Notes: generated from the letters alone by a model not told the origin. DNA of 64,000 nucleotides from Bacteroidales bacterium (GCA_016286055.1 JAEERW010000009.1:28592-92591); one strand, 5' to 3'; numbered from the stretch's first letter, positions 1 to 64,000 are shown. Program-made: numbers and translations.

Positions 1-1
1 C

Positions 2-1078
2 AAAGAACGATGCGACAACTACCTCAACCTCATAAAAACGAGAACCAACAAACACACTTGTAATAAGCACAAAGTATTTATCGACTCGCTCTACACATCT
101 ACAAATGAGTTTAACTCAAACTTTGACAATAACCAACGAGCAGCCCTCAAAGAAATTGAAAGCAACTACCTCTCCAATATGGCAACATTTGCCGCCAACG
201 AATTCAACCCAGATATTCAGGTTCAATGGCAAAAAGGCAACATTCCTCTATCGGTATACACTGGCACATTCGACGAGGCAAAAGTAGGCAACTACTACAC
301 TCTCTACAACACCCGCGACCCTTATGGAAACCGTTATTCATGCGGATTCCGCAAAACCACATCTACTGCAGCCACAGGTTTTGTTGCCAAAACAGACATT
401 GAAGGCAAAGTACTTTGGCTTAGAAACATAACAAACTCACCAGCTGGACAGAATATGGTTGTAACAGTAATTCCAGGCGAAGGTGGAATATACGTTACCA
501 CTACCGTAACGTCCGACAACTCAGGCAACAAAACACAAACCGCCAAATACGACGAAACAGGCAAACTAACCGCAAAAGTTGATTTCAATATTCCACTCAT
601 TCCTATTGCATCGGCATACGACGACGTAAACGAGCAGGTTACAACAATTTTTAAAGGCACTAAACTCAACTCAGCTGCTGGTGTAGAAGATGCCGAAGTT
701 GCAACTGCCGACTTTGCCGCCAAGTCGGCTACAAAGAAAGGGTCGTTTAAAATCGAAGGCAACATATCTGGCATTACACTCGCCTCAGGCAAAGTTATAG
801 CGGTATGCAACTACAAATCGCTATCATCAGACGCCAACAAGATAGACCTCAAATCAGAAGGCGACGTTGCCATACTATCTATCGACAACTCTATTTCAGC
901 ATCACCGATGAACAGCAAAACCCCAATTTTCTCAATATATCCTGCCAAAGTTAACGCTCAAACTATATGCGTGCCCACATTAAAAGGCAGTGCAAAAACC
1001 ACTCTCACTCCCTCCGACAAAATCGACTACAGCATAGCCGACATCAACGGTAGTTACATTTATAGCAGCGACAAATAG
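2..1078 (+). CDS. hypothetical protein, C-terminal part (5' end outside the window)
   Basis: The frame of the listed 179..1078 ORF stays open, with no stop, back to nt 2, so the listed Met is probably internal. The protein is Thr/Ser/Asn/Gly-rich and I recognised no family. Confidence 0.5.
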   Translation, partial: KERCDNYLNLIKTRTNKHTCNKHKVFIDSLYTSTNEFNSNFDNNQRAALKEIESNYLSNMATFAANEFNPDIQVQWQKGNIPLSVYTGTFDEAKVGNYYTLYNTRDPYGNRYSCGFRKTTSTAATGFVAKTDIEGKVLWLRNITNSPAGQNMVVTVIPGEGGIYVTTTVTSDNSGNKTQTAKYDETGKLTAKVDFNIPLIPIASAYDDVNEQVTTIFKGTKLNSAAGVEDAEVATADFAAKSATKKGSFKIEGNISGITLASGKVIAVCNYKSLSSDANKIDLKSEGDVAILSIDNSISASPMNSKTPIFSIYPAKVNAQTICVPTLKGSAKTTLTPSDKIDYSIADINGSYIYSSDK

Positions 1079-1241
1079 CCGTTTGAAAACACCAAAGATT
1101 AAAAAAAAGATTTTTTGCTATGCAAAAAATCTTTTTTTTGTTAAAATATATACAAAAACAACCAAAAGTTGCAAAATATTTGTATCTTTGAACTATCTAA
1201 GCGTTCTTGTTTTTTTAACGCTTTTAAAAAATGCTACAATA

Positions 1242-4200
1242 ATGAAACACACTGCAACACTTATACTTGCGCTCATAATGAGCATCAGCACCCTTTCGGC
1301 GCAAACCATAAAGCATATAGGTACGCAATACATCAAAAACTATCTGCCCGAAGATTACAATTCGAGCAAACAGAATTGGTGCGCGGTTCAAGACTTCCGT
1401 GGCCTACTTTACATAGCCAACACACAAGGTATTTTGGAATACGACGGAGTAAGCTGGCGAACAATAAGCACTTCTAAAAACTCATCGGCTCTTGCCCTTG
1501 CGCTCAGCAACGACGGCCGCAGAGTATACGTAGGCGGCAACTCCGACATCGGATACCTTAGCCCCGACAGCAGCGGCACTATGGAATATGTATCTTTGTT
1601 AAATCTTCTTCCCGAAAAGTACCGCAGCATAAAAGTATACGGCATAACAGTTACCGAAAACAACGAAGTATTGTTTTGCGCCACACGACAACTGATGCTC
1701 TACGACGGTGACACAACTATCAAAGTAATATCGTTGCCCGCCGAAGGCACAAACGTTTTTTCGTACATCACCAAATTTAACGGACACATCTACTTAAATC
1801 AGTCAGACAAAGGATATTGCGAATTTTTCAACCGTCCCGAAGAACCAATTGTACCATTAGACGGCACCGACACAATACCCGACAACCAAGTGGTAGAAAT
1901 TCTCGGAGAACAAAACGGCGGAATGATACTCGCCACAAAAAAACTCGGCATTTCGATTTACAAAGACAACAAGCTAACGCCATTGGATTTTCCGCTCAAC
2001 AAAGAACTTATACGATCAGACCTTTATTGTGCCAAAAAAATCCTCGGAGGCTACTATGCATTTGGCACACTTAAACAAGGCGTAATAATCACCGACCACA
2101 ATTTCAACGAAATCAACCGTTATAATCAAACATACGGACTGTGCCACAATCAAATTATCAACCTATACCAATCGCCCGAAGGTGGCTTGTGGCTACTCAC
2201 CAACAACGGCATTGCCTACGTTGACATATACTCGCCCATATCCACAATCCACGTTGGTATCAAAAAAGTATCTGCAATAGGCTGTGTCAACGATGATATA
2301 TACATAGGAGCAAACAGTCTTTTGCGAATTCGCAACAGCGACCTTGCCCGTGGCGGCGACGCTTTTCAGCCAATAGCCTTCCCTACCGACAAGACACAAA
2401 ACAACACTATCAACACCATCAACACTATCGACGACCAGATTATCTGCGGCACTGGCAAAGGCGTAATAGGCATCAATGCCAACGGTGAAAGCTATTCTGC
2501 CGAATCGTCAAGCCAGGTGGTGCGTCCAGTGATACGCTCTATCAAGCACCCCGACCTGCTCATCGGCGGATGCATTGGCGGACTTGCCATCTACGAGAAA
2601 AAACCAAACGGCAATTGGGAAAAACGCACAAGTGTAAACGGATTCGATGTGGAAACACGCCACATAGAAGAAGACCCTGACGGTTTCTTCTGGGTATCAA
2701 AAAAAGAGACAGGACTCTACAAACTTATTCTCGACTCGGCGTACACCAAAGTGATTACAGTGAAACAATACGACGAACACGACGGATTACCATCATCTAT
2801 GGGCAATTACGTTTTCAAAATAGACAACGACATTATTGTTGCCACACAGCAAGGCTTTTATACTTACGACAAGAAAAACGATGTCTTTGTAGAGTATACC
2901 AAGTATAATGCACTGTTCGACAGCAAAATAGAATCATATTACATAAACAAAGACAAATACGGCAAAATTTGGGTTACCTATATGCAGCCCCGCAAAAACG
3001 CCAAAAGCGAAACAAGATTTGGCTATTTCGACGGTTTAGACAGCTCAAAACAAAACACAAGGCTGTTTGTGCCTTATGCCACAAGGTTTAAAACCATCAA
3101 AGACATAACCGACAGCTGCTACCTGATTGGTTGCGACGACGAGCTGCTCCACTACGATTCAAAACTGCAAAAACGATTCGATATACCCTTTAAATCGTTT
3201 ATCCGCAGAATGGAAACAATCACCAACGATTCGCTATTGTTTGGCGGCGTGTTTACTACCGACGAAGGCTATGCCGACTCTGCTCAAACAGCAACATTAA
3301 AAATTACCCTCCCATACGATTTCAACGGTGTAAAATTTGAGTTTGGCGCAAACTCTTACGAATATCCCGAAGAAACCAAATTTAAATGCTATCTTGAACA
3401 CAACGACGCTGGCTGGAGCGATTGGAAAAGCGAAAATTTCAAAGAGTTCAACAACCTTTCGCCTGGCACATACACCTTTATGGTAAAAGCCCGCAACTTT
3501 TTCGGACACGAAAGCGAAGTGGCTCACATACAGTTTACAGTGTTGCCACCGTGGTATATGACCATCTGGGCTTATATCCTTTATGTGCTTGCGTTTGCCG
3601 CTTTGATTTGGGTAATCATCAAAATTTATTTCCGCAAACTTTTGAAAGACAAACAACGCCTCGAACAAATTGTAAGTCAGCGCACTGCCGAAATTGTCGA
3701 AAAAAACAAAGAAATCACCGAAAAGAACAAGAGCATCACCGACAGTATCAACTATGCCAGCCGAATACAGAAAGCCATGCTTCCGCTCGAAAGCCGCATC
3801 AAAGAGGCTCTTCCCGAGCACTTTATACTATTCCGTCCGCGTGATATTGTCAGCGGCGACTTCTACTGGTTTGCCGAAACACCCGACCGCATTATCATTA
3901 CAGCAGCCGACTGTACGGGTCACGGAGTGCCAGGAGCATTCATGAGTATGGTGGGAGCCGAAATTCTTACAACACTCGTTAGCAAAGGCATTGTTGAGAG
4001 CGACAACATTCTTACACACCAGAACCGTTACATCCGCAAGGCGCTCAACCAAGACCAAACCGAAAATCACGACGGTATGGATATGGCACTGTGCTCTATC
4101 GACAAAAAACGCAATGTAGTAGAATTTACAGGTGCTAAAAACCCGCTGATATACATCAACAAAGAAGGTCAGCTCACAACCATCAAACCCGACAAACAAG

Positions 4201-4487
4201 GCATCGGCGGCGACCAGATCGAAGAAGATTTTCATTACACCAAAAACGAGATTCCTATCGAACCCGGCACTTGGTACTATATGTTTTCGGATGGATACCA
4301 AGACCAGTTCGGAGGTCCTACACGCCGCAAGTTTATGATTAAGCACATGCGCGAACTACTGCTCGAAATACACACACTATCTGCCCAAGAGCAAAAAGAA
4401 CGCCTCAACTCCACCATTGAAAAATGGATGTCGGACGGAAAAACAGATCAAACCGACGACATTCTCGTAATTGGATTCAAAATGTAA
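1242..4487 (+). CDS. periplasmic-sensor PP2C/SpoIIE-family protein phosphatase (beta-propeller repeats + Y_Y_Y-like domain, one TM segment, coiled coil, PP2C)
   Basis: The start was moved to the ATG at 1242, which gives the signal peptide MKHTATLILALIMSISTLSAQ; the TTG at 1083 only adds a low-complexity extension. The N-terminal ~750 aa resemble the two-component regulator propeller/Y_Y_Y sensor of Bacteroidetes hybrid kinases. A TM segment (WAYILYVLAFAALIWVIIKIYF) follows. The C-terminus has SGDFYWF...DCTGHGVPGAFMS and DGYQDQFGG, typical of SpoIIE/PP2C. Confidence 0.8.
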   Translation: MKHTATLILALIMSISTLSAQTIKHIGTQYIKNYLPEDYNSSKQNWCAVQDFRGLLYIANTQGILEYDGVSWRTISTSKNSSALALALSNDGRRVYVGGNSDIGYLSPDSSGTMEYVSLLNLLPEKYRSIKVYGITVTENNEVLFCATRQLMLYDGDTTIKVISLPAEGTNVFSYITKFNGHIYLNQSDKGYCEFFNRPEEPIVPLDGTDTIPDNQVVEILGEQNGGMILATKKLGISIYKDNKLTPLDFPLNKELIRSDLYCAKKILGGYYAFGTLKQGVIITDHNFNEINRYNQTYGLCHNQIINLYQSPEGGLWLLTNNGIAYVDIYSPISTIHVGIKKVSAIGCVNDDIYIGANSLLRIRNSDLARGGDAFQPIAFPTDKTQNNTINTINTIDDQIICGTGKGVIGINANGESYSAESSSQVVRPVIRSIKHPDLLIGGCIGGLAIYEKKPNGNWEKRTSVNGFDVETRHIEEDPDGFFWVSKKETGLYKLILDSAYTKVITVKQYDEHDGLPSSMGNYVFKIDNDIIVATQQGFYTYDKKNDVFVEYTKYNALFDSKIESYYINKDKYGKIWVTYMQPRKNAKSETRFGYFDGLDSSKQNTRLFVPYATRFKTIKDITDSCYLIGCDDELLHYDSKLQKRFDIPFKSFIRRMETITNDSLLFGGVFTTDEGYADSAQTATLKITLPYDFNGVKFEFGANSYEYPEETKFKCYLEHNDAGWSDWKSENFKEFNNLSPGTYTFMVKARNFFGHESEVAHIQFTVLPPWYMTIWAYILYVLAFAALIWVIIKIYFRKLLKDKQRLEQIVSQRTAEIVEKNKEITEKNKSITDSINYASRIQKAMLPLESRIKEALPEHFILFRPRDIVSGDFYWFAETPDRIIITAADCTGHGVPGAFMSMVGAEILTTLVSKGIVESDNILTHQNRYIRKALNQDQTENHDGMDMALCSIDKKRNVVEFTGAKNPLIYINKEGQLTTIKPDKQGIGGDQIEEDFHYTKNEIPIEPGTWYYMFSDGYQDQFGGPTRRKFMIKHMRELLLEIHTLSAQEQKERLNSTIEKWMSDGKTDQTDDILVIGFKM

Positions 4488-4514
4488 TAACCGCAAACAC
4501 ACATTTATACTATA

Positions 4515-5825
4515 ATGAAAAAAGGATTAGACGAACAGCAAGAATTTGCCAACGACCTGATAGACTTTATATCATACAGTCCCAGCACATTCCACGCCAC
4601 ACGCAATATCAAGGCTGCCCTTCTACGAAAAGGATTCAAAGAACTGAGCCTCACCGAAGAATGGAACATCGAAAAAGAAGGCCGCTACTTTGTTTCTCAA
4701 AACGACACATCGCTGATAACATTTGTAGTGGGAATGGGCGCACCCGAAACCGACGGATTCAGAATAATAGCCGCTCATACCGATTCTCCTTGTATCAAAA
4801 TTAAGCCAGCACCAGAAATCACCACAGGGGGTTACCTCAAACTCAACACCGAAGTTTACGGTGGAGCGATACTCTCCTCATGGTTCGACCGTCCGCTCTC
4901 TATCGCAGGACGAGTTGCACTCAAAAGCAAAAACCCATTCAAACCCGAAATCCGACAGTACAACGCCAAACGTCCCCTGCTCGTAATACCAAACCTTGCA
5001 ATACATTTCAATCGCAAGGTAAACGACGGCGTAGCTATAAATCCACAGCAGCACGTGCAACCGTTGCTTACATGCGTAAAATCTCCGTTGGAAAACAGCA
5101 ACTACCTCGTTGACCTTATAGCCTCAGAGCTCAACACATCGCCCGACAATATCTTAGATTTTGACCTTACACTCTACGACACCGAAAAAGGCACACTCGT
5201 AGGAGCCAACAACGAATTTATACTCTCGCCCAAACTCGACAACCTGTCAATGATTCACGCCGCTATGGAGAGTCTATTCACCAGCCCAGTAATCAACGCT
5301 ACACAGATGGTGGCATGTTTCGACAACGAGGAAGTAGGCAGCAGAACACGCCAAGGAGCAGGTTCGCCATTCTTAAAAAATGTAATGGAGCGCATCATCT
5401 ACAAACTCAACGGCGACAAGGAAGAGTACATGAGGGCGGTATACAACTCGTTTTTAATATCTGCCGACCCAGCACACGCCTTGCATCCTAACTATGCGGA
5501 ATATTCGTGTCCCACCAACCATCCTATCATCAACCACGGACCAGTTATCAAGTACAACGCAGATCAAAAATACACCACCGACGCCGAATCAGCAGCGGTA
5601 TTTGCGGCATTGGCACAGTCGGCAGGATCACCAATACAGCGTTTCACCAACCGAGCCGACCTCGCCGGAGGATCCACTCTCGGCAGCATTTCGTCAACAC
5701 AGGTTGACATCAAGAGCGTAGACGTGGGAACACCTATATTAGCGATGCACTCTGCCCGCGAACTATGCGGCGTTTACGACCATTTCAACATAAAAAATGT
5801 ATTTAAAGAATTTTTTATAAAATAA
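4515..5825 (+). CDS. M18 family aminopeptidase
   Basis: The length (436 aa) and the motifs AAHTDSPCIKIKP, FDNEEVGS and ILAMHSARE fit the M18 aspartyl aminopeptidase family. Confidence 0.8.
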   Translation: MKKGLDEQQEFANDLIDFISYSPSTFHATRNIKAALLRKGFKELSLTEEWNIEKEGRYFVSQNDTSLITFVVGMGAPETDGFRIIAAHTDSPCIKIKPAPEITTGGYLKLNTEVYGGAILSSWFDRPLSIAGRVALKSKNPFKPEIRQYNAKRPLLVIPNLAIHFNRKVNDGVAINPQQHVQPLLTCVKSPLENSNYLVDLIASELNTSPDNILDFDLTLYDTEKGTLVGANNEFILSPKLDNLSMIHAAMESLFTSPVINATQMVACFDNEEVGSRTRQGAGSPFLKNVMERIIYKLNGDKEEYMRAVYNSFLISADPAHALHPNYAEYSCPTNHPIINHGPVIKYNADQKYTTDAESAAVFAALAQSAGSPIQRFTNRADLAGGSTLGSISSTQVDIKSVDVGTPILAMHSARELCGVYDHFNIKNVFKEFFIK

Positions 5826-5899
5826 TACTAAAAAAAACATACACGTAAAGTTTTTTTTTGTAAATTGGCGGTGTAATTAAAAATGCTAAAAATAATATT

Positions 5900-6958
5900 A
5901 TGGAAGTAAAAAACCACAGATTAGTAGGCGACAACGTTTCATTTGTACAAGCCACCAAATGGAACAGAACCGCCGAAATGAAACCGGATGCAATCATCAT
6001 CCACTATACAGCAGGTGCAAGTGGCGCAGCCACAGTTAAACTATTTTCTGCAAAAACTGCCACCACATCGGCACATATGGTAGTAAGCGAAGACGGCTCT
6101 GTTACCCAAATGGTAGACTTCAACCGCAAAGCTGTACACGCAGGAACAAGTTCGTATGGCGGACGTTCGTCGTACAACAACTTCTCTATCGGTATTGAAA
6201 TCTCCAACCCCGGGTATTTGCAAAAAATCGACGGCAAATACTACACATGGTGGGAAGCCAAAAAAGAGAAAAAGACTGCCACCCCCGAAAGCAAAGTATT
6301 TGTAGGCAAACACCGCAACAGCGTTACCAAAATGAACTATTGGTATAAATATACCGATGCTCAAATTCAAGCTGTTAAGGAAATTTGCATAGCTCTCTGC
6401 AACGCTTACCCGATCAAAGAAATTCTTGGACACGAAGAAATAGCTCCCGGACGTAAATGCGACCCAGGTCCAGCATTTCCTCTCGATGAGTTGCGTACCG
6501 AAGTGCTCGCTAAAAAGAATATCAGCATCAACGACCTCTTTGCTCACGCTATGGAAGAGTCGGCTGCTTCAGCTCTCGTTTTGGGCAAGGTAACCGTAAA
6601 ACTCAACTTCAGAACAGAACCCAGCAGCAACGCAGCGCTCAAATCAAGCCCGATTCCCGCTGGCACATTCGTCTACATAGTGGGCGAAGATGGCGAATGG
6701 TACAATATTCTCCGCGAAATATCTGGTTGGGTTGACAAAGAGTTTGTAGAGCAAGACAACTCTGACAGTGATTACGATGGCGAACTCATCTCCGACAACG
6801 CTATGCTTTACAGCGACGAAAAGAAAACCAAACGTCTTGTAAGCAGCCTCAACAAGGGCGTTAAATTCAACATCCTTGAACAGCAGGAGAATATGTTTAA
6901 AATTAAGGCTGTTGTTCCCGGATGGGCAAGCAAAAAGTATATCACCAAACAAAAATAA
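5900..6958 (+). CDS. N-acetylmuramoyl-L-alanine amidase (AmpD/amidase_2 type) with C-terminal SH3-like repeats
   Basis: IIIHYTAG, SAHMVV and GHEEIAPGRKCDPGPAFP are amidase_2 motifs. The C-terminal ~130 aa look like two SH3b-like modules. Confidence 0.8.
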   Translation: MEVKNHRLVGDNVSFVQATKWNRTAEMKPDAIIIHYTAGASGAATVKLFSAKTATTSAHMVVSEDGSVTQMVDFNRKAVHAGTSSYGGRSSYNNFSIGIEISNPGYLQKIDGKYYTWWEAKKEKKTATPESKVFVGKHRNSVTKMNYWYKYTDAQIQAVKEICIALCNAYPIKEILGHEEIAPGRKCDPGPAFPLDELRTEVLAKKNISINDLFAHAMEESAASALVLGKVTVKLNFRTEPSSNAALKSSPIPAGTFVYIVGEDGEWYNILREISGWVDKEFVEQDNSDSDYDGELISDNAMLYSDEKKTKRLVSSLNKGVKFNILEQQENMFKIKAVVPGWASKKYITKQK

Positions 6959-7018
6959 TATTCCGATACTTCAAAAACTAAGAATCATATTTTTTTGTTT
7001 TTTTATTTTTCTCCAACA

Positions 7019-7049
7019 AAGACAACCCTACAAAGGGTTGTCTTTTTTT
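7019..7049 (+). terminator. rho-independent terminator after the amidase gene
   Basis: The stem AAGACAACCC / GGGTTGTCTT has a 6-nt loop and is followed by a T-run. Confidence 0.6.
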
Positions 7050-7062
7050 GTCGGATAATGTC

Positions 7063-9744
7063 TTATGATTCAAAGTCTAACGAAATCTGAGCTTCCTCAC
7101 CGGGACGTATTATCTCAAAATCTGGATCGTCACCGTTGCCTTCGATAAGTTCCACTGTTGAACCCTCAGGATTGCTATCGGGGTCAGTATCTGGTTCTTC
7201 GGGAGGTTCGGCGTTGGGATTATGCTCAAATTTCATATCGGCAACCTCGTAGATGCTTACACGTTTGCCACGGGCACGGAAACTCTTTACGCCGATAAAC
7301 TCAACGGCATCAATAGTTTCGGCTGGACGTCCCTCATTTTTGCCACCGAACGACACCACAAGGTTTGGAGCATAGTCGTCGGTGATGTCGTACATCTTGC
7401 TTGCGGTATTGTCGCCAAGTAGGAACTGCTCTTTTTCAGATAGTTCAAAAGTAAAACGCTTAAGGTATCCGAAACCGAGGTCAGCATCATAATATGCGAG
7501 CGAAATGGTAGACTCTGGATTAAATTTACGAATAAGCACTGTGTCGTCGTCGAAATGAGTGGAGAGGTCGAACCCAGTGATGCGGTAGTAGCCGTTTTGG
7601 GTAACAGCCACAATGCGGTCGTCGCCTGCAAATTCGCCAAGATAATCGCCGCGTTCATCGGTATTGAGCCTCATCACAGAGGTGTCGAACCATATTTTCA
7701 AACCTCCGAGGGTGCTTACGCCCGAACCTACCTTAGTAATCTTGTGAATAGGATATTTAGTAACGATATTACCCATAGAGGCACGGTTTTTAACACCGAG
7801 AGTGCCGAAATCGTATTCCCATGAACGTTTTTTGAGTTTAGCACGAGCCTTGAGCAGAATCTTCACAGTTTCAGCCTCGCCATTGGCGTTAGCCGAAAAA
7901 TAGAGCACCTCGCTCATAGGCGAACCTTGTGTTACATCGTACTCCTTGTCGCGGGTTATACCCTTAACATTGAATCGTTTAGCATATGCGATACCAGTAG
8001 CACCATCGCGATAAATAACGTTGTAGATAGTACGCTCGTCGTTGTTTCTAAACACATTTACATAAATAGCGTCGGTGCCTATAAAGAACTTGTCGGAAAT
8101 CTTTGAGATAGTGTATTTTCCGTTTCGGTGGAAAACAATAACATCGTCCAAATTAGAGCAGTTGCAGATAAACTCGTCTTTTTTAAGACCCATACCTGCA
8201 AAACCGTCATCCCAGTTTACATAGAGTTTTTCGTTGGCCACAACCACCTCTTTAGCCACAATATTGTCGAAATTTTTGATTTCGGTACGGCGAGTACGGT
8301 TTTTGCCATATTTGTTTTTGATATTGGTGTAATACTCTATGGCATAATCAATTATGTGTTCAAGTTTGTATTGAGCCTCCTCCATTTGCTTTTCGAGACT
8401 CTTGATATAATTATCAGCCTTAAAAGCGTCGTATTTAGAAATACGCTTGATTTTCAATTCGGTAAGGCGGGTAATATCATCGATAGTAACAGGCTTTTTG
8501 AGCAAATGCTTAAACGGTTCGAGAGCGGTGTCGATGGTTTGAACAATAGCCTCCCAAGTTTCGCAATCTTCGATAAGGTTGTAAATATGGTTTTCGATGA
8601 ATATTTTTTCGAGCGAAGCATCGTGCCAGCTGTCGGCAAGTTCGCCAAGCAAAATTCTAAGTTCGAGCGAAAGCAGTTCAACGGTCTTATCCACCGAATG
8701 ACGGAGGATTTCTGACGTGTTCATAAACTTAGGCTTGCGGTCTACAATCACACACGAATTTGGCGAAAGCGAAATTTCACAATCGGTAAAGGCGTAAAGA
8801 GCGTCGATAGTAACGTCGGGCGAAACGTCGGGATTGAGGTTGAGCACAATCTCCACATCGGCGGCAGTTTTGTCCTCAATTTTCTTAATTTTAATTTTTC
8901 CTTTCTCGTTAGCCGACACAATAGATTCCATAAGACTCTCAGTAGTAGTGCTGTATGGAATTTCGGTGATAGCCAAAGTGCGCTTGTCAATTTTTTCAAT
9001 TTTAGCACGGACGCGGAGTTTACCGCCGCGTGCACCGTCGTTATATTTTGACACATCGATAGATCCACCCGTTGGGAAATCGGGAAAAAGTTCAAAAGGC
9101 TCATCTTTGAGATAAGCTATCGACGCATCCATCAATTCGTTGAAATTGTGAGGAAGAATCTTGGACGAAAGACCTACTGCGATACCCTCAACGCCCTGAG
9201 CCAACAAAAGCGGAAACTTAACAGGCAGAGTTATAGGCTCTTTGTTGCGGCCGTCGTAAGATAGTTTCCACTGCGTGGTTTTGGGGTTGAACACCACATC
9301 TAATGCAAGTTTTGAAAGACGAGCCTCAATGTAACGGGGAGCGGCTGCGCTATCGCCTGTAAGGATGTTGCCCCAGTTTCCCTGAGTTTCAATCATCAAA
9401 TCCTTCTGTCCGAGCTGTACAAGCGCATCGCCAATAGAAGCGTCGCCGTGAGGGTGATACTGCATGGTAAAACCTACGATATTAGCCACCTTGTTGAAAC
9501 GACCATCGTCCAAGCGTTTCATAGCGTGTAGAATACGACGTTGCACAGGTTTTAATCCATCGTCGATTTCTGGCACAGCGCGTTCCAAAATTACATACGA
9601 GGCGTAATCGATAAACCAATTTTTAAACATACCTGAAACTGATTTCAGTTGCAAGTGATTTTGTACGCCTCCGCTTATACGTTCGTCCTTATCGGCATTA
9701 GCCGGCAGATTATTGTTGTTTTCGTCCTTGATATCGTCTGACAT
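7063..9744 (-). CDS. parC: DNA topoisomerase IV subunit A
   Basis: WFIDYASYVILERAVPEIDDGLKPVQRRILHAM and the following GyrA/ParC breakage-reunion region are present, and the ~890-aa length is typical of Bacteroidetes ParC. The start is set at the ATG giving MSDDIKDE (9744) rather than the upstream TTG at 9804. Confidence 0.8.
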   Translation of the reverse strand: MSDDIKDENNNNLPANADKDERISGGVQNHLQLKSVSGMFKNWFIDYASYVILERAVPEIDDGLKPVQRRILHAMKRLDDGRFNKVANIVGFTMQYHPHGDASIGDALVQLGQKDLMIETQGNWGNILTGDSAAAPRYIEARLSKLALDVVFNPKTTQWKLSYDGRNKEPITLPVKFPLLLAQGVEGIAVGLSSKILPHNFNELMDASIAYLKDEPFELFPDFPTGGSIDVSKYNDGARGGKLRVRAKIEKIDKRTLAITEIPYSTTTESLMESIVSANEKGKIKIKKIEDKTAADVEIVLNLNPDVSPDVTIDALYAFTDCEISLSPNSCVIVDRKPKFMNTSEILRHSVDKTVELLSLELRILLGELADSWHDASLEKIFIENHIYNLIEDCETWEAIVQTIDTALEPFKHLLKKPVTIDDITRLTELKIKRISKYDAFKADNYIKSLEKQMEEAQYKLEHIIDYAIEYYTNIKNKYGKNRTRRTEIKNFDNIVAKEVVVANEKLYVNWDDGFAGMGLKKDEFICNCSNLDDVIVFHRNGKYTISKISDKFFIGTDAIYVNVFRNNDERTIYNVIYRDGATGIAYAKRFNVKGITRDKEYDVTQGSPMSEVLYFSANANGEAETVKILLKARAKLKKRSWEYDFGTLGVKNRASMGNIVTKYPIHKITKVGSGVSTLGGLKIWFDTSVMRLNTDERGDYLGEFAGDDRIVAVTQNGYYRITGFDLSTHFDDDTVLIRKFNPESTISLAYYDADLGFGYLKRFTFELSEKEQFLLGDNTASKMYDITDDYAPNLVVSFGGKNEGRPAETIDAVEFIGVKSFRARGKRVSIYEVADMKFEHNPNAEPPEEPDTDPDSNPEGSTVELIEGNGDDPDFEIIRPGEEAQISLDFES

Positions 9745-10043
9745 TTTTGAATTATTTTGTTGCAAAAAAGGCGGCGTCAAAAGCCGCAAAAATGTTTGTG
9801 GCAAATGTAAAAAAAAATTGGCACAGATAAAAAAATATTTTTTTAAAATAAAAAATAATCAAAACTTAAAATTAGAGTAGAATTTTAGCAACTATTCATT
9901 ACAATAAATTAAGTATAAAATACACTGAAACACTAAGATTTCCAAAATGTTAAGTATTATTATTTTTTGCAAAAAAATCATTATGATTGGTAACAAAAGA
10001 AATGCTCTTTCGTTAAATAGAAAGATGTATAGTAAAAAAGAGT

Positions 10044-10901
10044 ATGAGACAGTTAAAGATTACCAAATCAATTACCAACCGCGAAAGCGCGTCATTAGAC
10101 AAATATCTGCAAGAAATTGGCAAATACGAGTTAATCTCAGTGGAAGAGGAAGTGGAACTTGCACAACGCATTAAGCGTGGCGACCAGTCGGCCATAGAGA
10201 AACTCACCAAAGCAAACTTGAGGTTTGTGGTATCGGTGGCAAAACAGTACCAGAATCAAGGACTAAACTTGCCCGACCTTATTAATGAAGGAAACCTCGG
10301 ATTGATCAAAGCCGCAGAAAAGTTTGACGAAACGCGTGGTTTTAAGTTCATCTCTTATGCTGTTTGGTGGATCCGTCAGTCGATAATGCAAGCCATCAAC
10401 GAACAGTCACGTATCGTGCGCCTGCCATTGAACCAGGTAAGTTCGTTAAGTAAGTACAACAAGGCCGTATCAGAATTTGAACAGAAATACCAGCGCAGAC
10501 CATCTGTAGAAGAACTTAGCCAGATGCTCGACCTCCCCACCGAGAAGGTGGCAGACGCTATGAGGCTTTCGGGCAAACATTCAAGTATCGACGCTCCGTT
10601 TGTGCAAGGCGAAGAAGGTAGCCTTATCGACGTGCTCGCTGATGCCGACGCGGTTAAGGCCGACAGCGGTCTTATGAGCGAATCGCTCAACAAGGAAATC
10701 GAACGAGCATTATCTACTCTTACAGAAAGAGAGAGAACTATATTGAAACTTTCGTTCGGTATCCGTGTTCCAGAAATGAGTCTCGAAGAAATTGGCGACA
10801 AATTTGGATTGACAAGAGAGCGTGTCCGTCAGATACGCGAAAAAGCAATCCGCAAACTTAGAAGCACTTCTCGCAGCAATATCTTAAAGACTTATTTGTA
10901 A
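10044..10901 (+). CDS. rpoD: primary RNA polymerase sigma factor (short Bacteroidetes sigma-A)
   Basis: The N-terminus [27 protein letters not shown], the region 2 motif [11 protein letters not shown], and the region 4 motif [18 protein letters not shown] are present. The ~285-aa length is characteristic of the Bacteroidetes primary sigma. Confidence 0.9.
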
Positions 10902-10938
10902 AAAAGGTTAGAATTCATAATTAATTTTTTTTTGTTTT

Positions 10939-10974
10939 TCGTGGTCGGAATCCCCCCTCTGGCCACGTTTTTTT
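10939..10974 (+). terminator. rho-independent terminator after rpoD
   Basis: The stem CGTGGTC / GGCCACG (one G:T pair) is followed by T8. Confidence 0.5.
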
Positions 10975-10979
10975 TGCAC

Positions 10980-11993
10980 CTACAACTCCTCGGCAACAAA
11001 TCCTGAGGTTTGAGTAGTGGCAAAACTGCCGTCTTGAGTTGCATAAATGAAATAACCCTCGGTATCGGGCAAAGAATCCAACAGTCGGAAACCTTTTTCC
11101 AATCCAAGCACCATCACTGTGGTGGCAAGTCCGTCGGCATTAACAGCATCGGGGGCAATCACTGCCACGCTCAAAAGACTGTCGCGCTTTGGATAGCCCG
11201 TAACGGGGTCGAGCTCGTGAGTGTATTTTACTCCGTTTTCTACAAAAAAATTACGGTAATTGCCTGATGTACAAAGCGATTTACCAGAGAGCGAAACTAC
11301 CGCCTGAATAACGCGGTCTTCTTCGGTAGAGCCGTCGATAGGTCTGTCGATTCCCACGCGCCACGGCTGCACAGATGCGTTTACGCCCTTGGCAAAAACC
11401 TCCCCTCCTATCTCCACAAGATAATCGGTATAGCCAAGAGAATCAAACCAACGCGCCACCTCGTCAACGCTGTATCCCTGCGCATTTGCGTTAAAAATCA
11501 ACGTGATACGGGGATCAGACTTGATTACACGACCGTTTTGAATAGTAACCTTGTCGAGTCCAACAAAGTCGAGAACGCTGTCAATCTCATTTTGCGAAGG
11601 ACGGCGCATATCTTTATGTTTACCAAACCCCCAAAGCGAAACCAAGGGCGAAACCGTAGGGTCAAACGCCTTACCGCTTATATTGTAAAGGTGTAGCGAA
11701 TTATCAAAAATCTCTTTGAAAAAACGGTCTACTATGATAGAAGTATCGTTGTTGTTGATTTTGGTTAGCTGCGACTCTTTGTTGTAAGCCGACATTGACA
11801 GGTCGAAAGCGGCAAGAATAGAATCAATCTGCGGTGTGAGGTCTTCGCCGTTAAAACTTTTGTAAGTAATATGCCAAGTGGTTCCTTGCGCAAAACCTTG
11901 AACCATAATGTATTTGCCAGAATTAGAATTATTAGTACAACCTGTGACGCACAAAACGGCAAACACGCATAACAGCTTAATTTTCTGAAACAT
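10980..11993 (-). CDS. apbE: FAD:protein FMN transferase (ApbE family lipoprotein)
   Basis: ApbE-like sequence runs throughout (GYSVDEVARWF, GGEVFAKG, SLCTSGNYRNFF, DGLATTVMVLG). The start is set at the ATG at 11993, giving the lipoprotein signal MFQKIKLLCVFAVLCVTGC. This start overlaps the upstream cheW-like gene by 17 nt. Confidence 0.8.
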   Translation of the reverse strand: MFQKIKLLCVFAVLCVTGCTNNSNSGKYIMVQGFAQGTTWHITYKSFNGEDLTPQIDSILAAFDLSMSAYNKESQLTKINNNDTSIIVDRFFKEIFDNSLHLYNISGKAFDPTVSPLVSLWGFGKHKDMRRPSQNEIDSVLDFVGLDKVTIQNGRVIKSDPRITLIFNANAQGYSVDEVARWFDSLGYTDYLVEIGGEVFAKGVNASVQPWRVGIDRPIDGSTEEDRVIQAVVSLSGKSLCTSGNYRNFFVENGVKYTHELDPVTGYPKRDSLLSVAVIAPDAVNADGLATTVMVLGLEKGFRLLDSLPDTEGYFIYATQDGSFATTQTSGFVAEEL

Positions 11994-12477
11994 TGTTGGT
12001 AATATTGGAATAATCTTCGTTTGAAATAAACTTTGCAGGTGAAACCACAATTATGTATTCGTTGTCGTGCTCAATAATACCTTTAATATATGAAGGTGAG
12101 CCAATATCCGAAGGCATAACATCCACCTCGCGGATCTCAGCACGCGAATATTCACCCACCGAAAGCACTTTGCTTACAAGAGCTCCAAAAGTACGGTTTA
12201 TGCCATCCACTTCTACCTCAAACACCACTATATAAGAATAGGAATTATCACCATTGAAAGGCAATGCAAGACGTTTAACTGTGTCAATAATAGGAATTAC
12301 TTTACCTCTAAAATGGGCTATACCAGCAATATACGTTGAAGCATCAGGCAAAGAAATAAGAGATTCGGTAAGTACAACTTCGAGCACACAATTCACAGGC
12401 GCAGCGTAAAGATGTCCGCCAACACGGTAAACCATATAGGCATCTTTATTCTGGACTGTGGGTGCTGACTGTGGCAT
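11977..12477 (-). CDS. CheW-like domain protein
   Basis: The protein is a single CheW domain (VYRVGGHLYAAPVNCVLEVV...LPDASTYIAGIAHFRGKVIPIIDTVKRL...GALVSKVLSV). The start is set at 12477 (MPQSAP) because the longer ORF would run into the SRP RNA. Confidence 0.7.
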   Translation of the reverse strand: MPQSAPTVQNKDAYMVYRVGGHLYAAPVNCVLEVVLTESLISLPDASTYIAGIAHFRGKVIPIIDTVKRLALPFNGDNSYSYIVVFEVEVDGINRTFGALVSKVLSVGEYSRAEIREVDVMPSDIGSPSYIKGIIEHDNEYIIVVSPAKFISNEDYSNITNNVSEN

Positions 12478-12504
12478 AGGATTAGGATTTAATAGATATA
12501 AAAA

Positions 12505-12606
12505 AAGGAGCAAGCTCCTTAAAACGCACCGCTACAACCGCTTACCCTTGCTACCTTCCGATCCTGGGGGAGTTTGCAGGAGCTGGTCGAATAAGACTTA
12601 CTCCGA
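12505..12606 (-). ncRNA. ffs: signal recognition particle RNA (small bacterial 4.5S type)
   Basis: The minus strand reads ...CCAGCUCCUGCAAACUCCCCCAGGAUCGGAAGGUAGCAAGGGUAAGCGG.... This contains the conserved domain IV with a GGAA tetraloop and flanking CAGG / AGCA motifs. The 5' GGAGUAAG pairs with the 3' CUUGCUCC to close a balanced ~45/49-nt hairpin, which is followed by a U-run. The ends are approximate. Confidence 0.8.
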
Positions 12607-12609
12607 GTG

Positions 12610-12617
12610 CAAAAGTA
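12610..12617 (-). promoter_or_regulatory. Bacteroidetes -7 promoter box (TACTTTTG) for the SRP RNA
   Basis: An exact TAnnTTTG match lies a few nt upstream of the predicted RNA 5' end. Confidence 0.5.
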
Positions 12618-12718
12618 TAAATGTTTTTGCATTCTAAAAACTTTTTTGGAGTTTTTTTTAATAAAAAAAAAGACGGCAATATAAACTTATGACAATAAGT
12701 ATATTACCGTCAAAAAAA

Positions 12719-14050
12719 TTATTTTGTAAGGCTTGCAATGGCTTGCGCTACTTTTTCAAATTCAAATTGCTTAAACACGCTGTTGAACTGTGCCTGAATT
12801 TTATCGTTGCAAAGATTGCCAATACTACCTATATGTGTATGGTTCAAAGGTTTATCCCAATGGAATTTACCTTCAAACACCTGATGACCTACCTCTTTGT
12901 AGGCATCGCGGAATGGCACGCCTTGCACCACCATTTCGTTTAATGCCTCAACGGTGAAAATGGGCTGATACATTTCGTTTTTGAGAATATCTTCGCGAGG
13001 CTGGATTTTTGGAAGAATAAATTCCATAAAATCCAAACACATCTGCATACGCTCAAACACAGGCAGATAACTCTCTTTTAAGAGTTGAAGGTCGCGAAAA
13101 TATCCGCAAGTAAGATTGCCGGTAATGCGGTTGAGTTCAAAAGGCAACACGCTGATTTTGTTGCAGTAACCGCGCATAAGTTCAAACACGTCGGGGTTGG
13201 CTTTGTGAGGCATAATCGATGAGCCAGTTGTGTATTCCTTGGGTAAGGAAATAAACTTAAAGTTCTGACTCATAAACAAGCAGCAGTCGGCGGCAAATTT
13301 AGCCAAAGTCTGCGACACCTGAGCCAAAGCGGTTGCCACCACGGTCTCCACCTTGCCGCGGGTCATCTGTGCGTAAACCGAATTGTAGTCGGGTGAATCA
13401 AAACCGAGCAAATCAGAAGTGCGCTGACGATCAATCGGGAACGACGAACCATATCCAGCCGCGCTACCGAGAGGATTACGATTGTTGATTTTCCAAGCCG
13501 AAAGAAGTGTCCAAATATCGTCGGCAAGACTTTCGGCATAGCATCCGAACCAAAGTCCAAAACTGCTCGGCATAGCAATTTGCAAATGCGTATATCCGGG
13601 CAGAAGCACATTTTTGTATTTTTCGCTTAATAATATAAAGGTGTCGAAAACGCCTTTTACGGTTTCGATAATTTTTTGCAGTTTGGCGCGGGTAAAAAGT
13701 CTTACCGCAGTTACCACTTGGTCGTTGCGGCTGCGGGCGGTGTGAATACGCTTGCCAGGGTCGCCGAGTTTTTCGGTAAGGATAAACTCGATTTGCGAGT
13801 GCACATCTTCCACATCGTCGGCAATGGTGAATTTGCCGTCGCAGGCGGTCTTGTAAATATTTTTAAGTTCGGCTTGCAGTTTGGCATTGTCGTCCTTGCT
13901 CAGGAGACCGCATTCAGAGAGCATCTGAGCGTGAGCCATACAGCCGAGAGTATCATATTCAGCGAGATAAAGATCCATCTCGCGGTCTTTGCCGACAGTA
14001 AAAGTGTTTACAAATTCGGCGGTATCAAAACCTTTGTCCCAAAGTTTCAT
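12719..14050 (-). CDS. argH: argininosuccinate lyase
   Basis: MKLWDKGF..., GYTHLQIAMP and GSSIMPHKANPD are lyase-1 family signatures in an ArgH context, and the gene sits directly downstream of argR. Confidence 0.9.
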   Translation of the reverse strand: MKLWDKGFDTAEFVNTFTVGKDREMDLYLAEYDTLGCMAHAQMLSECGLLSKDDNAKLQAELKNIYKTACDGKFTIADDVEDVHSQIEFILTEKLGDPGKRIHTARSRNDQVVTAVRLFTRAKLQKIIETVKGVFDTFILLSEKYKNVLLPGYTHLQIAMPSSFGLWFGCYAESLADDIWTLLSAWKINNRNPLGSAAGYGSSFPIDRQRTSDLLGFDSPDYNSVYAQMTRGKVETVVATALAQVSQTLAKFAADCCLFMSQNFKFISLPKEYTTGSSIMPHKANPDVFELMRGYCNKISVLPFELNRITGNLTCGYFRDLQLLKESYLPVFERMQMCLDFMEFILPKIQPREDILKNEMYQPIFTVEALNEMVVQGVPFRDAYKEVGHQVFEGKFHWDKPLNHTHIGSIGNLCNDKIQAQFNSVFKQFEFEKVAQAIASLTK

Positions 14051-14060
14051 TGTATATTAT

Positions 14061-14531
14061 TTATTCATTCAAAAACTTATTCTTGATATATTGAAATTCT
14101 CTAACGAGATAATCCTTTACCTGACGTTTTGAAAAGCCGTCGCGGATGATGATAAGGATGGTGTCGTCGCCGGAGATGGTGCCGGCAATGGGAGGAAGCA
14201 TTTTGGCATCTATCTGTGCCGAAACAGCGTTGGCATAGCCCGAAATGGTTTTCAACACTGCCATATTGTTGCCCGAAAACTCTACCGAAACCACTTCGTT
14301 GCTGAGCACGGCGGTAGATTTGGCGGCTTCGGGCGGAATTTTATAAATATATCCGTTGTTGCCGTCGGGTATGCGCGAAGCCTGAATCTCTTTGAGATAG
14401 CGGCTGAGACTTGCTTGGGTAAGTGTGATGCCGCGTTCGCGAAGGCGGTCGATTATGTCGTTTTGCGAGCGCACTGTTTCGCTCTCAATTATCTGACTAA
14501 TAATAGATATGCGGTTTTGCTTGCTGTTCAT
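14061..14531 (-). CDS. argR: arginine repressor
   Basis: The ~156-aa length, the N-terminal winged helix (RISIISQIIESETVRSQNDIIDRLRERGITLTQASLSRYLKEI) and the C-terminal GTISGDDTILII oligomerisation/arginine-binding motif fit ArgR. Confidence 0.85.
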   Translation of the reverse strand: MNSKQNRISIISQIIESETVRSQNDIIDRLRERGITLTQASLSRYLKEIQASRIPDGNNGYIYKIPPEAAKSTAVLSNEVVSVEFSGNNMAVLKTISGYANAVSAQIDAKMLPPIAGTISGDDTILIIIRDGFSKRQVKDYLVREFQYIKNKFLNE

Positions 14532-14807
14532 AAGGTGTATATTTATGCACTTTCGACTGCAAAAATATCGTATTTTTTTGTATAAAAAAACATTTTGCTT
14601 AGGATTTTACACTCCGATTTTTTCGACCGAAAGATTTTTGAAGTCCAAAATAGTACGTTAAAAAATTTCGACTTTTGTTTGCAGAAAATTAATATTCTAA
14701 AAATCTTTATAATTTTACACCAAGATAAATAACTAATAATAAAATATTTAACATTAATTAAAGAAAAATTTTTGAAATAAATATTTTTCAAATTCGAAAA
14801 ATTATAA

Positions 14808-14815
14808 TACCTTTG
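14808..14815 (+). promoter_or_regulatory. -7 promoter box TACCTTTG upstream of the acyl-CoA ligase gene
   Basis: An exact TAnnTTTG lies 64 nt upstream of the ATG at 14879. Confidence 0.45.
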
Positions 14816-14878
14816 CAGCGTAATAAAAAAAATCGACCGAGTGTTTTTAAGAAACAAAAAATAATAAAGTATTAAGCT

Positions 14879-16678
14879 ATGACAGACGTAAAAAGAATAT
14901 TCGACCTTTTGGACTATTGCTGCGAAAAATACAATCGCAACGACGCTCTTGCCTGCAAAGTTTCGGGCAACGGATGGCGCACATATAGTTACAACGATTA
15001 TCGCAATAAGGTTAACCTATTGAGTTACGGTCTGTTGGCTCTCGGCATCAAAAAAGGCGACACTGTGGTAACTGTATCCAACAACCGTCCCGAATGGAAC
15101 TTTGTGGATATGGCGATTGCGCAAACAGGTGCTATCCACGTGCCTGTATATCCCACCATTGGTGCCGACGATTACGAATATATTTTCAACCATTGCGAGT
15201 GCAAAATGGTGTTTGTGGCAGACGCTGCGGCTTACCGTCGTATGTCGTCGGTGGTGCCAAAAATCAAAACAATAGAAAAGGTGTTTTCATTTGCCGAAGT
15301 CGAAGGCGTTGAAAATATGGAGACAGTTTTGACTCTCGGCGAAAAAAGCAAGGTTTATTACGAGAAAGAACTTGAAAACATCAAAGCATCGGTCAACGAA
15401 GACGACGTGGTGTCAATCATCTACACATCAGGCACAACAGGACTTTCAAAGGGCGTGATGCTCACCCACAAGAATTTTGTAAGCAACTTTACAGCAGCAA
15501 GCAACGTAATTGGCGCGTTGGAGCAGGGCAAAGACAAAATCATCTCGATACTGCCCCTCTGCCACGTTTACGAACGCTGTTTCTGCTATATGTACCAATA
15601 CAACGGCATAGGAATCTACTATGCGCAAAACCTCGGAACTATTGTCCGCGACATCTGCGACATTCACGCCAACGGCTGCAACACCGTTCCCCGCATTGCT
15701 GAAAAGATTATCGAAAACATTATGAAAGAGGGCGCAAAGCTTACAGGCTGGCGCAAAAAAATGTTCGACCGCGCAGTAGAAGCAGGCTACCGTTTTGAGC
15801 ATTACAACGCTAACGGTTTAATTTACAACATAATGAACCGCGTTTACGATGCGTTTGTCTATCGTCGTTGGCGCAAATACTATTTTGGTGGCGCAATGAA
15901 ATTCTTTGGCTGTGGCGGTGCTGCGTTGCCCATTTCGCTCAGCCGTCTGCTTTGGGCAGCTGGTATCAAAGTGCAAGAGGGATATGGACTTACCGAAACC
16001 TCGCCCATTATTGCGCACTCAGTTCCTGGCAAAGGCGGACACAAGTTCACCTCGGTTGGTCCCATTGTAAGCAACGAAGATGTTAAGACCGACGAAGATG
16101 GCGAAATACTTGTAAAGGGTCCCAACGTGATGAAAGGCTACTACAAAAATCCCGAACTCACAGCTCAGGTCTTCACCGAAGACGGATATTTCCGCACCGG
16201 CGACATAGGTTATATTTCGGCAGGCAATTGTCTGCACATCACCGACCGCAAAAAAGACGTTTTCAAAACCTCAGGAGGCAAATATATTGCTCCTCAAATG
16301 CTTGAAGGCAAGTTTAAAGAGTCGAAATACATTTCGCAAATAATGATTGTGGGCGAAAACCAAAAATTTGCAAGCGCAGTGATTTCGCCTAACTTTGAGG
16401 AACTTGCAGCTTATTTGGCACAGGCAGGAGTAAAATACTCATCAAACGAAGAGATAATTTCCAACCCAACAATTGTTGCCCTTATCGACAGCGAAGTAAA
16501 ACGTATCAACAAGCTCAACGGCAAGCACGAAGAGGTTAAGCGTTACCGCCTTGTTCCTGACGTTTGGAGTGCAGAAACCGGCGAACTTTCACAGACACAG
16601 AAACTTAAACGCAAAGCCGTTACCGAAAAATACGCCGCCCTCATCGAAGAGATTTACAGCGTAGGCGCGGTGTCATAA
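14879..16678 (+). CDS. long-chain-fatty-acid--CoA ligase (AMP-binding enzyme)
   Basis: The AMP-binding motifs IYTSGTTGLSKGVMLTH, GYGLTETSP and TGDIG are present, and the ~600-aa length is typical of Bacteroidetes FadD-like ligases. Confidence 0.85.
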   Translation: MTDVKRIFDLLDYCCEKYNRNDALACKVSGNGWRTYSYNDYRNKVNLLSYGLLALGIKKGDTVVTVSNNRPEWNFVDMAIAQTGAIHVPVYPTIGADDYEYIFNHCECKMVFVADAAAYRRMSSVVPKIKTIEKVFSFAEVEGVENMETVLTLGEKSKVYYEKELENIKASVNEDDVVSIIYTSGTTGLSKGVMLTHKNFVSNFTAASNVIGALEQGKDKIISILPLCHVYERCFCYMYQYNGIGIYYAQNLGTIVRDICDIHANGCNTVPRIAEKIIENIMKEGAKLTGWRKKMFDRAVEAGYRFEHYNANGLIYNIMNRVYDAFVYRRWRKYYFGGAMKFFGCGGAALPISLSRLLWAAGIKVQEGYGLTETSPIIAHSVPGKGGHKFTSVGPIVSNEDVKTDEDGEILVKGPNVMKGYYKNPELTAQVFTEDGYFRTGDIGYISAGNCLHITDRKKDVFKTSGGKYIAPQMLEGKFKESKYISQIMIVGENQKFASAVISPNFEELAAYLAQAGVKYSSNEEIISNPTIVALIDSEVKRINKLNGKHEEVKRYRLVPDVWSAETGELSQTQKLKRKAVTEKYAALIEEIYSVGAVS

Positions 16679-17191
16679 TTCAATGTCGAGTTGTTGAAGG
16701 TATAGAATATTCTTATTTTGAGTAACAATTTTAATAATGGTGTTATATCCAAAATCAGCAATATCGTTTACGCTGCCTTTGATATAGAGGGTTGTGGATT
16801 TTCCCAATTTAAAAGCCGGATTAACTACCAATATTTCAGTACTATCAGTAATAGCCATAGTGGCAGTAGTGGGTTCAAGATTGATGACGATGTTTTTTCT
16901 ACCCTCAAAGCCGTGCCTTGTGGCGGCATATTCAATTGCAGCACTATCCGAAAGAATTTCTATACGGTCGAAAGTGATATTGTGTTTTTTATCTGCCCAT
17001 GTGTGACGGCGGAAATATGCCGTACAAGTATCTATTTTAAGTAGTTGCGCCTTTTGAATACTATCATTGCGAAGCGAATCAATCTTTTGTTGATTTTCCG
17101 CATCATTATATTTGCAACCCGTGCAAAAAGCCGCCGCAATTATCAAAGCTATTAACACCAAATGCGGCAGATGTTTAAAAACTTTTGCCAT
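16673..17191 (-). CDS. hypothetical lipoprotein
   Basis: A signal peptide with a lipobox-like AAFCTGC is present. I recognised no family. Confidence 0.5.
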   Translation of the reverse strand: MAKVFKHLPHLVLIALIIAAAFCTGCKYNDAENQQKIDSLRNDSIQKAQLLKIDTCTAYFRRHTWADKKHNITFDRIEILSDSAAIEYAATRHGFEGRKNIVINLEPTTATMAITDSTEILVVNPAFKLGKSTTLYIKGSVNDIADFGYNTIIKIVTQNKNILYLQQLDIEL

Positions 17192-17249
17192 AATTTTTCT
17201 ATGTTGATTATTTCGGTTGTAAAGTTAGTGATTTTTTTGGTTTAATTTA

Positions 17250-17257
17250 TACCTTTG
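17250..17257 (+). promoter_or_regulatory. -7 promoter box TACCTTTG
   Basis: An exact TAnnTTTG lies 24 nt upstream of the ATG at 17281. Confidence 0.5.
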
Positions 17258-17280
17258 CACACCGAAACTAAAAAAACAAT

Positions 17281-17793
17281 ATGCAACAACCCACAAAAAT
17301 AGATTTTTTACGGCACTCACTCACCTACGGAGCTATCACCGGCGCAGCAATGGCACTTGCCTCATTTCTTACAGAATTGGTTACTGGCAAAGTGGCGTTT
17401 GGAGGAATATTAATATATGTAGTGATGTCGATCGGTATTTTGATAGGACAAAAAGCCTGGACAATGTTGCTCCTGCCCAACAAGACATCATTTATGCAAT
17501 CGGCATTCCACGGTTTTATATGTGGCATGGGAGCATCGCTTATCAACTCGCTTTATTTGGTAATCGACTTAAAATTCCTGCATACCACAGCGTTAGACAC
17601 CATCACCGAACAAAGCATTCAAATGATACAGCAAATGCAAATGCTTTCGGAACAAGATATTCAAAACGCCACCTCAATGATTGAAACCTTGAAAATTCCT
17701 ATGACAATTATATCGTACTTATTTTACAATATGTTTATATCCGCACTATTCTCCGCAATTAGTGCAGGATTATCGCTAATGCAAAAAAAATAA
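17281..17793 (+). CDS. small multi-pass membrane protein (DUF4199-like)
   Basis: The protein is ~170 aa with four hydrophobic segments. Its position directly upstream of a GT2 gene matches the conserved DUF4199-GT2 pairing I recall in Bacteroidetes. The family call is from memory only. Confidence 0.55.
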   Translation: MQQPTKIDFLRHSLTYGAITGAAMALASFLTELVTGKVAFGGILIYVVMSIGILIGQKAWTMLLLPNKTSFMQSAFHGFICGMGASLINSLYLVIDLKFLHTTALDTITEQSIQMIQQMQMLSEQDIQNATSMIETLKIPMTIISYLFYNMFISALFSAISAGLSLMQKK

Positions 17794-17797
17794 ACCA

Positions 17798-18736
17798 ATG
17801 GACATTTCAGTAATAGTTCCCGTATACAACGAAGACGAATCATTGCCCGAACTCCGCGAATGGATAACTCGCGTAATGAACGAAAATAATTTTAGCTACG
17901 AAGTAATAATGGTAGACGACGGCAGCACCGACACCTCGTGGGAAATCATAGAAAAAATGTCTGCCACAGATAATCATATAAAAGGTGTAAAATTTCGCCG
18001 CAACTATGGCAAATCTGCCGCACTCAACACAGGATTCAAAAAGGCTCAGGGCGATGTTGTAATCACTATGGATGCCGATATGCAAGATAGTCCCGACGAA
18101 ATTCCAGAGCTCTACCGAATGGTAAAAGAAGAAAAATACGACGTGGTGTCGGGATGGAAGAAAAAACGCTACGACCCTATAAGCAAGACCGTTCCAAGCA
18201 AATTATTCAACTTTACAGCTCGCTTGGTAACAGGCATAAAGCTTCACGACTTCAACTGCGGACTCAAAGCCTACCGCAACACTGTGGTAAAGAGCATCGA
18301 AGTTTACGGCGAAATGCACCGCTACATACCTGTTCTGGCAAAACAAGCTGGATTCCGTCGCATTGGCGAAAAAGTGGTTCAGCACCGCAAACGCAAATAC
18401 GGAGTTACAAAATTCGGTCTTGAACGCTTTGTAAACGGTTATCTCGACCTCCTTACAGTTAGCATCGTAAGCAAATTTGGCAAAAGTCCTATGCATTTCT
18501 TTGGATTGTTGGGTTCGCTAAGTTTTCTCATCGGCTTTGGCATTCTCACCTATTTGAGTATAGCCAAATTTGCATGGAATCAATACCAAATGACCGACCG
18601 TCCGCTTTTCTATTTTGGATTGCTAACCATAATATTTGGTGCGCAATTATTTTTAACGGGATTTACTGCCGAACTTGTAACACGATCAGCAGCCGACCGC
18701 AACACATATCTAATAGAAGATACTGCGGGCAAATAA
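17798..18736 (+). CDS. family 2 glycosyltransferase (polyprenyl-phosphate glycosyltransferase type)
   Basis: ISVIVPVYNEDESL, VDDGSTD and the MDADMQDSP (DxD) motif are present, with two C-terminal TM helices as in DPM1/ArnC-like enzymes. Confidence 0.85.
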   Translation: MDISVIVPVYNEDESLPELREWITRVMNENNFSYEVIMVDDGSTDTSWEIIEKMSATDNHIKGVKFRRNYGKSAALNTGFKKAQGDVVITMDADMQDSPDEIPELYRMVKEEKYDVVSGWKKKRYDPISKTVPSKLFNFTARLVTGIKLHDFNCGLKAYRNTVVKSIEVYGEMHRYIPVLAKQAGFRRIGEKVVQHRKRKYGVTKFGLERFVNGYLDLLTVSIVSKFGKSPMHFFGLLGSLSFLIGFGILTYLSIAKFAWNQYQMTDRPLFYFGLLTIIFGAQLFLTGFTAELVTRSAADRNTYLIEDTAGK

Positions 18737-18821
18737 AAAATAACATACAACCTGCGTCTTTGGTACTTTTTTTGACGTAAAAAAATACGGAAAAAATATA
18801 TCCATGATTGTATTTTTTTCG

Positions 18822-18829
18822 TATATTTG
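18822..18829 (+). promoter_or_regulatory. -7 promoter box TATATTTG
   Basis: An exact TAnnTTTG lies just upstream of the ATG at 18835. This implies a very short leader, or use of the next ATG at 18856. Confidence 0.4.
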
Positions 18830-18834
18830 TAAAA

Positions 18835-20673
18835 ATGAAACTAAAACTCGCTCAAATGGAAAACATAAACGACGAACAATCGCAAAAATCAATAAAAGAG
18901 ATAATACTGGTATTCTCCGACATAGATGTAAAAATCACCGCTTTGAACGAATGTTCGGCAGAGGATTTTCTCTCGTTGAACAATTATCTCAAAAAATTCT
19001 ACAAAGACGCAAAAGTAATTTCGGGTCAAACCGAACAGATATACGACATCATAGCTGGCGATGCTCACGAAAAATTTTTCGACGAGCTTCTTGGATTGCA
19101 AGATTCGCTCAACAACAAAATCAATATGCTCAAAAACAAGATTTTAAAGAGCATACGCGGATTGGAAAAAATGCACACCGCTCTCAACCTTGTGTTTGTT
19201 CCGCTCAAAAACTTCAACCTCAACATACTTACACTCAATTTCTTGCTCGTTAACTTAAAACTTAACGTGGCATATTCCGACAGCGACAATATTAAAAAGG
19301 TGAGCGACCTCATCGACAGCATCACCGACGAAATCAACAAGCTGAAAATTATTCTCCCAAAAATTTCAGAATCGATGTTGATGGTAAAAAACGTAACTCG
19401 CCTCTCGTCGGGAAAACTCATCGAAATCCGCAAGAAAAACATTCTCGACATCGACCGTGTTACAGGACAGATCAACGACAGCATAATAATGCTCAAAAAC
19501 AAGCAAGCTGTTGCAGCTCAAAAACTTCCCGAACTTACCAAACGCACCCAGAACTATTTCGACAGCGTCAACAAGATAATCACCAACCTGCAATACCACG
19601 ACATTATCCGTCAAAAAATGGAACACGTGCAGGCTACTCACAAAAATATTATCAAGGAACTTGCCGCTATGGACATCAAAACCGGTAGCGACGGCAAGAT
19701 GGACCTTTCAGAATCTGCTCAGCAGTTTCTTCAAATACGCGACATAGCAGGCATTCAGGTGGCTCAGCTTATCAACACCAACAAAGAGTACCAAAAAGCA
19801 TTTGCCGTAATTATGCGTAAATTCTGGGACATCAGCGAAGATATGAGCGTGATTTCGCAGCTCAGCAACGAGTTTGTGGGCAACAACGACCTCACCGACT
19901 GCTATTTCAAAGACGTTGAAGACCATCTCAAAGGCACTACAACCGTTCTTAAACGTCTTATCGCTGCCAACGAAGATTTTGGCGATGAAATCAACACCAT
20001 TAGCCAAACAATTGAGGAGAAAAACGACAAGATCTACGAAATTCAAGAAGTTCACACATCGTTGGAAAGCAAAATAGAAGATGTGCTCAAAAAACTCGAC
20101 GGCAAAAACGACGAACGAGGCATCAACCGTATTATCGAAGAGATTAGGGCACTCACCGACACCATCTCTGAAAATCTCAACGATGTAACGCTATTTTTCC
20201 GTCAGGCGCAAAACATCAGCAAAAAACTCTTGGAAATAAACCACGAGGAAGACGGCAACCAAATCAACGACAATCTTAAAGAGCTCTCGTCAAAAATTGC
20301 CGGCATACTTGATTCAATTTCGGTACACAACGAAAAAATCGAGACCGTACTTATAGAAAACTCAAAACTCAGTCTCAACCTTTCAAGCGAAATCAAGTCG
20401 TCGGTAGAGCAAGTTAAATACTACGATTTCTTTGAGAAAATAATGCTCGAAATTGTAACCCAGCTCAACAACATATACGCCAAACTCGACAACAACACAC
20501 TCAATGTACTGCGTATCAACAAGGCCGAAAACCTCAAGAGCCTCGAAGACCGCTACACAATGGAAACAGAGCGTATTGTGCACCGTCAGGCTCTCAACGA
20601 TGAGAATACCGAACTCAACAACGGCATCTCACCCGATATCAACGACGACGACAACGATGTGGAATTCTTCTAA
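18835..20673 (+). CDS. long coiled-coil protein, function unknown
   Basis: The ~612 aa are almost entirely heptad-like helical sequence, with no TM segment or signal peptide. A conserved-looking motif NLQYHDIIRQKMEHVQ is present and the C-terminus is acidic. The start could be 18835 or 18856. Confidence 0.6.
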   Translation: MKLKLAQMENINDEQSQKSIKEIILVFSDIDVKITALNECSAEDFLSLNNYLKKFYKDAKVISGQTEQIYDIIAGDAHEKFFDELLGLQDSLNNKINMLKNKILKSIRGLEKMHTALNLVFVPLKNFNLNILTLNFLLVNLKLNVAYSDSDNIKKVSDLIDSITDEINKLKIILPKISESMLMVKNVTRLSSGKLIEIRKKNILDIDRVTGQINDSIIMLKNKQAVAAQKLPELTKRTQNYFDSVNKIITNLQYHDIIRQKMEHVQATHKNIIKELAAMDIKTGSDGKMDLSESAQQFLQIRDIAGIQVAQLINTNKEYQKAFAVIMRKFWDISEDMSVISQLSNEFVGNNDLTDCYFKDVEDHLKGTTTVLKRLIAANEDFGDEINTISQTIEEKNDKIYEIQEVHTSLESKIEDVLKKLDGKNDERGINRIIEEIRALTDTISENLNDVTLFFRQAQNISKKLLEINHEEDGNQINDNLKELSSKIAGILDSISVHNEKIETVLIENSKLSLNLSSEIKSSVEQVKYYDFFEKIMLEIVTQLNNIYAKLDNNTLNVLRINKAENLKSLEDRYTMETERIVHRQALNDENTELNNGISPDINDDDNDVEFF

Positions 20674-21278
20674 AATACAAACGAAATCCTCATTATCAAA
20701 GGACTATAGACATTGTATTTCAGTTCTTTGGTATCATTAAAATTCCACATAATCAAATAGTTGACACCTATTCTTTCGGTAAAACTTTGGTGGTATCCCG
20801 CTCCGAGAATCACTGGCATATCCCACATACGGTCGGCATCAAGGTTTAGCGTATAGCCATCGGAATAGTTTTGAAAATTCAAAGCTTGCGCTTCGGCGTG
20901 AATCACCAAAAATTTAAACGGATAGACATCGGCAAAAAGGCCGCCGCCATAAATATGGCTGTCGAAATCTTCGATAACGGAATAAGGGTCGCTATAATAC
21001 GAATACATATAAGTAGCAGTGGCTCCGGCGGTTACATATTCATTAAAACGGTATCCAAAAAACGGGACAGTTTCAATATAGCCAAAATCAGAAGTAAAGC
21101 CAAAGCCGAAACTTCCACCAAAAGCAAACTTGTCTAAAAATTCACGTTCTTCTTTTACGCCGTTAGTAGTAACCTTGACAGTGGCTTTTTCCTCGTCTTC
21201 AAAATCCTCGAACTGAGCTGAAGCGGTACCAGCGCACAAAGCAAGCGCCAGCGAAATAATAATTCTGATATTTTTCAT
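20670..21278 (-). CDS. outer-membrane beta-barrel protein (small porin-like)
   Basis: The signal peptide is MKNIRIIISLALALCAGTASAQ. Alternating aromatic/Gly beta-strand patterns and a C-terminal aromatic-rich strand are present. Confidence 0.6.
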   Translation of the reverse strand: MKNIRIIISLALALCAGTASAQFEDFEDEEKATVKVTTNGVKEEREFLDKFAFGGSFGFGFTSDFGYIETVPFFGYRFNEYVTAGATATYMYSYYSDPYSVIEDFDSHIYGGGLFADVYPFKFLVIHAEAQALNFQNYSDGYTLNLDADRMWDMPVILGAGYHQSFTERIGVNYLIMWNFNDTKELKYNVYSPLIMRISFVF

Positions 21279-21326
21279 AGTTAGTTGTTAAAAATTTGCC
21301 GCAAATATACACATTTGCGGCAAAAA

Positions 21327-22211
21327 TCAATTGCTTTTAACATAATTAGTTCTCAATTCGCGCAATTGCTCAATCAATCCGCGCTCCTTTTCTGTAATAT
21401 TTTTGGGCAATGCATATTTGATTTTCACAAAAAGGTCGCCGAAAACGCCGGGAGTATTGTACACAGGCATACCTTTACCCTTGATACGCAGTTGTTTACC
21501 ATATTCAACGCCTTGGGGAATAGCAATTTTAATGTTGCCGCTAAAAGTAGAAATCATAACGTATCCACCGAGCATAACTGTGTAAATATCTACAAAAACC
21601 TCCGAGAAAAGCTCGTCGCCACGGCGGATAAAGAGCGGATTCTTGTTATCAACACCCACACGCACATAAAGGTCGCCATTTCGTCCGCCTGCAACACCAG
21701 GATAGCCTTGTTCGGGTATTTTCAATAGAGTATCGTCTTGGATACCGGGTTTAATTTTTATGCGCAACTCTTTGCCGAGAACCTTGATAATACGGGTTGA
21801 CCCCTTGTAAGCCTCTTCGAGCGAAATTGTAATCTTGCCTGTAAAGTTGTCGCCCTTAAAAAACGAGCTGTTGCGGAAGAAGTTGTTGAAAAATTCCGAA
21901 TAGCCGCCCTTAGTTGACCGTGAAAACCATCCTTCGTCGGAATGTGAAGTAGTTTTTTGCGACGAACGGGTGTAAAAATCATCGGTATTTTCCTTGCCGT
22001 CGGCCATAAGGTCAAACTTTTTACGTTTTTCGGCATCGGAAAGCACGTCGTAAGCCTCGTTTATCTCCTTAAACTTTTCCTCGGCCGAAGCATCGCCAGG
22101 ATTGCGGTCGGGGTGATATGTCATAGCCAGACGGCGGTAAGCCTTCTTTATCTGTTCTGCGGTGGCATTCTTATCCACCTCCAAAATTTTGTAATAATCT
22201 TTAAACTGCAT
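21327..22211 (-). CDS. cbpA: J-domain protein, CbpA-like (DnaJ without zinc finger)
   Basis: The J-domain is [37 protein letters not shown]-terminal DnaJ substrate-binding domains are present, and there is no CxxCxGxG repeat. Confidence 0.8.
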
Positions 22212-22281
22212 ATTAATTAAAAATTTTATTTCACTAAATTACAAAAATTTCGTAATTTTACCAAGCAAAAAAAACGAAAAA

Positions 22282-22977
22282 TTGGCACTAATAAAAATAG
22301 AAAAACTTTCTAAAATATACAAGAAAGGAGAGAACAAAATTTTTGCACTGCGCGATATAAATATCGACATTGAAGAAGGCGAGTTTGTATCGATTGTGGG
22401 CAAGTCAGGATCAGGCAAGTCGTCGCTGCTCAACATCTTGGGCGGAATGGATACTAACGCCGAAGGGAAAGTATTGTACAACGGCGACAACATACTGAAA
22501 ATGAACGAAAAACAATTAGCCAAATATCGCACTTTTACCGTAGGAATGATATTTCAATCGTTTAACCTAATACCCTGGCGCACCGCCATCGACAATGTAA
22601 AACTGCCATTAGCCTTCAGTGGATACCCAAAACATCTCCGCGAACCACGCGCTTGCGAACTCCTATACAATATGGGGCTATACAAACGGGCGTTGCACTA
22701 TCCGTCGGAACTTTCGGGAGGCGAAGCTCAACGGGTAGCCATAGCGCGGGCTCTTGCCAACAAACCAAAAGTGATACTCGCCGACGAGCCAACAGGAAAT
22801 CTCGACACCACTACATCTGCCGAAATAATGTCGCTGCTGCAGATGTTTAACGCAAAGCACAACATTACAATTGTGATGGTAACACACGACAGGGAAACAG
22901 CCTACCGTGTTTCGCACAAAACTGTACTACTATCCGACGGCGAAATTATCAAAATATCAGAACAGCAACCACAATGA
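22282..22977 (+). CDS. ABC transporter ATP-binding protein (MacB/LolD-like)
   Basis: Walker A GKSGSGKSS, the signature LSGGEAQR and Walker B ILADEPT are present. A TTG start is implied because there is no nearby in-frame ATG. Confidence 0.85.
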   Translation: MALIKIEKLSKIYKKGENKIFALRDINIDIEEGEFVSIVGKSGSGKSSLLNILGGMDTNAEGKVLYNGDNILKMNEKQLAKYRTFTVGMIFQSFNLIPWRTAIDNVKLPLAFSGYPKHLREPRACELLYNMGLYKRALHYPSELSGGEAQRVAIARALANKPKVILADEPTGNLDTTTSAEIMSLLQMFNAKHNITIVMVTHDRETAYRVSHKTVLLSDGEIIKISEQQPQ

Positions 22978-24347
22978 AACCAGCCGACATCATATCGTTA
23001 GCGGTCAACAATATGACCCAGAACAAATTCAGAACAGCCGTTACAATCTTAGGCGTAGCCATTGGAATCGGCTCGCTAAGTTCCATGGTAGCAATTGGAC
23101 AGGGCATAAGCGAAAACATATCCAACACCCTGGTAAGCAACGATGTATTCACTGGTATGACTGTCAGCAGCCGTGACGCCGACTACTCAAACTATGGATC
23201 GCTCGGCAACGCCTTTTACGACGAGGCTATGGTGCCACTAAACGACTCTGCCGTTGCCGAAATTGAGAAAATTCCGCAAGTAACGGTTGTTTTCCCCGAA
23301 ACCATCAAACACGCCGAAATTGTTTTTGGAGAACACAAAACCAAGAGCAACATCAAATCAGTGCCAGCCTTGATGGGCAATTTCAAGCCATTCGACAATA
23401 TGGCCTACGGCTCTTTTTACACCAAAGACAACGAAAACAGCATAGTGCTGAGCAAAGCTGCGCTATTTAAACTCGGCATCAAAATAGAGGGCGACATAGA
23501 TTTCGGTAAAACCACTAATGGCGAAGTGATACCTGCCGACTCAATCATCGGACACAAGATCAATATTGTTACCAAAGTGTTCGATCCATCGAAAATGAAT
23601 ATGGACACTCCCGACATACCAGTTAAAAACGACACCACCTCCCTTACAATAGTAGGCATCACCGAAAACAACCCACTTACCGCAGGAATGCTCTCTGGCG
23701 GCATATTCCTTCCATCTCTCACCTGCGAAAAAATACCTTCGGTAGATATCAAACTCATTTATGAAATTTACAACGGAATAGATAGCGATTTAACCCAATA
23801 CAACTCAGTATACGTAAAAGTATACAATTTTAAAGAGCTCAAAACCGTTAAAAACAAAATAGAGAATATGGGCTTCGTGGTGTTTTCGGTAGGCGACAAG
23901 TTGGAAGACATCGAAAAAGTGTTTATGCTCATCGACATGCTGTTAGCAGCCATAGGCATCATAGCCATCACAGTGTCGGTTTTCGGAATCATCAACACTA
24001 TGACAATGGCAATTTACGAACGCCGCAAAGAGATAGGCATAATGAAAGCCATTGGAGCCACTCAGCTACAAATTAAGCTGATATTCTACATAGAGTCGGG
24101 CATCACTGGCGCAATAGGCGGCTTATTAGGAGCCTTTGCCGGATACTGGGTAGCAAAATCTGCATCAGAAGCAGTACGTAGCCAGCTATCCAACATCATC
24201 AACACTCACTCCGACCTATTTGTATTCTCGTGGCAATTGGCAGTAGCAGCTGTTGCTATCGCTGCGGCAGCTACCATAGCAGCTGCCGTTTATCCTGCTT
24301 TCAAGGCGGCCAGAATCGACCCCCTCGAAGCTTTAAGAAGGGAATAG
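22974..24347 (+). CDS. ABC transporter permease (FtsX/MacB family)
   Basis: The protein has an N-terminal TM segment, a large periplasmic domain, and a C-terminal FtsX-like 3-TM bundle (GIMKAIGAT...). The gene overlaps the ATPase gene by 4 nt. Confidence 0.8.
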   Translation: MKPADIISLAVNNMTQNKFRTAVTILGVAIGIGSLSSMVAIGQGISENISNTLVSNDVFTGMTVSSRDADYSNYGSLGNAFYDEAMVPLNDSAVAEIEKIPQVTVVFPETIKHAEIVFGEHKTKSNIKSVPALMGNFKPFDNMAYGSFYTKDNENSIVLSKAALFKLGIKIEGDIDFGKTTNGEVIPADSIIGHKINIVTKVFDPSKMNMDTPDIPVKNDTTSLTIVGITENNPLTAGMLSGGIFLPSLTCEKIPSVDIKLIYEIYNGIDSDLTQYNSVYVKVYNFKELKTVKNKIENMGFVVFSVGDKLEDIEKVFMLIDMLLAAIGIIAITVSVFGIINTMTMAIYERRKEIGIMKAIGATQLQIKLIFYIESGITGAIGGLLGAFAGYWVAKSASEAVRSQLSNIINTHSDLFVFSWQLAVAAVAIAAAATIAAAVYPAFKAARIDPLEALRRE

Positions 24348-24388
24348 ATTTTGTTATTAACGTATTTAAAACCAGAATAACCATAAAA

Positions 24389-25021
24389 ATGAACTTTCTC
24401 GCCCACATATTTCTATCAGGCAGCAACGAGCTGACTCAGGTAGGCAACTTCGTAGGCGACTGGGTTAAAGGAAGCTTGATTTCGGTAAACGCCAAATACC
24501 CTCCCGAAATGGCATTGGGCATTAGGATGCACCGTTTTATCGACTGCTTTACAGATTCCAGTCCCATTGCCGCTCGGAGCATTGCATTGTTGCGCCCTGT
24601 GCTTGGCAAATATGCGGGTGTGGCTACCGATGTTATTTACGACCATTTTCTTGCAAAAAACTGGAACCGATATTCTATCGACAGCCTCGACTCTTTTGCA
24701 AAAAAGTTTTATAGTAGCTGTATAAAATATTACGACATTCTCCCCAAAAACCTCCAGCCACTAATACCCCACCTCATCATCAGCAACAGATTAAAAAGTT
24801 ACTATAATATAAAAGGTGTGGAAGCCGCATTAAAAATAATGGAACGGAAAACCTCGTTCCCTACAAAAGCAGAAGAAACCATATCCACACTAAAAGAAAA
24901 CTACGCAACAGTAGAAAACGATTTCAATCTCTTTTTCGACACCATACTAACTAAAATTTACACAGAATTTGGCATCAACAATATGCCTCGCACTACCTCT
25001 CAAACAGAAATGACACAATGA
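24389..25021 (+). CDS. acpH: acyl carrier protein phosphodiesterase
   Basis: The start is set at MNFLAHIFLSG..GNFVGDWVKG, the typical AcpH N-terminus. The longer ORF from 24230 overlaps the permease gene. Confidence 0.7.
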   Translation: MNFLAHIFLSGSNELTQVGNFVGDWVKGSLISVNAKYPPEMALGIRMHRFIDCFTDSSPIAARSIALLRPVLGKYAGVATDVIYDHFLAKNWNRYSIDSLDSFAKKFYSSCIKYYDILPKNLQPLIPHLIISNRLKSYYNIKGVEAALKIMERKTSFPTKAEETISTLKENYATVENDFNLFFDTILTKIYTEFGINNMPRTTSQTEMTQ

Positions 25022-25977
25022 AAAAACTATTTGCCACCATCGCGCTCACCATTACAGCCTTTATATCCAATGCGCAAGAAATATATTTTTCGCAATATTA
25101 CGCCGACAAGCTTTCGCTCAATCCGGCATTTGCCTCAGTACCAGGCAACAGCGAAATATCTATGATACTCCGCAGCCAATATATAGGCGTAGAAGGTGGA
25201 TTCAAAACATACAGTGCATCATATCTACAAAAAATAGGTCAATGCGGATTCGGCGTGGGTGCCTACGGAACCATTGGTGGGGCATACCGGCAAAACCAAG
25301 TATCGGCAGCATACTCCAACACAATAAAAATTAACCGAGAACTCAGGTGCAGCGCAGGAGTGGAAGCCTCGTTTGCCAACAAGACTCTCCGTCAAGGCGA
25401 ACTCACATATTACAGCATGATAGACCCTCTAACAGGCAACAACAACGGGCAGGCTTCCACAATCAACTACCATGCACCCCTCACAATAGCCATTTCACCA
25501 GGCATTATGCTCTACACACAAAAAACCATTTTAGGCGTAGCAGCCTATTCCGTAGCACAATACAAAATAACTGGCGAAAACGGCATACCCAAATCTATAG
25601 TTGTGTTTGCAAACCATAAGATAGAGTTAGGCAAAACCCAAAACCATCAAAACAGCGAAACCACATACCTGATACCTAGCGTAATATACCGTTGTCAAGA
25701 TGGGACAAACTCAATACAAGCAGGTGCGTATATCGATAATTTTAAAATAATGGGCGGAGTAGCGTACCGATTGCAAACAGGAGAGTACGCCACGCACACT
25801 TTGATAGCAAGCATAGGAGTAACACTGGGCAAAGTACAGATAGGTTACGGGCACGACTTTGACCTATCAACCATAACCAAAAGCACTTATGGGGCTCACG
25901 AAATAGCTGCAAAATATAAATTAAACGGCATTAAAAAAAATAAGCGTGACCAAACAATAATGTGCCCGGCTTTTTAG
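25018..25977 (+). CDS. type IX secretion system membrane protein, PorP/SprF family
   Basis: A signal peptide is followed by IYFSQYYADKLSLNPAFAS, the characteristic PorP/SprF N-terminal motif. The rest is a beta-barrel-like sequence of ~300 aa. Confidence 0.75.
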   Translation: MKKLFATIALTITAFISNAQEIYFSQYYADKLSLNPAFASVPGNSEISMILRSQYIGVEGGFKTYSASYLQKIGQCGFGVGAYGTIGGAYRQNQVSAAYSNTIKINRELRCSAGVEASFANKTLRQGELTYYSMIDPLTGNNNGQASTINYHAPLTIAISPGIMLYTQKTILGVAAYSVAQYKITGENGIPKSIVVFANHKIELGKTQNHQNSETTYLIPSVIYRCQDGTNSIQAGAYIDNFKIMGGVAYRLQTGEYATHTLIASIGVTLGKVQIGYGHDFDLSTITKSTYGAHEIAAKYKLNGIKKNKRDQTIMCPAF

Positions 25978-26017
25978 TTATTATGTTAGATTATTTGTAA
26001 AAAAAAACTCTTGTAAT

Positions 26018-27553
26018 ATGAAAATGCAATTGAAGATAATAATGCTGGCAGGCATACTCGCAGGAGCAACCGTACTTTCATCGTGCGGACCCAAAGTAGC
26101 GCTGCGCAGCGGCTCTTCCGGCAAGACTGGATGGGGCTACAACGATCCCAAGTTGGGCGGTTTCGAAGTTGCTGAATATGTGGAGCAGGAAGCGGGTCCT
26201 GGACTCGTTCTCATCGAAGGTGGTACATTTACAATGGGTAGCGCCGAGCAAGACATTATGAGCGACTGGAACAGCATGCGTCGCCGTGTAACGGTGTCGT
26301 CATACTATATGGACGAAACCGAGGTTAGCAACCTTGACTACCGCGAATACCTCTATTGGGTATACCGCGTGTTCTACGACGAGACACCCGAGCTCTACAA
26401 CAAGGCAGTGCCCGACACTCTCTGTTGGCGCAGAAGGCTCGCTTTCAACGAACCTTATGTGCAATTCTACTTCCGTCACCCCGCTTACAACGACTATCCC
26501 GTAGTAGGTGTTACATGGGAGCAGGCCAACGAATACTGCATCTGGCGTACCGACCGTGTTAACGAAAAAGCCCTTATCGACTACGGCATCCTCGAATACG
26601 ACCCCGAGCAGAAAGGTGCAAACAACTTCAACTCAGAAGCTTACGTAGCCGGAAAATACATCGGCACAGTTAAAAACAATATCAAGAGCCCCAACTCTCC
26701 CGACGGCGAACGCCATGCAACAATGGAGGATGGTATACTCCTTCCCTCCTACCGTCTGCCCACCGAGGCTGAATGGGAATATGCAGCTCTTGCACTTATC
26801 GGCAATTCAGCTACTTCGCCCGAACGTATCGTAAACCAGCGTCTTTATCCGTGGAACGGACACTATGTTCGTAACGACGAGAAAGCCAACCGTGGTCTTT
26901 TCCGCGCCAACATGCAACGTGGACGTGGTGACCTTATGGGTGTAGCAGGATACCTCAACGACAACGCTGCTCCTACAGCTCCTGTCGACAGCTATTGGCC
27001 CAACGACTACGGCTTGTACTGTATGGCTGGTAACGTTAACGAATGGGTGCTCGACGTTTACCGTGCTTGCACAAACCTCGACCTTGAAGAATTCAACCCA
27101 TTCCGTGGTAACGTATTCCAAGTTCCAGTTAAAAACGAAGACAACGAATACGAACTCGACCAAGTTACTGGCCGCATTCTTTACCGCAATATGACAGCAG
27201 AAGAGAGCATGGACCGCATCAACTACCAAACTGCCGACAACATCAACTTCAAAGACGGTGACCTTCGTTCAAGTAGCAACAGAAACGACTGGGCAGGACA
27301 AGTTGGTACTAGCGATGTAGGTTCTGAAAGAATGTACCACAACCAAGTAGACACTACAGGCGCTAATCCTCAGATTACATCTCTCGTTAACGACCGTGTA
27401 AGAGTTTACAAAGGTGGCGGATGGAGAGACCGCGTATACTGGATGGTACCTGGTACAAGACGTTTCCTCCAGCAAGACAAATCTTCCGACGACTTAGGAT
27501 TCCGTTGCGCAATGATTCGCGTAGGTAGCCCCGGTGGTGTTGGTAAGAAATAA
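26018..27553 (+). CDS. gldJ: GldJ-like gliding/T9SS lipoprotein (SUMF1/FGE-sulfatase fold)
   Basis: The lipoprotein signal is ...ATVLSSCG. TGWGYNDPKLGGFEV and GLVLIEGGTFTMGS, plus repeated SUMF1-type segments (EAEWEYAA, NVNEWV, GFRC), are present. No gldL/M/N genes follow, so GldJ is favoured over GldK/PorK. Confidence 0.7.
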   Translation: MKMQLKIIMLAGILAGATVLSSCGPKVALRSGSSGKTGWGYNDPKLGGFEVAEYVEQEAGPGLVLIEGGTFTMGSAEQDIMSDWNSMRRRVTVSSYYMDETEVSNLDYREYLYWVYRVFYDETPELYNKAVPDTLCWRRRLAFNEPYVQFYFRHPAYNDYPVVGVTWEQANEYCIWRTDRVNEKALIDYGILEYDPEQKGANNFNSEAYVAGKYIGTVKNNIKSPNSPDGERHATMEDGILLPSYRLPTEAEWEYAALALIGNSATSPERIVNQRLYPWNGHYVRNDEKANRGLFRANMQRGRGDLMGVAGYLNDNAAPTAPVDSYWPNDYGLYCMAGNVNEWVLDVYRACTNLDLEEFNPFRGNVFQVPVKNEDNEYELDQVTGRILYRNMTAEESMDRINYQTADNINFKDGDLRSSSNRNDWAGQVGTSDVGSERMYHNQVDTTGANPQITSLVNDRVRVYKGGGWRDRVYWMVPGTRRFLQQDKSSDDLGFRCAMIRVGSPGGVGKK

Positions 27554-27588
27554 TCCGCATACAGCAAACCATAAATAAAAAGATAAAA

Positions 27589-27614
27589 ACGGGCGGGAAA
27601 TCCTGCCCGTTTTT
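27589..27614 (+). terminator. rho-independent terminator after the gldJ-like gene
   Basis: The stem ACGGGCGGGA / TCCTGCCCGT (one G:T pair) is followed by a T-run. Confidence 0.7.
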
Positions 27615-27671
27615 CTTATATTATTCAGAAAAAAATTACATAATAAATTTTCAAGAAGCATAATAGTTGCT

Positions 27672-27679
27672 TATATTTG
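27672..27679 (+). promoter_or_regulatory. -7 promoter box TATATTTG
   Basis: An exact TAnnTTTG lies 25 nt upstream of the start at 27704. Confidence 0.45.
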
Positions 27680-27703
27680 CCGCCTGAAACAAAAAGATAA
27701 AAA

Positions 27704-28360
27704 TTGGACCCTACAGTATTTACACGTGGAATTGGTATTGGCTTCTTAGCCGCATGCCCCATTGGAGCAGTTGCAATATTGTGCGTACAGAAAACCATAC
27801 AAAAAGGTTTTTGGCAAGGTTTCCTTATGGGTGTAGGTTCAGCCGTCGGCGACTTTTTTTACGCCGTAGTTACTGGATTCAGTTTGTCGTTTATATCAGA
27901 TTTCTTTGTAAAGCACAGAACCATTATTGGCGTTATCGGTGGCATACTGATGCTTGCACTGGGATTCAACATTTTCCGCAAAAACCCTGTGCAGCAATGG
28001 AAAGAAAATAAAAAACTAAACAATTCAACTTCCAAAGTAAAGGTGCTGGGTGATTTTGCTGCAAGTTTCGGACTCACAATTTCTAATCCGCTCACCATTC
28101 TTTCTTTTGGTATCTTGTTTACCGCTTCCGGAGCCATCAGCAACGAAACACCACCGCTCGAAACTTCGTTTTTATTGCTCGGCGTTATAATAGGCGCGGT
28201 CATCTGGTGGGCTTTTTTGGCGCTGGTGGTGAACATTTTCCGCGACAAAATCGGTCCTCGTCATATCATGTGGATCAATAAGATTACTGGAATATGCGTT
28301 ATGCTTTTCGGTATTTCGGTAATAACAATGGTAATTTTTTTCCCTGAAAAATTAAATTAG
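27704..28360 (+). CDS. LysE/RhtB family amino-acid exporter
   Basis: The protein is ~218 aa with six hydrophobic helices. The N-terminal GIGIGFLAACPIGAVAILCV pattern is typical of LysE-family translocators. The start is a TTG. Confidence 0.65.
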   Translation: MDPTVFTRGIGIGFLAACPIGAVAILCVQKTIQKGFWQGFLMGVGSAVGDFFYAVVTGFSLSFISDFFVKHRTIIGVIGGILMLALGFNIFRKNPVQQWKENKKLNNSTSKVKVLGDFAASFGLTISNPLTILSFGILFTASGAISNETPPLETSFLLLGVIIGAVIWWAFLALVVNIFRDKIGPRHIMWINKITGICVMLFGISVITMVIFFPEKLN

Positions 28361-28389
28361 TAAAAAATTAACCCCCAAAAAATACAATT

Positions 28390-29073
28390 ATGCAAGAACC
28401 AGATATAATAGATATCCTCCGCAAATCATGGGATAACTTCAAGCTCAATGCAAAAGTTTTAACACTTGTAGCTACCTTTGGCGGAGCTATACCTACCATA
28501 GCTTATACAGCATTTTCGTTGTACCGTCAGTTTACTGAATTGCGCGGCAACGTTCCTCCAAACGCTGCAGCGCCGTTTATATCTTTGGTATTTGCTATCA
28601 TCCTATGTATATTTATTTTCGTAACCTATATGGGACTCATCAATATCTGCAACAAGATTTTGAAAAACGAACCAGTAACATACAAAGATGCGTTTTTGAC
28701 TAATGATCAATTAGGAGAATTAGTAAAAGCCGGCTGCTTATTGGGCTTTTTGAGTGGTATAGGATATATTTGTTGCATTATTCCTGGTACTATCGTATCA
28801 TTTATATTTACCTTTGTACCATACATCTTAATCATCTACCCACGCAAATCTATCGGAGAGAGTTTTACCGCCTCACGAAAACTCACTATCAAATATCTTA
28901 AAACCACATTTATAATAGCATTGATAGTATTTGCGATCAATACTATTGCAGGAGCGTCGTTAATAGGCATAATAATATCTATGCCGCTTTCAGTAATGAT
29001 AAATACAGTGTTGTTTACAACATTGGCAGAAATTGAAAACAACAACGACAAGGCAAACAATGTATTGAGATAG
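28390..29073 (+). CDS. multi-pass membrane protein, function unknown
   Basis: Five to six hydrophobic helices are present. I recognised no family with confidence. Confidence 0.5.
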   Translation: MQEPDIIDILRKSWDNFKLNAKVLTLVATFGGAIPTIAYTAFSLYRQFTELRGNVPPNAAAPFISLVFAIILCIFIFVTYMGLINICNKILKNEPVTYKDAFLTNDQLGELVKAGCLLGFLSGIGYICCIIPGTIVSFIFTFVPYILIIYPRKSIGESFTASRKLTIKYLKTTFIIALIVFAINTIAGASLIGIIISMPLSVMINTVLFTTLAEIENNNDKANNVLR

Positions 29074-29077
29074 AGGC

Positions 29078-29106
29078 AAAAAAAAAGCCTCGCATCGCTG
29101 CGAAGC
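29078..29106 (-). terminator. rho-independent terminator after the ECF sigma gene
   Basis: On the minus strand, GCTTCGCA-GCGA-TGCGAGGC is followed by T9. Confidence 0.6.
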
Positions 29107-29153
29107 TCAAACCCTCAAAAATTAACAAAAATAAATCCTCAATAATACAATCA

Positions 29154-29744
29154 TCAAAATGCGGTGAGAGATAGATTTTTCTCCTCGATAATCTTTCTAA
29201 GGTTGATGAGAGCGTAGCGCATACGACCAAGTGCGGTGTTGATACTTACATTTGTAAGGTCGGCAATTTCTTTGAAGCTCATATCGCCGTAGTGTCTTAA
29301 AAGAATCACCTCTTTCTGGTCGTCGGGAAGAAGGTTGATCAACTGCCTAACTTCCTGTTCAATGCGGTTTTGCACCATTTTATCTTCTACATTGCCCTCG
29401 GCGAATTTACGGCTGTTGAATAAGTCGGTATCGCTCTGATCGGCTGATGTTACCTTAAGGTGTTTAAGTTTTCTGTAATGGTCGATAATAAGGTTGTGAG
29501 CTATACGCATAACCCACGAAAGGAACATTCCTTTGTCCATATAACGACCTTTGCGGAGTGATTTGATAACCTTTATAAAGGTTTCCTGAAAGATATCCTC
29601 TGCCAGCTCGCGATCTTTTACGATCAACATAATGTATGTGTAGACGCGGCTCTTGTGGCGGCGGAAAAGTTCTTTGATGCATGATTCATCACCTGAGATA
29701 AACAGGTCGATGAGTTCTTGTTCTGACAATTCTCTGTAGTTCAT
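29154..29744 (-). CDS. ECF-type RNA polymerase sigma-70 family factor
   Basis: Region 2 (DIFQETFIKV, SWVMRIAHNLIIDHYRK) and region 4 (LLRHYGDMSFKEIADLTNVSINTALGRMRYA) are present. No adjacent anti-sigma gene is visible. Confidence 0.85.
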   Translation of the reverse strand: MNYRELSEQELIDLFISGDESCIKELFRRHKSRVYTYIMLIVKDRELAEDIFQETFIKVIKSLRKGRYMDKGMFLSWVMRIAHNLIIDHYRKLKHLKVTSADQSDTDLFNSRKFAEGNVEDKMVQNRIEQEVRQLINLLPDDQKEVILLRHYGDMSFKEIADLTNVSINTALGRMRYALINLRKIIEEKNLSLTAF

Positions 29745-29984
29745 TGTTGTTATAGTTTATAGTTTGAGTAGTGTTGTTTCGATAGGCAAGTCCTCCATAT
29801 TTTAGTTAAACAATAATTTTATCTTCATTTTTATCTTGTTTTACGTAAGCGAGCCAACGATGTTTCAATTTTTTTAAATATTAACATTCGTTAGAAATTC
29901 GCGGCAAATATACTACTTTTTTTTAATATCAAAATCCCTGCCACATTTTTTTTCATCTAAATGTGCCAAGGGCAAAAAAAACAC

Positions 29985-29992
29985 TATTTTTG
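29985..29992 (+). promoter_or_regulatory. -7 promoter box TATTTTTG
   Basis: An exact TAnnTTTG lies 66 nt upstream of the ATG at 30058. It is followed by CAGCGTAA, as is the box at 14808. Confidence 0.4.
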
Positions 29993-30057
29993 CAGCGTAA
30001 AATCATTTTTTTTAATACCTTTACGGCAATATTTATTAATTTAACATCAAAAACTAA

Positions 30058-31002
30058 ATGCAACAAGTATCAGCAGGAATCGACATTGGCGGCACCAACA
30101 CCGCTATTGGAATTGTAGACGACAACGCTAATATCTTAGCTGAAATTTCGTTTCCCACTTCTGGCTATCCAGTATTTGAAGAATACGTTTCAAACATCAG
30201 CAACACTATAAAAGACCTTTTGTCGAAGGCTGGTAGCGGATTGGAACTTCGCGGTATTGGCGTAGGTGCTCCCAACGGCAACTATTACGAGGGCACTATC
30301 GAAAAAGCTCCCAACCTTCCTTGGAAAGACACTGTATATTTAGCCCGCGAAATTCAAAAATATTTTTCGTGCAAAGTGGTGGTTACCAACGATGCCAAAG
30401 CAGCCACTATCGGCGAAATGGTGTACGGCGGCGCAAAAGGAATGAAAAACTTTGTGATGATTACCCTCGGCACGGGTCTCGGTAGCGGAATTGTTGCCAA
30501 CGGACAGTTAATATATGGTGCCGACGGTTTTGCAGGCGAATACGGACACAGCATCGCCATCGAAAACGGCCGTCAATGTGGTTGTGGTCGTCGCGGCTGT
30601 TTAGAAACCTACTGCTCGGCTTCTGGCATCAAACGCACTGTATACGAATTGCTTGCTTCTGAGCGCGACGAATCAAAAATGCGTTCGATACCTTTTGAAA
30701 CTCTCACAAGCAAAGATATTTACGATTTTGCAAAACAAGGCGACAAAATTGCTTTAAAGGCTTTTGACTTTACCGCAGAAATTCTCGGCAAAAAACTCGC
30801 CGACCTTGCTACAATACTCTCCCCCGAGGCAGTGTTCCTTTTTGGAGGTCTTGCTCTTGCCAAAGACCTTATTGTAGAGCCCACACAAAAGTATATGGAG
30901 CAGAATCTTCTGCCTGTTTACCGTGGCAAAATCAAGGTACTTCCGTCGGCATTGCTCGGCACTAATATTGCAGTGCTGGGTGCAGCCGCTCTCGTGCATT
31001 AA
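30058..31002 (+). CDS. ROK family sugar kinase (glucokinase-like)
   Basis: GIDIGGTNTAIG, the Zn motif GHSIAIENGRQCGCGRRGCLETYCS, and the ~314-aa length fit a ROK kinase. Confidence 0.85.
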   Translation: MQQVSAGIDIGGTNTAIGIVDDNANILAEISFPTSGYPVFEEYVSNISNTIKDLLSKAGSGLELRGIGVGAPNGNYYEGTIEKAPNLPWKDTVYLAREIQKYFSCKVVVTNDAKAATIGEMVYGGAKGMKNFVMITLGTGLGSGIVANGQLIYGADGFAGEYGHSIAIENGRQCGCGRRGCLETYCSASGIKRTVYELLASERDESKMRSIPFETLTSKDIYDFAKQGDKIALKAFDFTAEILGKKLADLATILSPEAVFLFGGLALAKDLIVEPTQKYMEQNLLPVYRGKIKVLPSALLGTNIAVLGAAALVH

Positions 31003-31041
31003 CACACATTATTATTGTAACACCTAAAAAACCTACCCCAC

Positions 31042-32160
31042 ATGAAAGCAGACAAAGTAACCGTAGTATCGGGACAAGAAGGCGAAGAAACTGTCCTCGT
31101 GCTAAAAAAGAAAAAATTTCCGTGGTGGATTCTGCTGCTACTGCTTCCACTGCTCCTGCTTATCCCAATAAGCCGAACTGTACGCATTCAGGTAGTGCAA
31201 CAAAACAATCAAGAACCCGTAACAGGCACAACCACAGAATTCTATTACCCCGAAATAGGCACTTTTGGTGCAAAAGTATACGTTACTCAAAAACATGACA
31301 CCGACAACGAAGGTCGCGTAGTATACGAAGGCATTTCTGAACCGTTGTGGTACGTGCTGTTCGACAAATTTATGGGTTACACCGCCAAAGTGACGGTTCA
31401 CGGAGGCTGTATTTCTGGCGATGGCATGGAATATCCCTACCACGAGTTTCCGAGATTTGATTTCAAAGTTGTGGAGATTCCGCAACAAGAAATAAGCGTG
31501 CCGGTAACAGTTATCGATGCCGACACCAAAGAACCAATAGGCGAAGCCAAAGTAGAAATAATCAAGATTATAGACGGCAACACCACCATCGACTCGGTAT
31601 TCACCGACACCACCGGCGTAATAATGCTCAACTCGTCGATGTGCGCTCAGCTAACCCTCATAGGTTCAAAAGAGGGATACGAAAACGACACTCTCGCAGG
31701 CGGAGCCGAGGCAATTGCCCAAATCAACGACACTTCGCGTGTATTGCGTCTAAAACCAATATTCCAAGGCGAAGGCGGCGACTTGCGTTTCAACCTGCAA
31801 TGGTACTCAAAAACCGACCTCGACCTCCACGTAGTTGACCCATGTGGACACGAAATCTTCTACGAACGCCGTCAGTTTGAATGCGGCGATGGAGAAGGCA
31901 CTCTCGACGTGGACGCAAACGCCAAGTACAACAACCGTCCTTACACATTCACAACCGAACCGCAAGAGAACATATTCTTTGTAGCCCCGTCGAAAGGCGA
32001 ATACAAGGTTAAGGTGATGTGCTTTGAAAAACGTGGCAACACTAGCGCCGAAGAGGAGTTTAACGTGACAATCATCGACCGCAAGGGACACCGCAAAGAC
32101 TTCACTGGCAAGGTCAAAAACCGTCAAACTATTACAGTTACCACACACATAGTAGAATAA
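31042..32160 (+). CDS. N-terminally membrane-anchored protein with Ig-like domain and C-terminal 'DLDLHV' module (paralog A)
   Basis: The N-terminus is TVVSG..E.VLVLKKKKFPWW followed by a TM helix. The C-terminal ~110 aa (GDLRFNLQWYSKTDLDLHVVDPCGHEIFY...TLDVDAN...PQENIFF..KGEYKVKV) are shared with the next gene. Confidence 0.7.
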   Translation: MKADKVTVVSGQEGEETVLVLKKKKFPWWILLLLLPLLLLIPISRTVRIQVVQQNNQEPVTGTTTEFYYPEIGTFGAKVYVTQKHDTDNEGRVVYEGISEPLWYVLFDKFMGYTAKVTVHGGCISGDGMEYPYHEFPRFDFKVVEIPQQEISVPVTVIDADTKEPIGEAKVEIIKIIDGNTTIDSVFTDTTGVIMLNSSMCAQLTLIGSKEGYENDTLAGGAEAIAQINDTSRVLRLKPIFQGEGGDLRFNLQWYSKTDLDLHVVDPCGHEIFYERRQFECGDGEGTLDVDANAKYNNRPYTFTTEPQENIFFVAPSKGEYKVKVMCFEKRGNTSAEEEFNVTIIDRKGHRKDFTGKVKNRQTITVTTHIVE

Positions 32161-32181
32161 CCAACTAAAACACATATAATA

Positions 32182-33882
32182 ATGGGTACAAACAAAGCAA
32201 CCGTTGTTTCGGGCGAAGGAGATTCCGAAATAACACTCGTATTAAAGAAAAAAAAATTCCCTTGGTGGATATTCCTGTTTCTGCTCTTATTTGTATTTAT
32301 AATACCGATAGGACGCACTGTTAGGATTCATCTTAGCGAAAAACAGACCGGCATATCCATTGCCGCAGCCGAAACCAAGTTTTCGTATCCAGCAATAGGA
32401 TTATTTGGCTCGCACACGCCCACAACTGTAACAGGCAGCACCGACACAGAAGGCAAAGTACAGTTCGACGGAATCAAAGAGCCGCTGTGGTATGTGCTCT
32501 TTGGCGGAATGTTTAACGATTCGGCATACGTAACCGCCGGAAACGAGTGCTACAACGCCGACAATATTGGCGACCTTTACCGTTCGTTCCCAAAAGACAG
32601 TTACAAAGAAGTGCAGATTCCGCCGCTATTTTCAAGCACCGACCTCAAAGTTATCGACATAGACAACAACGAGCCCCTGCCTGGCGCCGATGTGCAGATT
32701 ATCTCCATTGTTAACGAATCGCAAGAATCGTCGTCAACCACCACCGACCCTTCGGGCGGATTCACTATCAATATGCCTCAGTGCGGAAGCGTAAAATGCG
32801 TGGCATCAAAAGACGGATACCTCAACGACACTCTCGAAGCATCGCTTTTTGACCTCGCCAATATGTCAGACCTTGAGAAATCGCTCAAGCTCTCTCCCAT
32901 GAAAGGTAGCGTAAAGGTGATTGTGAAAAACCTCAAAACCAAGAGTCTCCTGCCCGATGCAACTGTAACGCTTACAATCAACGGTGCATCATCGTCGTTG
33001 CAAACCAATACCAATGGTGTAGGTGTGGGTCTTTTTGATTCGCTGCGAATATCCAACACTCTATCGTTCAAGGCATCAAAAGCTGGATACGCCGACACCA
33101 CATTAGACGGCGGCACTGTGAAAAAATTCATGGAGCTACCCGAAGAGGAGCGCACTATGTACCTCCGTCCGCTCACCACTTCGCTCGTATTCTACAATAC
33201 CGACGGCAGCAAACCTTTAGCTGGTGTCAAGAACGAAATCCGCATAAACGGTAAACTCAAAGCCACCGAATATAGCAACGCACAAGGTGAGTTTACCGTT
33301 CTCGGTATCGGCGAAAACGACAAGATTTCAATCACGGCCTCAAAATCGGGCTACATATCAAACGGCAGCAAGGTGTACAACGCAACACTTGCGCAACTCA
33401 ACACCAAGGAGAGCCGTACTATACCGCTGAGCGTAAAACCTACACCTCCTCCCGCTCCTACCCCGTCGCCTACTCCTAACAATCCTCCGCAAAACGACCT
33501 TAAGGGTCAGAGCGGTGACCTGCGTATCAACCTTCAGTGGTACTCAAAAACCGACCTCGACCTCCACGTTATCGACCCCTGCGGCAACGAGATTTTCTTC
33601 AGCCGTAGAAGGGCTTTGTGTGGTAGCGGATCTGGCAACCTCGACCTCGACGCCAACGCTATTATAGGCACCACAAACCGTCCCCAGGAGAATATCTACT
33701 GGTTGAAACCCAAGGCTGGAACTTACACTGTTAAGGTTGTATGTTTCAAATACCGCGAAAAAACCGCCCAAAGCCTCAATTTCAACGTTTCTATAGTGGA
33801 CAAATACGGACGTAAAGACTACCGTGGCACTATCAACAAGGGGCAAACTGTTGAAGTAACACGTTATAATTATAGAGAATAA
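32182..33882 (+). CDS. N-terminally membrane-anchored protein with several Ig/CarboxypepD_reg-like domains and C-terminal 'DLDLHV' module (paralog B)
   Basis: It is collinear with the preceding gene, sharing the same N-terminal KKKKFPWW+TM, EPLWYVLF block and C-terminal module. It has extra Ig-like repeats and a Pro-rich linker KPTPPPAPTPSPTP. Confidence 0.7.
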   Translation: MGTNKATVVSGEGDSEITLVLKKKKFPWWIFLFLLLFVFIIPIGRTVRIHLSEKQTGISIAAAETKFSYPAIGLFGSHTPTTVTGSTDTEGKVQFDGIKEPLWYVLFGGMFNDSAYVTAGNECYNADNIGDLYRSFPKDSYKEVQIPPLFSSTDLKVIDIDNNEPLPGADVQIISIVNESQESSSTTTDPSGGFTINMPQCGSVKCVASKDGYLNDTLEASLFDLANMSDLEKSLKLSPMKGSVKVIVKNLKTKSLLPDATVTLTINGASSSLQTNTNGVGVGLFDSLRISNTLSFKASKAGYADTTLDGGTVKKFMELPEEERTMYLRPLTTSLVFYNTDGSKPLAGVKNEIRINGKLKATEYSNAQGEFTVLGIGENDKISITASKSGYISNGSKVYNATLAQLNTKESRTIPLSVKPTPPPAPTPSPTPNNPPQNDLKGQSGDLRINLQWYSKTDLDLHVIDPCGNEIFFSRRRALCGSGSGNLDLDANAIIGTTNRPQENIYWLKPKAGTYTVKVVCFKYREKTAQSLNFNVSIVDKYGRKDYRGTINKGQTVEVTRYNYRE

Positions 33883-33927
33883 CAACTACCAGCTACATTC
33901 ACGTATCAAAATCATTATCCAACACTC

Positions 33928-35439
33928 ATGAAAAAAATCATCACTGCCGTTCTAATACTATTATCGGCATATTCGTTGGCACAAACACCAGAGCCAGCGC
34001 CACGTGTTACATACGACACCATTCCGGCGCCCCCCGATACTCTTGCAATCAACGCCGCCCGCAAAGGTCATTTTGTATTCTTCGACTTTGGTGGAGGATT
34101 AAATAACGTAAGTTTCAAAGTAGAAGACACTTGCGCTAAAAAATCACCTGGATTTGGCATCACGGCAAGATTTGGCTACCGCTACTTTTTCGCTCCAAAC
34201 TGGGGTATAGGCGTGGGTTTAAACTACAGCACATACCAAGGTATTACAACCATCAACTTTGTCAATGAGGCAAAAAATGAAATAGATACAGCAGCCAAGT
34301 ACGTACCAGGTCATGAAGATGGTCTAGGCTACGACTACACTTCATCATTCAACGACTTGAAAGAGCGAATTACAGTATCGGCCATCGAAATACCGATTGG
34401 ATTATACTACCAGCAAGCACTGGGCTCTAAATTCCGTTTAGGAGCAGGTGTACATATAAGCATGACTCAGATACTCACCAAAAAGTTCAAATCAGTATCA
34501 GGAGCACTTACTAACTCTGCTGTATATACAACGGTGAATCTTCCCGTATCCAATTTGCCAGATTACGGTTTTACCTCCTTCTCAAATCTCAAAGGCACAC
34601 CTGCCCTAAAAACCACCACTATTGGTTTAGGAGGCGAATTGTCGCTACACTATGCCCTCACAAGCAAGTTAGACATAACATTCAATCTCAGCGGCTCTTA
34701 CCGCCTCGGCGACATAAAAAAACGCAACGACTCTAAACTATGGAACAATCTTGATACTGGATACACTTCCTCTGCATACGCAGGCATTACACAAACTCAG
34801 TTATCCAAGAATGTCAACCTTGTTAACGTAGGCGCTTCCGTCGGTCTGCGCTACCGTCTTGCAAAGAAACCACAGCCGCAGATTATCGAGCGAATTTTGC
34901 CGCCAATCGACACCCTTGTAGTTGACATTGACACCACCGACAACTTCTTCAACCGAAACGCTGATGATTTTGGTGTAAACATACTGCCTATGGGATACAC
35001 CTTTGTAAACTCTGGACTTGATATGACCAAAGAGCTCGAACGCAAAAAAGTGGGCGACCCAATAGGTGTACCTATTCACTTTGCGCTCAACAGCGACCAG
35101 CTCGCCGACACTTCGCACACTCTTATGGACACTGTGGTGACATTCCTTAAAAAGAATCCCGACGTAATAAAGATGGAGGTTTCGGCGCATACCGACAATA
35201 TTGGTTCCGACGCTTACAATCTCGACCTATCGAAACGCCGTGCCCGCACTGTGGTCAACTACTTAATAAACCAAGGCGTGGAACCCGAGCGGCTTGAACC
35301 TATAGGCTACGGTGAAAGCCGTCCCCTCAACGACAACTCAACAGAGGCTATGCGCGACATCAACCGACGTGTGGAATTTGTGATATTAGCCTTAGACGAT
35401 TCGAAACGAAACAACAACGAACAACCAAACGACCAATAA
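33928..35439 (+). CDS. OmpA family outer-membrane protein (N-terminal beta-barrel + C-terminal peptidoglycan-binding OmpA domain)
   Basis: A signal peptide and a beta-barrel-like N-terminal half are present. The C-terminal OmpA_C motifs are VSAHTDNIGSDAYNLDLSKRRARTV and NRRVEFVI. Confidence 0.8.
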   Translation: MKKIITAVLILLSAYSLAQTPEPAPRVTYDTIPAPPDTLAINAARKGHFVFFDFGGGLNNVSFKVEDTCAKKSPGFGITARFGYRYFFAPNWGIGVGLNYSTYQGITTINFVNEAKNEIDTAAKYVPGHEDGLGYDYTSSFNDLKERITVSAIEIPIGLYYQQALGSKFRLGAGVHISMTQILTKKFKSVSGALTNSAVYTTVNLPVSNLPDYGFTSFSNLKGTPALKTTTIGLGGELSLHYALTSKLDITFNLSGSYRLGDIKKRNDSKLWNNLDTGYTSSAYAGITQTQLSKNVNLVNVGASVGLRYRLAKKPQPQIIERILPPIDTLVVDIDTTDNFFNRNADDFGVNILPMGYTFVNSGLDMTKELERKKVGDPIGVPIHFALNSDQLADTSHTLMDTVVTFLKKNPDVIKMEVSAHTDNIGSDAYNLDLSKRRARTVVNYLINQGVEPERLEPIGYGESRPLNDNSTEAMRDINRRVEFVILALDDSKRNNNEQPNDQ

Positions 35440-35440
35440 T

Positions 35441-35472
35441 AAAAAAGGGAGCGAAAATCGCTCCCTTTTTTT
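35441..35472. terminator. bidirectional terminator between the ompA-family gene and alaS
   Basis: The perfect stem GGGAGCGA / TCGCTCCC has an A-run on one side and a T-run on the other. Confidence 0.75.
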
Positions 35473-35498
35473 ATAACAATCAATTAATAAATTTTCAA

Positions 35499-38126
35499 CT
35501 ACTTGACAAAAGCCTTTGCTGCGGCAATTGCCTTGTCTAATCCGTCGGGATTCTTGCCGCCTGCTGTGGCGTAGAAGGGCTGTCCGCCGCCTCCGCCGAG
35601 TATCTCCTTGCCTGCCTCTTTTACTATGGCTCCGGCGTTGAGTCCGCGTTCTTTCACAAGATTGTCGCTCATGATAACAGAAATAAGCGGTTTGCCGTCG
35701 AACAATGCGCCGAGTACTACAAATGCGTTGTCAATCTGCTGGCGTATCTGGAACGAGAGGTCTTTCAACAAGTCTTTGTTGCCCACAGAAACACGCTCGG
35801 CTATAACGTTCACACCGTTGATATTCTGCGCTTTGGCAATAAGGGCATCCTTAACGCCTGCAAGTTTCTCGTGCTCGAGCACATCGATCTGTTTTTTGAG
35901 TGCGGCGTTGTCGGCAACGAGAGCCTCCACCGACTTGATGATGTCGTCCTCGGTCTTAGCCTTGAACATAAGTTTAAGAGCCGATGTAATAGCGCACTGT
36001 TTAGTTGCGTATTCTTCTGCCGCTTTGCCTGTAAGAGCCTCAATACGGCGTACTCCGGCTGCTACGGCAGTTTCGGTGATTATCTTGAAAAATCCAATGC
36101 GTCCAGTGTTGCTGATGTGCGTACCACCGCAGAGCTCGATGCTGTCGCCGAATTTAACCACACGCACCTTGTCGCCATATTTCTCGCCAAAAAGCGCGAT
36201 AGCTCCGAGAGCCTGAGCATCTTTGATAGGCATATCGCGGTGTTCTTCGAGGGCGATGCCTTCGCGGATTTTTTCATTTACAAACTGCTCGGTGCGTGCA
36301 ATCTCCTCGTCGGTCATCTTGCTGAAATGGCTAAAGTCAAAACGGAGATAATCGCTGCAAACCATTGAACCTTTCTGTTCTACGTGTGTACCAAGGATTG
36401 AACGGAGAGCCTCGTCCAAGAGGTGAGTTGCACTGTGGTTACGTTCGATAGCAGCACGTTTTTCGGCATCAACCACAGCGTGGAAAGTGGCTTTAAGGTC
36501 TTCGGGAAGTTCCTTAACAATATGAATCGAAAGTCCGTTTTCTTTCTGAGTGTCGGTGATGTAGGTCTTTTTGCCGTTGGCCTCGATATAGCCGCAGTCG
36601 CCTACCTGACCGCCCATTTCGCCATAGAAAGGAGTCTTGTTGAATACTATTTGATAGAAGTTTTTGCCCTTGGCTTCTACCTTGCGGTAACGCCAAATTT
36701 TAACTTCTGATGCGGTTTCATCGTAGCCGGTGAACTCCTCGGTAGAGAAGCTGTTAACCTCTTGCCAGTCGCTGCTTTCGATTTTGGCATCGTTGCGGCT
36801 GCGCTCTTTCTGAGCGTTGAGTTCCTGCTCAAACTCAGCTTGATTGTGTGTGAGACCTTTCTCTTTGAGAATAAGTTCTGTAAGGTCGAGGGGGAATCCA
36901 TAAGTATCGTAAAGAACAAACACTGTTTTGCCATCGATCTCTTTCTTGCCGGCTTTCTGTGCCTGCTCCACCACCTTGTCTAAAAGGCGGATACCAGTTT
37001 CCAAAGTACGAAGGAATGAAGTTTCCTCCTCTACCATCACCTTTTCGATGATGTCTTTCTGAGCCACAAGTTCGGGATAAGCCTCGCCCATAACCGAACG
37101 GAGCACAGGAAGGAGCTTGTACATAAAAGGTTCAGCCTGTCCGAGGAAAGTGTAAGCGTATCTTACAGCCCTGCGGAGAATACGGCGGATAACGTAGCCA
37201 GCCTTGGCGTTTGCGGGCAGCTGTCCGTCGGCAATGGCAAACGATATAGCACGGATATGGTCGGCAATAACTCGCATTGCCACGTCGGTTTCTTGTTTAG
37301 CACCGTACTTAATGCCGGTGAGACGGCTGATTTCTTGTATTACGGGTTGGAAAATATCTGTGTCGTAGTTGCTCTGCTTGCCTTGTAGAGCCATGCATAA
37401 ACGCTCAAATCCCATACCGGTATCCACGTGCTTAGCGGGTAGAGGTTCGAGGCTTCCGTCGGCCTTGCGGTTAAACTGCATAAACACGAGGTTCCAAATT
37501 TCAATTACTTGAGGATGGCTCTGGTTAACGAGCTTTACGCCGGGGAGCTTTGCACGCTCCTCGTCGCTGCGGAGGTCGATATGAATCTCGCTGCAGGGAC
37601 CGCACGGACCAGTTGCACCCATTTCCCAGAAATTGTCGTGCTTGTTGCCCATAATCACGCGGTCGGCAGGAAGGTGTTTGAGCCAGTATCCCTTGGCCTC
37701 CTCGTCGGGTTGGAGGTTTTCATCTTTAGCGCCCTCAAAAACAGTGGCGTAAAGACGGCTGGTATCAAGGTGGAGCACGTCAACAAGGAACTCCCACGCC
37801 CAGTCGATAATCTCTTTTTTAAAATAGTCGCCGAAGCTCCAGTTGCCGAGCATCTCGAACATAGTGTGGTGATAGGTGTCGTGTCCCACTTCTTCGAGGT
37901 CGTTGTGCTTGCCCGACACTCGGAGGCACTTCTGACTATCTGCCACGCGCTTGCTTGCCGCTGGCTCATTGCCGAGAAAAATATCTTTAAACTGGTTCAT
38001 ACCTGCGTTGGTAAACATCAGGGTAGGGTCGTTTTTCACAACCATAGGTGCCGATGGCACAATCTTATGTTGCTTCGACGCAAAAAAATCCAAAAAGGCT
38101 TTGCGTATCTCCTTTGAGGTCATCAT
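35499..38126 (-). CDS. alaS: alanine--tRNA ligase
   Basis: The protein is 875 aa, with the N-terminus [27 protein letters not shown], the [10 protein letters not shown] motif, and the editing-domain HSATHLL motif. Confidence 0.95.
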
Positions 38127-38161
38127 GTGTTAATGCTTTGTTTTAAAAAAAAATTATGGCG

Positions 38162-38169
38162 CAAATTTA
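38162..38169 (-). promoter_or_regulatory. -7 promoter box TAAATTTG for alaS
   Basis: An exact TAnnTTTG on the minus strand lies 36 nt upstream of the alaS ATG. Confidence 0.45.
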
Positions 38170-38290
38170 CTTCTTTTATTGGGATTATCCGTATAATTTA
38201 CAAAAAAAACTCATAACTTTGAAAATTAATTTGGTACAAAGGCTTACTTTTTGCGACATTGTACAAGAGATAATTAACGTAATATAGAAT

Positions 38291-40657
38291 ATGTGCAAGA
38301 AACTTAATTTGAAACAACGGTCTGCCATAGTATTTATAATACTATTTGGAGCTGTTACTGCAGTATTTATCGCGTTTCGAAGCAGCACGGCAAAATCCAC
38401 ATATTTCAGTGCGGGAGCGTGGGTGCAGTCGTTTTTCAAGATAACCGACCAGAAATATTTCGACCTTCTGGAAGATTACGGCAGCTACGACGAACTTGCC
38501 GAAGTGGTATACAGCAACAATCCCGACGAACTATGGGACGAGTTGGAGATGGACGATGTGGTACACGACAACCACATTCACGCCATAGCTTTGCTAAGCT
38601 CAAACGAAGACATCATAGCCTACGCCGGTGACCTCAACCCCTACCTTCTCAAGTCCGACAAGGGCATAATATCCAGCAAAATAGAATATTACAATCATTT
38701 TCAATACTATAAATATTTCAATGATTCGCTCTTTGTGATATACGGCGTGCCAGTGAAAACCGCTGATAAAAAACGTTTAGACTCAGGCGGCTATCTTCTG
38801 GCAATCGGCACCATCAATGAAATGGTAGCACTAACACTTCCGCCCGACCTCTGGGAGGTGGAATACATAAGAGACCAGGAGGATTTAAAGCAAACGCTCA
38901 ATCCAGTAATAATCAATAAGTTTTTAACCGACATCAACAACCTCGACTACGGAATGCTGCAATTCTCGTTTAGCGGCATCGATGTGGCGATAGGACGCCG
39001 TTTCTGGGTATGGTATTCAATTATTGGAGGACTATTGCTGTTAGGATTCATTTTCGTTACATGCTCTGGCGACGAAAAAGAACTAAAGGAAAAAACCGCA
39101 AAGATGAATACGCTACAAGCATTATTGGAAGCCATGCCTGCGAAAATCTACGTAAAAAACAGCATGTTAAAATTCGAATTTGTCAACAATCTGTTTGCTT
39201 CTGCTTTTGGACGCAAACCCGAAGATTTTATCGGCAAAACCGAAAGCGAACTAGATCTGCCCAAAGATATGAACAGCATTTTTGAAGAAGACCGCGCCGT
39301 GTTGGCCACCAACAAAAAACGGATGCTCAAAATGCACTATCTATCATGCTTAGACAATACACTCAGATGCTACTCCATATCAAAGATTCCGCTTGAATAC
39401 AACGGAGAGCGAGGTGTATACTGCGCCATGATGGATATTTCACAAGCCCGGGAAAAAGAACAAAACATCATCGAACAAAACCGATTGATGCAGAGCACCA
39501 TCGACAATCTCACCGACCTCTACCTCCGCACCGACCTCGAAGGCACAATCATACAAGCTAGCCGTTCGTGCTGCGAGGCTTTCGGATACAGCCACCTCAA
39601 CGAGATTATCGGACACAATATCACCGAAGTGGTAACAACAGCAGTAGACTGGGAAGCTATTGCACGAACAGGACACGTAAAAGAGCTGTCGTTCAAAATA
39701 AAAAACCACCTGGGCAAAACCATCCACTGCGAGGCGAACATCAACACATTTTACACAAGCGAAGGCGAACCTGCCGGATACGAGGGCATTATACGCAACG
39801 TAACCGAAAGCAAGCAATACGAACAGCAACTCAAGACCCTCACCGAAAATCTTATGGCATCGCTCGAACAAACCGAAGAAAAGAAAAACCAGCTTGAAAA
39901 CGTTCATCGCCGCATGGAGGAGAGCCTCACCTACGCCAAACGCATTCAGGACGCGCTTTTCTATCCTTCGTCGGAAAAAACTAGCAAGGTATTTCCCGAC
40001 AGCTTTGTGATGTACCAGCCGTGCGAGATTGTGGGTGGCGACTTCTACTTTGTGACCAACATAAACGAAACCAAGGTGTGCGTGGTGGCAGACTGCACGG
40101 GTCACGGCGTGCCAGGCGCACTTATGAGCGTTCTTTCGGCAAGTATTCTGCAAAACATACTCAACACCCACTTTGGAGAGGAGGGATTCTCGCCCGCCTC
40201 GGTGCTGGAACTGCTTAGAAAAAAAATTATCGCCGCTCTGCAAAACTCAGTTATACTCCGCGACGGACTGGACATTGCTGTGGCATTTCTCAATGGCAAA
40301 ACGCTTCAATATGCAGGAGCTAACATTCCGCTCGTAACTGTGCACAACAACCAGTTGCAGCTACATGTACCCACAAAATGTCCCATTGGAATATATCCTA
40401 TGCAGCTCGATTTTCAAAACGAAATTATTGAGGTAGCTACTGGCGATATGGTTTACATCGCTTCCGACGGATATTCCGACCAGTTTGGTATTAGCGAAAA
40501 CCGCAAATACTCTCGCCGCGACTTCAACAAACTGCTGTTGCAGATAGCACCGCTCCCCTGTCCGCAACAGAAACAGCGTCTCGAAGAAGAACTTATTATT
40601 TGGCGCGGTATCCGCAAGCAAACCGATGATATTACAGTATTTGGATTTAGGATTTGA
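38291..40657 (+). CDS. membrane sensor with tandem PAS domains and C-terminal PP2C/SpoIIE phosphatase
   Basis: Two TM segments flank a ~200-aa extracytoplasmic region. Two PAS-like segments and a coiled coil follow. The C-terminus has GGDFYFV...DCTGHGVPGALMS...SDGYSDQFG, the same output module as the 1242..4487 gene. Confidence 0.8.
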   Translation: MCKKLNLKQRSAIVFIILFGAVTAVFIAFRSSTAKSTYFSAGAWVQSFFKITDQKYFDLLEDYGSYDELAEVVYSNNPDELWDELEMDDVVHDNHIHAIALLSSNEDIIAYAGDLNPYLLKSDKGIISSKIEYYNHFQYYKYFNDSLFVIYGVPVKTADKKRLDSGGYLLAIGTINEMVALTLPPDLWEVEYIRDQEDLKQTLNPVIINKFLTDINNLDYGMLQFSFSGIDVAIGRRFWVWYSIIGGLLLLGFIFVTCSGDEKELKEKTAKMNTLQALLEAMPAKIYVKNSMLKFEFVNNLFASAFGRKPEDFIGKTESELDLPKDMNSIFEEDRAVLATNKKRMLKMHYLSCLDNTLRCYSISKIPLEYNGERGVYCAMMDISQAREKEQNIIEQNRLMQSTIDNLTDLYLRTDLEGTIIQASRSCCEAFGYSHLNEIIGHNITEVVTTAVDWEAIARTGHVKELSFKIKNHLGKTIHCEANINTFYTSEGEPAGYEGIIRNVTESKQYEQQLKTLTENLMASLEQTEEKKNQLENVHRRMEESLTYAKRIQDALFYPSSEKTSKVFPDSFVMYQPCEIVGGDFYFVTNINETKVCVVADCTGHGVPGALMSVLSASILQNILNTHFGEEGFSPASVLELLRKKIIAALQNSVILRDGLDIAVAFLNGKTLQYAGANIPLVTVHNNQLQLHVPTKCPIGIYPMQLDFQNEIIEVATGDMVYIASDGYSDQFGISENRKYSRRDFNKLLLQIAPLPCPQQKQRLEEELIIWRGIRKQTDDITVFGFRI

Positions 40658-40662
40658 TTAAC

Positions 40663-40774
40663 TATTCAGAATTAACAATTCACAATTCACAATTCACAAT
40701 TCACAATTCACAATTCACAATTCACAATTCAGAATTGACAATTCACAATTGAGAATTCACAATTCATAATTTAA
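40663..40774 (-). repeat. heptanucleotide tandem array 1: (AATTCAC)n on the plus strand = (GTGAATT)n on the minus strand, ~16 units
   Basis: The period was read directly as 7 nt. Seven consecutive perfect AATTCAC units lie between 40677 and 40725, and flanking units vary at the last 3 nt. Confidence 0.9.
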
Positions 40775-40791
40775 TAGCAATAATAATAAAA

Positions 40792-40830
40792 AGGGAGGTG
40801 AAAAATGTGCCGTTCATTTTTCACCTCCCT
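40792..40830 (-). terminator. strong terminator hairpin downstream of the giant T9SS gene
   Basis: A perfect 16-bp inverted repeat AGGGAGGTGAAAAATG / CATTTTTCACCTCCCT has a 7-nt loop. It is followed by a T-rich run on the minus strand. Confidence 0.8.
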
Positions 40831-40862
40831 GTTGTTGTAATATTTGATATGCAGAATTTATA

Positions 40863-43800
40863 CTATTGAATCAACACTCGCTTTACCACGGTCTTCGACG
40901 GGGTTTGCAGCCTTAGGATATACACTCCGGCCTTATCGATATTGAGTTCTACTTTATCGTCCACCACGTTTTTGGTGATAATCACACGTCCTGAAACGGA
41001 GACGAGTGTCATCCTAACCGAACCAGTTTCTTCAATCAGCGAGCCGAGTTCAACTGTAACAGGTCCGTTTGAAGGCACGGGATAAACCTTCACATCTATT
41101 TCTTTATCAACAGTAGTCAATTCAGAAGGCAAAGGAACGATATTGTCGGTATTATTGTCAGTTTCATCAGTGTCTACGTCAAAAGGCACGTTAGAATCGT
41201 CAATTATATCAGGGACAATAATTTCGGGATTGATAATTACCACAGGATCATTTATAGGATCTGGCTGTGGTTGAGGCTGTGGTAAAGGTTCGGGCTCGGG
41301 TTCGGGTTCAGGCTCTACAATAGGTTCAAAAATAAGTTTAAACCTTGAATTGTTGGTGCCAGCAGCCACATCTATCTTGCAAGCAAAACCTTCCGACAAT
41401 TGTGTTGTGGTTTCTTTTTCGGCATCGTACAAGTAAACCTGCGCATTAGCAACCGAGAGTGTGGGCACATATAAGGTGTATGTGCCGGCAGTGGCTGTAG
41501 AGTATCCGAGACGGATTTCTCCGCCATCCTTAACAGAATGTGGCAAGCCGTTGGCTGCAAGAGGCACTTTGTAATCGCTGCCAAACGAATAGAAGAACAA
41601 GGCGTTGTCATTCTGCGACTCTACCATAAATGCATCGTAAGAAGGATCGAACGCCTCGGTGGCATCGTCGGCAAAGTATACAGCGCTCTGATATTTGTCG
41701 CCGCCAGCCGATGTGTTGAATACAATCTTTTCAAAGTTGGCATTACCACTGTTTTTACCAGATTTTATAACTGTGTTAGACTCAGCATGATGACGTGATT
41801 TCTTGGTAAATACTACAGAACCCGCGCCAGAACCAGCACCCTTGGTAGCATGAACGAAGAAACTCTGTCCTGCGGGGATGTAACGGCTACCACCTAGATT
41901 GGTTACGCCCAATCCAACGTTGACTCCAGCTTTTATAGGATAAGCTATCACATTGTCAGATATATTGTCGTGATAGTAGATAACCTCGTCAACATTAATA
42001 AACTCCATTTCATCGGCGTTGATAGCAGAGAGGAACGGGTTGGGAACAAAATTCCAACCGTCGAGCATATCATCGGTGAAACCCATGCCAGGCACTACGG
42101 GGTCGTTGCGGGAGAACGACACTGGCACTACAAAATCTTCTCCACCATGGAGCACGGGGGTACCAGTAAACGACAGAGCATGAGGCGCCAAATAGGGCCA
42201 GCTAATATAGCGGTATGCCTGTGTGAGGTCTGTATTATCAACATCGGATTTGCCAATCATTTCCCATCCGTCAGAGAGGATTTCGGGGTTTTGGTTTTCA
42301 TCTGCCCCTTGATAATGATAATACTCATCTGTTTTGTTCGGTACATCATCGTCAAGATCAGCATCTTCGTTGTAACGGTAGACATAAGCGCCATAAAAGA
42401 ACTGAGAAACATTGAATCCTGAAACAGGAATGCTCAAACGTTCAAACTCGTAACTGCGGACAAAGCGCTGGAATGTTACCTCTCCGATATAATCACCGTA
42501 GTAAATCAGCGAGCCTGCAAGAGGAATAGAATGCCACTTGCCATCATCGTCTTTATCGGCAAGTGTAGAAGAAGTTTCGAGCAGGAGCTGGCTACCATCT
42601 TCAACAACCACATTAGATAATACAGTAAGTTTTGAACCAGATTTAATAGTTAAACTGCTGTTGTCGCCGAGCATCAAATACTTAACCTCAGGCGATTCGT
42701 TCGCATCGTTGATAATGGGATAAAAGCAGTTTTCGCCAATAGTACCCACTACCACAAAGTCGGATGCCGACGGCAAAGTGTTGTCGCTCCAGTTTCCGGG
42801 GAAGAACCAATCATTGCTATGAGTTCCCTCCCATTTGAATGTGAGCACGTTGGTGTGTGCCAGTGTGTAGATGTGGGCATCTTGAGTATGAGGTATCGAC
42901 GGGTCGATAGATGTAACAGTACCAGTATGCTGCGAAGTGGCATGAGGTGCAGAATTAATACGTTTCCACAAGTTATTCTCAAATTTTGTGATAGTAACGT
43001 TAGCCAACTCAGCAGGAGTGTTGGAAACATTACTTGTGGCATCCCAACGAAGTGTGAGACCAAAAGTAGCCGAATTGGTGTTTGGTGTAACAGTCCAATA
43101 TTCCGACTGATCAACGCCTATGATTCCGTCGGTGTACAAAGAGGTGTTGCTACTTTGTGGATAGGGAGAATAATGATAGTGAACAGTAACGAAGCCGCTA
43201 CCAGAACCGTCACCGGGGTTGAAATTGTAAACCACAAATTTGCCAAGACGGTTGTTCTCTTGTTCGGAGCCGTTGTGGTGGCTGCCCACAGGGAATGTCC
43301 AACGACCATTGGTGAGAATCTTCTTGGTGAGCGGACCGTTGATAAAGCGGTCGGCGTTGTAGTTTTGAACGGTTTCGGATTCGTTTTCAGAAGATTTCAC
43401 TATAGTGAACGGATTATCCTTTTCGGTATTGAGCACACCTTTTTCGAATTTTACATGCTCCACAATATTGATGGGAACTTGCACTGTAACGCCATCGAGC
43501 GACTCGTTGGCGATTTCCAAAATATTAATTTCCAACGGATCATGTATGGTGCCATTTTCTGAGTATATTCTTTGATGGTTTTTTCCGCACATTCTAATAA
43601 TACTTACAGCGCCCTCGGTGGGAGCCACAAACGTACCATTGTTGTAAATGAAGTCGCCACAGATATTCCAAGTTTTGCCGTCGGGGTTGTCGATTATCAT
43701 GTCATCATGTCCGGCAGCTTTGAAATAGCCGTTCACTACCAAGTCTTCAGAGCCGAGCATACGCATACCAGAACCCATGAACTCCACATTGTTGAATTTG

Positions 43801-46800
43801 TTACGGCTGATGGGATATTGATAATTGTCGCCATCAAACACGATAGTGCCAGAGCCAGCCTTCACAAAGTCGGCGTATCTTCCACGCGGCAGACCGCCTG
43901 TAAGAGTAATAAGTTTACCAGTACCTGAGAGCACTCCGAAACAGTGTCCTGTAGTAGTTTTAAGATCTACTTCGCCAGGCTCAGTAAGGTCAGACCTCTT
44001 GCCTATGAATGTACGATAGTTTCTTACATTGTTTGTATTATTATCAAAATAAACATTGTGATATACATACACAATGGAATTAGTTTTCATATCATCTGTT
44101 AAGGCTACGGCCTCACCATCTTCATCTGTCTCTACCTCAACGTCGCCGGTAGATGGGTTAAAAACTATCTTGCCGTTTTCTACCTTGGCTATAGTCCATG
44201 TAGATTTTTCACTCCATAAGCCATCTTTCTTACTAACATATACTTGGATTGTTCCAGGAATAGCGCCCTCGCCAAGAGGATTGCAAAGACCAGCTGTATA
44301 GTCGCCAGTAATGGTAGCGTCGTCTTTAAGGTCGAAGTTCAAAGAGGAGGTTTCAAACACAATCACACCCTTGTCGTAAGTGTCGTCGTCGCTGTATTGT
44401 TTGTCCCACTCTGCCTTGCCCTCAAGCAGACGAGCCGGCAAATAATGGTAATCGGGATCATCCGCCTTGTTCATGTCATGGTAGTTGGCACGGTCGTTTT
44501 GGAAAACTATTGCGCCAGCGAAATTGGCGACACCTTGCGAAACCACGTTCCAATAAAAATCAAGTGCGTTGTTTTTAGGTCCATGGGTCAGCCAGTCGGG
44601 ACCATCGTAAGATTCAATAGTGGGATGGTAGGTGCCTATCGGGTAAATGGTGAAAGACGCCTCTTCATTAACATTCTTAAATGCGAAATCTGTTATAAGT
44701 ACTTTCACGGGGGCGTATCTGTTTACTACACCTATAGGCAGCACAATGGTGTCGGTTTCGGTGCCGCTGAATATCTTCTTCACACCATAGTCGGATGTTT
44801 CAAATACTATCATCTTCTCTTTCTGGAAACCATCACCACCCACGGTTTGCACCTCTTTGCCAAGCACAAGGTTGGTAAATTTCATATCCAGAGAGCCCTT
44901 AGTGAGGGTGAGCGCCTTATCTACCAACAATACTGAATTGGTAGGATTGTGTACCTCCGCACCTTTGGCGTTGTTAACAATGAGCTTAGATGTATATCCG
45001 GGTGACGATACTAATACTGCTGGTCCTTCTGAATCACCACTGTTGAGTTCGATACCACCGTCACCAGTGTACGAACCATTGTTGGTATATTTACCACGAA
45101 CGGTTATGGGGAAAGATACTACGCTTTGCGGATCGTCCTCGTCGTAAAGTTCAGCACCTTCGCCGATAAACAACTCATTATCGATAATATGAGGCATCCT
45201 AAACTCCACTTTGTCTTTGGTGTTGGAAATGTCTACATTGTAAAAAGTAATTTTGTTTCCGCTAACCGACTGATAGCCATCACCGCAGAAATCTACTTTG
45301 TTGTTATGATGTGTAAAAGTTCCATAGATAGTAAAGTATTTACCTTTGAAGTTGATATCCTTTCCGTTGGCATCAAGATTGGCATTTGCTTTCAGAGTCA
45401 AATCGCCAAACACATTAAGAGGCAGATTGTTTAACGAAACGTTGGTATTGGGTTCAATATCCACATGAGGCAACGAAGTGTTTGAGTCGAATTTGAATGA
45501 GGATCCGTTGAAAATAAACTTAGAGCCTACATATTCACAGTCAGCGTCATCGGCATTGATTGTAAAATCTGTAGTTTTGCCTGAAGCGCCTTTGAAAGTA
45601 ACGTTAACGCCTTCGACGAAATTGAGCGAACTCGTTTCCGCGATATCCACCTTAGGATTTGTTCCAGCAGTGCCGCACACACCTCCGCCCACTGTAACCA
45701 AAGCATCCGGCGATGTTATATTCCATGTGATAACACCCGTAGTAGACGGCTTAGGACAGAAGTCGGTGCCCACGTTAAATGTGGCTTTGCCGATATTGAG
45801 GATTGTCTGATTAGTTTGCAGATAATAGAAGTGACCCTTATCGTCGAGCGTTGCACCCTCGTTTAGATTGAGCACACCGCCGAGTGTGATACCGGTGCAT
45901 GTGCCTGTAACATTCAGTTTCACACCAGAATTGGCTGTGAGAGTGGCGTTTTCAGGAATTACAAAATCAGCATTGCCACTACTGAGAGGCACTACCTGAC
46001 CACTAACATCGAAGATTACCTCGCCACTCTGCATTACAAGGGGCTTGTCACTGGTAGAGTTGGCACCTGCCAAAGTATTATTATCACCAAAATTAACTTT
46101 CCTGTCGGAAAGTTTTATATAACTACCCGGCTCTTTGTTGATAACCATCTGCTTAACGTTGAAGAGGAAGTTGGTACGGTTAGGATTTACCTGAACCGAA
46201 CCATTCTTATCACCATCAAATTCAAGGACAACATAGTTTTGACCTTTTACAAGATCCAAACCCATTTTTTTATTTTTCAAAAAATCTATGTTTGAAGTTG
46301 AAAGTATACTACCACCAACTTTTAATCTACTATGAGTAGTACGTTCTTGAGCGTCAGATTTAACAGAGATATACCAATCACCGGTTTTTTCAGATTCGTC
46401 AAAGTCTGCACCACCATCTACAACATAATCGTATGTAATATCACCTATAACAACAAAATCAATAGGTGTATCAGGACTAAACTCCATAACACCTTTATCA
46501 ACCCCACCAACACGCAACTCTCCACATGTTACATTTTTGATAGGTCGGAAAGTACACCTACGAAAATTCAATGAATTGCGCACTCTCAATATTTCGGCAT
46601 AGGATATTCTCATTGCATTATTACTAGCATGACCGATAGTTAAATTCGGAAAATATCCATCATGAGAGAAAGAAATAGTTTTGTCGTTAGTATTACCAGT
46701 GTAATACAAAAGATAAAGACTTTCGTCATTTGCATCAAATTTTGAATAATCAGCATTGATATTAAAGGGCGAATTAAAATTATACCTTATATCAATCATA

Positions 46801-49670
46801 CCAATACCATCAAACTCACCAATAGTTAAATTATTAGGAGCATTCACAAACATACACCTACCCAAATCGATTTGACCAGGCACTTGTTCAAAAACAATTT
46901 TACCTATATTATCAACGGTAGCAGTGTTTGTAAACTGCCGCCAGTCACGTCCCTTGATAACCAAAATATCACCCGCATTTGGAGTATGTGTATTGCCATC
47001 CTTATCATACCATACTTGGGTTACTAATTCATTACTACCATTACCATTTTTCGAAGAATACAATACCCTCATTCCTGTAGAATTGCTTTTCAAACCTGCA
47101 GTGTAGTCACCAGAAGATAAATGTGTACTCTCCGAACAATTACTAAAAGATATAATTTTACCGTTAATACCGTAAGTATTTACTAATACTTGATGAGTTT
47201 TCGGTGTGTCATAAAATTTACCAATCGAAGTATAATAACCCCAAAATGATTCAAACAATTCCGTATAATTACCTTGTCCACAATCATCTCCCTGATAAAC
47301 ATTATTCAAGGTTATTCTCTCATATTTTCCATTATTTTTTTTTCTATATCCAGTAACACTAGCTATAGGATCACAATAATTCACATTCTGATATTCAGAA
47401 ACAGGAAATACATTCGACTCAACCCATTTTGTATTTTCAATAAGCGCCAATGATGTAAAAGTGCCATTAATATTAGAAGGAGATACAAAATTCAAAACAA
47501 AATCACAAGGATTTTCATCTTCGGTTTCCACCTTCCAATAACAATTCAAATTAGTGTTATTTTTCAAACACGGATGCTGCTTACCTATGGCACCAATAGT
47601 AATATATTCAGCGTTGAATGTTACACCATCATTTTGTGCGGTAATATACGCCGGTGCATAATACGAATCTGTACCGATATGCCATGTGGCAACGGTAGCA
47701 CCTGCAGAAACACCAGACTGTCTTGGTACATTAAGGCGCAATCCAGCCGAAGCCTTGTCGCCATTGTTTACAAAATAATGGTCGGGACCTCCGTTGGTAC
47801 CCTCTTTCAATGTAATCACATAAGCATTCAAATAGCATTTACCACTATTAAATGTGTAAGTGTTTGCTGTTATGCTGCTACCGAGGTTAACTTTGACTAC
47901 ATTCTGCTCAATAATATCATAGACTCCCGAGCCTGAAATAGTTTTATCGTTACCTGTCATTCGGAGCGTACCAATCATTTCGGCGTCGTTAACTACGTCG
48001 TTATTGGCTGAAACAATGTTGCTGCCGGCGTTGAACTTGCCTGATTTGATAGTGAGCACACCGTCTACGGTAATGTTGTCGGTTAAGATTACCGAATGTG
48101 TACCAGTCTTGTTGATAGTAAGAGTGGGGAACTTGAATTGTCCGTCGGCGATTGACACTGTAGAGTTGGCACTACCGTTGAAGGTAAGCGACTTCATGTT
48201 TGATATCGTACTTCCTGCTTCGGAAGTGAGGTTGCCACCTATCACCACGTCCTTATTGTTGAATCCAAGGCTAAGGTTGTTGCTGATGGTAAGGTCGTTG
48301 AGTATTGTAAGAGCGTCAACATTGAAATTGACTGTTTTTTTGAGAATTAAGTTCCAAAGAGGAACGGAGCACTCGTAGTTGCCGTCGTAAGAGTCTTTAA
48401 CCACAGTACCGCCAGTAACCACCGAGTTTGCGCATTTAAGTCTGAGGTCGCGTGCCACGTTGATAACACCGCCGGAGGTAGCAAAAACAGAGTTGTTAGC
48501 CATCAGTTCAATACGCTCTACATTGACCGTACCGGCAGATTGAGCAAAACGTCCGTAGCCTTCTGTATCAACAATACCTATGATTGTAGAAGTACCACCG
48601 TTAACTTGAAAGTCGCCACCGTTTTTAAGCGCAAGGTTTTGGCACTGAAAGCTGCCGCTTGTGACAGATAGCACACCTTCTAAGTTGATGTTTTTTGATG
48701 TGGTTACCGATCCGCCCGCGATGCTGAGTTCGGCGTTGGCGGGAATGGTGAATTCTGCAGAGTTGACAATTTCGCCGATTGCTACGTTAGAGCCAATAAT
48801 CAGTTTGCCCGATTGCAATGTTATAGGATTAGCGCCGAGCTCGAGCAGGCCTGTGGCTTCAGCCAGAATGTCGGCATAATAAGCAGTGGTGGTTTTCGAC
48901 ACCTTTATATTATTAATCTTTGCTAATTGTTTTAAGGTGAGAGTCTGGTTGCAGTTGTTGGCTGCAAATTCCAAAGTGCCTTTGATGTCGAAATTGCCGT
49001 TGTTGGTAATGTTGCCCTTGGAGGTTACTACCACATCGGCGTTGCTTGTAAACGAAGCATTGTTTACAAGTACATGTTCCACTATGAAATTTTTGGTGGC
49101 AGTAATACTTCCTGAGGTAATACGCAGAGTGCCCAAATGCAATGCTGCGTTGGAGAATGTCACATTACCGCTCTGCAAATTAAACGCGAGGTTTGCATAG
49201 TTGTCTTTGGAGCGTGTCATGGTGAAGTCTCCCACGAGCGATACGTTTCCAGTGTAAAAGTCTTTGCCATCATCCACTTCCGGATATTTGTCGCCTTGAA
49301 GTGTCATGCTGCCAGAGCCAACCATTTCTTTAAACACTGGCAGTGTAGCGTCGTTGTTGATAATAAGCGAAGCGTCGATGTGGATTTTCTTGGCTTTTGC
49401 CTCGCCTTCGTTGGTGATAGTAACCGGTCCTTTGATGTAAACCTCATCAGCTAAGGTGGGAAGCGCATCGGCGGGGAGATCACCTTCGGCATTGAAACTC
49501 CAAGTGGTTAAACTGTTCCATTCGCCACCAGTTGTGGGATTTGAGTAAAATACTTTCCCCTGTGGCTGCTGTGCCTGTGCGGCTGCGCACATAAATAGCA
49601 TGACTATCGCAGCCAATATCTTAATAGGTTTCATAGTTATGTATGTAGTCGTTTTCATGGTTGCTTTCAT
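40863..49670 (-). CDS. giant secreted surface protein (about 2,930 aa) with T9SS C-terminal sorting domain; adhesin-like
   Basis: A single uninterrupted ORF carries an N-terminal signal peptide (...MKPIKILAAIVMLFMCAAAQAQ). The body is Gly/Asn/Thr/Val-rich and beta-helix-like, with a (PE)n/(PQ)n linker. The last ~80 aa (VKVYPVPSNGPVTVELG...GVYILRLQT...VKRVLIQ) match the Por secretion C-terminal domain pattern. The start could be the ATG at 49670, 49658 or 49634. Confidence 0.85.
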   Translation of the reverse strand: MKATMKTTTYITMKPIKILAAIVMLFMCAAAQAQQPQGKVFYSNPTTGGEWNSLTTWSFNAEGDLPADALPTLADEVYIKGPVTITNEGEAKAKKIHIDASLIINNDATLPVFKEMVGSGSMTLQGDKYPEVDDGKDFYTGNVSLVGDFTMTRSKDNYANLAFNLQSGNVTFSNAALHLGTLRITSGSITATKNFIVEHVLVNNASFTSNADVVVTSKGNITNNGNFDIKGTLEFAANNCNQTLTLKQLAKINNIKVSKTTTAYYADILAEATGLLELGANPITLQSGKLIIGSNVAIGEIVNSAEFTIPANAELSIAGGSVTTSKNINLEGVLSVTSGSFQCQNLALKNGGDFQVNGGTSTIIGIVDTEGYGRFAQSAGTVNVERIELMANNSVFATSGGVINVARDLRLKCANSVVTGGTVVKDSYDGNYECSVPLWNLILKKTVNFNVDALTILNDLTISNNLSLGFNNKDVVIGGNLTSEAGSTISNMKSLTFNGSANSTVSIADGQFKFPTLTINKTGTHSVILTDNITVDGVLTIKSGKFNAGSNIVSANNDVVNDAEMIGTLRMTGNDKTISGSGVYDIIEQNVVKVNLGSSITANTYTFNSGKCYLNAYVITLKEGTNGGPDHYFVNNGDKASAGLRLNVPRQSGVSAGATVATWHIGTDSYYAPAYITAQNDGVTFNAEYITIGAIGKQHPCLKNNTNLNCYWKVETEDENPCDFVLNFVSPSNINGTFTSLALIENTKWVESNVFPVSEYQNVNYCDPIASVTGYRKKNNGKYERITLNNVYQGDDCGQGNYTELFESFWGYYTSIGKFYDTPKTHQVLVNTYGINGKIISFSNCSESTHLSSGDYTAGLKSNSTGMRVLYSSKNGNGSNELVTQVWYDKDGNTHTPNAGDILVIKGRDWRQFTNTATVDNIGKIVFEQVPGQIDLGRCMFVNAPNNLTIGEFDGIGMIDIRYNFNSPFNINADYSKFDANDESLYLLYYTGNTNDKTISFSHDGYFPNLTIGHASNNAMRISYAEILRVRNSLNFRRCTFRPIKNVTCGELRVGGVDKGVMEFSPDTPIDFVVIGDITYDYVVDGGADFDESEKTGDWYISVKSDAQERTTHSRLKVGGSILSTSNIDFLKNKKMGLDLVKGQNYVVLEFDGDKNGSVQVNPNRTNFLFNVKQMVINKEPGSYIKLSDRKVNFGDNNTLAGANSTSDKPLVMQSGEVIFDVSGQVVPLSSGNADFVIPENATLTANSGVKLNVTGTCTGITLGGVLNLNEGATLDDKGHFYYLQTNQTILNIGKATFNVGTDFCPKPSTTGVITWNITSPDALVTVGGGVCGTAGTNPKVDIAETSSLNFVEGVNVTFKGASGKTTDFTINADDADCEYVGSKFIFNGSSFKFDSNTSLPHVDIEPNTNVSLNNLPLNVFGDLTLKANANLDANGKDINFKGKYFTIYGTFTHHNNKVDFCGDGYQSVSGNKITFYNVDISNTKDKVEFRMPHIIDNELFIGEGAELYDEDDPQSVVSFPITVRGKYTNNGSYTGDGGIELNSGDSEGPAVLVSSPGYTSKLIVNNAKGAEVHNPTNSVLLVDKALTLTKGSLDMKFTNLVLGKEVQTVGGDGFQKEKMIVFETSDYGVKKIFSGTETDTIVLPIGVVNRYAPVKVLITDFAFKNVNEEASFTIYPIGTYHPTIESYDGPDWLTHGPKNNALDFYWNVVSQGVANFAGAIVFQNDRANYHDMNKADDPDYHYLPARLLEGKAEWDKQYSDDDTYDKGVIVFETSSLNFDLKDDATITGDYTAGLCNPLGEGAIPGTIQVYVSKKDGLWSEKSTWTIAKVENGKIVFNPSTGDVEVETDEDGEAVALTDDMKTNSIVYVYHNVYFDNNTNNVRNYRTFIGKRSDLTEPGEVDLKTTTGHCFGVLSGTGKLITLTGGLPRGRYADFVKAGSGTIVFDGDNYQYPISRNKFNNVEFMGSGMRMLGSEDLVVNGYFKAAGHDDMIIDNPDGKTWNICGDFIYNNGTFVAPTEGAVSIIRMCGKNHQRIYSENGTIHDPLEINILEIANESLDGVTVQVPINIVEHVKFEKGVLNTEKDNPFTIVKSSENESETVQNYNADRFINGPLTKKILTNGRWTFPVGSHHNGSEQENNRLGKFVVYNFNPGDGSGSGFVTVHYHYSPYPQSSNTSLYTDGIIGVDQSEYWTVTPNTNSATFGLTLRWDATSNVSNTPAELANVTITKFENNLWKRINSAPHATSQHTGTVTSIDPSIPHTQDAHIYTLAHTNVLTFKWEGTHSNDWFFPGNWSDNTLPSASDFVVVGTIGENCFYPIINDANESPEVKYLMLGDNSSLTIKSGSKLTVLSNVVVEDGSQLLLETSSTLADKDDDGKWHSIPLAGSLIYYGDYIGEVTFQRFVRSYEFERLSIPVSGFNVSQFFYGAYVYRYNEDADLDDDVPNKTDEYYHYQGADENQNPEILSDGWEMIGKSDVDNTDLTQAYRYISWPYLAPHALSFTGTPVLHGGEDFVVPVSFSRNDPVVPGMGFTDDMLDGWNFVPNPFLSAINADEMEFINVDEVIYYHDNISDNVIAYPIKAGVNVGLGVTNLGGSRYIPAGQSFFVHATKGAGSGAGSVVFTKKSRHHAESNTVIKSGKNSGNANFEKIVFNTSAGGDKYQSAVYFADDATEAFDPSYDAFMVESQNDNALFFYSFGSDYKVPLAANGLPHSVKDGGEIRLGYSTATAGTYTLYVPTLSVANAQVYLYDAEKETTTQLSEGFACKIDVAAGTNNSRFKLIFEPIVEPEPEPEPEPLPQPQPQPDPINDPVVIINPEIIVPDIIDDSNVPFDVDTDETDNNTDNIVPLPSELTTVDKEIDVKVYPVPSNGPVTVELGSLIEETGSVRMTLVSVSGRVIITKNVVDDKVELNIDKAGVYILRLQTPSKTVVKRVLIQ

Positions 49671-50277
49671 TTTGTTAAACACAAGGTTATGAATTTGCAC
49701 AATCTATTCTATTTAATTAAACACAATTTATGTGCAAATTGTTGCACCTGCTGTTTGAATTTTAGGTTAATTGACGCCATCAATACAATGCGTAAAACGC
49801 AGTGTACTAATGGTTGCGCAAAACATACAATTTACCGACGTCAAAAAGCGCCGAACTTTTGTATTTACAGCAAGATATAATCAATTATATTTTTTTAGCC
49901 GGGCAATTATATGCACATATAGCAGGCATAGTGCTTCAAGTGATTGCATCATATACAAAATCAATAATTACCAGTGGTTTGCATAATCAAACAGGTGCAT
50001 TTATAAAACAAAATAATTATCTATACATTGCACCTATTGATTTTATAATAATTTAAGCACATTATAATAATGCAAATGTATGCAACTAATTATTAACATA
50101 TTAGACTATGCCAATAATATAATACAATTAATCAAATAATATATATATCAATATATTGTATAAGGCAAAACGGGCAAAAATGCAATCGGGACTATACATT
50201 GTATTGGCTGAGATAAAAAAAATTAATTTTTTTTTAATATTTTGTACATTTTGCTTGCATATTTAAAATATTTATTT

Positions 50278-50285
50278 TACTTTTG
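50278..50285 (+). promoter_or_regulatory. -7 promoter box TACTTTTG
   Basis: An exact TAnnTTTG lies 41 nt upstream of the ATG at 50326. Confidence 0.45.
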
Positions 50286-50325
50286 TAGCAGTTGATAATT
50301 ATTATTAATCTTAAATTTATACAAT

Positions 50326-51045
50326 ATGACAAACGTACAAATCTCAATGTCAGGTGTATCGATACACAGAATGAGAACAGACATGCTCTCAGAGTTAGTA
50401 GCAAAACTTGTAAAGGCTGGCGGAGTGGCCAAAGAAAAGGTGACCAAAGAGATGATTGCCGAACTAAAAAAATCGGCCGCCATATTTACCGACGCCAAAA
50501 CCAAGGAAAAAACCACACAAACCACTGTGCTGTCGCAGCAGTACTTAGACACTCTCAAAAAGCGCTACACCGCGCTATACGGATGCATCACCACATCAAA
50601 AAACAGCGGAATAGAGGCGCAGGGCAAGGCCGCCGCCAAAATTGAGCCCAAATTTGTAAAAATCACCACTGTGTTTGCGCTCAAAAGCGAGGCTATTTCT
50701 AAGCTGGAAAACGTGCTTTCGAGCCTCAAGCAGCTGCCCGCCGAAGATTTTGAAACCATAGGCGCCGCCGCCATACTTGCCGACATGGAGTCGATAGTGG
50801 AGGAATACCGCACCACAATCAATTCGCGCGTGGATGTGAAGGTAGACAAAAGCAAGGCCGTGGTTACAGCACGCGACACGGTGGTAAAAAACATCCAGAA
50901 GCTGCTCACATCAATCAAATACGCCCAAGACTGCCTCGGCGGCAGCGAAACCGAGCTGGTGAAATCGTACAACACCATCTTTGCCGAAACAGCCGCCACC
51001 ATCAAGTTTATGGCTACGGTAAGGGCCAAGAAAAAAGATCAATAA
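50326..51045 (+). CDS. hypothetical all-alpha protein
   Basis: The 239 aa are Lys/Ala/Thr/Glu-rich and predicted helical, with no signal peptide. The gene has its own promoter box and terminator. I recognised no family with confidence. Confidence 0.55.
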   Translation: MTNVQISMSGVSIHRMRTDMLSELVAKLVKAGGVAKEKVTKEMIAELKKSAAIFTDAKTKEKTTQTTVLSQQYLDTLKKRYTALYGCITTSKNSGIEAQGKAAAKIEPKFVKITTVFALKSEAISKLENVLSSLKQLPAEDFETIGAAAILADMESIVEEYRTTINSRVDVKVDKSKAVVTARDTVVKNIQKLLTSIKYAQDCLGGSETELVKSYNTIFAETAATIKFMATVRAKKKDQ

Positions 51046-51071
51046 AAAAAATTCCATTCTTTCCTTGAAAT

Positions 51072-51104
51072 GGGCGGGCTGCTGCGGCACCCGCTCTTTT
51101 TTTT
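51072..51104 (+). terminator. rho-independent terminator after the 239-aa gene
   Basis: The GC-rich stem GGGCGGG..CCCGCTC has inner TGC/GCA pairs and is followed by T8. Confidence 0.7.
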
Positions 51105-51116
51105 GTATCATTATAA

Positions 51117-51192
51117 CCGTCTGGAAGACGGTATCTCTGTAACCCCGCACATCGAGCCGCCCCGGCGGCGCTGATGTGCGGGGTTATCTGTG
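51117..51192 (+). repeat. 76-nt GC-rich double-hairpin element, copy A
   Basis: The sequence is CCGTCTggaAGACGG-tatctctg-TAACCCCGCACATC-gagccgccccggcggcgct-GATGTGCGGGGTTA-tctgtg. It is identical to 52294..52369. Confidence 0.9.
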
Positions 51193-51234
51193 TGCAGTGG
51201 GCACATAGGCAGACGAGCCGTCTGCACTCCAACA

Positions 51235-51690
51235 CTACACCTTTTTATACTTTAAATAATGAAATAACTCATCGATAATGTCGAGTATTTCGGCATCGGT
51301 TACTATACCCCTTACAATATCACCTTTTTTGAGAAACTCTATATTAACGTGTTCGGGTCGATGGTCGGGATCGTTGATATTTATAAGAATTTTGCCGGGT
51401 GATAGATTTTCTATTTCTTTAGCAATGCCCTCCATCCATCCAACAAATGAATATCTTTTCTTTTTTGAGTTTCCATTATACATAGCGGCACGTTGGAGCC
51501 CAGATTCTATAAACCATTGCTTACCCATAAAGTCAAAACGGAGAAAAGATATTCCTTCTTCGTCTTGTCTAAGACCAATAAAAGTATCCTTTGGATAGTT
51601 TGTAATCGGGTCGATGTCTTTGGGCGAAAGCACTATGCGCGACAATTTTTCGTCGCCGTTAACACTATTGGCAAGATAATTATTTTTCAT
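51235..51690 (-). CDS. hypothetical protein (151 aa), downstream gene of a coupled pair
   Basis: Its ATG shares a base with the stop codon of the upstream gene (TAATG). It has no signal peptide or TM segment and contains DPDHRPEHVNIEF. I recognised no family. Confidence 0.6.
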   Translation of the reverse strand: MKNNYLANSVNGDEKLSRIVLSPKDIDPITNYPKDTFIGLRQDEEGISFLRFDFMGKQWFIESGLQRAAMYNGNSKKKRYSFVGWMEGIAKEIENLSPGKILININDPDHRPEHVNIEFLKKGDIVRGIVTDAEILDIIDELFHYLKYKKV

Positions 51691-52172
51691 TAAGCAATGC
51701 TTTCGAGGTGAGACCTTAGGGTTGAAAAGGTGTCTTCGTTGATATTTTCAAACGAATGATGTTCGGTTTCTTGGTCGGGACGTTTTATAAAATACGACAA
51801 TTGGGTGTCGCCGATTTCGCATTTGATTCGACCTTTGTTGGTTTCCAATTTAAGCATCACAGCGCCCATATATGTAGGATATAGGCGAATGAGTTTGGCA
51901 GTGGCAGGGTTGAGTGTGTTGGCAAATTTGTTGACGTTGGCAATGGCGGTTTTGTTGATACATGGAGCGTTTTCTCCGTCCCAACCTTTTTTTAGTTGGC
52001 GGATTTCCTTTAAATCGGTTTGCCACTGTGCAGCAGGTGTTTTTGCTTTTTGTTGCTCGGCATCCTGCGTAGCGAGCAGATTGCGAAAAGCAGTTTTCAC
52101 CTGTTTGGGCTGTGACTGATAAAACGCCCAAAGTACATCTAACGTTGATACTCTTTGTATTGCTGTTGCCAT
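51690..52172 (-). CDS. hypothetical protein (160 aa), upstream gene of a coupled pair
   Basis: It is preceded by a TATCTTTG box and contains KKGWDGENAPCI followed by beta-strand-like segments. I recognised no family. Confidence 0.6.
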   Translation of the reverse strand: MATAIQRVSTLDVLWAFYQSQPKQVKTAFRNLLATQDAEQQKAKTPAAQWQTDLKEIRQLKKGWDGENAPCINKTAIANVNKFANTLNPATAKLIRLYPTYMGAVMLKLETNKGRIKCEIGDTQLSYFIKRPDQETEHHSFENINEDTFSTLRSHLESIA

Positions 52173-52199
52173 TTACTGTTGCCATTAATTATTTCACTG

Positions 52200-52207
52200 C
52201 AAAGATA
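52200..52207 (-). promoter_or_regulatory. -7 promoter box TATCTTTG for the two-gene cassette
   Basis: An exact TAnnTTTG on the minus strand lies 28 nt upstream of the ATG at 52172. Confidence 0.5.
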
Positions 52208-52293
52208 ATGAATAATGCATAATGCACAATTATTTTTACCAACAAAAATCCAATTTTACCTTATGCCTCATACATTATTGTAATAAGCCAAAC

Positions 52294-52369
52294 CCGTCTG
52301 GAAGACGGTATCTCTGTAACCCCGCACATCGAGCCGCCCCGGCGGCGCTGATGTGCGGGGTTATCTGTG
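52294..52369 (+). repeat. 76-nt GC-rich double-hairpin element, copy B
   Basis: It matches copy A at 76 of 76 nt and is in the same orientation. Confidence 0.9.
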
Positions 52370-52393
52370 AGATAGGCATCTGCAAGCAGGCAT

Positions 52394-52493
52394 CCGTGCC
52401 TATATAGCCATATGATATCCGTGCCTATATAGCCATATGATATAGTGCCTATATAGCCATATTATATAGTGCCTATATAGCCATATGACATAT
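52394..52493 (+). repeat. four iteron-like tandem direct repeats (24-25 bp)
   Basis: The unit is GTGCCTATATAGCCATATGAYAT(NN), starting at 52396, 52421, 52445 and 52469. Each unit contains the palindrome CTATATAG. A fifth GTGC at 52494 runs into element copy C. Confidence 0.9.
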
Positions 52494-52495
52494 GT

Positions 52496-52541
52496 GCACA
52501 TCGAGCCGCCCCGGCAGCGCTGATGTGCGGGGTTATCTGTG
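52496..52541 (+). repeat. truncated copy C of the GC-rich hairpin element
   Basis: It matches the right ~46 nt of copies A/B with one substitution (CGGCGG to CGGCAG). The small hairpin and half of the left arm are missing. Confidence 0.85.
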
Positions 52542-52545
52542 CCTG

Positions 52546-52657
52546 GCTAATTCTGAATTCTGAATTCTGAATTATGAATTATGAATTATGAATTCTGAAT
52601 TATGAATTATGAATTATGAATTCTGAATTATGAATTATGAATTATGAATTATGAATT
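52546..52657 (+). repeat. heptanucleotide tandem array 2: (CTGAATT/ATGAATT) x ~16
   Basis: The period was read directly as 7 nt. The array starts 5 nt after element copy C and ends in an A-run. Confidence 0.9.
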
Positions 52658-52724
52658 AAAAAAAACCAATAGATTATTGATAAAATCTATTTATCAATCC
52701 ACTTGTGTGTACAAAAAAAAATTC

Positions 52725-52732
52725 TACCTTTG
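52725..52732 (+). promoter_or_regulatory. -7 promoter box TACCTTTG
   Basis: An exact TAnnTTTG lies 30 nt upstream of the ATG at 52762. Confidence 0.5.
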
Positions 52733-52761
52733 CATCTTAAATTTTATGAACTATTAAAAAA

Positions 52762-54993
52762 ATGAAAAAGCTACACCTATTAATGCTATCAGCATTGGTG
52801 TTTGCCGCCACAGCGGGGCAGGCACAAAACAACACAGTAGACCTTTCTACGGTTAACACATCATTCGAAGTTAAAGACGGGCAAATACTCACCGGCACAC
52901 TCGGCATCAACTGCAAAATCGAAATCGCCGACGGTGCCTCCATCACCCTCAATAACGCTATTATCAATGGAAGTGAAGAATTAAACCAGAGCTTAGAGTA
53001 TGCCGGACTCACATGCTTAGGTAACGCCACCATCATCTTGGAAGGCGAAAACACTGTTAAGGGATTTTACGAAAGTGCCGGCATCTTTGTGCCCAAGGGT
53101 GCCACATTAAAGATTCAAGGCTCTGGCAAACTTAATGCTTACGGCAAGACAAATGCTTGCGGCATAGGCGGTGCATTCAACAAAGCCAGCGGCAACATTC
53201 TTATCGAAGGCGGCATTATCAATGCCACAGGTGGAAATTATGCACCAGGTATAGGCGGTGGCAAAAACCTAACAAGCGGCAACATCACCATCAAGGGAGG
53301 CACTGTAACCGCCACAGGTGGCAATAATGCTCCAGGCATAGGCAGCGGAGAAGGCAACAAAGGCGGCAACATCACCATTACTAACACCGTTACTTCTGTA
53401 ACTGCCACCAAAGGCGAATATGCTCCATATTGCATTGGTGTAGCTGGCAGCAAATCTAGCTCTTGCGGCACTATCACACTTGGCGATTTTACCACCGACG
53501 AAAGTATCGAAGGTGAATCTGTAACATTCACTCCGTCATTAAAATCATACAATGTAGCATTTGAAGCCAATGGCGGCTCAGGCGAAATGGCAAGTGTAAC
53601 TCTATTGCCCGGATTCGCAACACACATGCCGCAAAATGCATTTACTCGTTCGGGTTATAAATTTATCGGTTGGAACACCGAAAAAGACGGCTCAGGCACT
53701 TCATACGCCAATGCCGAATTTGTTACCGACATCAGCACACCCGGTAGCACATTAACATTGTATGCTCAATGGTATCAAGGCGATGCTATAGATTTATCTA
53801 CATTAACCGGCAATTACGAAGCTAAAAACAACGATATTCTCACCGGCAAACTCAATGGCAACTACAAAATCACCATTAAAGACGGTGCCACAGTAACACT
53901 CCACGGTGTTACAATTGAAGGAGAAAACGATGACAACTACGCATGGGCAGGCATTACTTGCTTAGGCGATGCCACTATCAATTTAGTAGCTAAAAACATT
54001 GTAAAAGGTTTCGATTCTGAATATCCGGGCATCTTTGTACCTGAAGACAAAACTGTAACCATCAAAGGCACAGGTGCGCTCGATGCAAGCAGCAACGGAG
54101 TAGCTGCCGGCATAGGTGCAGGATGGAGTAAAATACCTTGCGGCAATATCGTCATCGAAAGTGGCACTATCAAAGCTACCGGCGGAAATGGTGCAGCAGG
54201 TATTGGCGGAGGACGTTATAGTTCGTGCGGCGACATCACCATCAAAGGTGGTCAAATTACCGCTATGGGCAAAACTATGGTAGATGTAAGCGGAAGCAAA
54301 GCTGCCGGAATAGGCAAAGGTCAAGATGCTACTTGTTCTAAAGTAACACTCGGCTATACCAAAGCATCCGACTATATTATTGCCAACGGCTATATCGCCG
54401 ACAAAATAGCTATTGACGAAGGCAAGACATTCATTGTAGAAGGCAACTCTACACAAACCTACACCAGCGCCAGCACTATCAACTGGGAAACATTAAACGG
54501 CAAAAAACTCGTTCCCACTCCCTCGGCATACTACACCATCACAGTATCCGACGCGCAGAACGGCACTGTAAAAGCATCACCCTTGAAAGCATTCAACGGC
54601 GAAACTATTACACTCACCACTTATCCCGCCACCGGCTACAAGCTCAGCAAGTATATCGTAAAAGACAATAGCGGCAACGACGTAACCGTAACCGACAACA
54701 AGTTTACCATGCCCGAAAGCAACGTAACAGTAGCAGCCGAATTTGAAGTAGACCCCGGCACACCCGTTAGCAGCACACCTAAAGCTACCGCCAACATCAA
54801 AGTATGGTCGTTTGGCAATATAGTAATCATCGAAGCCGCACCCGACACCAAATACAGCATCATCGACCTCCAAGGACGATTGATAAAATCAGCAACAACA
54901 AAATCTACCCACGAAGAAATCCTAATATCCAAAACAGGCATCTATTTGGTACTTATAGGTGGCAAAACATTCAAAGTATCAGTTGGCAAATAA
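52762..54993 (+). CDS. secreted T9SS cargo protein with two duplicated beta-helix-like modules, a Listeria-Bacteroides (InlB B-type) repeat and a C-terminal sorting domain
   Basis: The signal peptide is MKKLHLLMLSALVFAATAGQAQ. GG(N/S)xAPGIGGG-type turns repeat through the body. YNVAFEANGGSG...GYKFIGWNTEKDGSGTSY...LYAQW matches the Listeria-Bacteroides repeat. The C-terminal ~75 aa (IKVWSF...YSIIDLQGRLI...GIYLVLIGGKTFKV) resemble a T9SS CTD. Confidence 0.8.
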   Translation: MKKLHLLMLSALVFAATAGQAQNNTVDLSTVNTSFEVKDGQILTGTLGINCKIEIADGASITLNNAIINGSEELNQSLEYAGLTCLGNATIILEGENTVKGFYESAGIFVPKGATLKIQGSGKLNAYGKTNACGIGGAFNKASGNILIEGGIINATGGNYAPGIGGGKNLTSGNITIKGGTVTATGGNNAPGIGSGEGNKGGNITITNTVTSVTATKGEYAPYCIGVAGSKSSSCGTITLGDFTTDESIEGESVTFTPSLKSYNVAFEANGGSGEMASVTLLPGFATHMPQNAFTRSGYKFIGWNTEKDGSGTSYANAEFVTDISTPGSTLTLYAQWYQGDAIDLSTLTGNYEAKNNDILTGKLNGNYKITIKDGATVTLHGVTIEGENDDNYAWAGITCLGDATINLVAKNIVKGFDSEYPGIFVPEDKTVTIKGTGALDASSNGVAAGIGAGWSKIPCGNIVIESGTIKATGGNGAAGIGGGRYSSCGDITIKGGQITAMGKTMVDVSGSKAAGIGKGQDATCSKVTLGYTKASDYIIANGYIADKIAIDEGKTFIVEGNSTQTYTSASTINWETLNGKKLVPTPSAYYTITVSDAQNGTVKASPLKAFNGETITLTTYPATGYKLSKYIVKDNSGNDVTVTDNKFTMPESNVTVAAEFEVDPGTPVSSTPKATANIKVWSFGNIVIIEAAPDTKYSIIDLQGRLIKSATTKSTHEEILISKTGIYLVLIGGKTFKVSVGK

Positions 54994-55020
54994 CCATCCA
55001 ACCCCCAACACACAAAAAAA

Positions 55021-55047
55021 GCGGAAGAACCCTCTTCCGCTTTTTTT
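55021..55047 (+). terminator. rho-independent terminator after the 743-aa gene
   Basis: The perfect stem GCGGAAGA / TCTTCCGC has a 4-nt loop and is followed by T7. Confidence 0.8.
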
Positions 55048-55052
55048 ATCCC

Positions 55053-55159
55053 ATCAATCATCAATTTTCAATTTTGAATTATGAATTATGAATTATGAAT
55101 TTTGAATTATGAATTTTGAATTATGAATTTTGAATTATGAATTATGAATTATTAATATT
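55053..55159 (+). repeat. heptanucleotide tandem array 3: (ATGAATT/TTGAATT/TCAATT) x ~15
   Basis: The period was read directly as 7 nt. The array begins 6 nt after the terminator T-run and ends ~20 nt before the nusB -7 box. Confidence 0.9.
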
Positions 55160-55178
55160 GCATTAACATTTCTTTTCA

Positions 55179-55186
55179 TATCTTTG
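55179..55186 (+). promoter_or_regulatory. -7 promoter box TATCTTTG for nusB
   Basis: An exact TAnnTTTG lies 45 nt upstream of the ATG at 55231. Confidence 0.5.
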
Positions 55187-55230
55187 CGGTCGGAAAACAG
55201 ACGATAAAAATTATATAGTTCTTTAAAAAA

Positions 55231-56190
55231 ATGATAAGCAGGCGAATACTTAGGATAAAGGTGCTTCAAACCATCTATTCCTACTATCAAAACGACGACG
55301 GCGACATCGCCAAATACGAAAAAGAGTTAGACTTCAGCATCAGCCGGTCATATAGTCTATACTTTTTTTTGATGCAGTTAGCGTTAGACGTATGCGATTA
55401 CGCACAAAACCGAATCGAGAGCAACAGGCAAAAACACCTCGCCACCCAGAGCGACCTCAACCCAAACCTCAAGTTTGTAAACAACAAGCTCATCGCCCAG
55501 TTGAGAGAAAACAAAGACCTGCAAACACATATCGCTTCCTCAAAACTATCGTGGAACAAGCATCCCGAACTAATCAAACGCCTTTTCAAAGATCTTACCG
55601 AAAGTGAGGAATATGCCGCCTATATGGAATCCGACACCTCAACGTATGAAAGCGACAAGAAGATTATTATTTTCTTTTTCTCGCAGATTGTGTGCGAGTG
55701 CGACCTCCTTTACCAAACACTCGAAGAGATGAGCATATACTGGACCGACACCGCAGAATTTATTATCGGCATGGTAATCCGCACTATTGAACGTTACCGC
55801 ATAGGATACGGCAGCGACTACGCTCTAATGACTATGTACAAAAACGAAGAAGACAGCAAATTTGCACGCAAACTGCTCGACTCGGCTGTGGCATCGGGCG
55901 ACGAATACCGCAAATTAATCAACGAATGCACCACAAACTGGGATATCGAACGTATTGCTTTCTTTGATATACTAATTCTCCAGACAGCAGTGGCAGAAAT
56001 TGAGCAATTCCCCGAAATACCGTTAAAAGTTACATTCAACGAGTATATCGAACTTGCCAAAAACTACTCCACATCTCGCAGCTGCACCTTTATCAACGGC
56101 GTGCTCGACAAAATCACACAAGTGCTCCGGCAGCAAAAACGAATAATGAAAGTGGCTGAAACTAATTCACAATTGAAAATTGAAAATTAA
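55231..56190 (+). CDS. nusB: transcription antitermination factor NusB (long Bacteroidetes form)
   Basis: The N-terminus RRILRIKVLQTIYSY and the C-terminal NusB core (ERIAFFDILILQTAVAEI...FNEYIELAKNYST..SCTFINGVLDKI) are present. The conserved nusB-DUF1573-yajC gene order also supports the call. Confidence 0.8.
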   Translation: MISRRILRIKVLQTIYSYYQNDDGDIAKYEKELDFSISRSYSLYFFLMQLALDVCDYAQNRIESNRQKHLATQSDLNPNLKFVNNKLIAQLRENKDLQTHIASSKLSWNKHPELIKRLFKDLTESEEYAAYMESDTSTYESDKKIIIFFFSQIVCECDLLYQTLEEMSIYWTDTAEFIIGMVIRTIERYRIGYGSDYALMTMYKNEEDSKFARKLLDSAVASGDEYRKLINECTTNWDIERIAFFDILILQTAVAEIEQFPEIPLKVTFNEYIELAKNYSTSRSCTFINGVLDKITQVLRQQKRIMKVAETNSQLKIEN

Positions 56191-56205
56191 CAATTCACGA
56201 TTGAT
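56164..56205 (-). repeat. heptanucleotide tandem array 4 (AATTCAC/AATTGAA/AATTAAC, 6 units)
   Basis: The period is 7 nt and the orientation matches array 1. The array overlaps the last 9 codons and the stop codon of nusB. Confidence 0.8.
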
Positions 56206-56219
56206 AAAAAATAACTAAT

Positions 56220-56648
56220 ATGAAACACCTTATATATATAGCCGCAATAGCGCTGATGGTGGCAGCCTGCCAAAGCGCACCCTCAAACAGCCAGCAAAGC
56301 ACCGACACCGCCGCAGCTGACTCAACAAAAAAAGGAAACTTCTTGTTCGACACCACAGTGTATAACTTCGGCACCATACTCGAAGGCGAGCAAATTAGTA
56401 CTGAATTCAAATACACAAACACTGGCAAGGCCGACATCATAATTTCCAAAATAGAAACATCGTGCGGATGCACCGTGCCAGAATACGACAAAGAACCAGT
56501 AAAACCTGGCAACAGAGGTTCAATAAGGGTACGATTCGACAGCAATGGTAAATCAGGCACACAGTACAAAACCATCAGAATTTTTTCCAACAGCGAAAAC
56601 GACATCTTTGAGCTTGTAATTACAGGCGAAGTAAAAAGCGAATTATAA
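56220..56648 (+). CDS. DUF1573 domain lipoprotein
   Basis: The lipoprotein signal is ...MVAACQ. FDTTVYNFGTILEGEQISTEFKYTNTGKADIIISKIETSCGCTVPEY is the characteristic DUF1573 pattern. Confidence 0.8.
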   Translation: MKHLIYIAAIALMVAACQSAPSNSQQSTDTAAADSTKKGNFLFDTTVYNFGTILEGEQISTEFKYTNTGKADIIISKIETSCGCTVPEYDKEPVKPGNRGSIRVRFDSNGKSGTQYKTIRIFSNSENDIFELVITGEVKSEL

Positions 56649-56670
56649 ACACTAATAATATAAAATAATA

Positions 56671-57003
56671 ATGAACACATTAACAATACTTACAGCCTCA
56701 GCCGGCGCAGGCGCAGGCGAAGCACCCCAAGGCATGAACTTCTCATTCATAATCATGATAGTGGCAATGATTGCCGTATTCTATTTCTTTATGATACGTC
56801 CCCAGCAAAAACGCCAGAAAGAACTCCAGCAGTTTCGCGACGAGCTCAAGAAAGGCGACCGCATTGTAACCATCGGCGGAATACACGGCGTTGTTAAATC
56901 GATGAACGAAACTACAATAATCGTTTCGATATCCGAAGGCGTTGACGTATGTTTCGAAAAATCGGCAATTATCAAAGACAATTCCGACATGCAGCAGCAG
57001 TAG
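56671..57003 (+). CDS. yajC: preprotein translocase subunit YajC
   Basis: FFMIRPQQKRQKE...KKGDRIVTIGGIHGVV is the YajC signature, and the protein is ~110 aa. Confidence 0.9.
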   Translation: MNTLTILTASAGAGAGEAPQGMNFSFIIMIVAMIAVFYFFMIRPQQKRQKELQQFRDELKKGDRIVTIGGIHGVVKSMNETTIIVSISEGVDVCFEKSAIIKDNSDMQQQ

Positions 57004-57031
57004 ATAATGCCCAATGCACAATAATTTTTTT

Positions 57032-57067
57032 GTAGGGACGCGGCGTGCCACGTCCCTACATTGTTTT
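57032..57067 (+). terminator. GC-rich hairpin/terminator after yajC
   Basis: The stem GTAGGGACG / CGTCCCTAC has a 10-nt GC-rich loop and is followed by ATTGTTTT. Confidence 0.6.
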
Positions 57068-57110
57068 ATAATGACGCGGCGTGCCACGTCCCTACATTGT
57101 TTTTTAGGGA
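57037..57110 (+). repeat. tandem duplication (36-nt period) of the right part of the yajC hairpin
   Basis: GACGCGGCGTGCCACGTCCCTACATTGTTTT occurs at 57037..57067 and again, identically, at 57073..57103. The second copy can pair TCCCTA (57089-94) with TAGGGA (57105-10). Confidence 0.85.
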
Positions 57111-57232
57111 TAATTATGAATTAACAATTAACAATTATGAATTCTGAATTATGAATTATGAATTCTGAATTATGAATTGCGAATTATGAATTACAATTAG
57201 TACTATGAATTATAAATTTTGCATTACGCATT
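57109..57232 (+). repeat. heptanucleotide tandem array 5: (ATGAATT/CTGAATT/GCGAATT/AACAATT...) x ~17, degenerate at the 3' end
   Basis: The period was read directly as 7 nt, with one interruption near 57193-57204. Confidence 0.85.
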
Positions 57233-57337
57233 GTATAATGGTCTTAATCAAAACTTTGCGAATGTTTAACGCCCTTTGTTTGGTCAGGTGACAAAAACAC
57301 CGTTACTTTGCACCCGCTTAACAAAACAAACCATACA

Positions 57338-57967
57338 ATGAATAACCTATTAAAAACAGGCGCGGTGATCGCAGTCCTGACATTTGCAAACCCGGGCAAT
57401 CCATTGCTTTCAGAACAATCAGAAAACCTTGATATTCGTCCGGCATCAAGCGATACTTTTAACCTCGACCTCGCGCTCGAACAAAGTTGGAGGTCAAACT
57501 ATGAAGAAGTTATTGACTTTATAAAACAACACGAGGGCTTTGCCAACGGCCGCCCATACCGATGTTCAGCAGGGAAACTCACCATCGGCTACGGACACAT
57601 AATTCAAAAAGGCGAGCATTTCCCCCACCAAATTTCTCGCGAAACAGCCGACAGCCTACTTCGCCGCGATTTTAACCGCGCAATACGCACAGCCGAAAAA
57701 CTCACTAACCTTAAAGGAAGCCGCAAATTGGCTGTAGCACACTTCATTTTCAGCAAAGGCTGTGGAGCTTTCAACAAAAGCACTCTCAGAAAAGAAATCC
57801 TTCTTAACGGTGACACCGACCGCGAGTTTATGCGCTGGTGCTACTACACCAAACCCGGCACCAAACAAAAAGTTAAAAGCAAAGTTGCAGAACGCATATC
57901 CCGATGGGAATGCAACATGTGGCACAAAGACGACAACCTCTACTCATGGCAGCGGTTCTTCAATTAA
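57338..57967 (+). CDS. GH24 (phage T4-type) lysozyme with N-terminal signal/anchor
   Basis: IDFIKQHEGFANGRPYRCSAGKLTIGYGH matches the GH24 catalytic Glu region. The start is set at the ATG at 57338 (MNNLLKTGAVIAVLTFA). Confidence 0.75.
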   Translation: MNNLLKTGAVIAVLTFANPGNPLLSEQSENLDIRPASSDTFNLDLALEQSWRSNYEEVIDFIKQHEGFANGRPYRCSAGKLTIGYGHIIQKGEHFPHQISRETADSLLRRDFNRAIRTAEKLTNLKGSRKLAVAHFIFSKGCGAFNKSTLRKEILLNGDTDREFMRWCYYTKPGTKQKVKSKVAERISRWECNMWHKDDNLYSWQRFFN

Positions 57968-59940
57968 TTCAGTTTCTCTGCTGAAACAACCACATCACCA
58001 TCTTGAATACCGTGAAGGTTGTCGATACCCTCAACCACCGATGCAAATACGGTCATCCTGCCATCACCTGCGGCGTCGGGTGTAAGCGAAACAAACCACT
58101 TGTTTGAAAACACATTCATATCAGTGTTTGGAACAAGGGCTACACTTCCCTCGGTAACACTGCCGAAATAAGGCTCGCAAGGAATCACCACCTCTCGTGT
58201 CTGCTCATATTCCGAAATGCTTCCATCATCGGCAACAGTGTCGGGCGAACGGAAATAGAGAGTGGTTTGGTTAAAATATCCCGCCTCCACAAGCTTGAGA
58301 AAATACTGCACTGCCACAGGAGCTTCGTTTACCTTAAGTTGCAGCACAATGTCGCCCCTGGTGGTGGTGATACGCACTTTCTGGTCGGGCATGATACGAG
58401 AAATATATTCCCAGTCGGGCATCACAGCCGTTGACTGACCCTTGTATTCAATTTCCTGACCGTTGATAACCTTTATTGCCGCCGAAATCATACGGTAATA
58501 CTTTTCGTCTTCGGGTAGATTGCACTTATTGAGCGCCTGATTGAGATAATAGGTGTTACCCACAAAGAGCTGAAGCTTATCATAGTTGTCGGCTATTGCT
58601 TTTGCGGCAAGGGCAGCTTGGTCGGGCGTACCCCTTACCACTGTTTTGCGGAATATCTCATAAAACTCTTTATAAAGCGACGCATTGCCCTCTTTTACGG
58701 CTTTGCGGCTTGCGGCATCAAATCCGGGCTGACTAAACATATAAATCAACGCCTTGAGCGCCGACATGCGGGTTATCCTATTTTCTGAATACAATATTTG
58801 GTACTCCACAAACCTAAATCCCTGAATACTTGAACCCAACGCCAAAGTGAGTGCTTCACGCTCACAAATATTATTGGTTACCCCGATACCCTCCACAATA
58901 GCATCGGTAAGAGCTTTGATATCACGAGAATACTTAAGCACAGCACCCCTCATCACTGCACGAGATTTCCAATTGGGCACTTTGTCGGCCATTTCGCGAT
59001 AAAGAAGCGTGTCGGCCTTTATGCCCTTTGCAAGGATAAACTCGGCAGCCTTGGATGCTATACGTCCATCGGTGCTGTAGGCAAGGCTCACCATCTCATC
59101 CTTAAAGTTAGAATACTTAAAACTATTGCAAGACTCTATTGCAGCTATCCGCACACGATAGTCGCAAGTATCTTGTGTGATAATACGTTGCAATAGATAC
59201 TGAGCGCGTTCGTTAGTGCAGTTGCGCAGAGCGCGGGCAATGTTGGTCTGCACCGAAACCAAGTCGGCATTTTTGTATGCGGTTGCCAACATATCGGTAT
59301 AAGGGGTTAGATCATCGTTATACAAAGCAAAAAACTGAGCAGCCACGCTCTTGATATGCCCGTCGGCTTTGCGGTCGGCAATAATCTCGGCAGCCTTAGC
59401 GAGCGCCTGTGGACGCTGCATACCCGACTGCTGAAACATACACAGCGATTTTACCTGTGCCAAAGCCATTTGAGGTTGAGCCGGAAGGAACGAAAAAGAG
59501 CATACGTAGTTCAATTCGTTTTCACCGCCACACAATCCGAGCGCAACAAGGGCAGCCTGGCGCACCTCTTCATTATTGTCAGATGTAACAAGTGTTCTCA
59601 GCTTATCGTTGGCGGCGCTGTGCCCAATTTGTCCTAATGCATTAACGGCAGCAAGTCTCACACCCGAATCTTCGTCGCCAAGAAGCGACATCACACTCAT
59701 CAAATTGAGGCTGTCGCGCATAGCGCCAATGGTATACGCCGCAGCCTTGCGGTATTCGGGAAGTTCTGAACTTATATATTTAACCAAGTCAGACGAGCCA
59801 CCTGTAAAACGGCAATTATATATGCGCTGAAGTGTGGCGTCGCGATAAATGTTGGCACCGCCTACCGACTCTTCTGGTCCGTTGCCGCACGCTACCACCA
59901 ACATCGTAAAAGCCACTATACAGAATATCAGCCTTTTCAT
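57964..59940 (-). CDS. HEAT-repeat protein fused to a cyclophilin-type peptidyl-prolyl isomerase domain
   Basis: The lipoprotein-like signal is ...LVVACGN. HEAT-like repeats (GDEDSGVRLAAVNALGQIG) follow. The C-terminal ~170 aa (ITTTRGDIVLQL...APVAVQYFLKLVEAGYF....MTVFASVVEGIDNL) are cyclophilin-like. Confidence 0.7.
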   Translation of the reverse strand: MKRLIFCIVAFTMLVVACGNGPEESVGGANIYRDATLQRIYNCRFTGGSSDLVKYISSELPEYRKAAAYTIGAMRDSLNLMSVMSLLGDEDSGVRLAAVNALGQIGHSAANDKLRTLVTSDNNEEVRQAALVALGLCGGENELNYVCSFSFLPAQPQMALAQVKSLCMFQQSGMQRPQALAKAAEIIADRKADGHIKSVAAQFFALYNDDLTPYTDMLATAYKNADLVSVQTNIARALRNCTNERAQYLLQRIITQDTCDYRVRIAAIESCNSFKYSNFKDEMVSLAYSTDGRIASKAAEFILAKGIKADTLLYREMADKVPNWKSRAVMRGAVLKYSRDIKALTDAIVEGIGVTNNICEREALTLALGSSIQGFRFVEYQILYSENRITRMSALKALIYMFSQPGFDAASRKAVKEGNASLYKEFYEIFRKTVVRGTPDQAALAAKAIADNYDKLQLFVGNTYYLNQALNKCNLPEDEKYYRMISAAIKVINGQEIEYKGQSTAVMPDWEYISRIMPDQKVRITTTRGDIVLQLKVNEAPVAVQYFLKLVEAGYFNQTTLYFRSPDTVADDGSISEYEQTREVVIPCEPYFGSVTEGSVALVPNTDMNVFSNKWFVSLTPDAAGDGRMTVFASVVEGIDNLHGIQDGDVVVSAEKLN

Positions 59941-60181
59941 GATCTTCGAGTAAATGTCTTATTTTTTTCCTGTTTAATATTATAATAATATGTTTTGTAT
60001 CTGAATAACAAAGAACGTTCCAAAGATTGAGCTCAGAACGCAATCTGCCCAATACTGCAAAAAAAAACATTTGTGGATAGATGTAAACAAATTGTAAATT
60101 TTTATTTTTTTTTAGAATACTTGATACACGTAATAATTTTTTTTGTATATTTGGTTGTGAAAAAATAGTTAATCGGCACGT

Positions 60182-62155
60182 ATGGAAAACGCACAGACAC
60201 ATAACAACGGAGACTGCGACTGCTTGGAAAAACTATCCACCGATGCAGGCATGGCTATATTGTCAGGGCTGCTCGGCAGTCATGCCGATGCCGTTTTGCT
60301 GTGCGACGACGAGTTTCAAATCATCAACCGCAATCACAGCGCCAAGATTATCACATCGCACTACATGCATGGCAATGGTATCACACCGCTGTTCGAAGTT
60401 TTTCCAGAATTAGCCGAAGAAACATTCAAGCATAGAATAATAAACGCACAACAAGGCAACACTGTGGCTGAATTTCTATGCGGAATAAGAGGCACCACAT
60501 ACCGAATCAAATGTGCGAGAATGTTCAACGGGCTTATCATTCAGCTCACCGAAATCACCAACCCGCTCTCGCCCGACAGCGACCTCGACAACAACAACTT
60601 CAAGATGCTTTTTGAGAATATGACATCAGGCTTCCTATTCCTCAAAAAAGTTGAAAACTACGACGGCACGCCCGACTTTGAGATTATCGACGTAAACTCC
60701 ACATTCGAAATGTATTTCGATGTAGAGCGCGACCGCATTATAGGTAGGTCATTATCGCAAGTGCTACCCTCCATCAGCAGCATATTCGCCTCAAAATTGG
60801 AACGCATAGCCATGCACGGACGCGCTATCAAAGAGCTGTACGAAAAACCACAGACCAAACGGCACCTTGAGGTAAAACTCTTTTCGCCACGCATTGGCTA
60901 CGCAGCAGCAGTGTTTAACGACGTAAAAGCGGAAATGGAGCAGCGCAACGACCTGCTAGTGAAAAACGCAATTTCCAAGGCTTTTGCCATGGGCGGCAAC
61001 GCCGACGTGTATAAAGCAATTATAGAAATAGTGCAGCACAGCACTCAAAGTCCGTGCGGATTTATAGGCTATCCCGCCGACGACAACATAATCAAAGTGC
61101 TGGCAGTTAACGACCACACCACCGAATACTCGCTCACCAACGAAAAAGGAGAATATGTAGCCGACCTCAAAATGTTTCCAGTAGGCATAAAACTACTGAA
61201 AACAAGGCAACAACAAGCCGTTCAGAACATTAACGGGCACAAGTATATACTTCTCACCCCAATTCTCAACGGCGGCGAACTTGTGGGAATGATAGGCCTT
61301 GCCGACGCACCGCAAGGTTACGACCAAAAAAGCAAAGATTTTGTGATGAGCTTAGCAGAGTACTCCGCACCACTGATGGAACGCGAAATCAAAGAGTACC
61401 GTCACAAAAAAGAACTTATACAAGCCAAAGAGATAGCCGAACAAAACGAAAAACTCAAGACAGCATTCCTTGGCAACATAAGTCACGAAATACGCACACC
61501 CCTCAACAGCATAGCCGGATTCAGCGACCTACTCTGCCGCTCGGGAGAACTCACCCCAAAGCAGTTCAAATATGCCGACACAATCTGCAAGGCTGCCAAA
61601 AACCTTGTAAGCATAGTAAACTCAATAGTAGAGCTTTCTAAGATTGAAACACGCCAGGTGAAGATATCCAACACATCGTTCTGTCTCAACGACCTCATCG
61701 ACGACCTGCTCGACATATACAAAAACAAGGCTGACACCAAAGGGCTTACGCTCATACCTCAAAAGGGTCTCGACAAGTATGCATCTTATATCTACACCGA
61801 CAGGACAAAAATACACCGTATAATGTCGACCCTGGTAGACAACGGATTGAAATTCACCGAAAAAGGCGAAGTTTCGTTCGGATACAAATACATTGGCAAA
61901 GACAACTTGCTTGAGTTTTTTGTCCGCGACACCGGCATTGGCATAAGAAAAGAGATGCAGTCAAAAATATTCACATCGTTTCTTCAAGACGAGAAAACTC
62001 TCGAACGTCAACATGGTGGCGTAGGCGTTGGACTATCCATATGCAACAGCTACATCAAGATGCTCGGCAGCACCATAATTATCGAATCAGAACCGCAGAA
62101 AGGCTCGTTGTTCCATTTTGCTATTGGATACAACACTCAGCCCAAGGATAATTAA
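60182..62155 (+). CDS. cytoplasmic sensor histidine kinase (PAS-PAS-GAF-HisKA-HATPase_c)
   Basis: The H-box is FLGNISHEIRTPLNSI. The ATPase motifs DNGLKFT, DTGIGI and GGVGVGLSI are present. There are no TM segments and no adjacent response regulator. Confidence 0.85.
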   Translation: MENAQTHNNGDCDCLEKLSTDAGMAILSGLLGSHADAVLLCDDEFQIINRNHSAKIITSHYMHGNGITPLFEVFPELAEETFKHRIINAQQGNTVAEFLCGIRGTTYRIKCARMFNGLIIQLTEITNPLSPDSDLDNNNFKMLFENMTSGFLFLKKVENYDGTPDFEIIDVNSTFEMYFDVERDRIIGRSLSQVLPSISSIFASKLERIAMHGRAIKELYEKPQTKRHLEVKLFSPRIGYAAAVFNDVKAEMEQRNDLLVKNAISKAFAMGGNADVYKAIIEIVQHSTQSPCGFIGYPADDNIIKVLAVNDHTTEYSLTNEKGEYVADLKMFPVGIKLLKTRQQQAVQNINGHKYILLTPILNGGELVGMIGLADAPQGYDQKSKDFVMSLAEYSAPLMEREIKEYRHKKELIQAKEIAEQNEKLKTAFLGNISHEIRTPLNSIAGFSDLLCRSGELTPKQFKYADTICKAAKNLVSIVNSIVELSKIETRQVKISNTSFCLNDLIDDLLDIYKNKADTKGLTLIPQKGLDKYASYIYTDRTKIHRIMSTLVDNGLKFTEKGEVSFGYKYIGKDNLLEFFVRDTGIGIRKEMQSKIFTSFLQDEKTLERQHGGVGVGLSICNSYIKMLGSTIIIESEPQKGSLFHFAIGYNTQPKDN

Positions 62156-62225
62156 CGCTGCATATATATATAATGCTTAACGCATACACCAACTAGCTAT
62201 TAACCATTTATAATTTGTTATTATT

Positions 62226-62927
62226 ATGCTTCTCAACAAAACAGACTCGTTTCGCGATTACCTAAATAAAGAATACGGCATAGACTACGCTCGCCCGGTA
62301 GAGTTTGTTACCGAGCGCATTCCATTGGAGGAGCAGATAGACTACACCGAATTTTCGCAAAGGCGGAGGCAGACAGGCAACAACTGCAAATCTTTTGAGG
62401 CCAACGCATTAATACTAAACCACAACGACAACGACGACAAAGTGAAAACCGCACTGTCGGATATGGCCGACATTGGCAGCATTGAGGCGCTGCGCTTTCT
62501 CACCGAATACGCAAAAAAACACCAAGGGCTTTACGACTTCTGGCCCGCAATTGCCCGCAACGAGTGCAAAGGCAATGTGGAGTACGACCTTACAGGCGAA
62601 GTTAAAATTTATATACTATCTCCCTTTGGCAGCGTTGACGGCAAAATCAAATTCAAAGCCACCGTAAGGTCAGAATCAAAACAAGAGTTTTCGCCATTGC
62701 AAAAAGAAATCATAAAAAAAGAGTTCGCATTTCAAGACGACCGCCATCACACCGTTACCACGGTTAAGTTTTGTCGCAAAGGATGCGTTTTTACTTTGCT
62801 CATGCCATTAGACGTGCCGATACTTAGCACCATTGCCGAAACGCTCAACGAATGCAACCTGCTCGGATGCCATATCGACATCGATTCTCTCAATCTAAAA
62901 AACTTCAGCGGAAAAAGTGTTATATAA
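62226..62927 (+). CDS. hypothetical protein
   Basis: This is a 233-aa ORF with compositional coding character. I recognised no family. Confidence 0.5.
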   Translation: MLLNKTDSFRDYLNKEYGIDYARPVEFVTERIPLEEQIDYTEFSQRRRQTGNNCKSFEANALILNHNDNDDKVKTALSDMADIGSIEALRFLTEYAKKHQGLYDFWPAIARNECKGNVEYDLTGEVKIYILSPFGSVDGKIKFKATVRSESKQEFSPLQKEIIKKEFAFQDDRHHTVTTVKFCRKGCVFTLLMPLDVPILSTIAETLNECNLLGCHIDIDSLNLKNFSGKSVI

Positions 62928-62930
62928 AAA

Positions 62931-62954
62931 AAGCGGGAGCTTGGTGTCCCGCTT
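62931..62954 (-). terminator. hairpin with T-run on the minus strand (candidate terminator for the methyltransferase gene)
   Basis: The stem AAGCGGGA / TCCCGCTT is flanked by A-runs on the plus strand. The minus-strand reading therefore gives hairpin plus T-run, and the plus-strand reading does not. Confidence 0.45.
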
Positions 62955-63099
62955 CAAAAAAAAAACTAACTATTAACTAATCTACTACCTCTAAACAATC
63001 TCTGTGCAAATGTACGGTTTAAATTTGAATATGTTGCAATTTTTTTGAAAGTTTTTTCAAAAAAAATTACTTTTAATTTATAATCAACAACTTACAAGG

Positions 63100-63873
63100 C
63101 TATTTTTTTTGATTTAAAACACGGTAAAATTCGTTGCAAACAATAGCTGTAGCCGACGAAACGTTGAGACTTTCGGGAGCCGAGGCAGAATCGCAGCCGC
63201 AAGGTATGGCAATTCGCCGCGAAATCGCCGCTGATACTTCGCTTGAAATACCGTGGCCTTCGTTGCCCATAACAATAACCCCACCATTTGAAAGGTCGGT
63301 ACTGTAAATGCTCTCGCCGTCCATAAAAGTACCAAACACGTCGATACCCATGCTACTAGCTTCCGATAGCATTTTAGGCAAGTCGCAATAATCAACCCTC
63401 ACTCTAAAAGCCGAACCCATAGCAGCTTGCACCACTTTGGGGTTATACATATCAGTGCAATCGTTCGACGCCAAAACTGTACTAATACCATACCAGTTGG
63501 CAATTCGGAGAATAGTTCCCAAATTACCAGGGTCGCGCACACCATCTAATGCAAGACAAAGTTCACCCTTGCGTATGCCCGGCTTAGACGCAGGCTTGGG
63601 AATATACACCTCCGCCACCACGCTGCAAGCTGTGGTCATAGCCGACAATTTGCGTATCTCCACCGCATTTACAGCTGTAATAATAGTGTTTTTAAAACGG
63701 TCGGCGTACGAAAGAATCCATTCGGGCACTGCAAAAATTTCTTTAATACGCATTTCGGAGCGCAACAATTCAAGCACCACTTTAGTGCCCTCAGCCACAA
63801 ATGTGCCAGATTCTTGACGATATTTTTTAATTTGCAGAGAATTAATCTGCTTTATTCTGTTTTTGCTAAGCAT
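63100..63873 (-). CDS. TrmH/SpoU family RNA 2'-O-methyltransferase (RlmB-like)
   Basis: An N-terminal substrate-binding domain (KNRIKQINSLQIKKYR) and a SpoU methylase core (DGVRDPGNLGTILRIANWYG, VMGNEGHGIS, ESLNVSSATAI) are present. Confidence 0.8.
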   Translation of the reverse strand: MLSKNRIKQINSLQIKKYRQESGTFVAEGTKVVLELLRSEMRIKEIFAVPEWILSYADRFKNTIITAVNAVEIRKLSAMTTACSVVAEVYIPKPASKPGIRKGELCLALDGVRDPGNLGTILRIANWYGISTVLASNDCTDMYNPKVVQAAMGSAFRVRVDYCDLPKMLSEASSMGIDVFGTFMDGESIYSTDLSNGGVIVMGNEGHGISSEVSAAISRRIAIPCGCDSASAPESLNVSSATAIVCNEFYRVLNQKK

Positions 63874-63907
63874 ATTTAATAATTTTGCACTGTATTTAAA
63901 AAAGCAG

Positions 63908-63915
63908 TATTTTTG
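63908..63915 (+). promoter_or_regulatory. -7 promoter box TATTTTTG
   Basis: An exact TAnnTTTG lies just upstream of the ATG at 63921. Confidence 0.35.
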
Positions 63916-63920
63916 CCGCT

Positions 63921-64000
63921 ATGAGTATCTCGATCAAATATTTAACAATCATAACCGCTGCAACAATTGTGCTAAACGGCTGCAGCCCAAAAAAATATTT
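63921..64000 (+). CDS. putative lipoprotein, N-terminal fragment (runs off the window)
   Basis: MSISIKYLTIITAATIVLNGCSPKK is a signal peptide with a lipobox Cys. Only 26 codons are visible. Confidence 0.4.
   Translation, partial: MSISIKYLTIITAATIVLNGCSPKKY

Follow-up and report, generated by a model that had tools for sequence, protein, structure and literature searches.

The heptamer repeats of cyanobacteria known as STRR comprise the unit families CCCCAGT, TTGGTCA and CAACAGT, and in Nostoc punctiforme small hairpin-forming dispersed repeats are reportedly inserted in heptamer arrays, an account said to go back to Elhai in 2008. More generally, among the tandem repeats of prokaryotic intergenic DNA the heptamers form the most abundant class; slippage has been put forward as the origin of heptanucleotide LSSR, which have no known function (Mrazek 2007, via PMC4679880; PMC4692102; bioRxiv 10.1101/309039). 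TAACTGA repeats have been described from Beggiatoaceae, Cyanobacteria and some Bacteroidetes (MacGregor 2015, PMC4679880). Here, a 64-kb stretch of DNA from a Bacteroidales lineage (the window) is considered, in which five heptanucleotide arrays occur as follows.

40658..40774, minus strand: array 1, some 16 heptamers, read mostly as AATTCAC along the plus strand and as GTGAATT along the minus; TRF 40664-40771, 15.4 copies, score 167
52546..52658, plus strand: array 2, 16 units, 10 ATGAATT and 5 CTGAATT, in a 28-nt higher-order pattern; TRF 52549-52658, 15.7 copies, score 185
55052..55159, plus strand: array 3, about 15 units of ATGAATT and TTGAATT, with degenerate CATCAAT/TTTCAAT at the left edge; TRF 55070-55165, 12.4 copies, score 139-157
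56164..56205, no strand assigned: array 4, six units (AATTCAC, AATTGAA twice, AATTAAC, AATTCAC, GATTGAT); TRF 56164-56204, weak, period 7/21
57109..57192, plus strand: array 5, the part that varies, with some 12 in-register units (ATGAATT, CTGAATT, AACAATT, GCGAATT); TRF 57112-57226, 16.7 copies, 77% matches
57193..57232, plus strand: heptamer-like sequence out of register, a conserved block upstream of a lysozyme-like gene

The preliminary description of five (NTGAATT)n arrays in gene spacers is borne out far above chance by both TRF and pattern counting. With up to two mismatches, GAATTNNGAATTNNGAATT yields 75 matches against 0.62 expected, and all 75 fall inside the five arrays; TRF scores reach 118-185 for four of them, and TRF detected no further period-7 array of similar score in the 64 kb. 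The strict period and invariant AATT core that had been claimed hold in register for 15/16, 16/16, 13/15, 5/6 and 12/17 units of arrays 1 to 5, respectively. Array 5 is partly out of phase: of the 57109-57232 originally assigned to it, 57112-57192 is in register, whereas 57193-57232 is not and is conserved in the relatives L121, L130, L132 and L133. Units do create GAATTC sites, as had been proposed, since 7 of the 15 such sites of the window fall in arrays. By location, four arrays are wholly intergenic and array 4 extends into nusB over no more than its final 27 nt; the settings are convergent (array 1), divergent (array 2), tandem (arrays 3 and 5) and operon-internal (array 4). Confinement to part of the window was also upheld, with arrays in 5/7 intergenic gaps at 40.6-57.3 kb versus 0/25 elsewhere (Fisher p ~1e-4 in a post hoc test). 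Higher-order periods of 14 nt in array 3 and 28 nt in array 2 point to duplication of several units at once. In NTGAATT units TGA occurs in each of the three reading frames, and some reverse units contain TAA; the reverse units AATTCAC and AATTCAA have no stop codon. Only the GAATTC-containing arrays 1 and 2 exceed shuffled sequence in fold stability, arrays 3 and 5 being no more structured than their shuffled counterparts. Rfam covariance models gave no match in the arrays or their flanks; the sole match anywhere in the 64 kb was to the Bacteroidales small SRP RNA (12504-12610), and no tRNA or tmRNA was found in the window.

Every mark of a heptanucleotide SSR is present here: head-to-tail excess, non-coding placement, unit-step polymorphism and a preference for period 7. 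As with LSSR, the units are 7 nt long, arranged head-to-tail and intergenic, period 7 dominates, and lengths differ by 7-nt steps between close strains (PMC4679880; PMC4692102; bioRxiv 10.1101/309039). The host differs, a Bacteroidales lineage here; the earlier surveys stressed Burkholderia, Xanthomonas, Cyanobacteria and Actinobacteria. Common ground with the TAACTGA repeats includes similar phyla, mixed heptamer families in one spacer, 7-nt indels between strains, stop codons within units, and orthologous spacers of close relatives that lack arrays (PMC4679880). The unit is a different one, however, and in BOGUAY (Cand. "Maribeggiatoa" Orange Guaymas) TAACTGA occurs as 2-6 forward copies just upstream of starts (PMC4679880), whereas the present arrays have 6-17 units, are stop-proximal or follow terminators, and show no orientation preference. 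They are AT-rich, unlike the G-rich, G-quadruplex-capable units GGGAATC of Xanthomonas and GGGGAYT of Nostoc (PMC4692102). The TTTTGAT heptads of Vibrio cholerae ctxAB are similar in being AT-rich 7-nt units upstream of a promoter with a strain-dependent copy number; they differ in being few, immediately upstream of the promoter and reported as regulator-binding sites (bioRxiv 10.1101/2021.05.14.444153). By comparison, 2/5 arrays here have no downstream promoter, and the arrays are not conserved. Identity with a cyanobacterial STRR family was considered and rejected, given the units NTGAATT, TGCATTA and TTTCAAC and the Bacteroidales host. As in Nostoc, small hairpins and heptamer arrays share intergenic regions, but most of the present hairpins are terminators that do not resemble one another in sequence, and the one repeated hairpin element is not inside an array. 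The literature search found no specific description of the NTGAATT/AATT-core family in this uncultured Bacteroidales lineage.

Comparison of unit counts among strains showed that array length varies at fixed junctions, including by a single 7-nt step. Over 20,333 bp, the contigs L121 and L122 share 99.93% identity, with eight mismatches and one gap that corresponds to one ATGAATT unit of array 2. Against L121, at ~97% DNA identity, array 2 of the window measures 110 versus 47 bp and the unit mix of array 5 differs. Further away, L130/L131 (~90% identity) lack arrays 2 and 4 and have most arrays lost or vestigial, L133 (~81%) has zero arrays, and L137 (65% NusB identity) likewise has none; in L135 (74.5% DNA identity) arrays flank nusB again. 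Units at orthologous positions range over ATGAATT/TTGAATT, TTTCAAC, TGCATTA, GTCAATT and CAATTGA/CAGTTGA. Relatives without arrays retain the gene order and the promoter block. Arrays 3 and 5 are identical in eight contigs of an L121-type strain, so not every sample shows the arrays changing.

Array 1 begins directly 3' of the TGA stop (40655-40657) of a plus-strand PAS/SpoIIE phosphatase gene and occupies the space between this codon and a terminator common to both genes of the convergent junction, the other being a 2945-aa T9SS-tail gene.

40792..40830, no strand assigned: perfect 16-bp hairpin between the two convergent genes, 16 pairs on both strands, -27.4 kcal/mol

The hairpin appears terminator-like, the minus strand having the better T-rich tail. 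The array measures 108 bp here versus ~66 bp, with another unit mix, in a relative at 98% protein identity, and is absent in relatives at 87%, 83% and 77%. A proto-repeat, GGATTTA GGATTTA, is present at the 3' end of the PAS/SpoIIE gene in relatives.

Turning to array 2, the region upstream of the Flg_new/beta-helix surface-protein gene holds several repeated elements.

51117..51192, plus strand: 76-nt double-hairpin element, copy A (100% identity with copy B), -48 kcal/mol
52205..52230, no strand assigned: mini-array (ATAATGC) x3.7, from TRF
52294..52369, plus strand: copy B of the 76-nt hairpin element
52396..52497, plus strand: 24-nt tandem repeat GTGCCTATATAGCCATATGATATA x4.2
52494..52541, plus strand: copy C, truncated, left arm missing, 64% over 76 nt
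52725..52732, plus strand: putative -7 box, TACCTTTG

Between copies A and B lies a 1.1-kb cassette of two genes, which relatives lack. The earlier statement that copy C forms a strong hairpin before array 2 is correct as to the presence of the element, which is however truncated (-19.4 versus -35.8 kcal/mol). The 24-nt repeat is part of a composite module found in tandem one to three times in relatives. Upstream of a 160-aa gene, the mini-array coincides in part with a TAnnTTTG-type box, TATCTTTG (52207-52200, minus strand). The Bacteroidetes -7 promoter consensus is TAnnTTTG, and since TACCTTTG fits it, a promoter is predicted here that may serve the gene at 52762; array 2 ends 67 nt before this box. 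Among the window and its relatives, array 2 alleles of 110, 47 and 40 bp occur.

Arrays 3 and 4 are associated with the nusB-DUF1573-yajC operon, and array 5 follows it.

55021..55047, plus strand: hairpin and T-run resembling an intrinsic terminator, 3' of the Flg_new gene, -19.6 kcal/mol
55179..55186, plus strand: putative -7 box of nusB, TATCTTTG
57004..57030, plus strand: degenerate heptamers ATAATGC CCAATGC ACAATAA, directly 3' of the yajC stop codon
57024..57107, plus strand: yajC terminator hairpin, a 36-nt tandem duplication in two copies, -38.3 kcal/mol

Array 3 fills the gap between the terminator T-run, whose hairpin is conserved in L121 and L130, and the nusB promoter block, which, including its putative -7 box, every relative retains down to 74% DNA identity. 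In L121 the flanks and array edges are unchanged and the internal units amplified differ (TTTGAAT/TATGAAT in the window versus mainly TTTCAAC); there are about 5 TGCATTA units in L130 and about 11 units in L135. With zero units, in L133, the terminator T-run abuts the conserved AATTATTAATATTGCATTAAC...TAT(A/C)TTTGC block. Array 4 is indeed present, but it is short: it encodes the last 9 codons and stop of nusB and then enters the 29-nt nusB-DUF1573 spacer, in which neither a terminator nor a -7 box was found. NusB tails of relatives diverge exactly at this array, and in the window/L121 and in L135 the protein ends at the first in-frame stop of the array. Near array 5, the degenerate heptamers at 57004-57030 match those at 52212-52238 at 23 of 27 positions, as had been observed, and a (TAATGCA)n array takes their place 3' of yajC in L130/L131. 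The yajC terminator hairpin is present in one, two or three copies among relatives. Array 5 itself has other unit mixes in L121 and L132, is degenerate in L130 and is absent in L133.

Beyond this lineage, NTGAATT-type arrays were found in many phyla at 120 loci, with 56 in Bacteroidota, 33 in Cyanobacteria and only 1 in Bacillota; a Beggiatoaceae match (L076) is among them, and no flanking sequence is common to the arrays of the 120 loci. In 865 kb from other genomes with AATT-type arrays, and leaving out the AATT-type arrays by which these were selected, 35 further arrays have period 7 versus a total of 10 for the remaining periods between 4 and 15 (one each at periods 6, 8 and 14, five at 9 and two at 12). 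The units of the 35 are diverse and unrelated, and GC-rich heptamer arrays occur in the same genomes. In the genome scan, TTTTGAA-type units are commonest. The 7-nt period, and not the unit sequence, is the property common to the arrays. By a crude ORF caller, an array lies within 6 nt of a stop on 26/91 stop-facing sides versus 7.6 expected (3.4x), compared with 7 versus 5.1 expected for start-facing sides. The same caller places 38 arrays stop-proximal versus 15 start-proximal, with no relation between array orientation and gene direction (26 '++' versus 27 '--').

Taken together, the arrays are probably slippage-generated heptanucleotide microsatellites of the LSSR kind, which includes the cyanobacterial STRR, persisting in unconstrained sequence and often starting from a stop codon. 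An array would start from two units that happen to adjoin, a proto-repeat, in AT-rich DNA under weak constraint, typically at or just past a stop codon, beyond the T-run of a terminator or ahead of a promoter block. Slippage during replication, or unequal recombination, could then expand, contract and re-homogenise it in place by one or several 7-nt units per step, and it would persist through tolerated insertion rather than any need for its sequence. Because TGA is present in all frames, and TAA in some reverse units, an array can take the place of a C-terminal tail that the protein does not need and provide its stop codon. The hairpins nearby would simply be the regular terminators of those intergenic regions, or else a local repeat element there. 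We infer both slippage as the mechanism and the near-neutrality of the arrays. The suggestion that slippage-prone spacers change the distance between terminator and promoter is supported by the position of arrays 3 and 5, each of which has a terminator T-run on one side and a conserved promoter-proximal block on the other, and by length variation among relatives, once by a single unit.

Several functional readings must be weighed against this one. The arrays appear unlikely to be contingency promoter spacers (phase or rheostat), in which unit number would re-space upstream sites and tune the Flg_new gene, the lysozyme-like gene and the nusB operon; the ctxAB heptads and promoter repeats of the nadA TAAA type are precedents. 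Arrays 2, 3 and 5 do lie upstream of putative TAnnTTTG boxes, the neighbours include the giant T9SS protein and a Listeria-Bacteroides-repeat surface protein, and array 2, which precedes the surface-protein gene, varies by one unit in near-identical strains and by 9-10 units across the species; promoter activity at PctxAB is also reported to depend on the number of heptads (bioRxiv 10.1101/2021.05.14.444153). However, array 2 stops 67 nt short of the -7 box and does not separate promoter elements, no promoter follows arrays 1 and 4, the genes nusB and yajC serve housekeeping, no known upstream regulator site is involved, and relatives without arrays have the same promoter block; elsewhere, arrays favor stops over starts (38 to 15) with no preferred orientation. 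There is little chance that the A/U-rich, unstructured arrays act once transcribed, as a fail-safe termination signal or an S1-dependent ribosome landing pad. Such a role would fit the 3.4x abutment of stop codons, the placement of array 4 in a 29-nt intercistronic spacer and a distribution centred on Bacteroidota and Cyanobacteria, in which Shine-Dalgarno usage is low. It would also fit the lack of structure beyond shuffled sequence in arrays 3 and 5, and a similar role has been suggested for TAACTGA repeats (PMC4679880). Yet arrays 3 and 5 are downstream of terminators and hence probably outside the upstream mRNA, the two orientations are equally frequent, AATTCAC and AATTCAA reverse units provide no stop codon, close relatives have lost arrays, and 15 units exceed by far what the role needs.

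The two remaining alternatives concern DNA itself. It is very improbable that a nucleoid-associated or regulatory protein reads the AATT minor groove every 7 bp for insulation or local chromosome organisation, even though the core barely varies inside any one array, the arrays are grouped within 17 kb and the NTGAATT unit recurs across many phyla. Orthologues switch to the AATT-free units TTTCAAC, TGCATTA and CAGTTGA, GC-rich heptamer arrays share genomes with AATT arrays, relatives dispense with arrays, and no candidate protein was identified. The protein-binding role raised in the preliminary description is thus argued against by orthologous arrays that differ in units or are absent; an iteron-like array was rejected as a candidate because unit sequence is not conserved at orthologous sites. 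The likelihood of mobile hairpin-plus-array modules, either MITE/REP-like or with arrays as insertion targets of small hairpin elements, is close to negligible, and for the arrays this reading is already largely refuted. In its favor are the 76-nt element, present three times near array 2 with identical copies around a cassette missing in relatives, and the reported Nostoc precedent. Against it, copies A and B are not beside long arrays, L130/L131 carry the element without an array, and arrays of different genomes have no common flanking sequence. The hairpins near the arrays are real (-27.4, -19.6, -38.3 and -35.8 kcal/mol), but the 'GC-rich hairpin then array' module did not survive comparison, as the four that adjoin arrays (at 40792, 52494, 55021 and 57031) are unrelated in sequence. 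Nor does a link hold elsewhere: at 56 Bacteroidota loci, folds of -12 kcal/mol or stronger occur on 23% of 5' sides and 26% of 3' sides versus 21% after ordinary stop codons, with no 5'/3' asymmetry. The MITE/REP-like candidate, for which no common hairpin family or ends were found, was rejected along with this association. Judged by sequence, the hairpins appear to be unrelated terminators or a local repeat element rather than one module.

A role in partitioning transcription units, also proposed at first, is contradicted by array 4, which is internal to the nusB-DUF1573-yajC operon and specifies the end of NusB with its stop codon, by array 1, which precedes the shared convergent terminator, and by relatives that manage without arrays. 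The microsatellite reading leaves the preference for 7 nt unexplained, and a purely neutral model does not account for the local clustering. The phylum skew of the 120 loci suggests a lineage-specific factor, and the return of arrays at nusB in L135 could reflect recurrent selection at that site. The abutment of stop codons, a modest new observation, could reflect function instead of tolerance. The arrays are a known class of bacterial heptanucleotide microsatellites and not a new kind, and they are hypervariable at fixed intergenic junctions, unlike conserved regulatory modules.

The (NTGAATT)n arrays of the window are probably heptanucleotide microsatellites that arise and are reshaped by slippage and that are tolerated where position is unconstrained. 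The arrays, as delimited by TRF, and the genes around them, as identified by Pfam assignments, are arranged as follows.

Arrays and genes of the region, in order
38291-40657, plus strand: PAS/SpoIIE phosphatase gene, followed by array 1 and a bidirectional hairpin
40664-40771: array 1, 15.4 copies, period 7
40863-49700, minus strand: 2945-aa protein with a T9SS sorting tail
50326-51045, plus strand: hypothetical gene, 239 aa
51235-51690, minus strand: hypothetical gene, 151 aa, no Pfam match
51690-52172, minus strand: hypothetical gene, 160 aa, no Pfam match
590 bp: repeat-rich divergent spacer with array 2 at its end
52549-52658: array 2, 15.7 copies, period 7
52762-54993, plus strand: Flg_new/beta-helix surface protein, followed by a terminator and array 3
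55070-55165: array 3, 12.4 copies, 14-nt higher order
55231-56190: nusB, its last 9 codons and stop forming array 4
56164-56204: array 4, weak
3' of nusB: DUF1573, yajC, a duplicated terminator, array 5 and a lysozyme-like gene, in that order
57112-57226: array 5, 16.7 copies, 77% matches

From this gene order, arrays are found in every type of spacer: convergent (array 1), divergent (array 2), tandem after a terminator (arrays 3 and 5) and operon-internal (array 4). The last of these is at odds with the preliminary description, in which the arrays partition the region into transcription units. The Bacteroidetes -7 promoter consensus is TAnnTTTG; matches to it occur downstream of array 2 (52725-52732) and array 3 (55179-55186), and none was found between array 4 and DUF1573. 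A sigma-70 scan gave 88 matches against 42 expected, many within arrays, and these were left out of the evidence because the sigma-70 consensus is not that of the Bacteroidetes promoter. Much of this regional excess is supplied by array-made runs of TTCACA-17-CACAAT and, on the opposite strand, TTCATA-17-CATAAT at 40672-40784, 52571-52655, 55078-55148 and 57113-57196. Such matches are probably irrelevant to Bacteroidetes promoters and could be relevant in other phyla with these arrays.

As sequence objects, the five arrays are genuine. In addition to the period-7 calls by TRF, a window scan with GAATTNNGAATTNNGAATT at up to two mismatches returned 75 matches against 0.62 expected, all 75 of them inside the arrays. 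The share of units with the AATT core in register is 15/16, 16/16, 13/15, 5/6 and 12/17 for arrays 1 to 5, respectively. Both scans place no array elsewhere in the window, as originally proposed, and the same agreement extends to the degenerate heptamer stretches (23/27 identity) and to the creation of GAATTC by the units, since arrays contain 7 of the 15 GAATTC sites in the window. The extents of two arrays required revision: array 5 is in register at 57112-57192 and out of register in its remainder, while array 4 is present as a short array that overlaps the end of nusB. Array 1 starts directly 3' of the PAS/SpoIIE stop codon. Within the region 5 of 7 spacers contain an array versus 0 of 25 elsewhere in the window (p ~1e-4, post hoc). 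Since only the GAATTC-rich arrays 1 and 2 fold better than shuffled sequence, with arrays 3 and 5 no better, self-structure was dropped as a general array property. At the arrays, searches for Rfam families and tRNAs gave no match. The window's sole Rfam match is a Bacteroidales small SRP RNA (RF04183, 83.4 bits, 12504-12610, minus strand), which supports the Bacteroidales placement; homologues of NusB are, by name, from Bacteroidales MAGs only.

Contigs encoding the same YajC, NusB and PAS/SpoIIE proteins, or related ones, served as relatives, and they make the locus a clean, well-controlled case in which the same junctions can be followed at 99.9%, 97%, 90%, 81% and 74% DNA identity. Identity to the window is approximately 97% for contigs L121 and L122, 90% for L130, 81% for L133 and 74.5% for L135; L137 has undetectable DNA similarity and a NusB that is 65% identical. 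Array 2 spans 110 bp in the window, against 47 bp in L121, L124 and L125 and 40 bp in L122 and L123, and it is absent from L130 and L131. Over 20,333 bp, L121 and L122 are 99.93% identical, their sole gap being one ATGAATT unit of array 2. The early suggestion of slippage-prone spacers is borne out. Turning to array 3, the flanks and array edges are identical in the window and L121, with amplified inner units of TTTGAAT/TATGAAT in the former versus TTTCAAC in the latter. Array 3 consists of about five TGCATTA units in L130 and zero units in L133, where the terminator T-run is fused to a block, AATTATTAATATTGCATTAACATT...TAT(A/C)TTTGC, that is kept in all relatives; in L135, there are about 11 units again despite different upstream genes. 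The mix of units in array 5 varies; L130 has a degenerate version, and L133 lacks the array. Array 1 spans 108 bp in the window; a relative of 98% protein identity has a version of about 66 bp made of other units. At 87% and 83%, both the array and its hairpin are absent and the convergent genes abut or overlap; at 77%, the array is absent and another hairpin is present.

The 3' end of the PAS/SpoIIE gene is a two-unit proto-repeat, GGATTTA GGATTTA(A), in the window (40640-40657) and in the orthologues L186 and L188. Its site is the exact start of array 1 in the window, and the proto-repeat also occurs in relatives without array 1; it could plausibly have seeded that array. The relatives show a course from birth at such a proto-repeat through differential amplification of units in place to loss, and arrays would persist where position is unconstrained and insertions are tolerated. 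Birth, in-place amplification and loss match the expectation for a slippage-driven microsatellite rather than a conserved cis-element.

A scan of a genome collection with (GAATTNT)4GAATT identified at least 120 loci, with taxon counts that are indicative only: at least 56 in Bacteroidota (Bacteroidales, Chitinophagales, Flavobacteriales and Cytophagales), at least 33 (GAATTNT)n loci in Cyanobacteria and at least 31 spread over Lentisphaerae, Planctomycetota, Chloroflexota, CPR, a few Gammaproteobacteria (a Beggiatoaceae MAG among them) and, with one locus among the matches listed, Bacillota. The same repeat is found in 45 viral contigs from IMG/VR (L141-L185), several of which are giant-virus MAGs (GVMAG); some of the 45 hold 2-3 arrays each. 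The genomic array loci also hold unrelated heptamer arrays such as AATGCCC, ACTCCTG, AGGGGCG and TAACTGA, and with search-selected AATT-type arrays set aside, 35 of the 45 tandem arrays in the 4-15 period range repeat every 7 nt. The property in common is the 7-nt period and not the AATT unit, which counts against a sequence-specific binder, and with it the protein-binding array put forward at the outset, and argues for a process-level cause. A conserved binding array is likewise not upheld.

With gene calls from a crude ORF caller, such that the stop-abutment figures need confirmation from proper annotation, 38 of 53 tandem gene pairs have the array nearer the upstream stop than the downstream start. 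Of 91 stop-facing sides, 26 have the array no more than 6 nt from the stop, where uniform placement predicts 7.6; for start-facing sides the corresponding count is 7, with 5.1 expected. Abutment to stop codons is a modest new regularity, and the stop codon is often within the first unit (TGA-ATT..., TAA-TTC...). Among relatives, the C-terminal tails of NusB diverge exactly at the array. The tail TNSQLKIEN-stop is encoded by array units in the window (56164-56190) and in L121, the NusB of L135 stops at the TGA of the first CAATTGA unit (L135 10372-10456), and the tails of L130 and L137 are unrelated and non-repeat. The corresponding tail site compared in L133 is 10943-10980. Since the tail is heptamer-encoded or heptamer-terminated in some lineages and unrelated in others, the arrays rewrite the protein terminus. 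The simplest reading of stop abutment is tolerance: a 7-nt insertion causes a frameshift anywhere in a gene and is harmless at a dispensable tail because the array gives a stop in every frame.

One further proposal was that the region is built of modules in which a GC-rich hairpin is followed by an array. The strong hairpins beside the arrays are real, with predicted free energies of -27.4, -19.6, -38.3 and -35.8 kcal/mol. The four have no sequence relationship to one another and comprise two ordinary T-run terminators, one shared convergent terminator and one copy of a 76-nt double-hairpin element; this last, termed copy C, does belong to the element and is truncated. Among the 56 Bacteroidota loci listed, flanks folding at -12 kcal/mol or below make up 23% of 5' sides and 26% of 3' sides, with 21% after ordinary stop codons. 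Array orientation is independent of flanking gene direction (26 '++' versus 27 '--'), and a link between orientation and transcription was set aside. Among the array loci listed, the flanks of different genomes have no 10-mer in common. Because the hairpins are unrelated and not enriched elsewhere, orientation is independent and flanks are not in common, the pairing in the window is a coincidence; neither the module nor a mobile version of it is upheld. Arrays and terminators both reside in gene 3' flanks.

The spacers contain larger repeats as well. An exact search of the fetched loci for the 76-nt hairpin core gave no match because the core differs by 1-2 nt in relatives, where the element was located by inspecting orthologous spacers. 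Its copies at 51117-51192 and 52294-52369 are 100% identical and bracket a 1.1-kb two-gene cassette; L130 and L131 have one element without the cassette, which suggests an insertion or deletion flanked by the element as direct repeats. A composite module 5' of the Flg_new gene (window 52294-52541) runs from the hairpin element to AGACAGGCATCTGCAAGCAGGCATCC to (GTGCCTATATAGCCATATGATATA)n, with one copy in L131 (7300-7460), three in tandem in L130 (7010-7480) and about two in the window and L121, the second one truncated. With this module, repeat instability ahead of the surface-protein gene gains a second layer on a larger scale. The Flg_new/beta-helix gene has internal 87-nt repeats, differs in product length between close relatives (743, 772, 746 and 739 aa), and is missing altogether from L133 and L135. 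The yajC terminator hairpin (window 57024-57107) is repeated in tandem as a 36-nt unit, with a single copy in L130, two copies in the window and L132 and three in L121.

Small dispersed repeats were reportedly described by Elhai et al. in 2008. In many prokaryotes, heptamers outnumber all other classes of long simple sequence repeat, with polymerase slippage as the proposed cause, according to Mrazek 2007 as summarised in PMC4679880 and PMC4692102; among tandem repeats of prokaryotic intergenic DNA, too, they are reportedly the commonest class. TAACTGA repeats have the same Cyanobacteria/Bacteroidetes/Beggiatoaceae pattern as the present arrays; like them, they vary between strains by 7-nt indels, and close relatives lack them in the orthologous spacers (PMC4679880). 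Similar behavior is seen for G-rich heptamers of Xanthomonas and Nostoc (PMC4692102). In each defining feature examined, the present arrays match the heptamer-microsatellite class. It is improbable, by comparison, that they are not passive, such that the strong preference for a 7-nt unit, the Bacteroidota/Cyanobacteria skew and the stop anchoring reflect either a dedicated 7-nt-step process or a functional gene-end or intercistronic element. Such an element could combine stops in all frames with an unstructured, A/U-rich ribosome landing pad specific to phyla that initiate largely without Shine-Dalgarno sequences. For Nostoc heptamer repeats, a regulatory role has been proposed and not established (bioRxiv 10.1101/2022.06.06.494920); the best functional precedent is the TTTTGAT heptads of ctxAB (bioRxiv 10.1101/2021.05.14.444153). 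If the arrays were not passive, copy-number changes would tune the expression of neighboring genes.

Besides preferentially abutting stop codons and at times supplying them, the arrays have practical consequences. They appear to break short-read metagenome assemblies, as contigs, L140 for one, end inside an array and most PAS/SpoIIE-bearing contigs are only 3-7 kb. They also give spurious sigma-70-like promoter matches and can alter annotated protein C-termini. For uncultured Bacteroidales, the arrays could find use as strain-typing markers.
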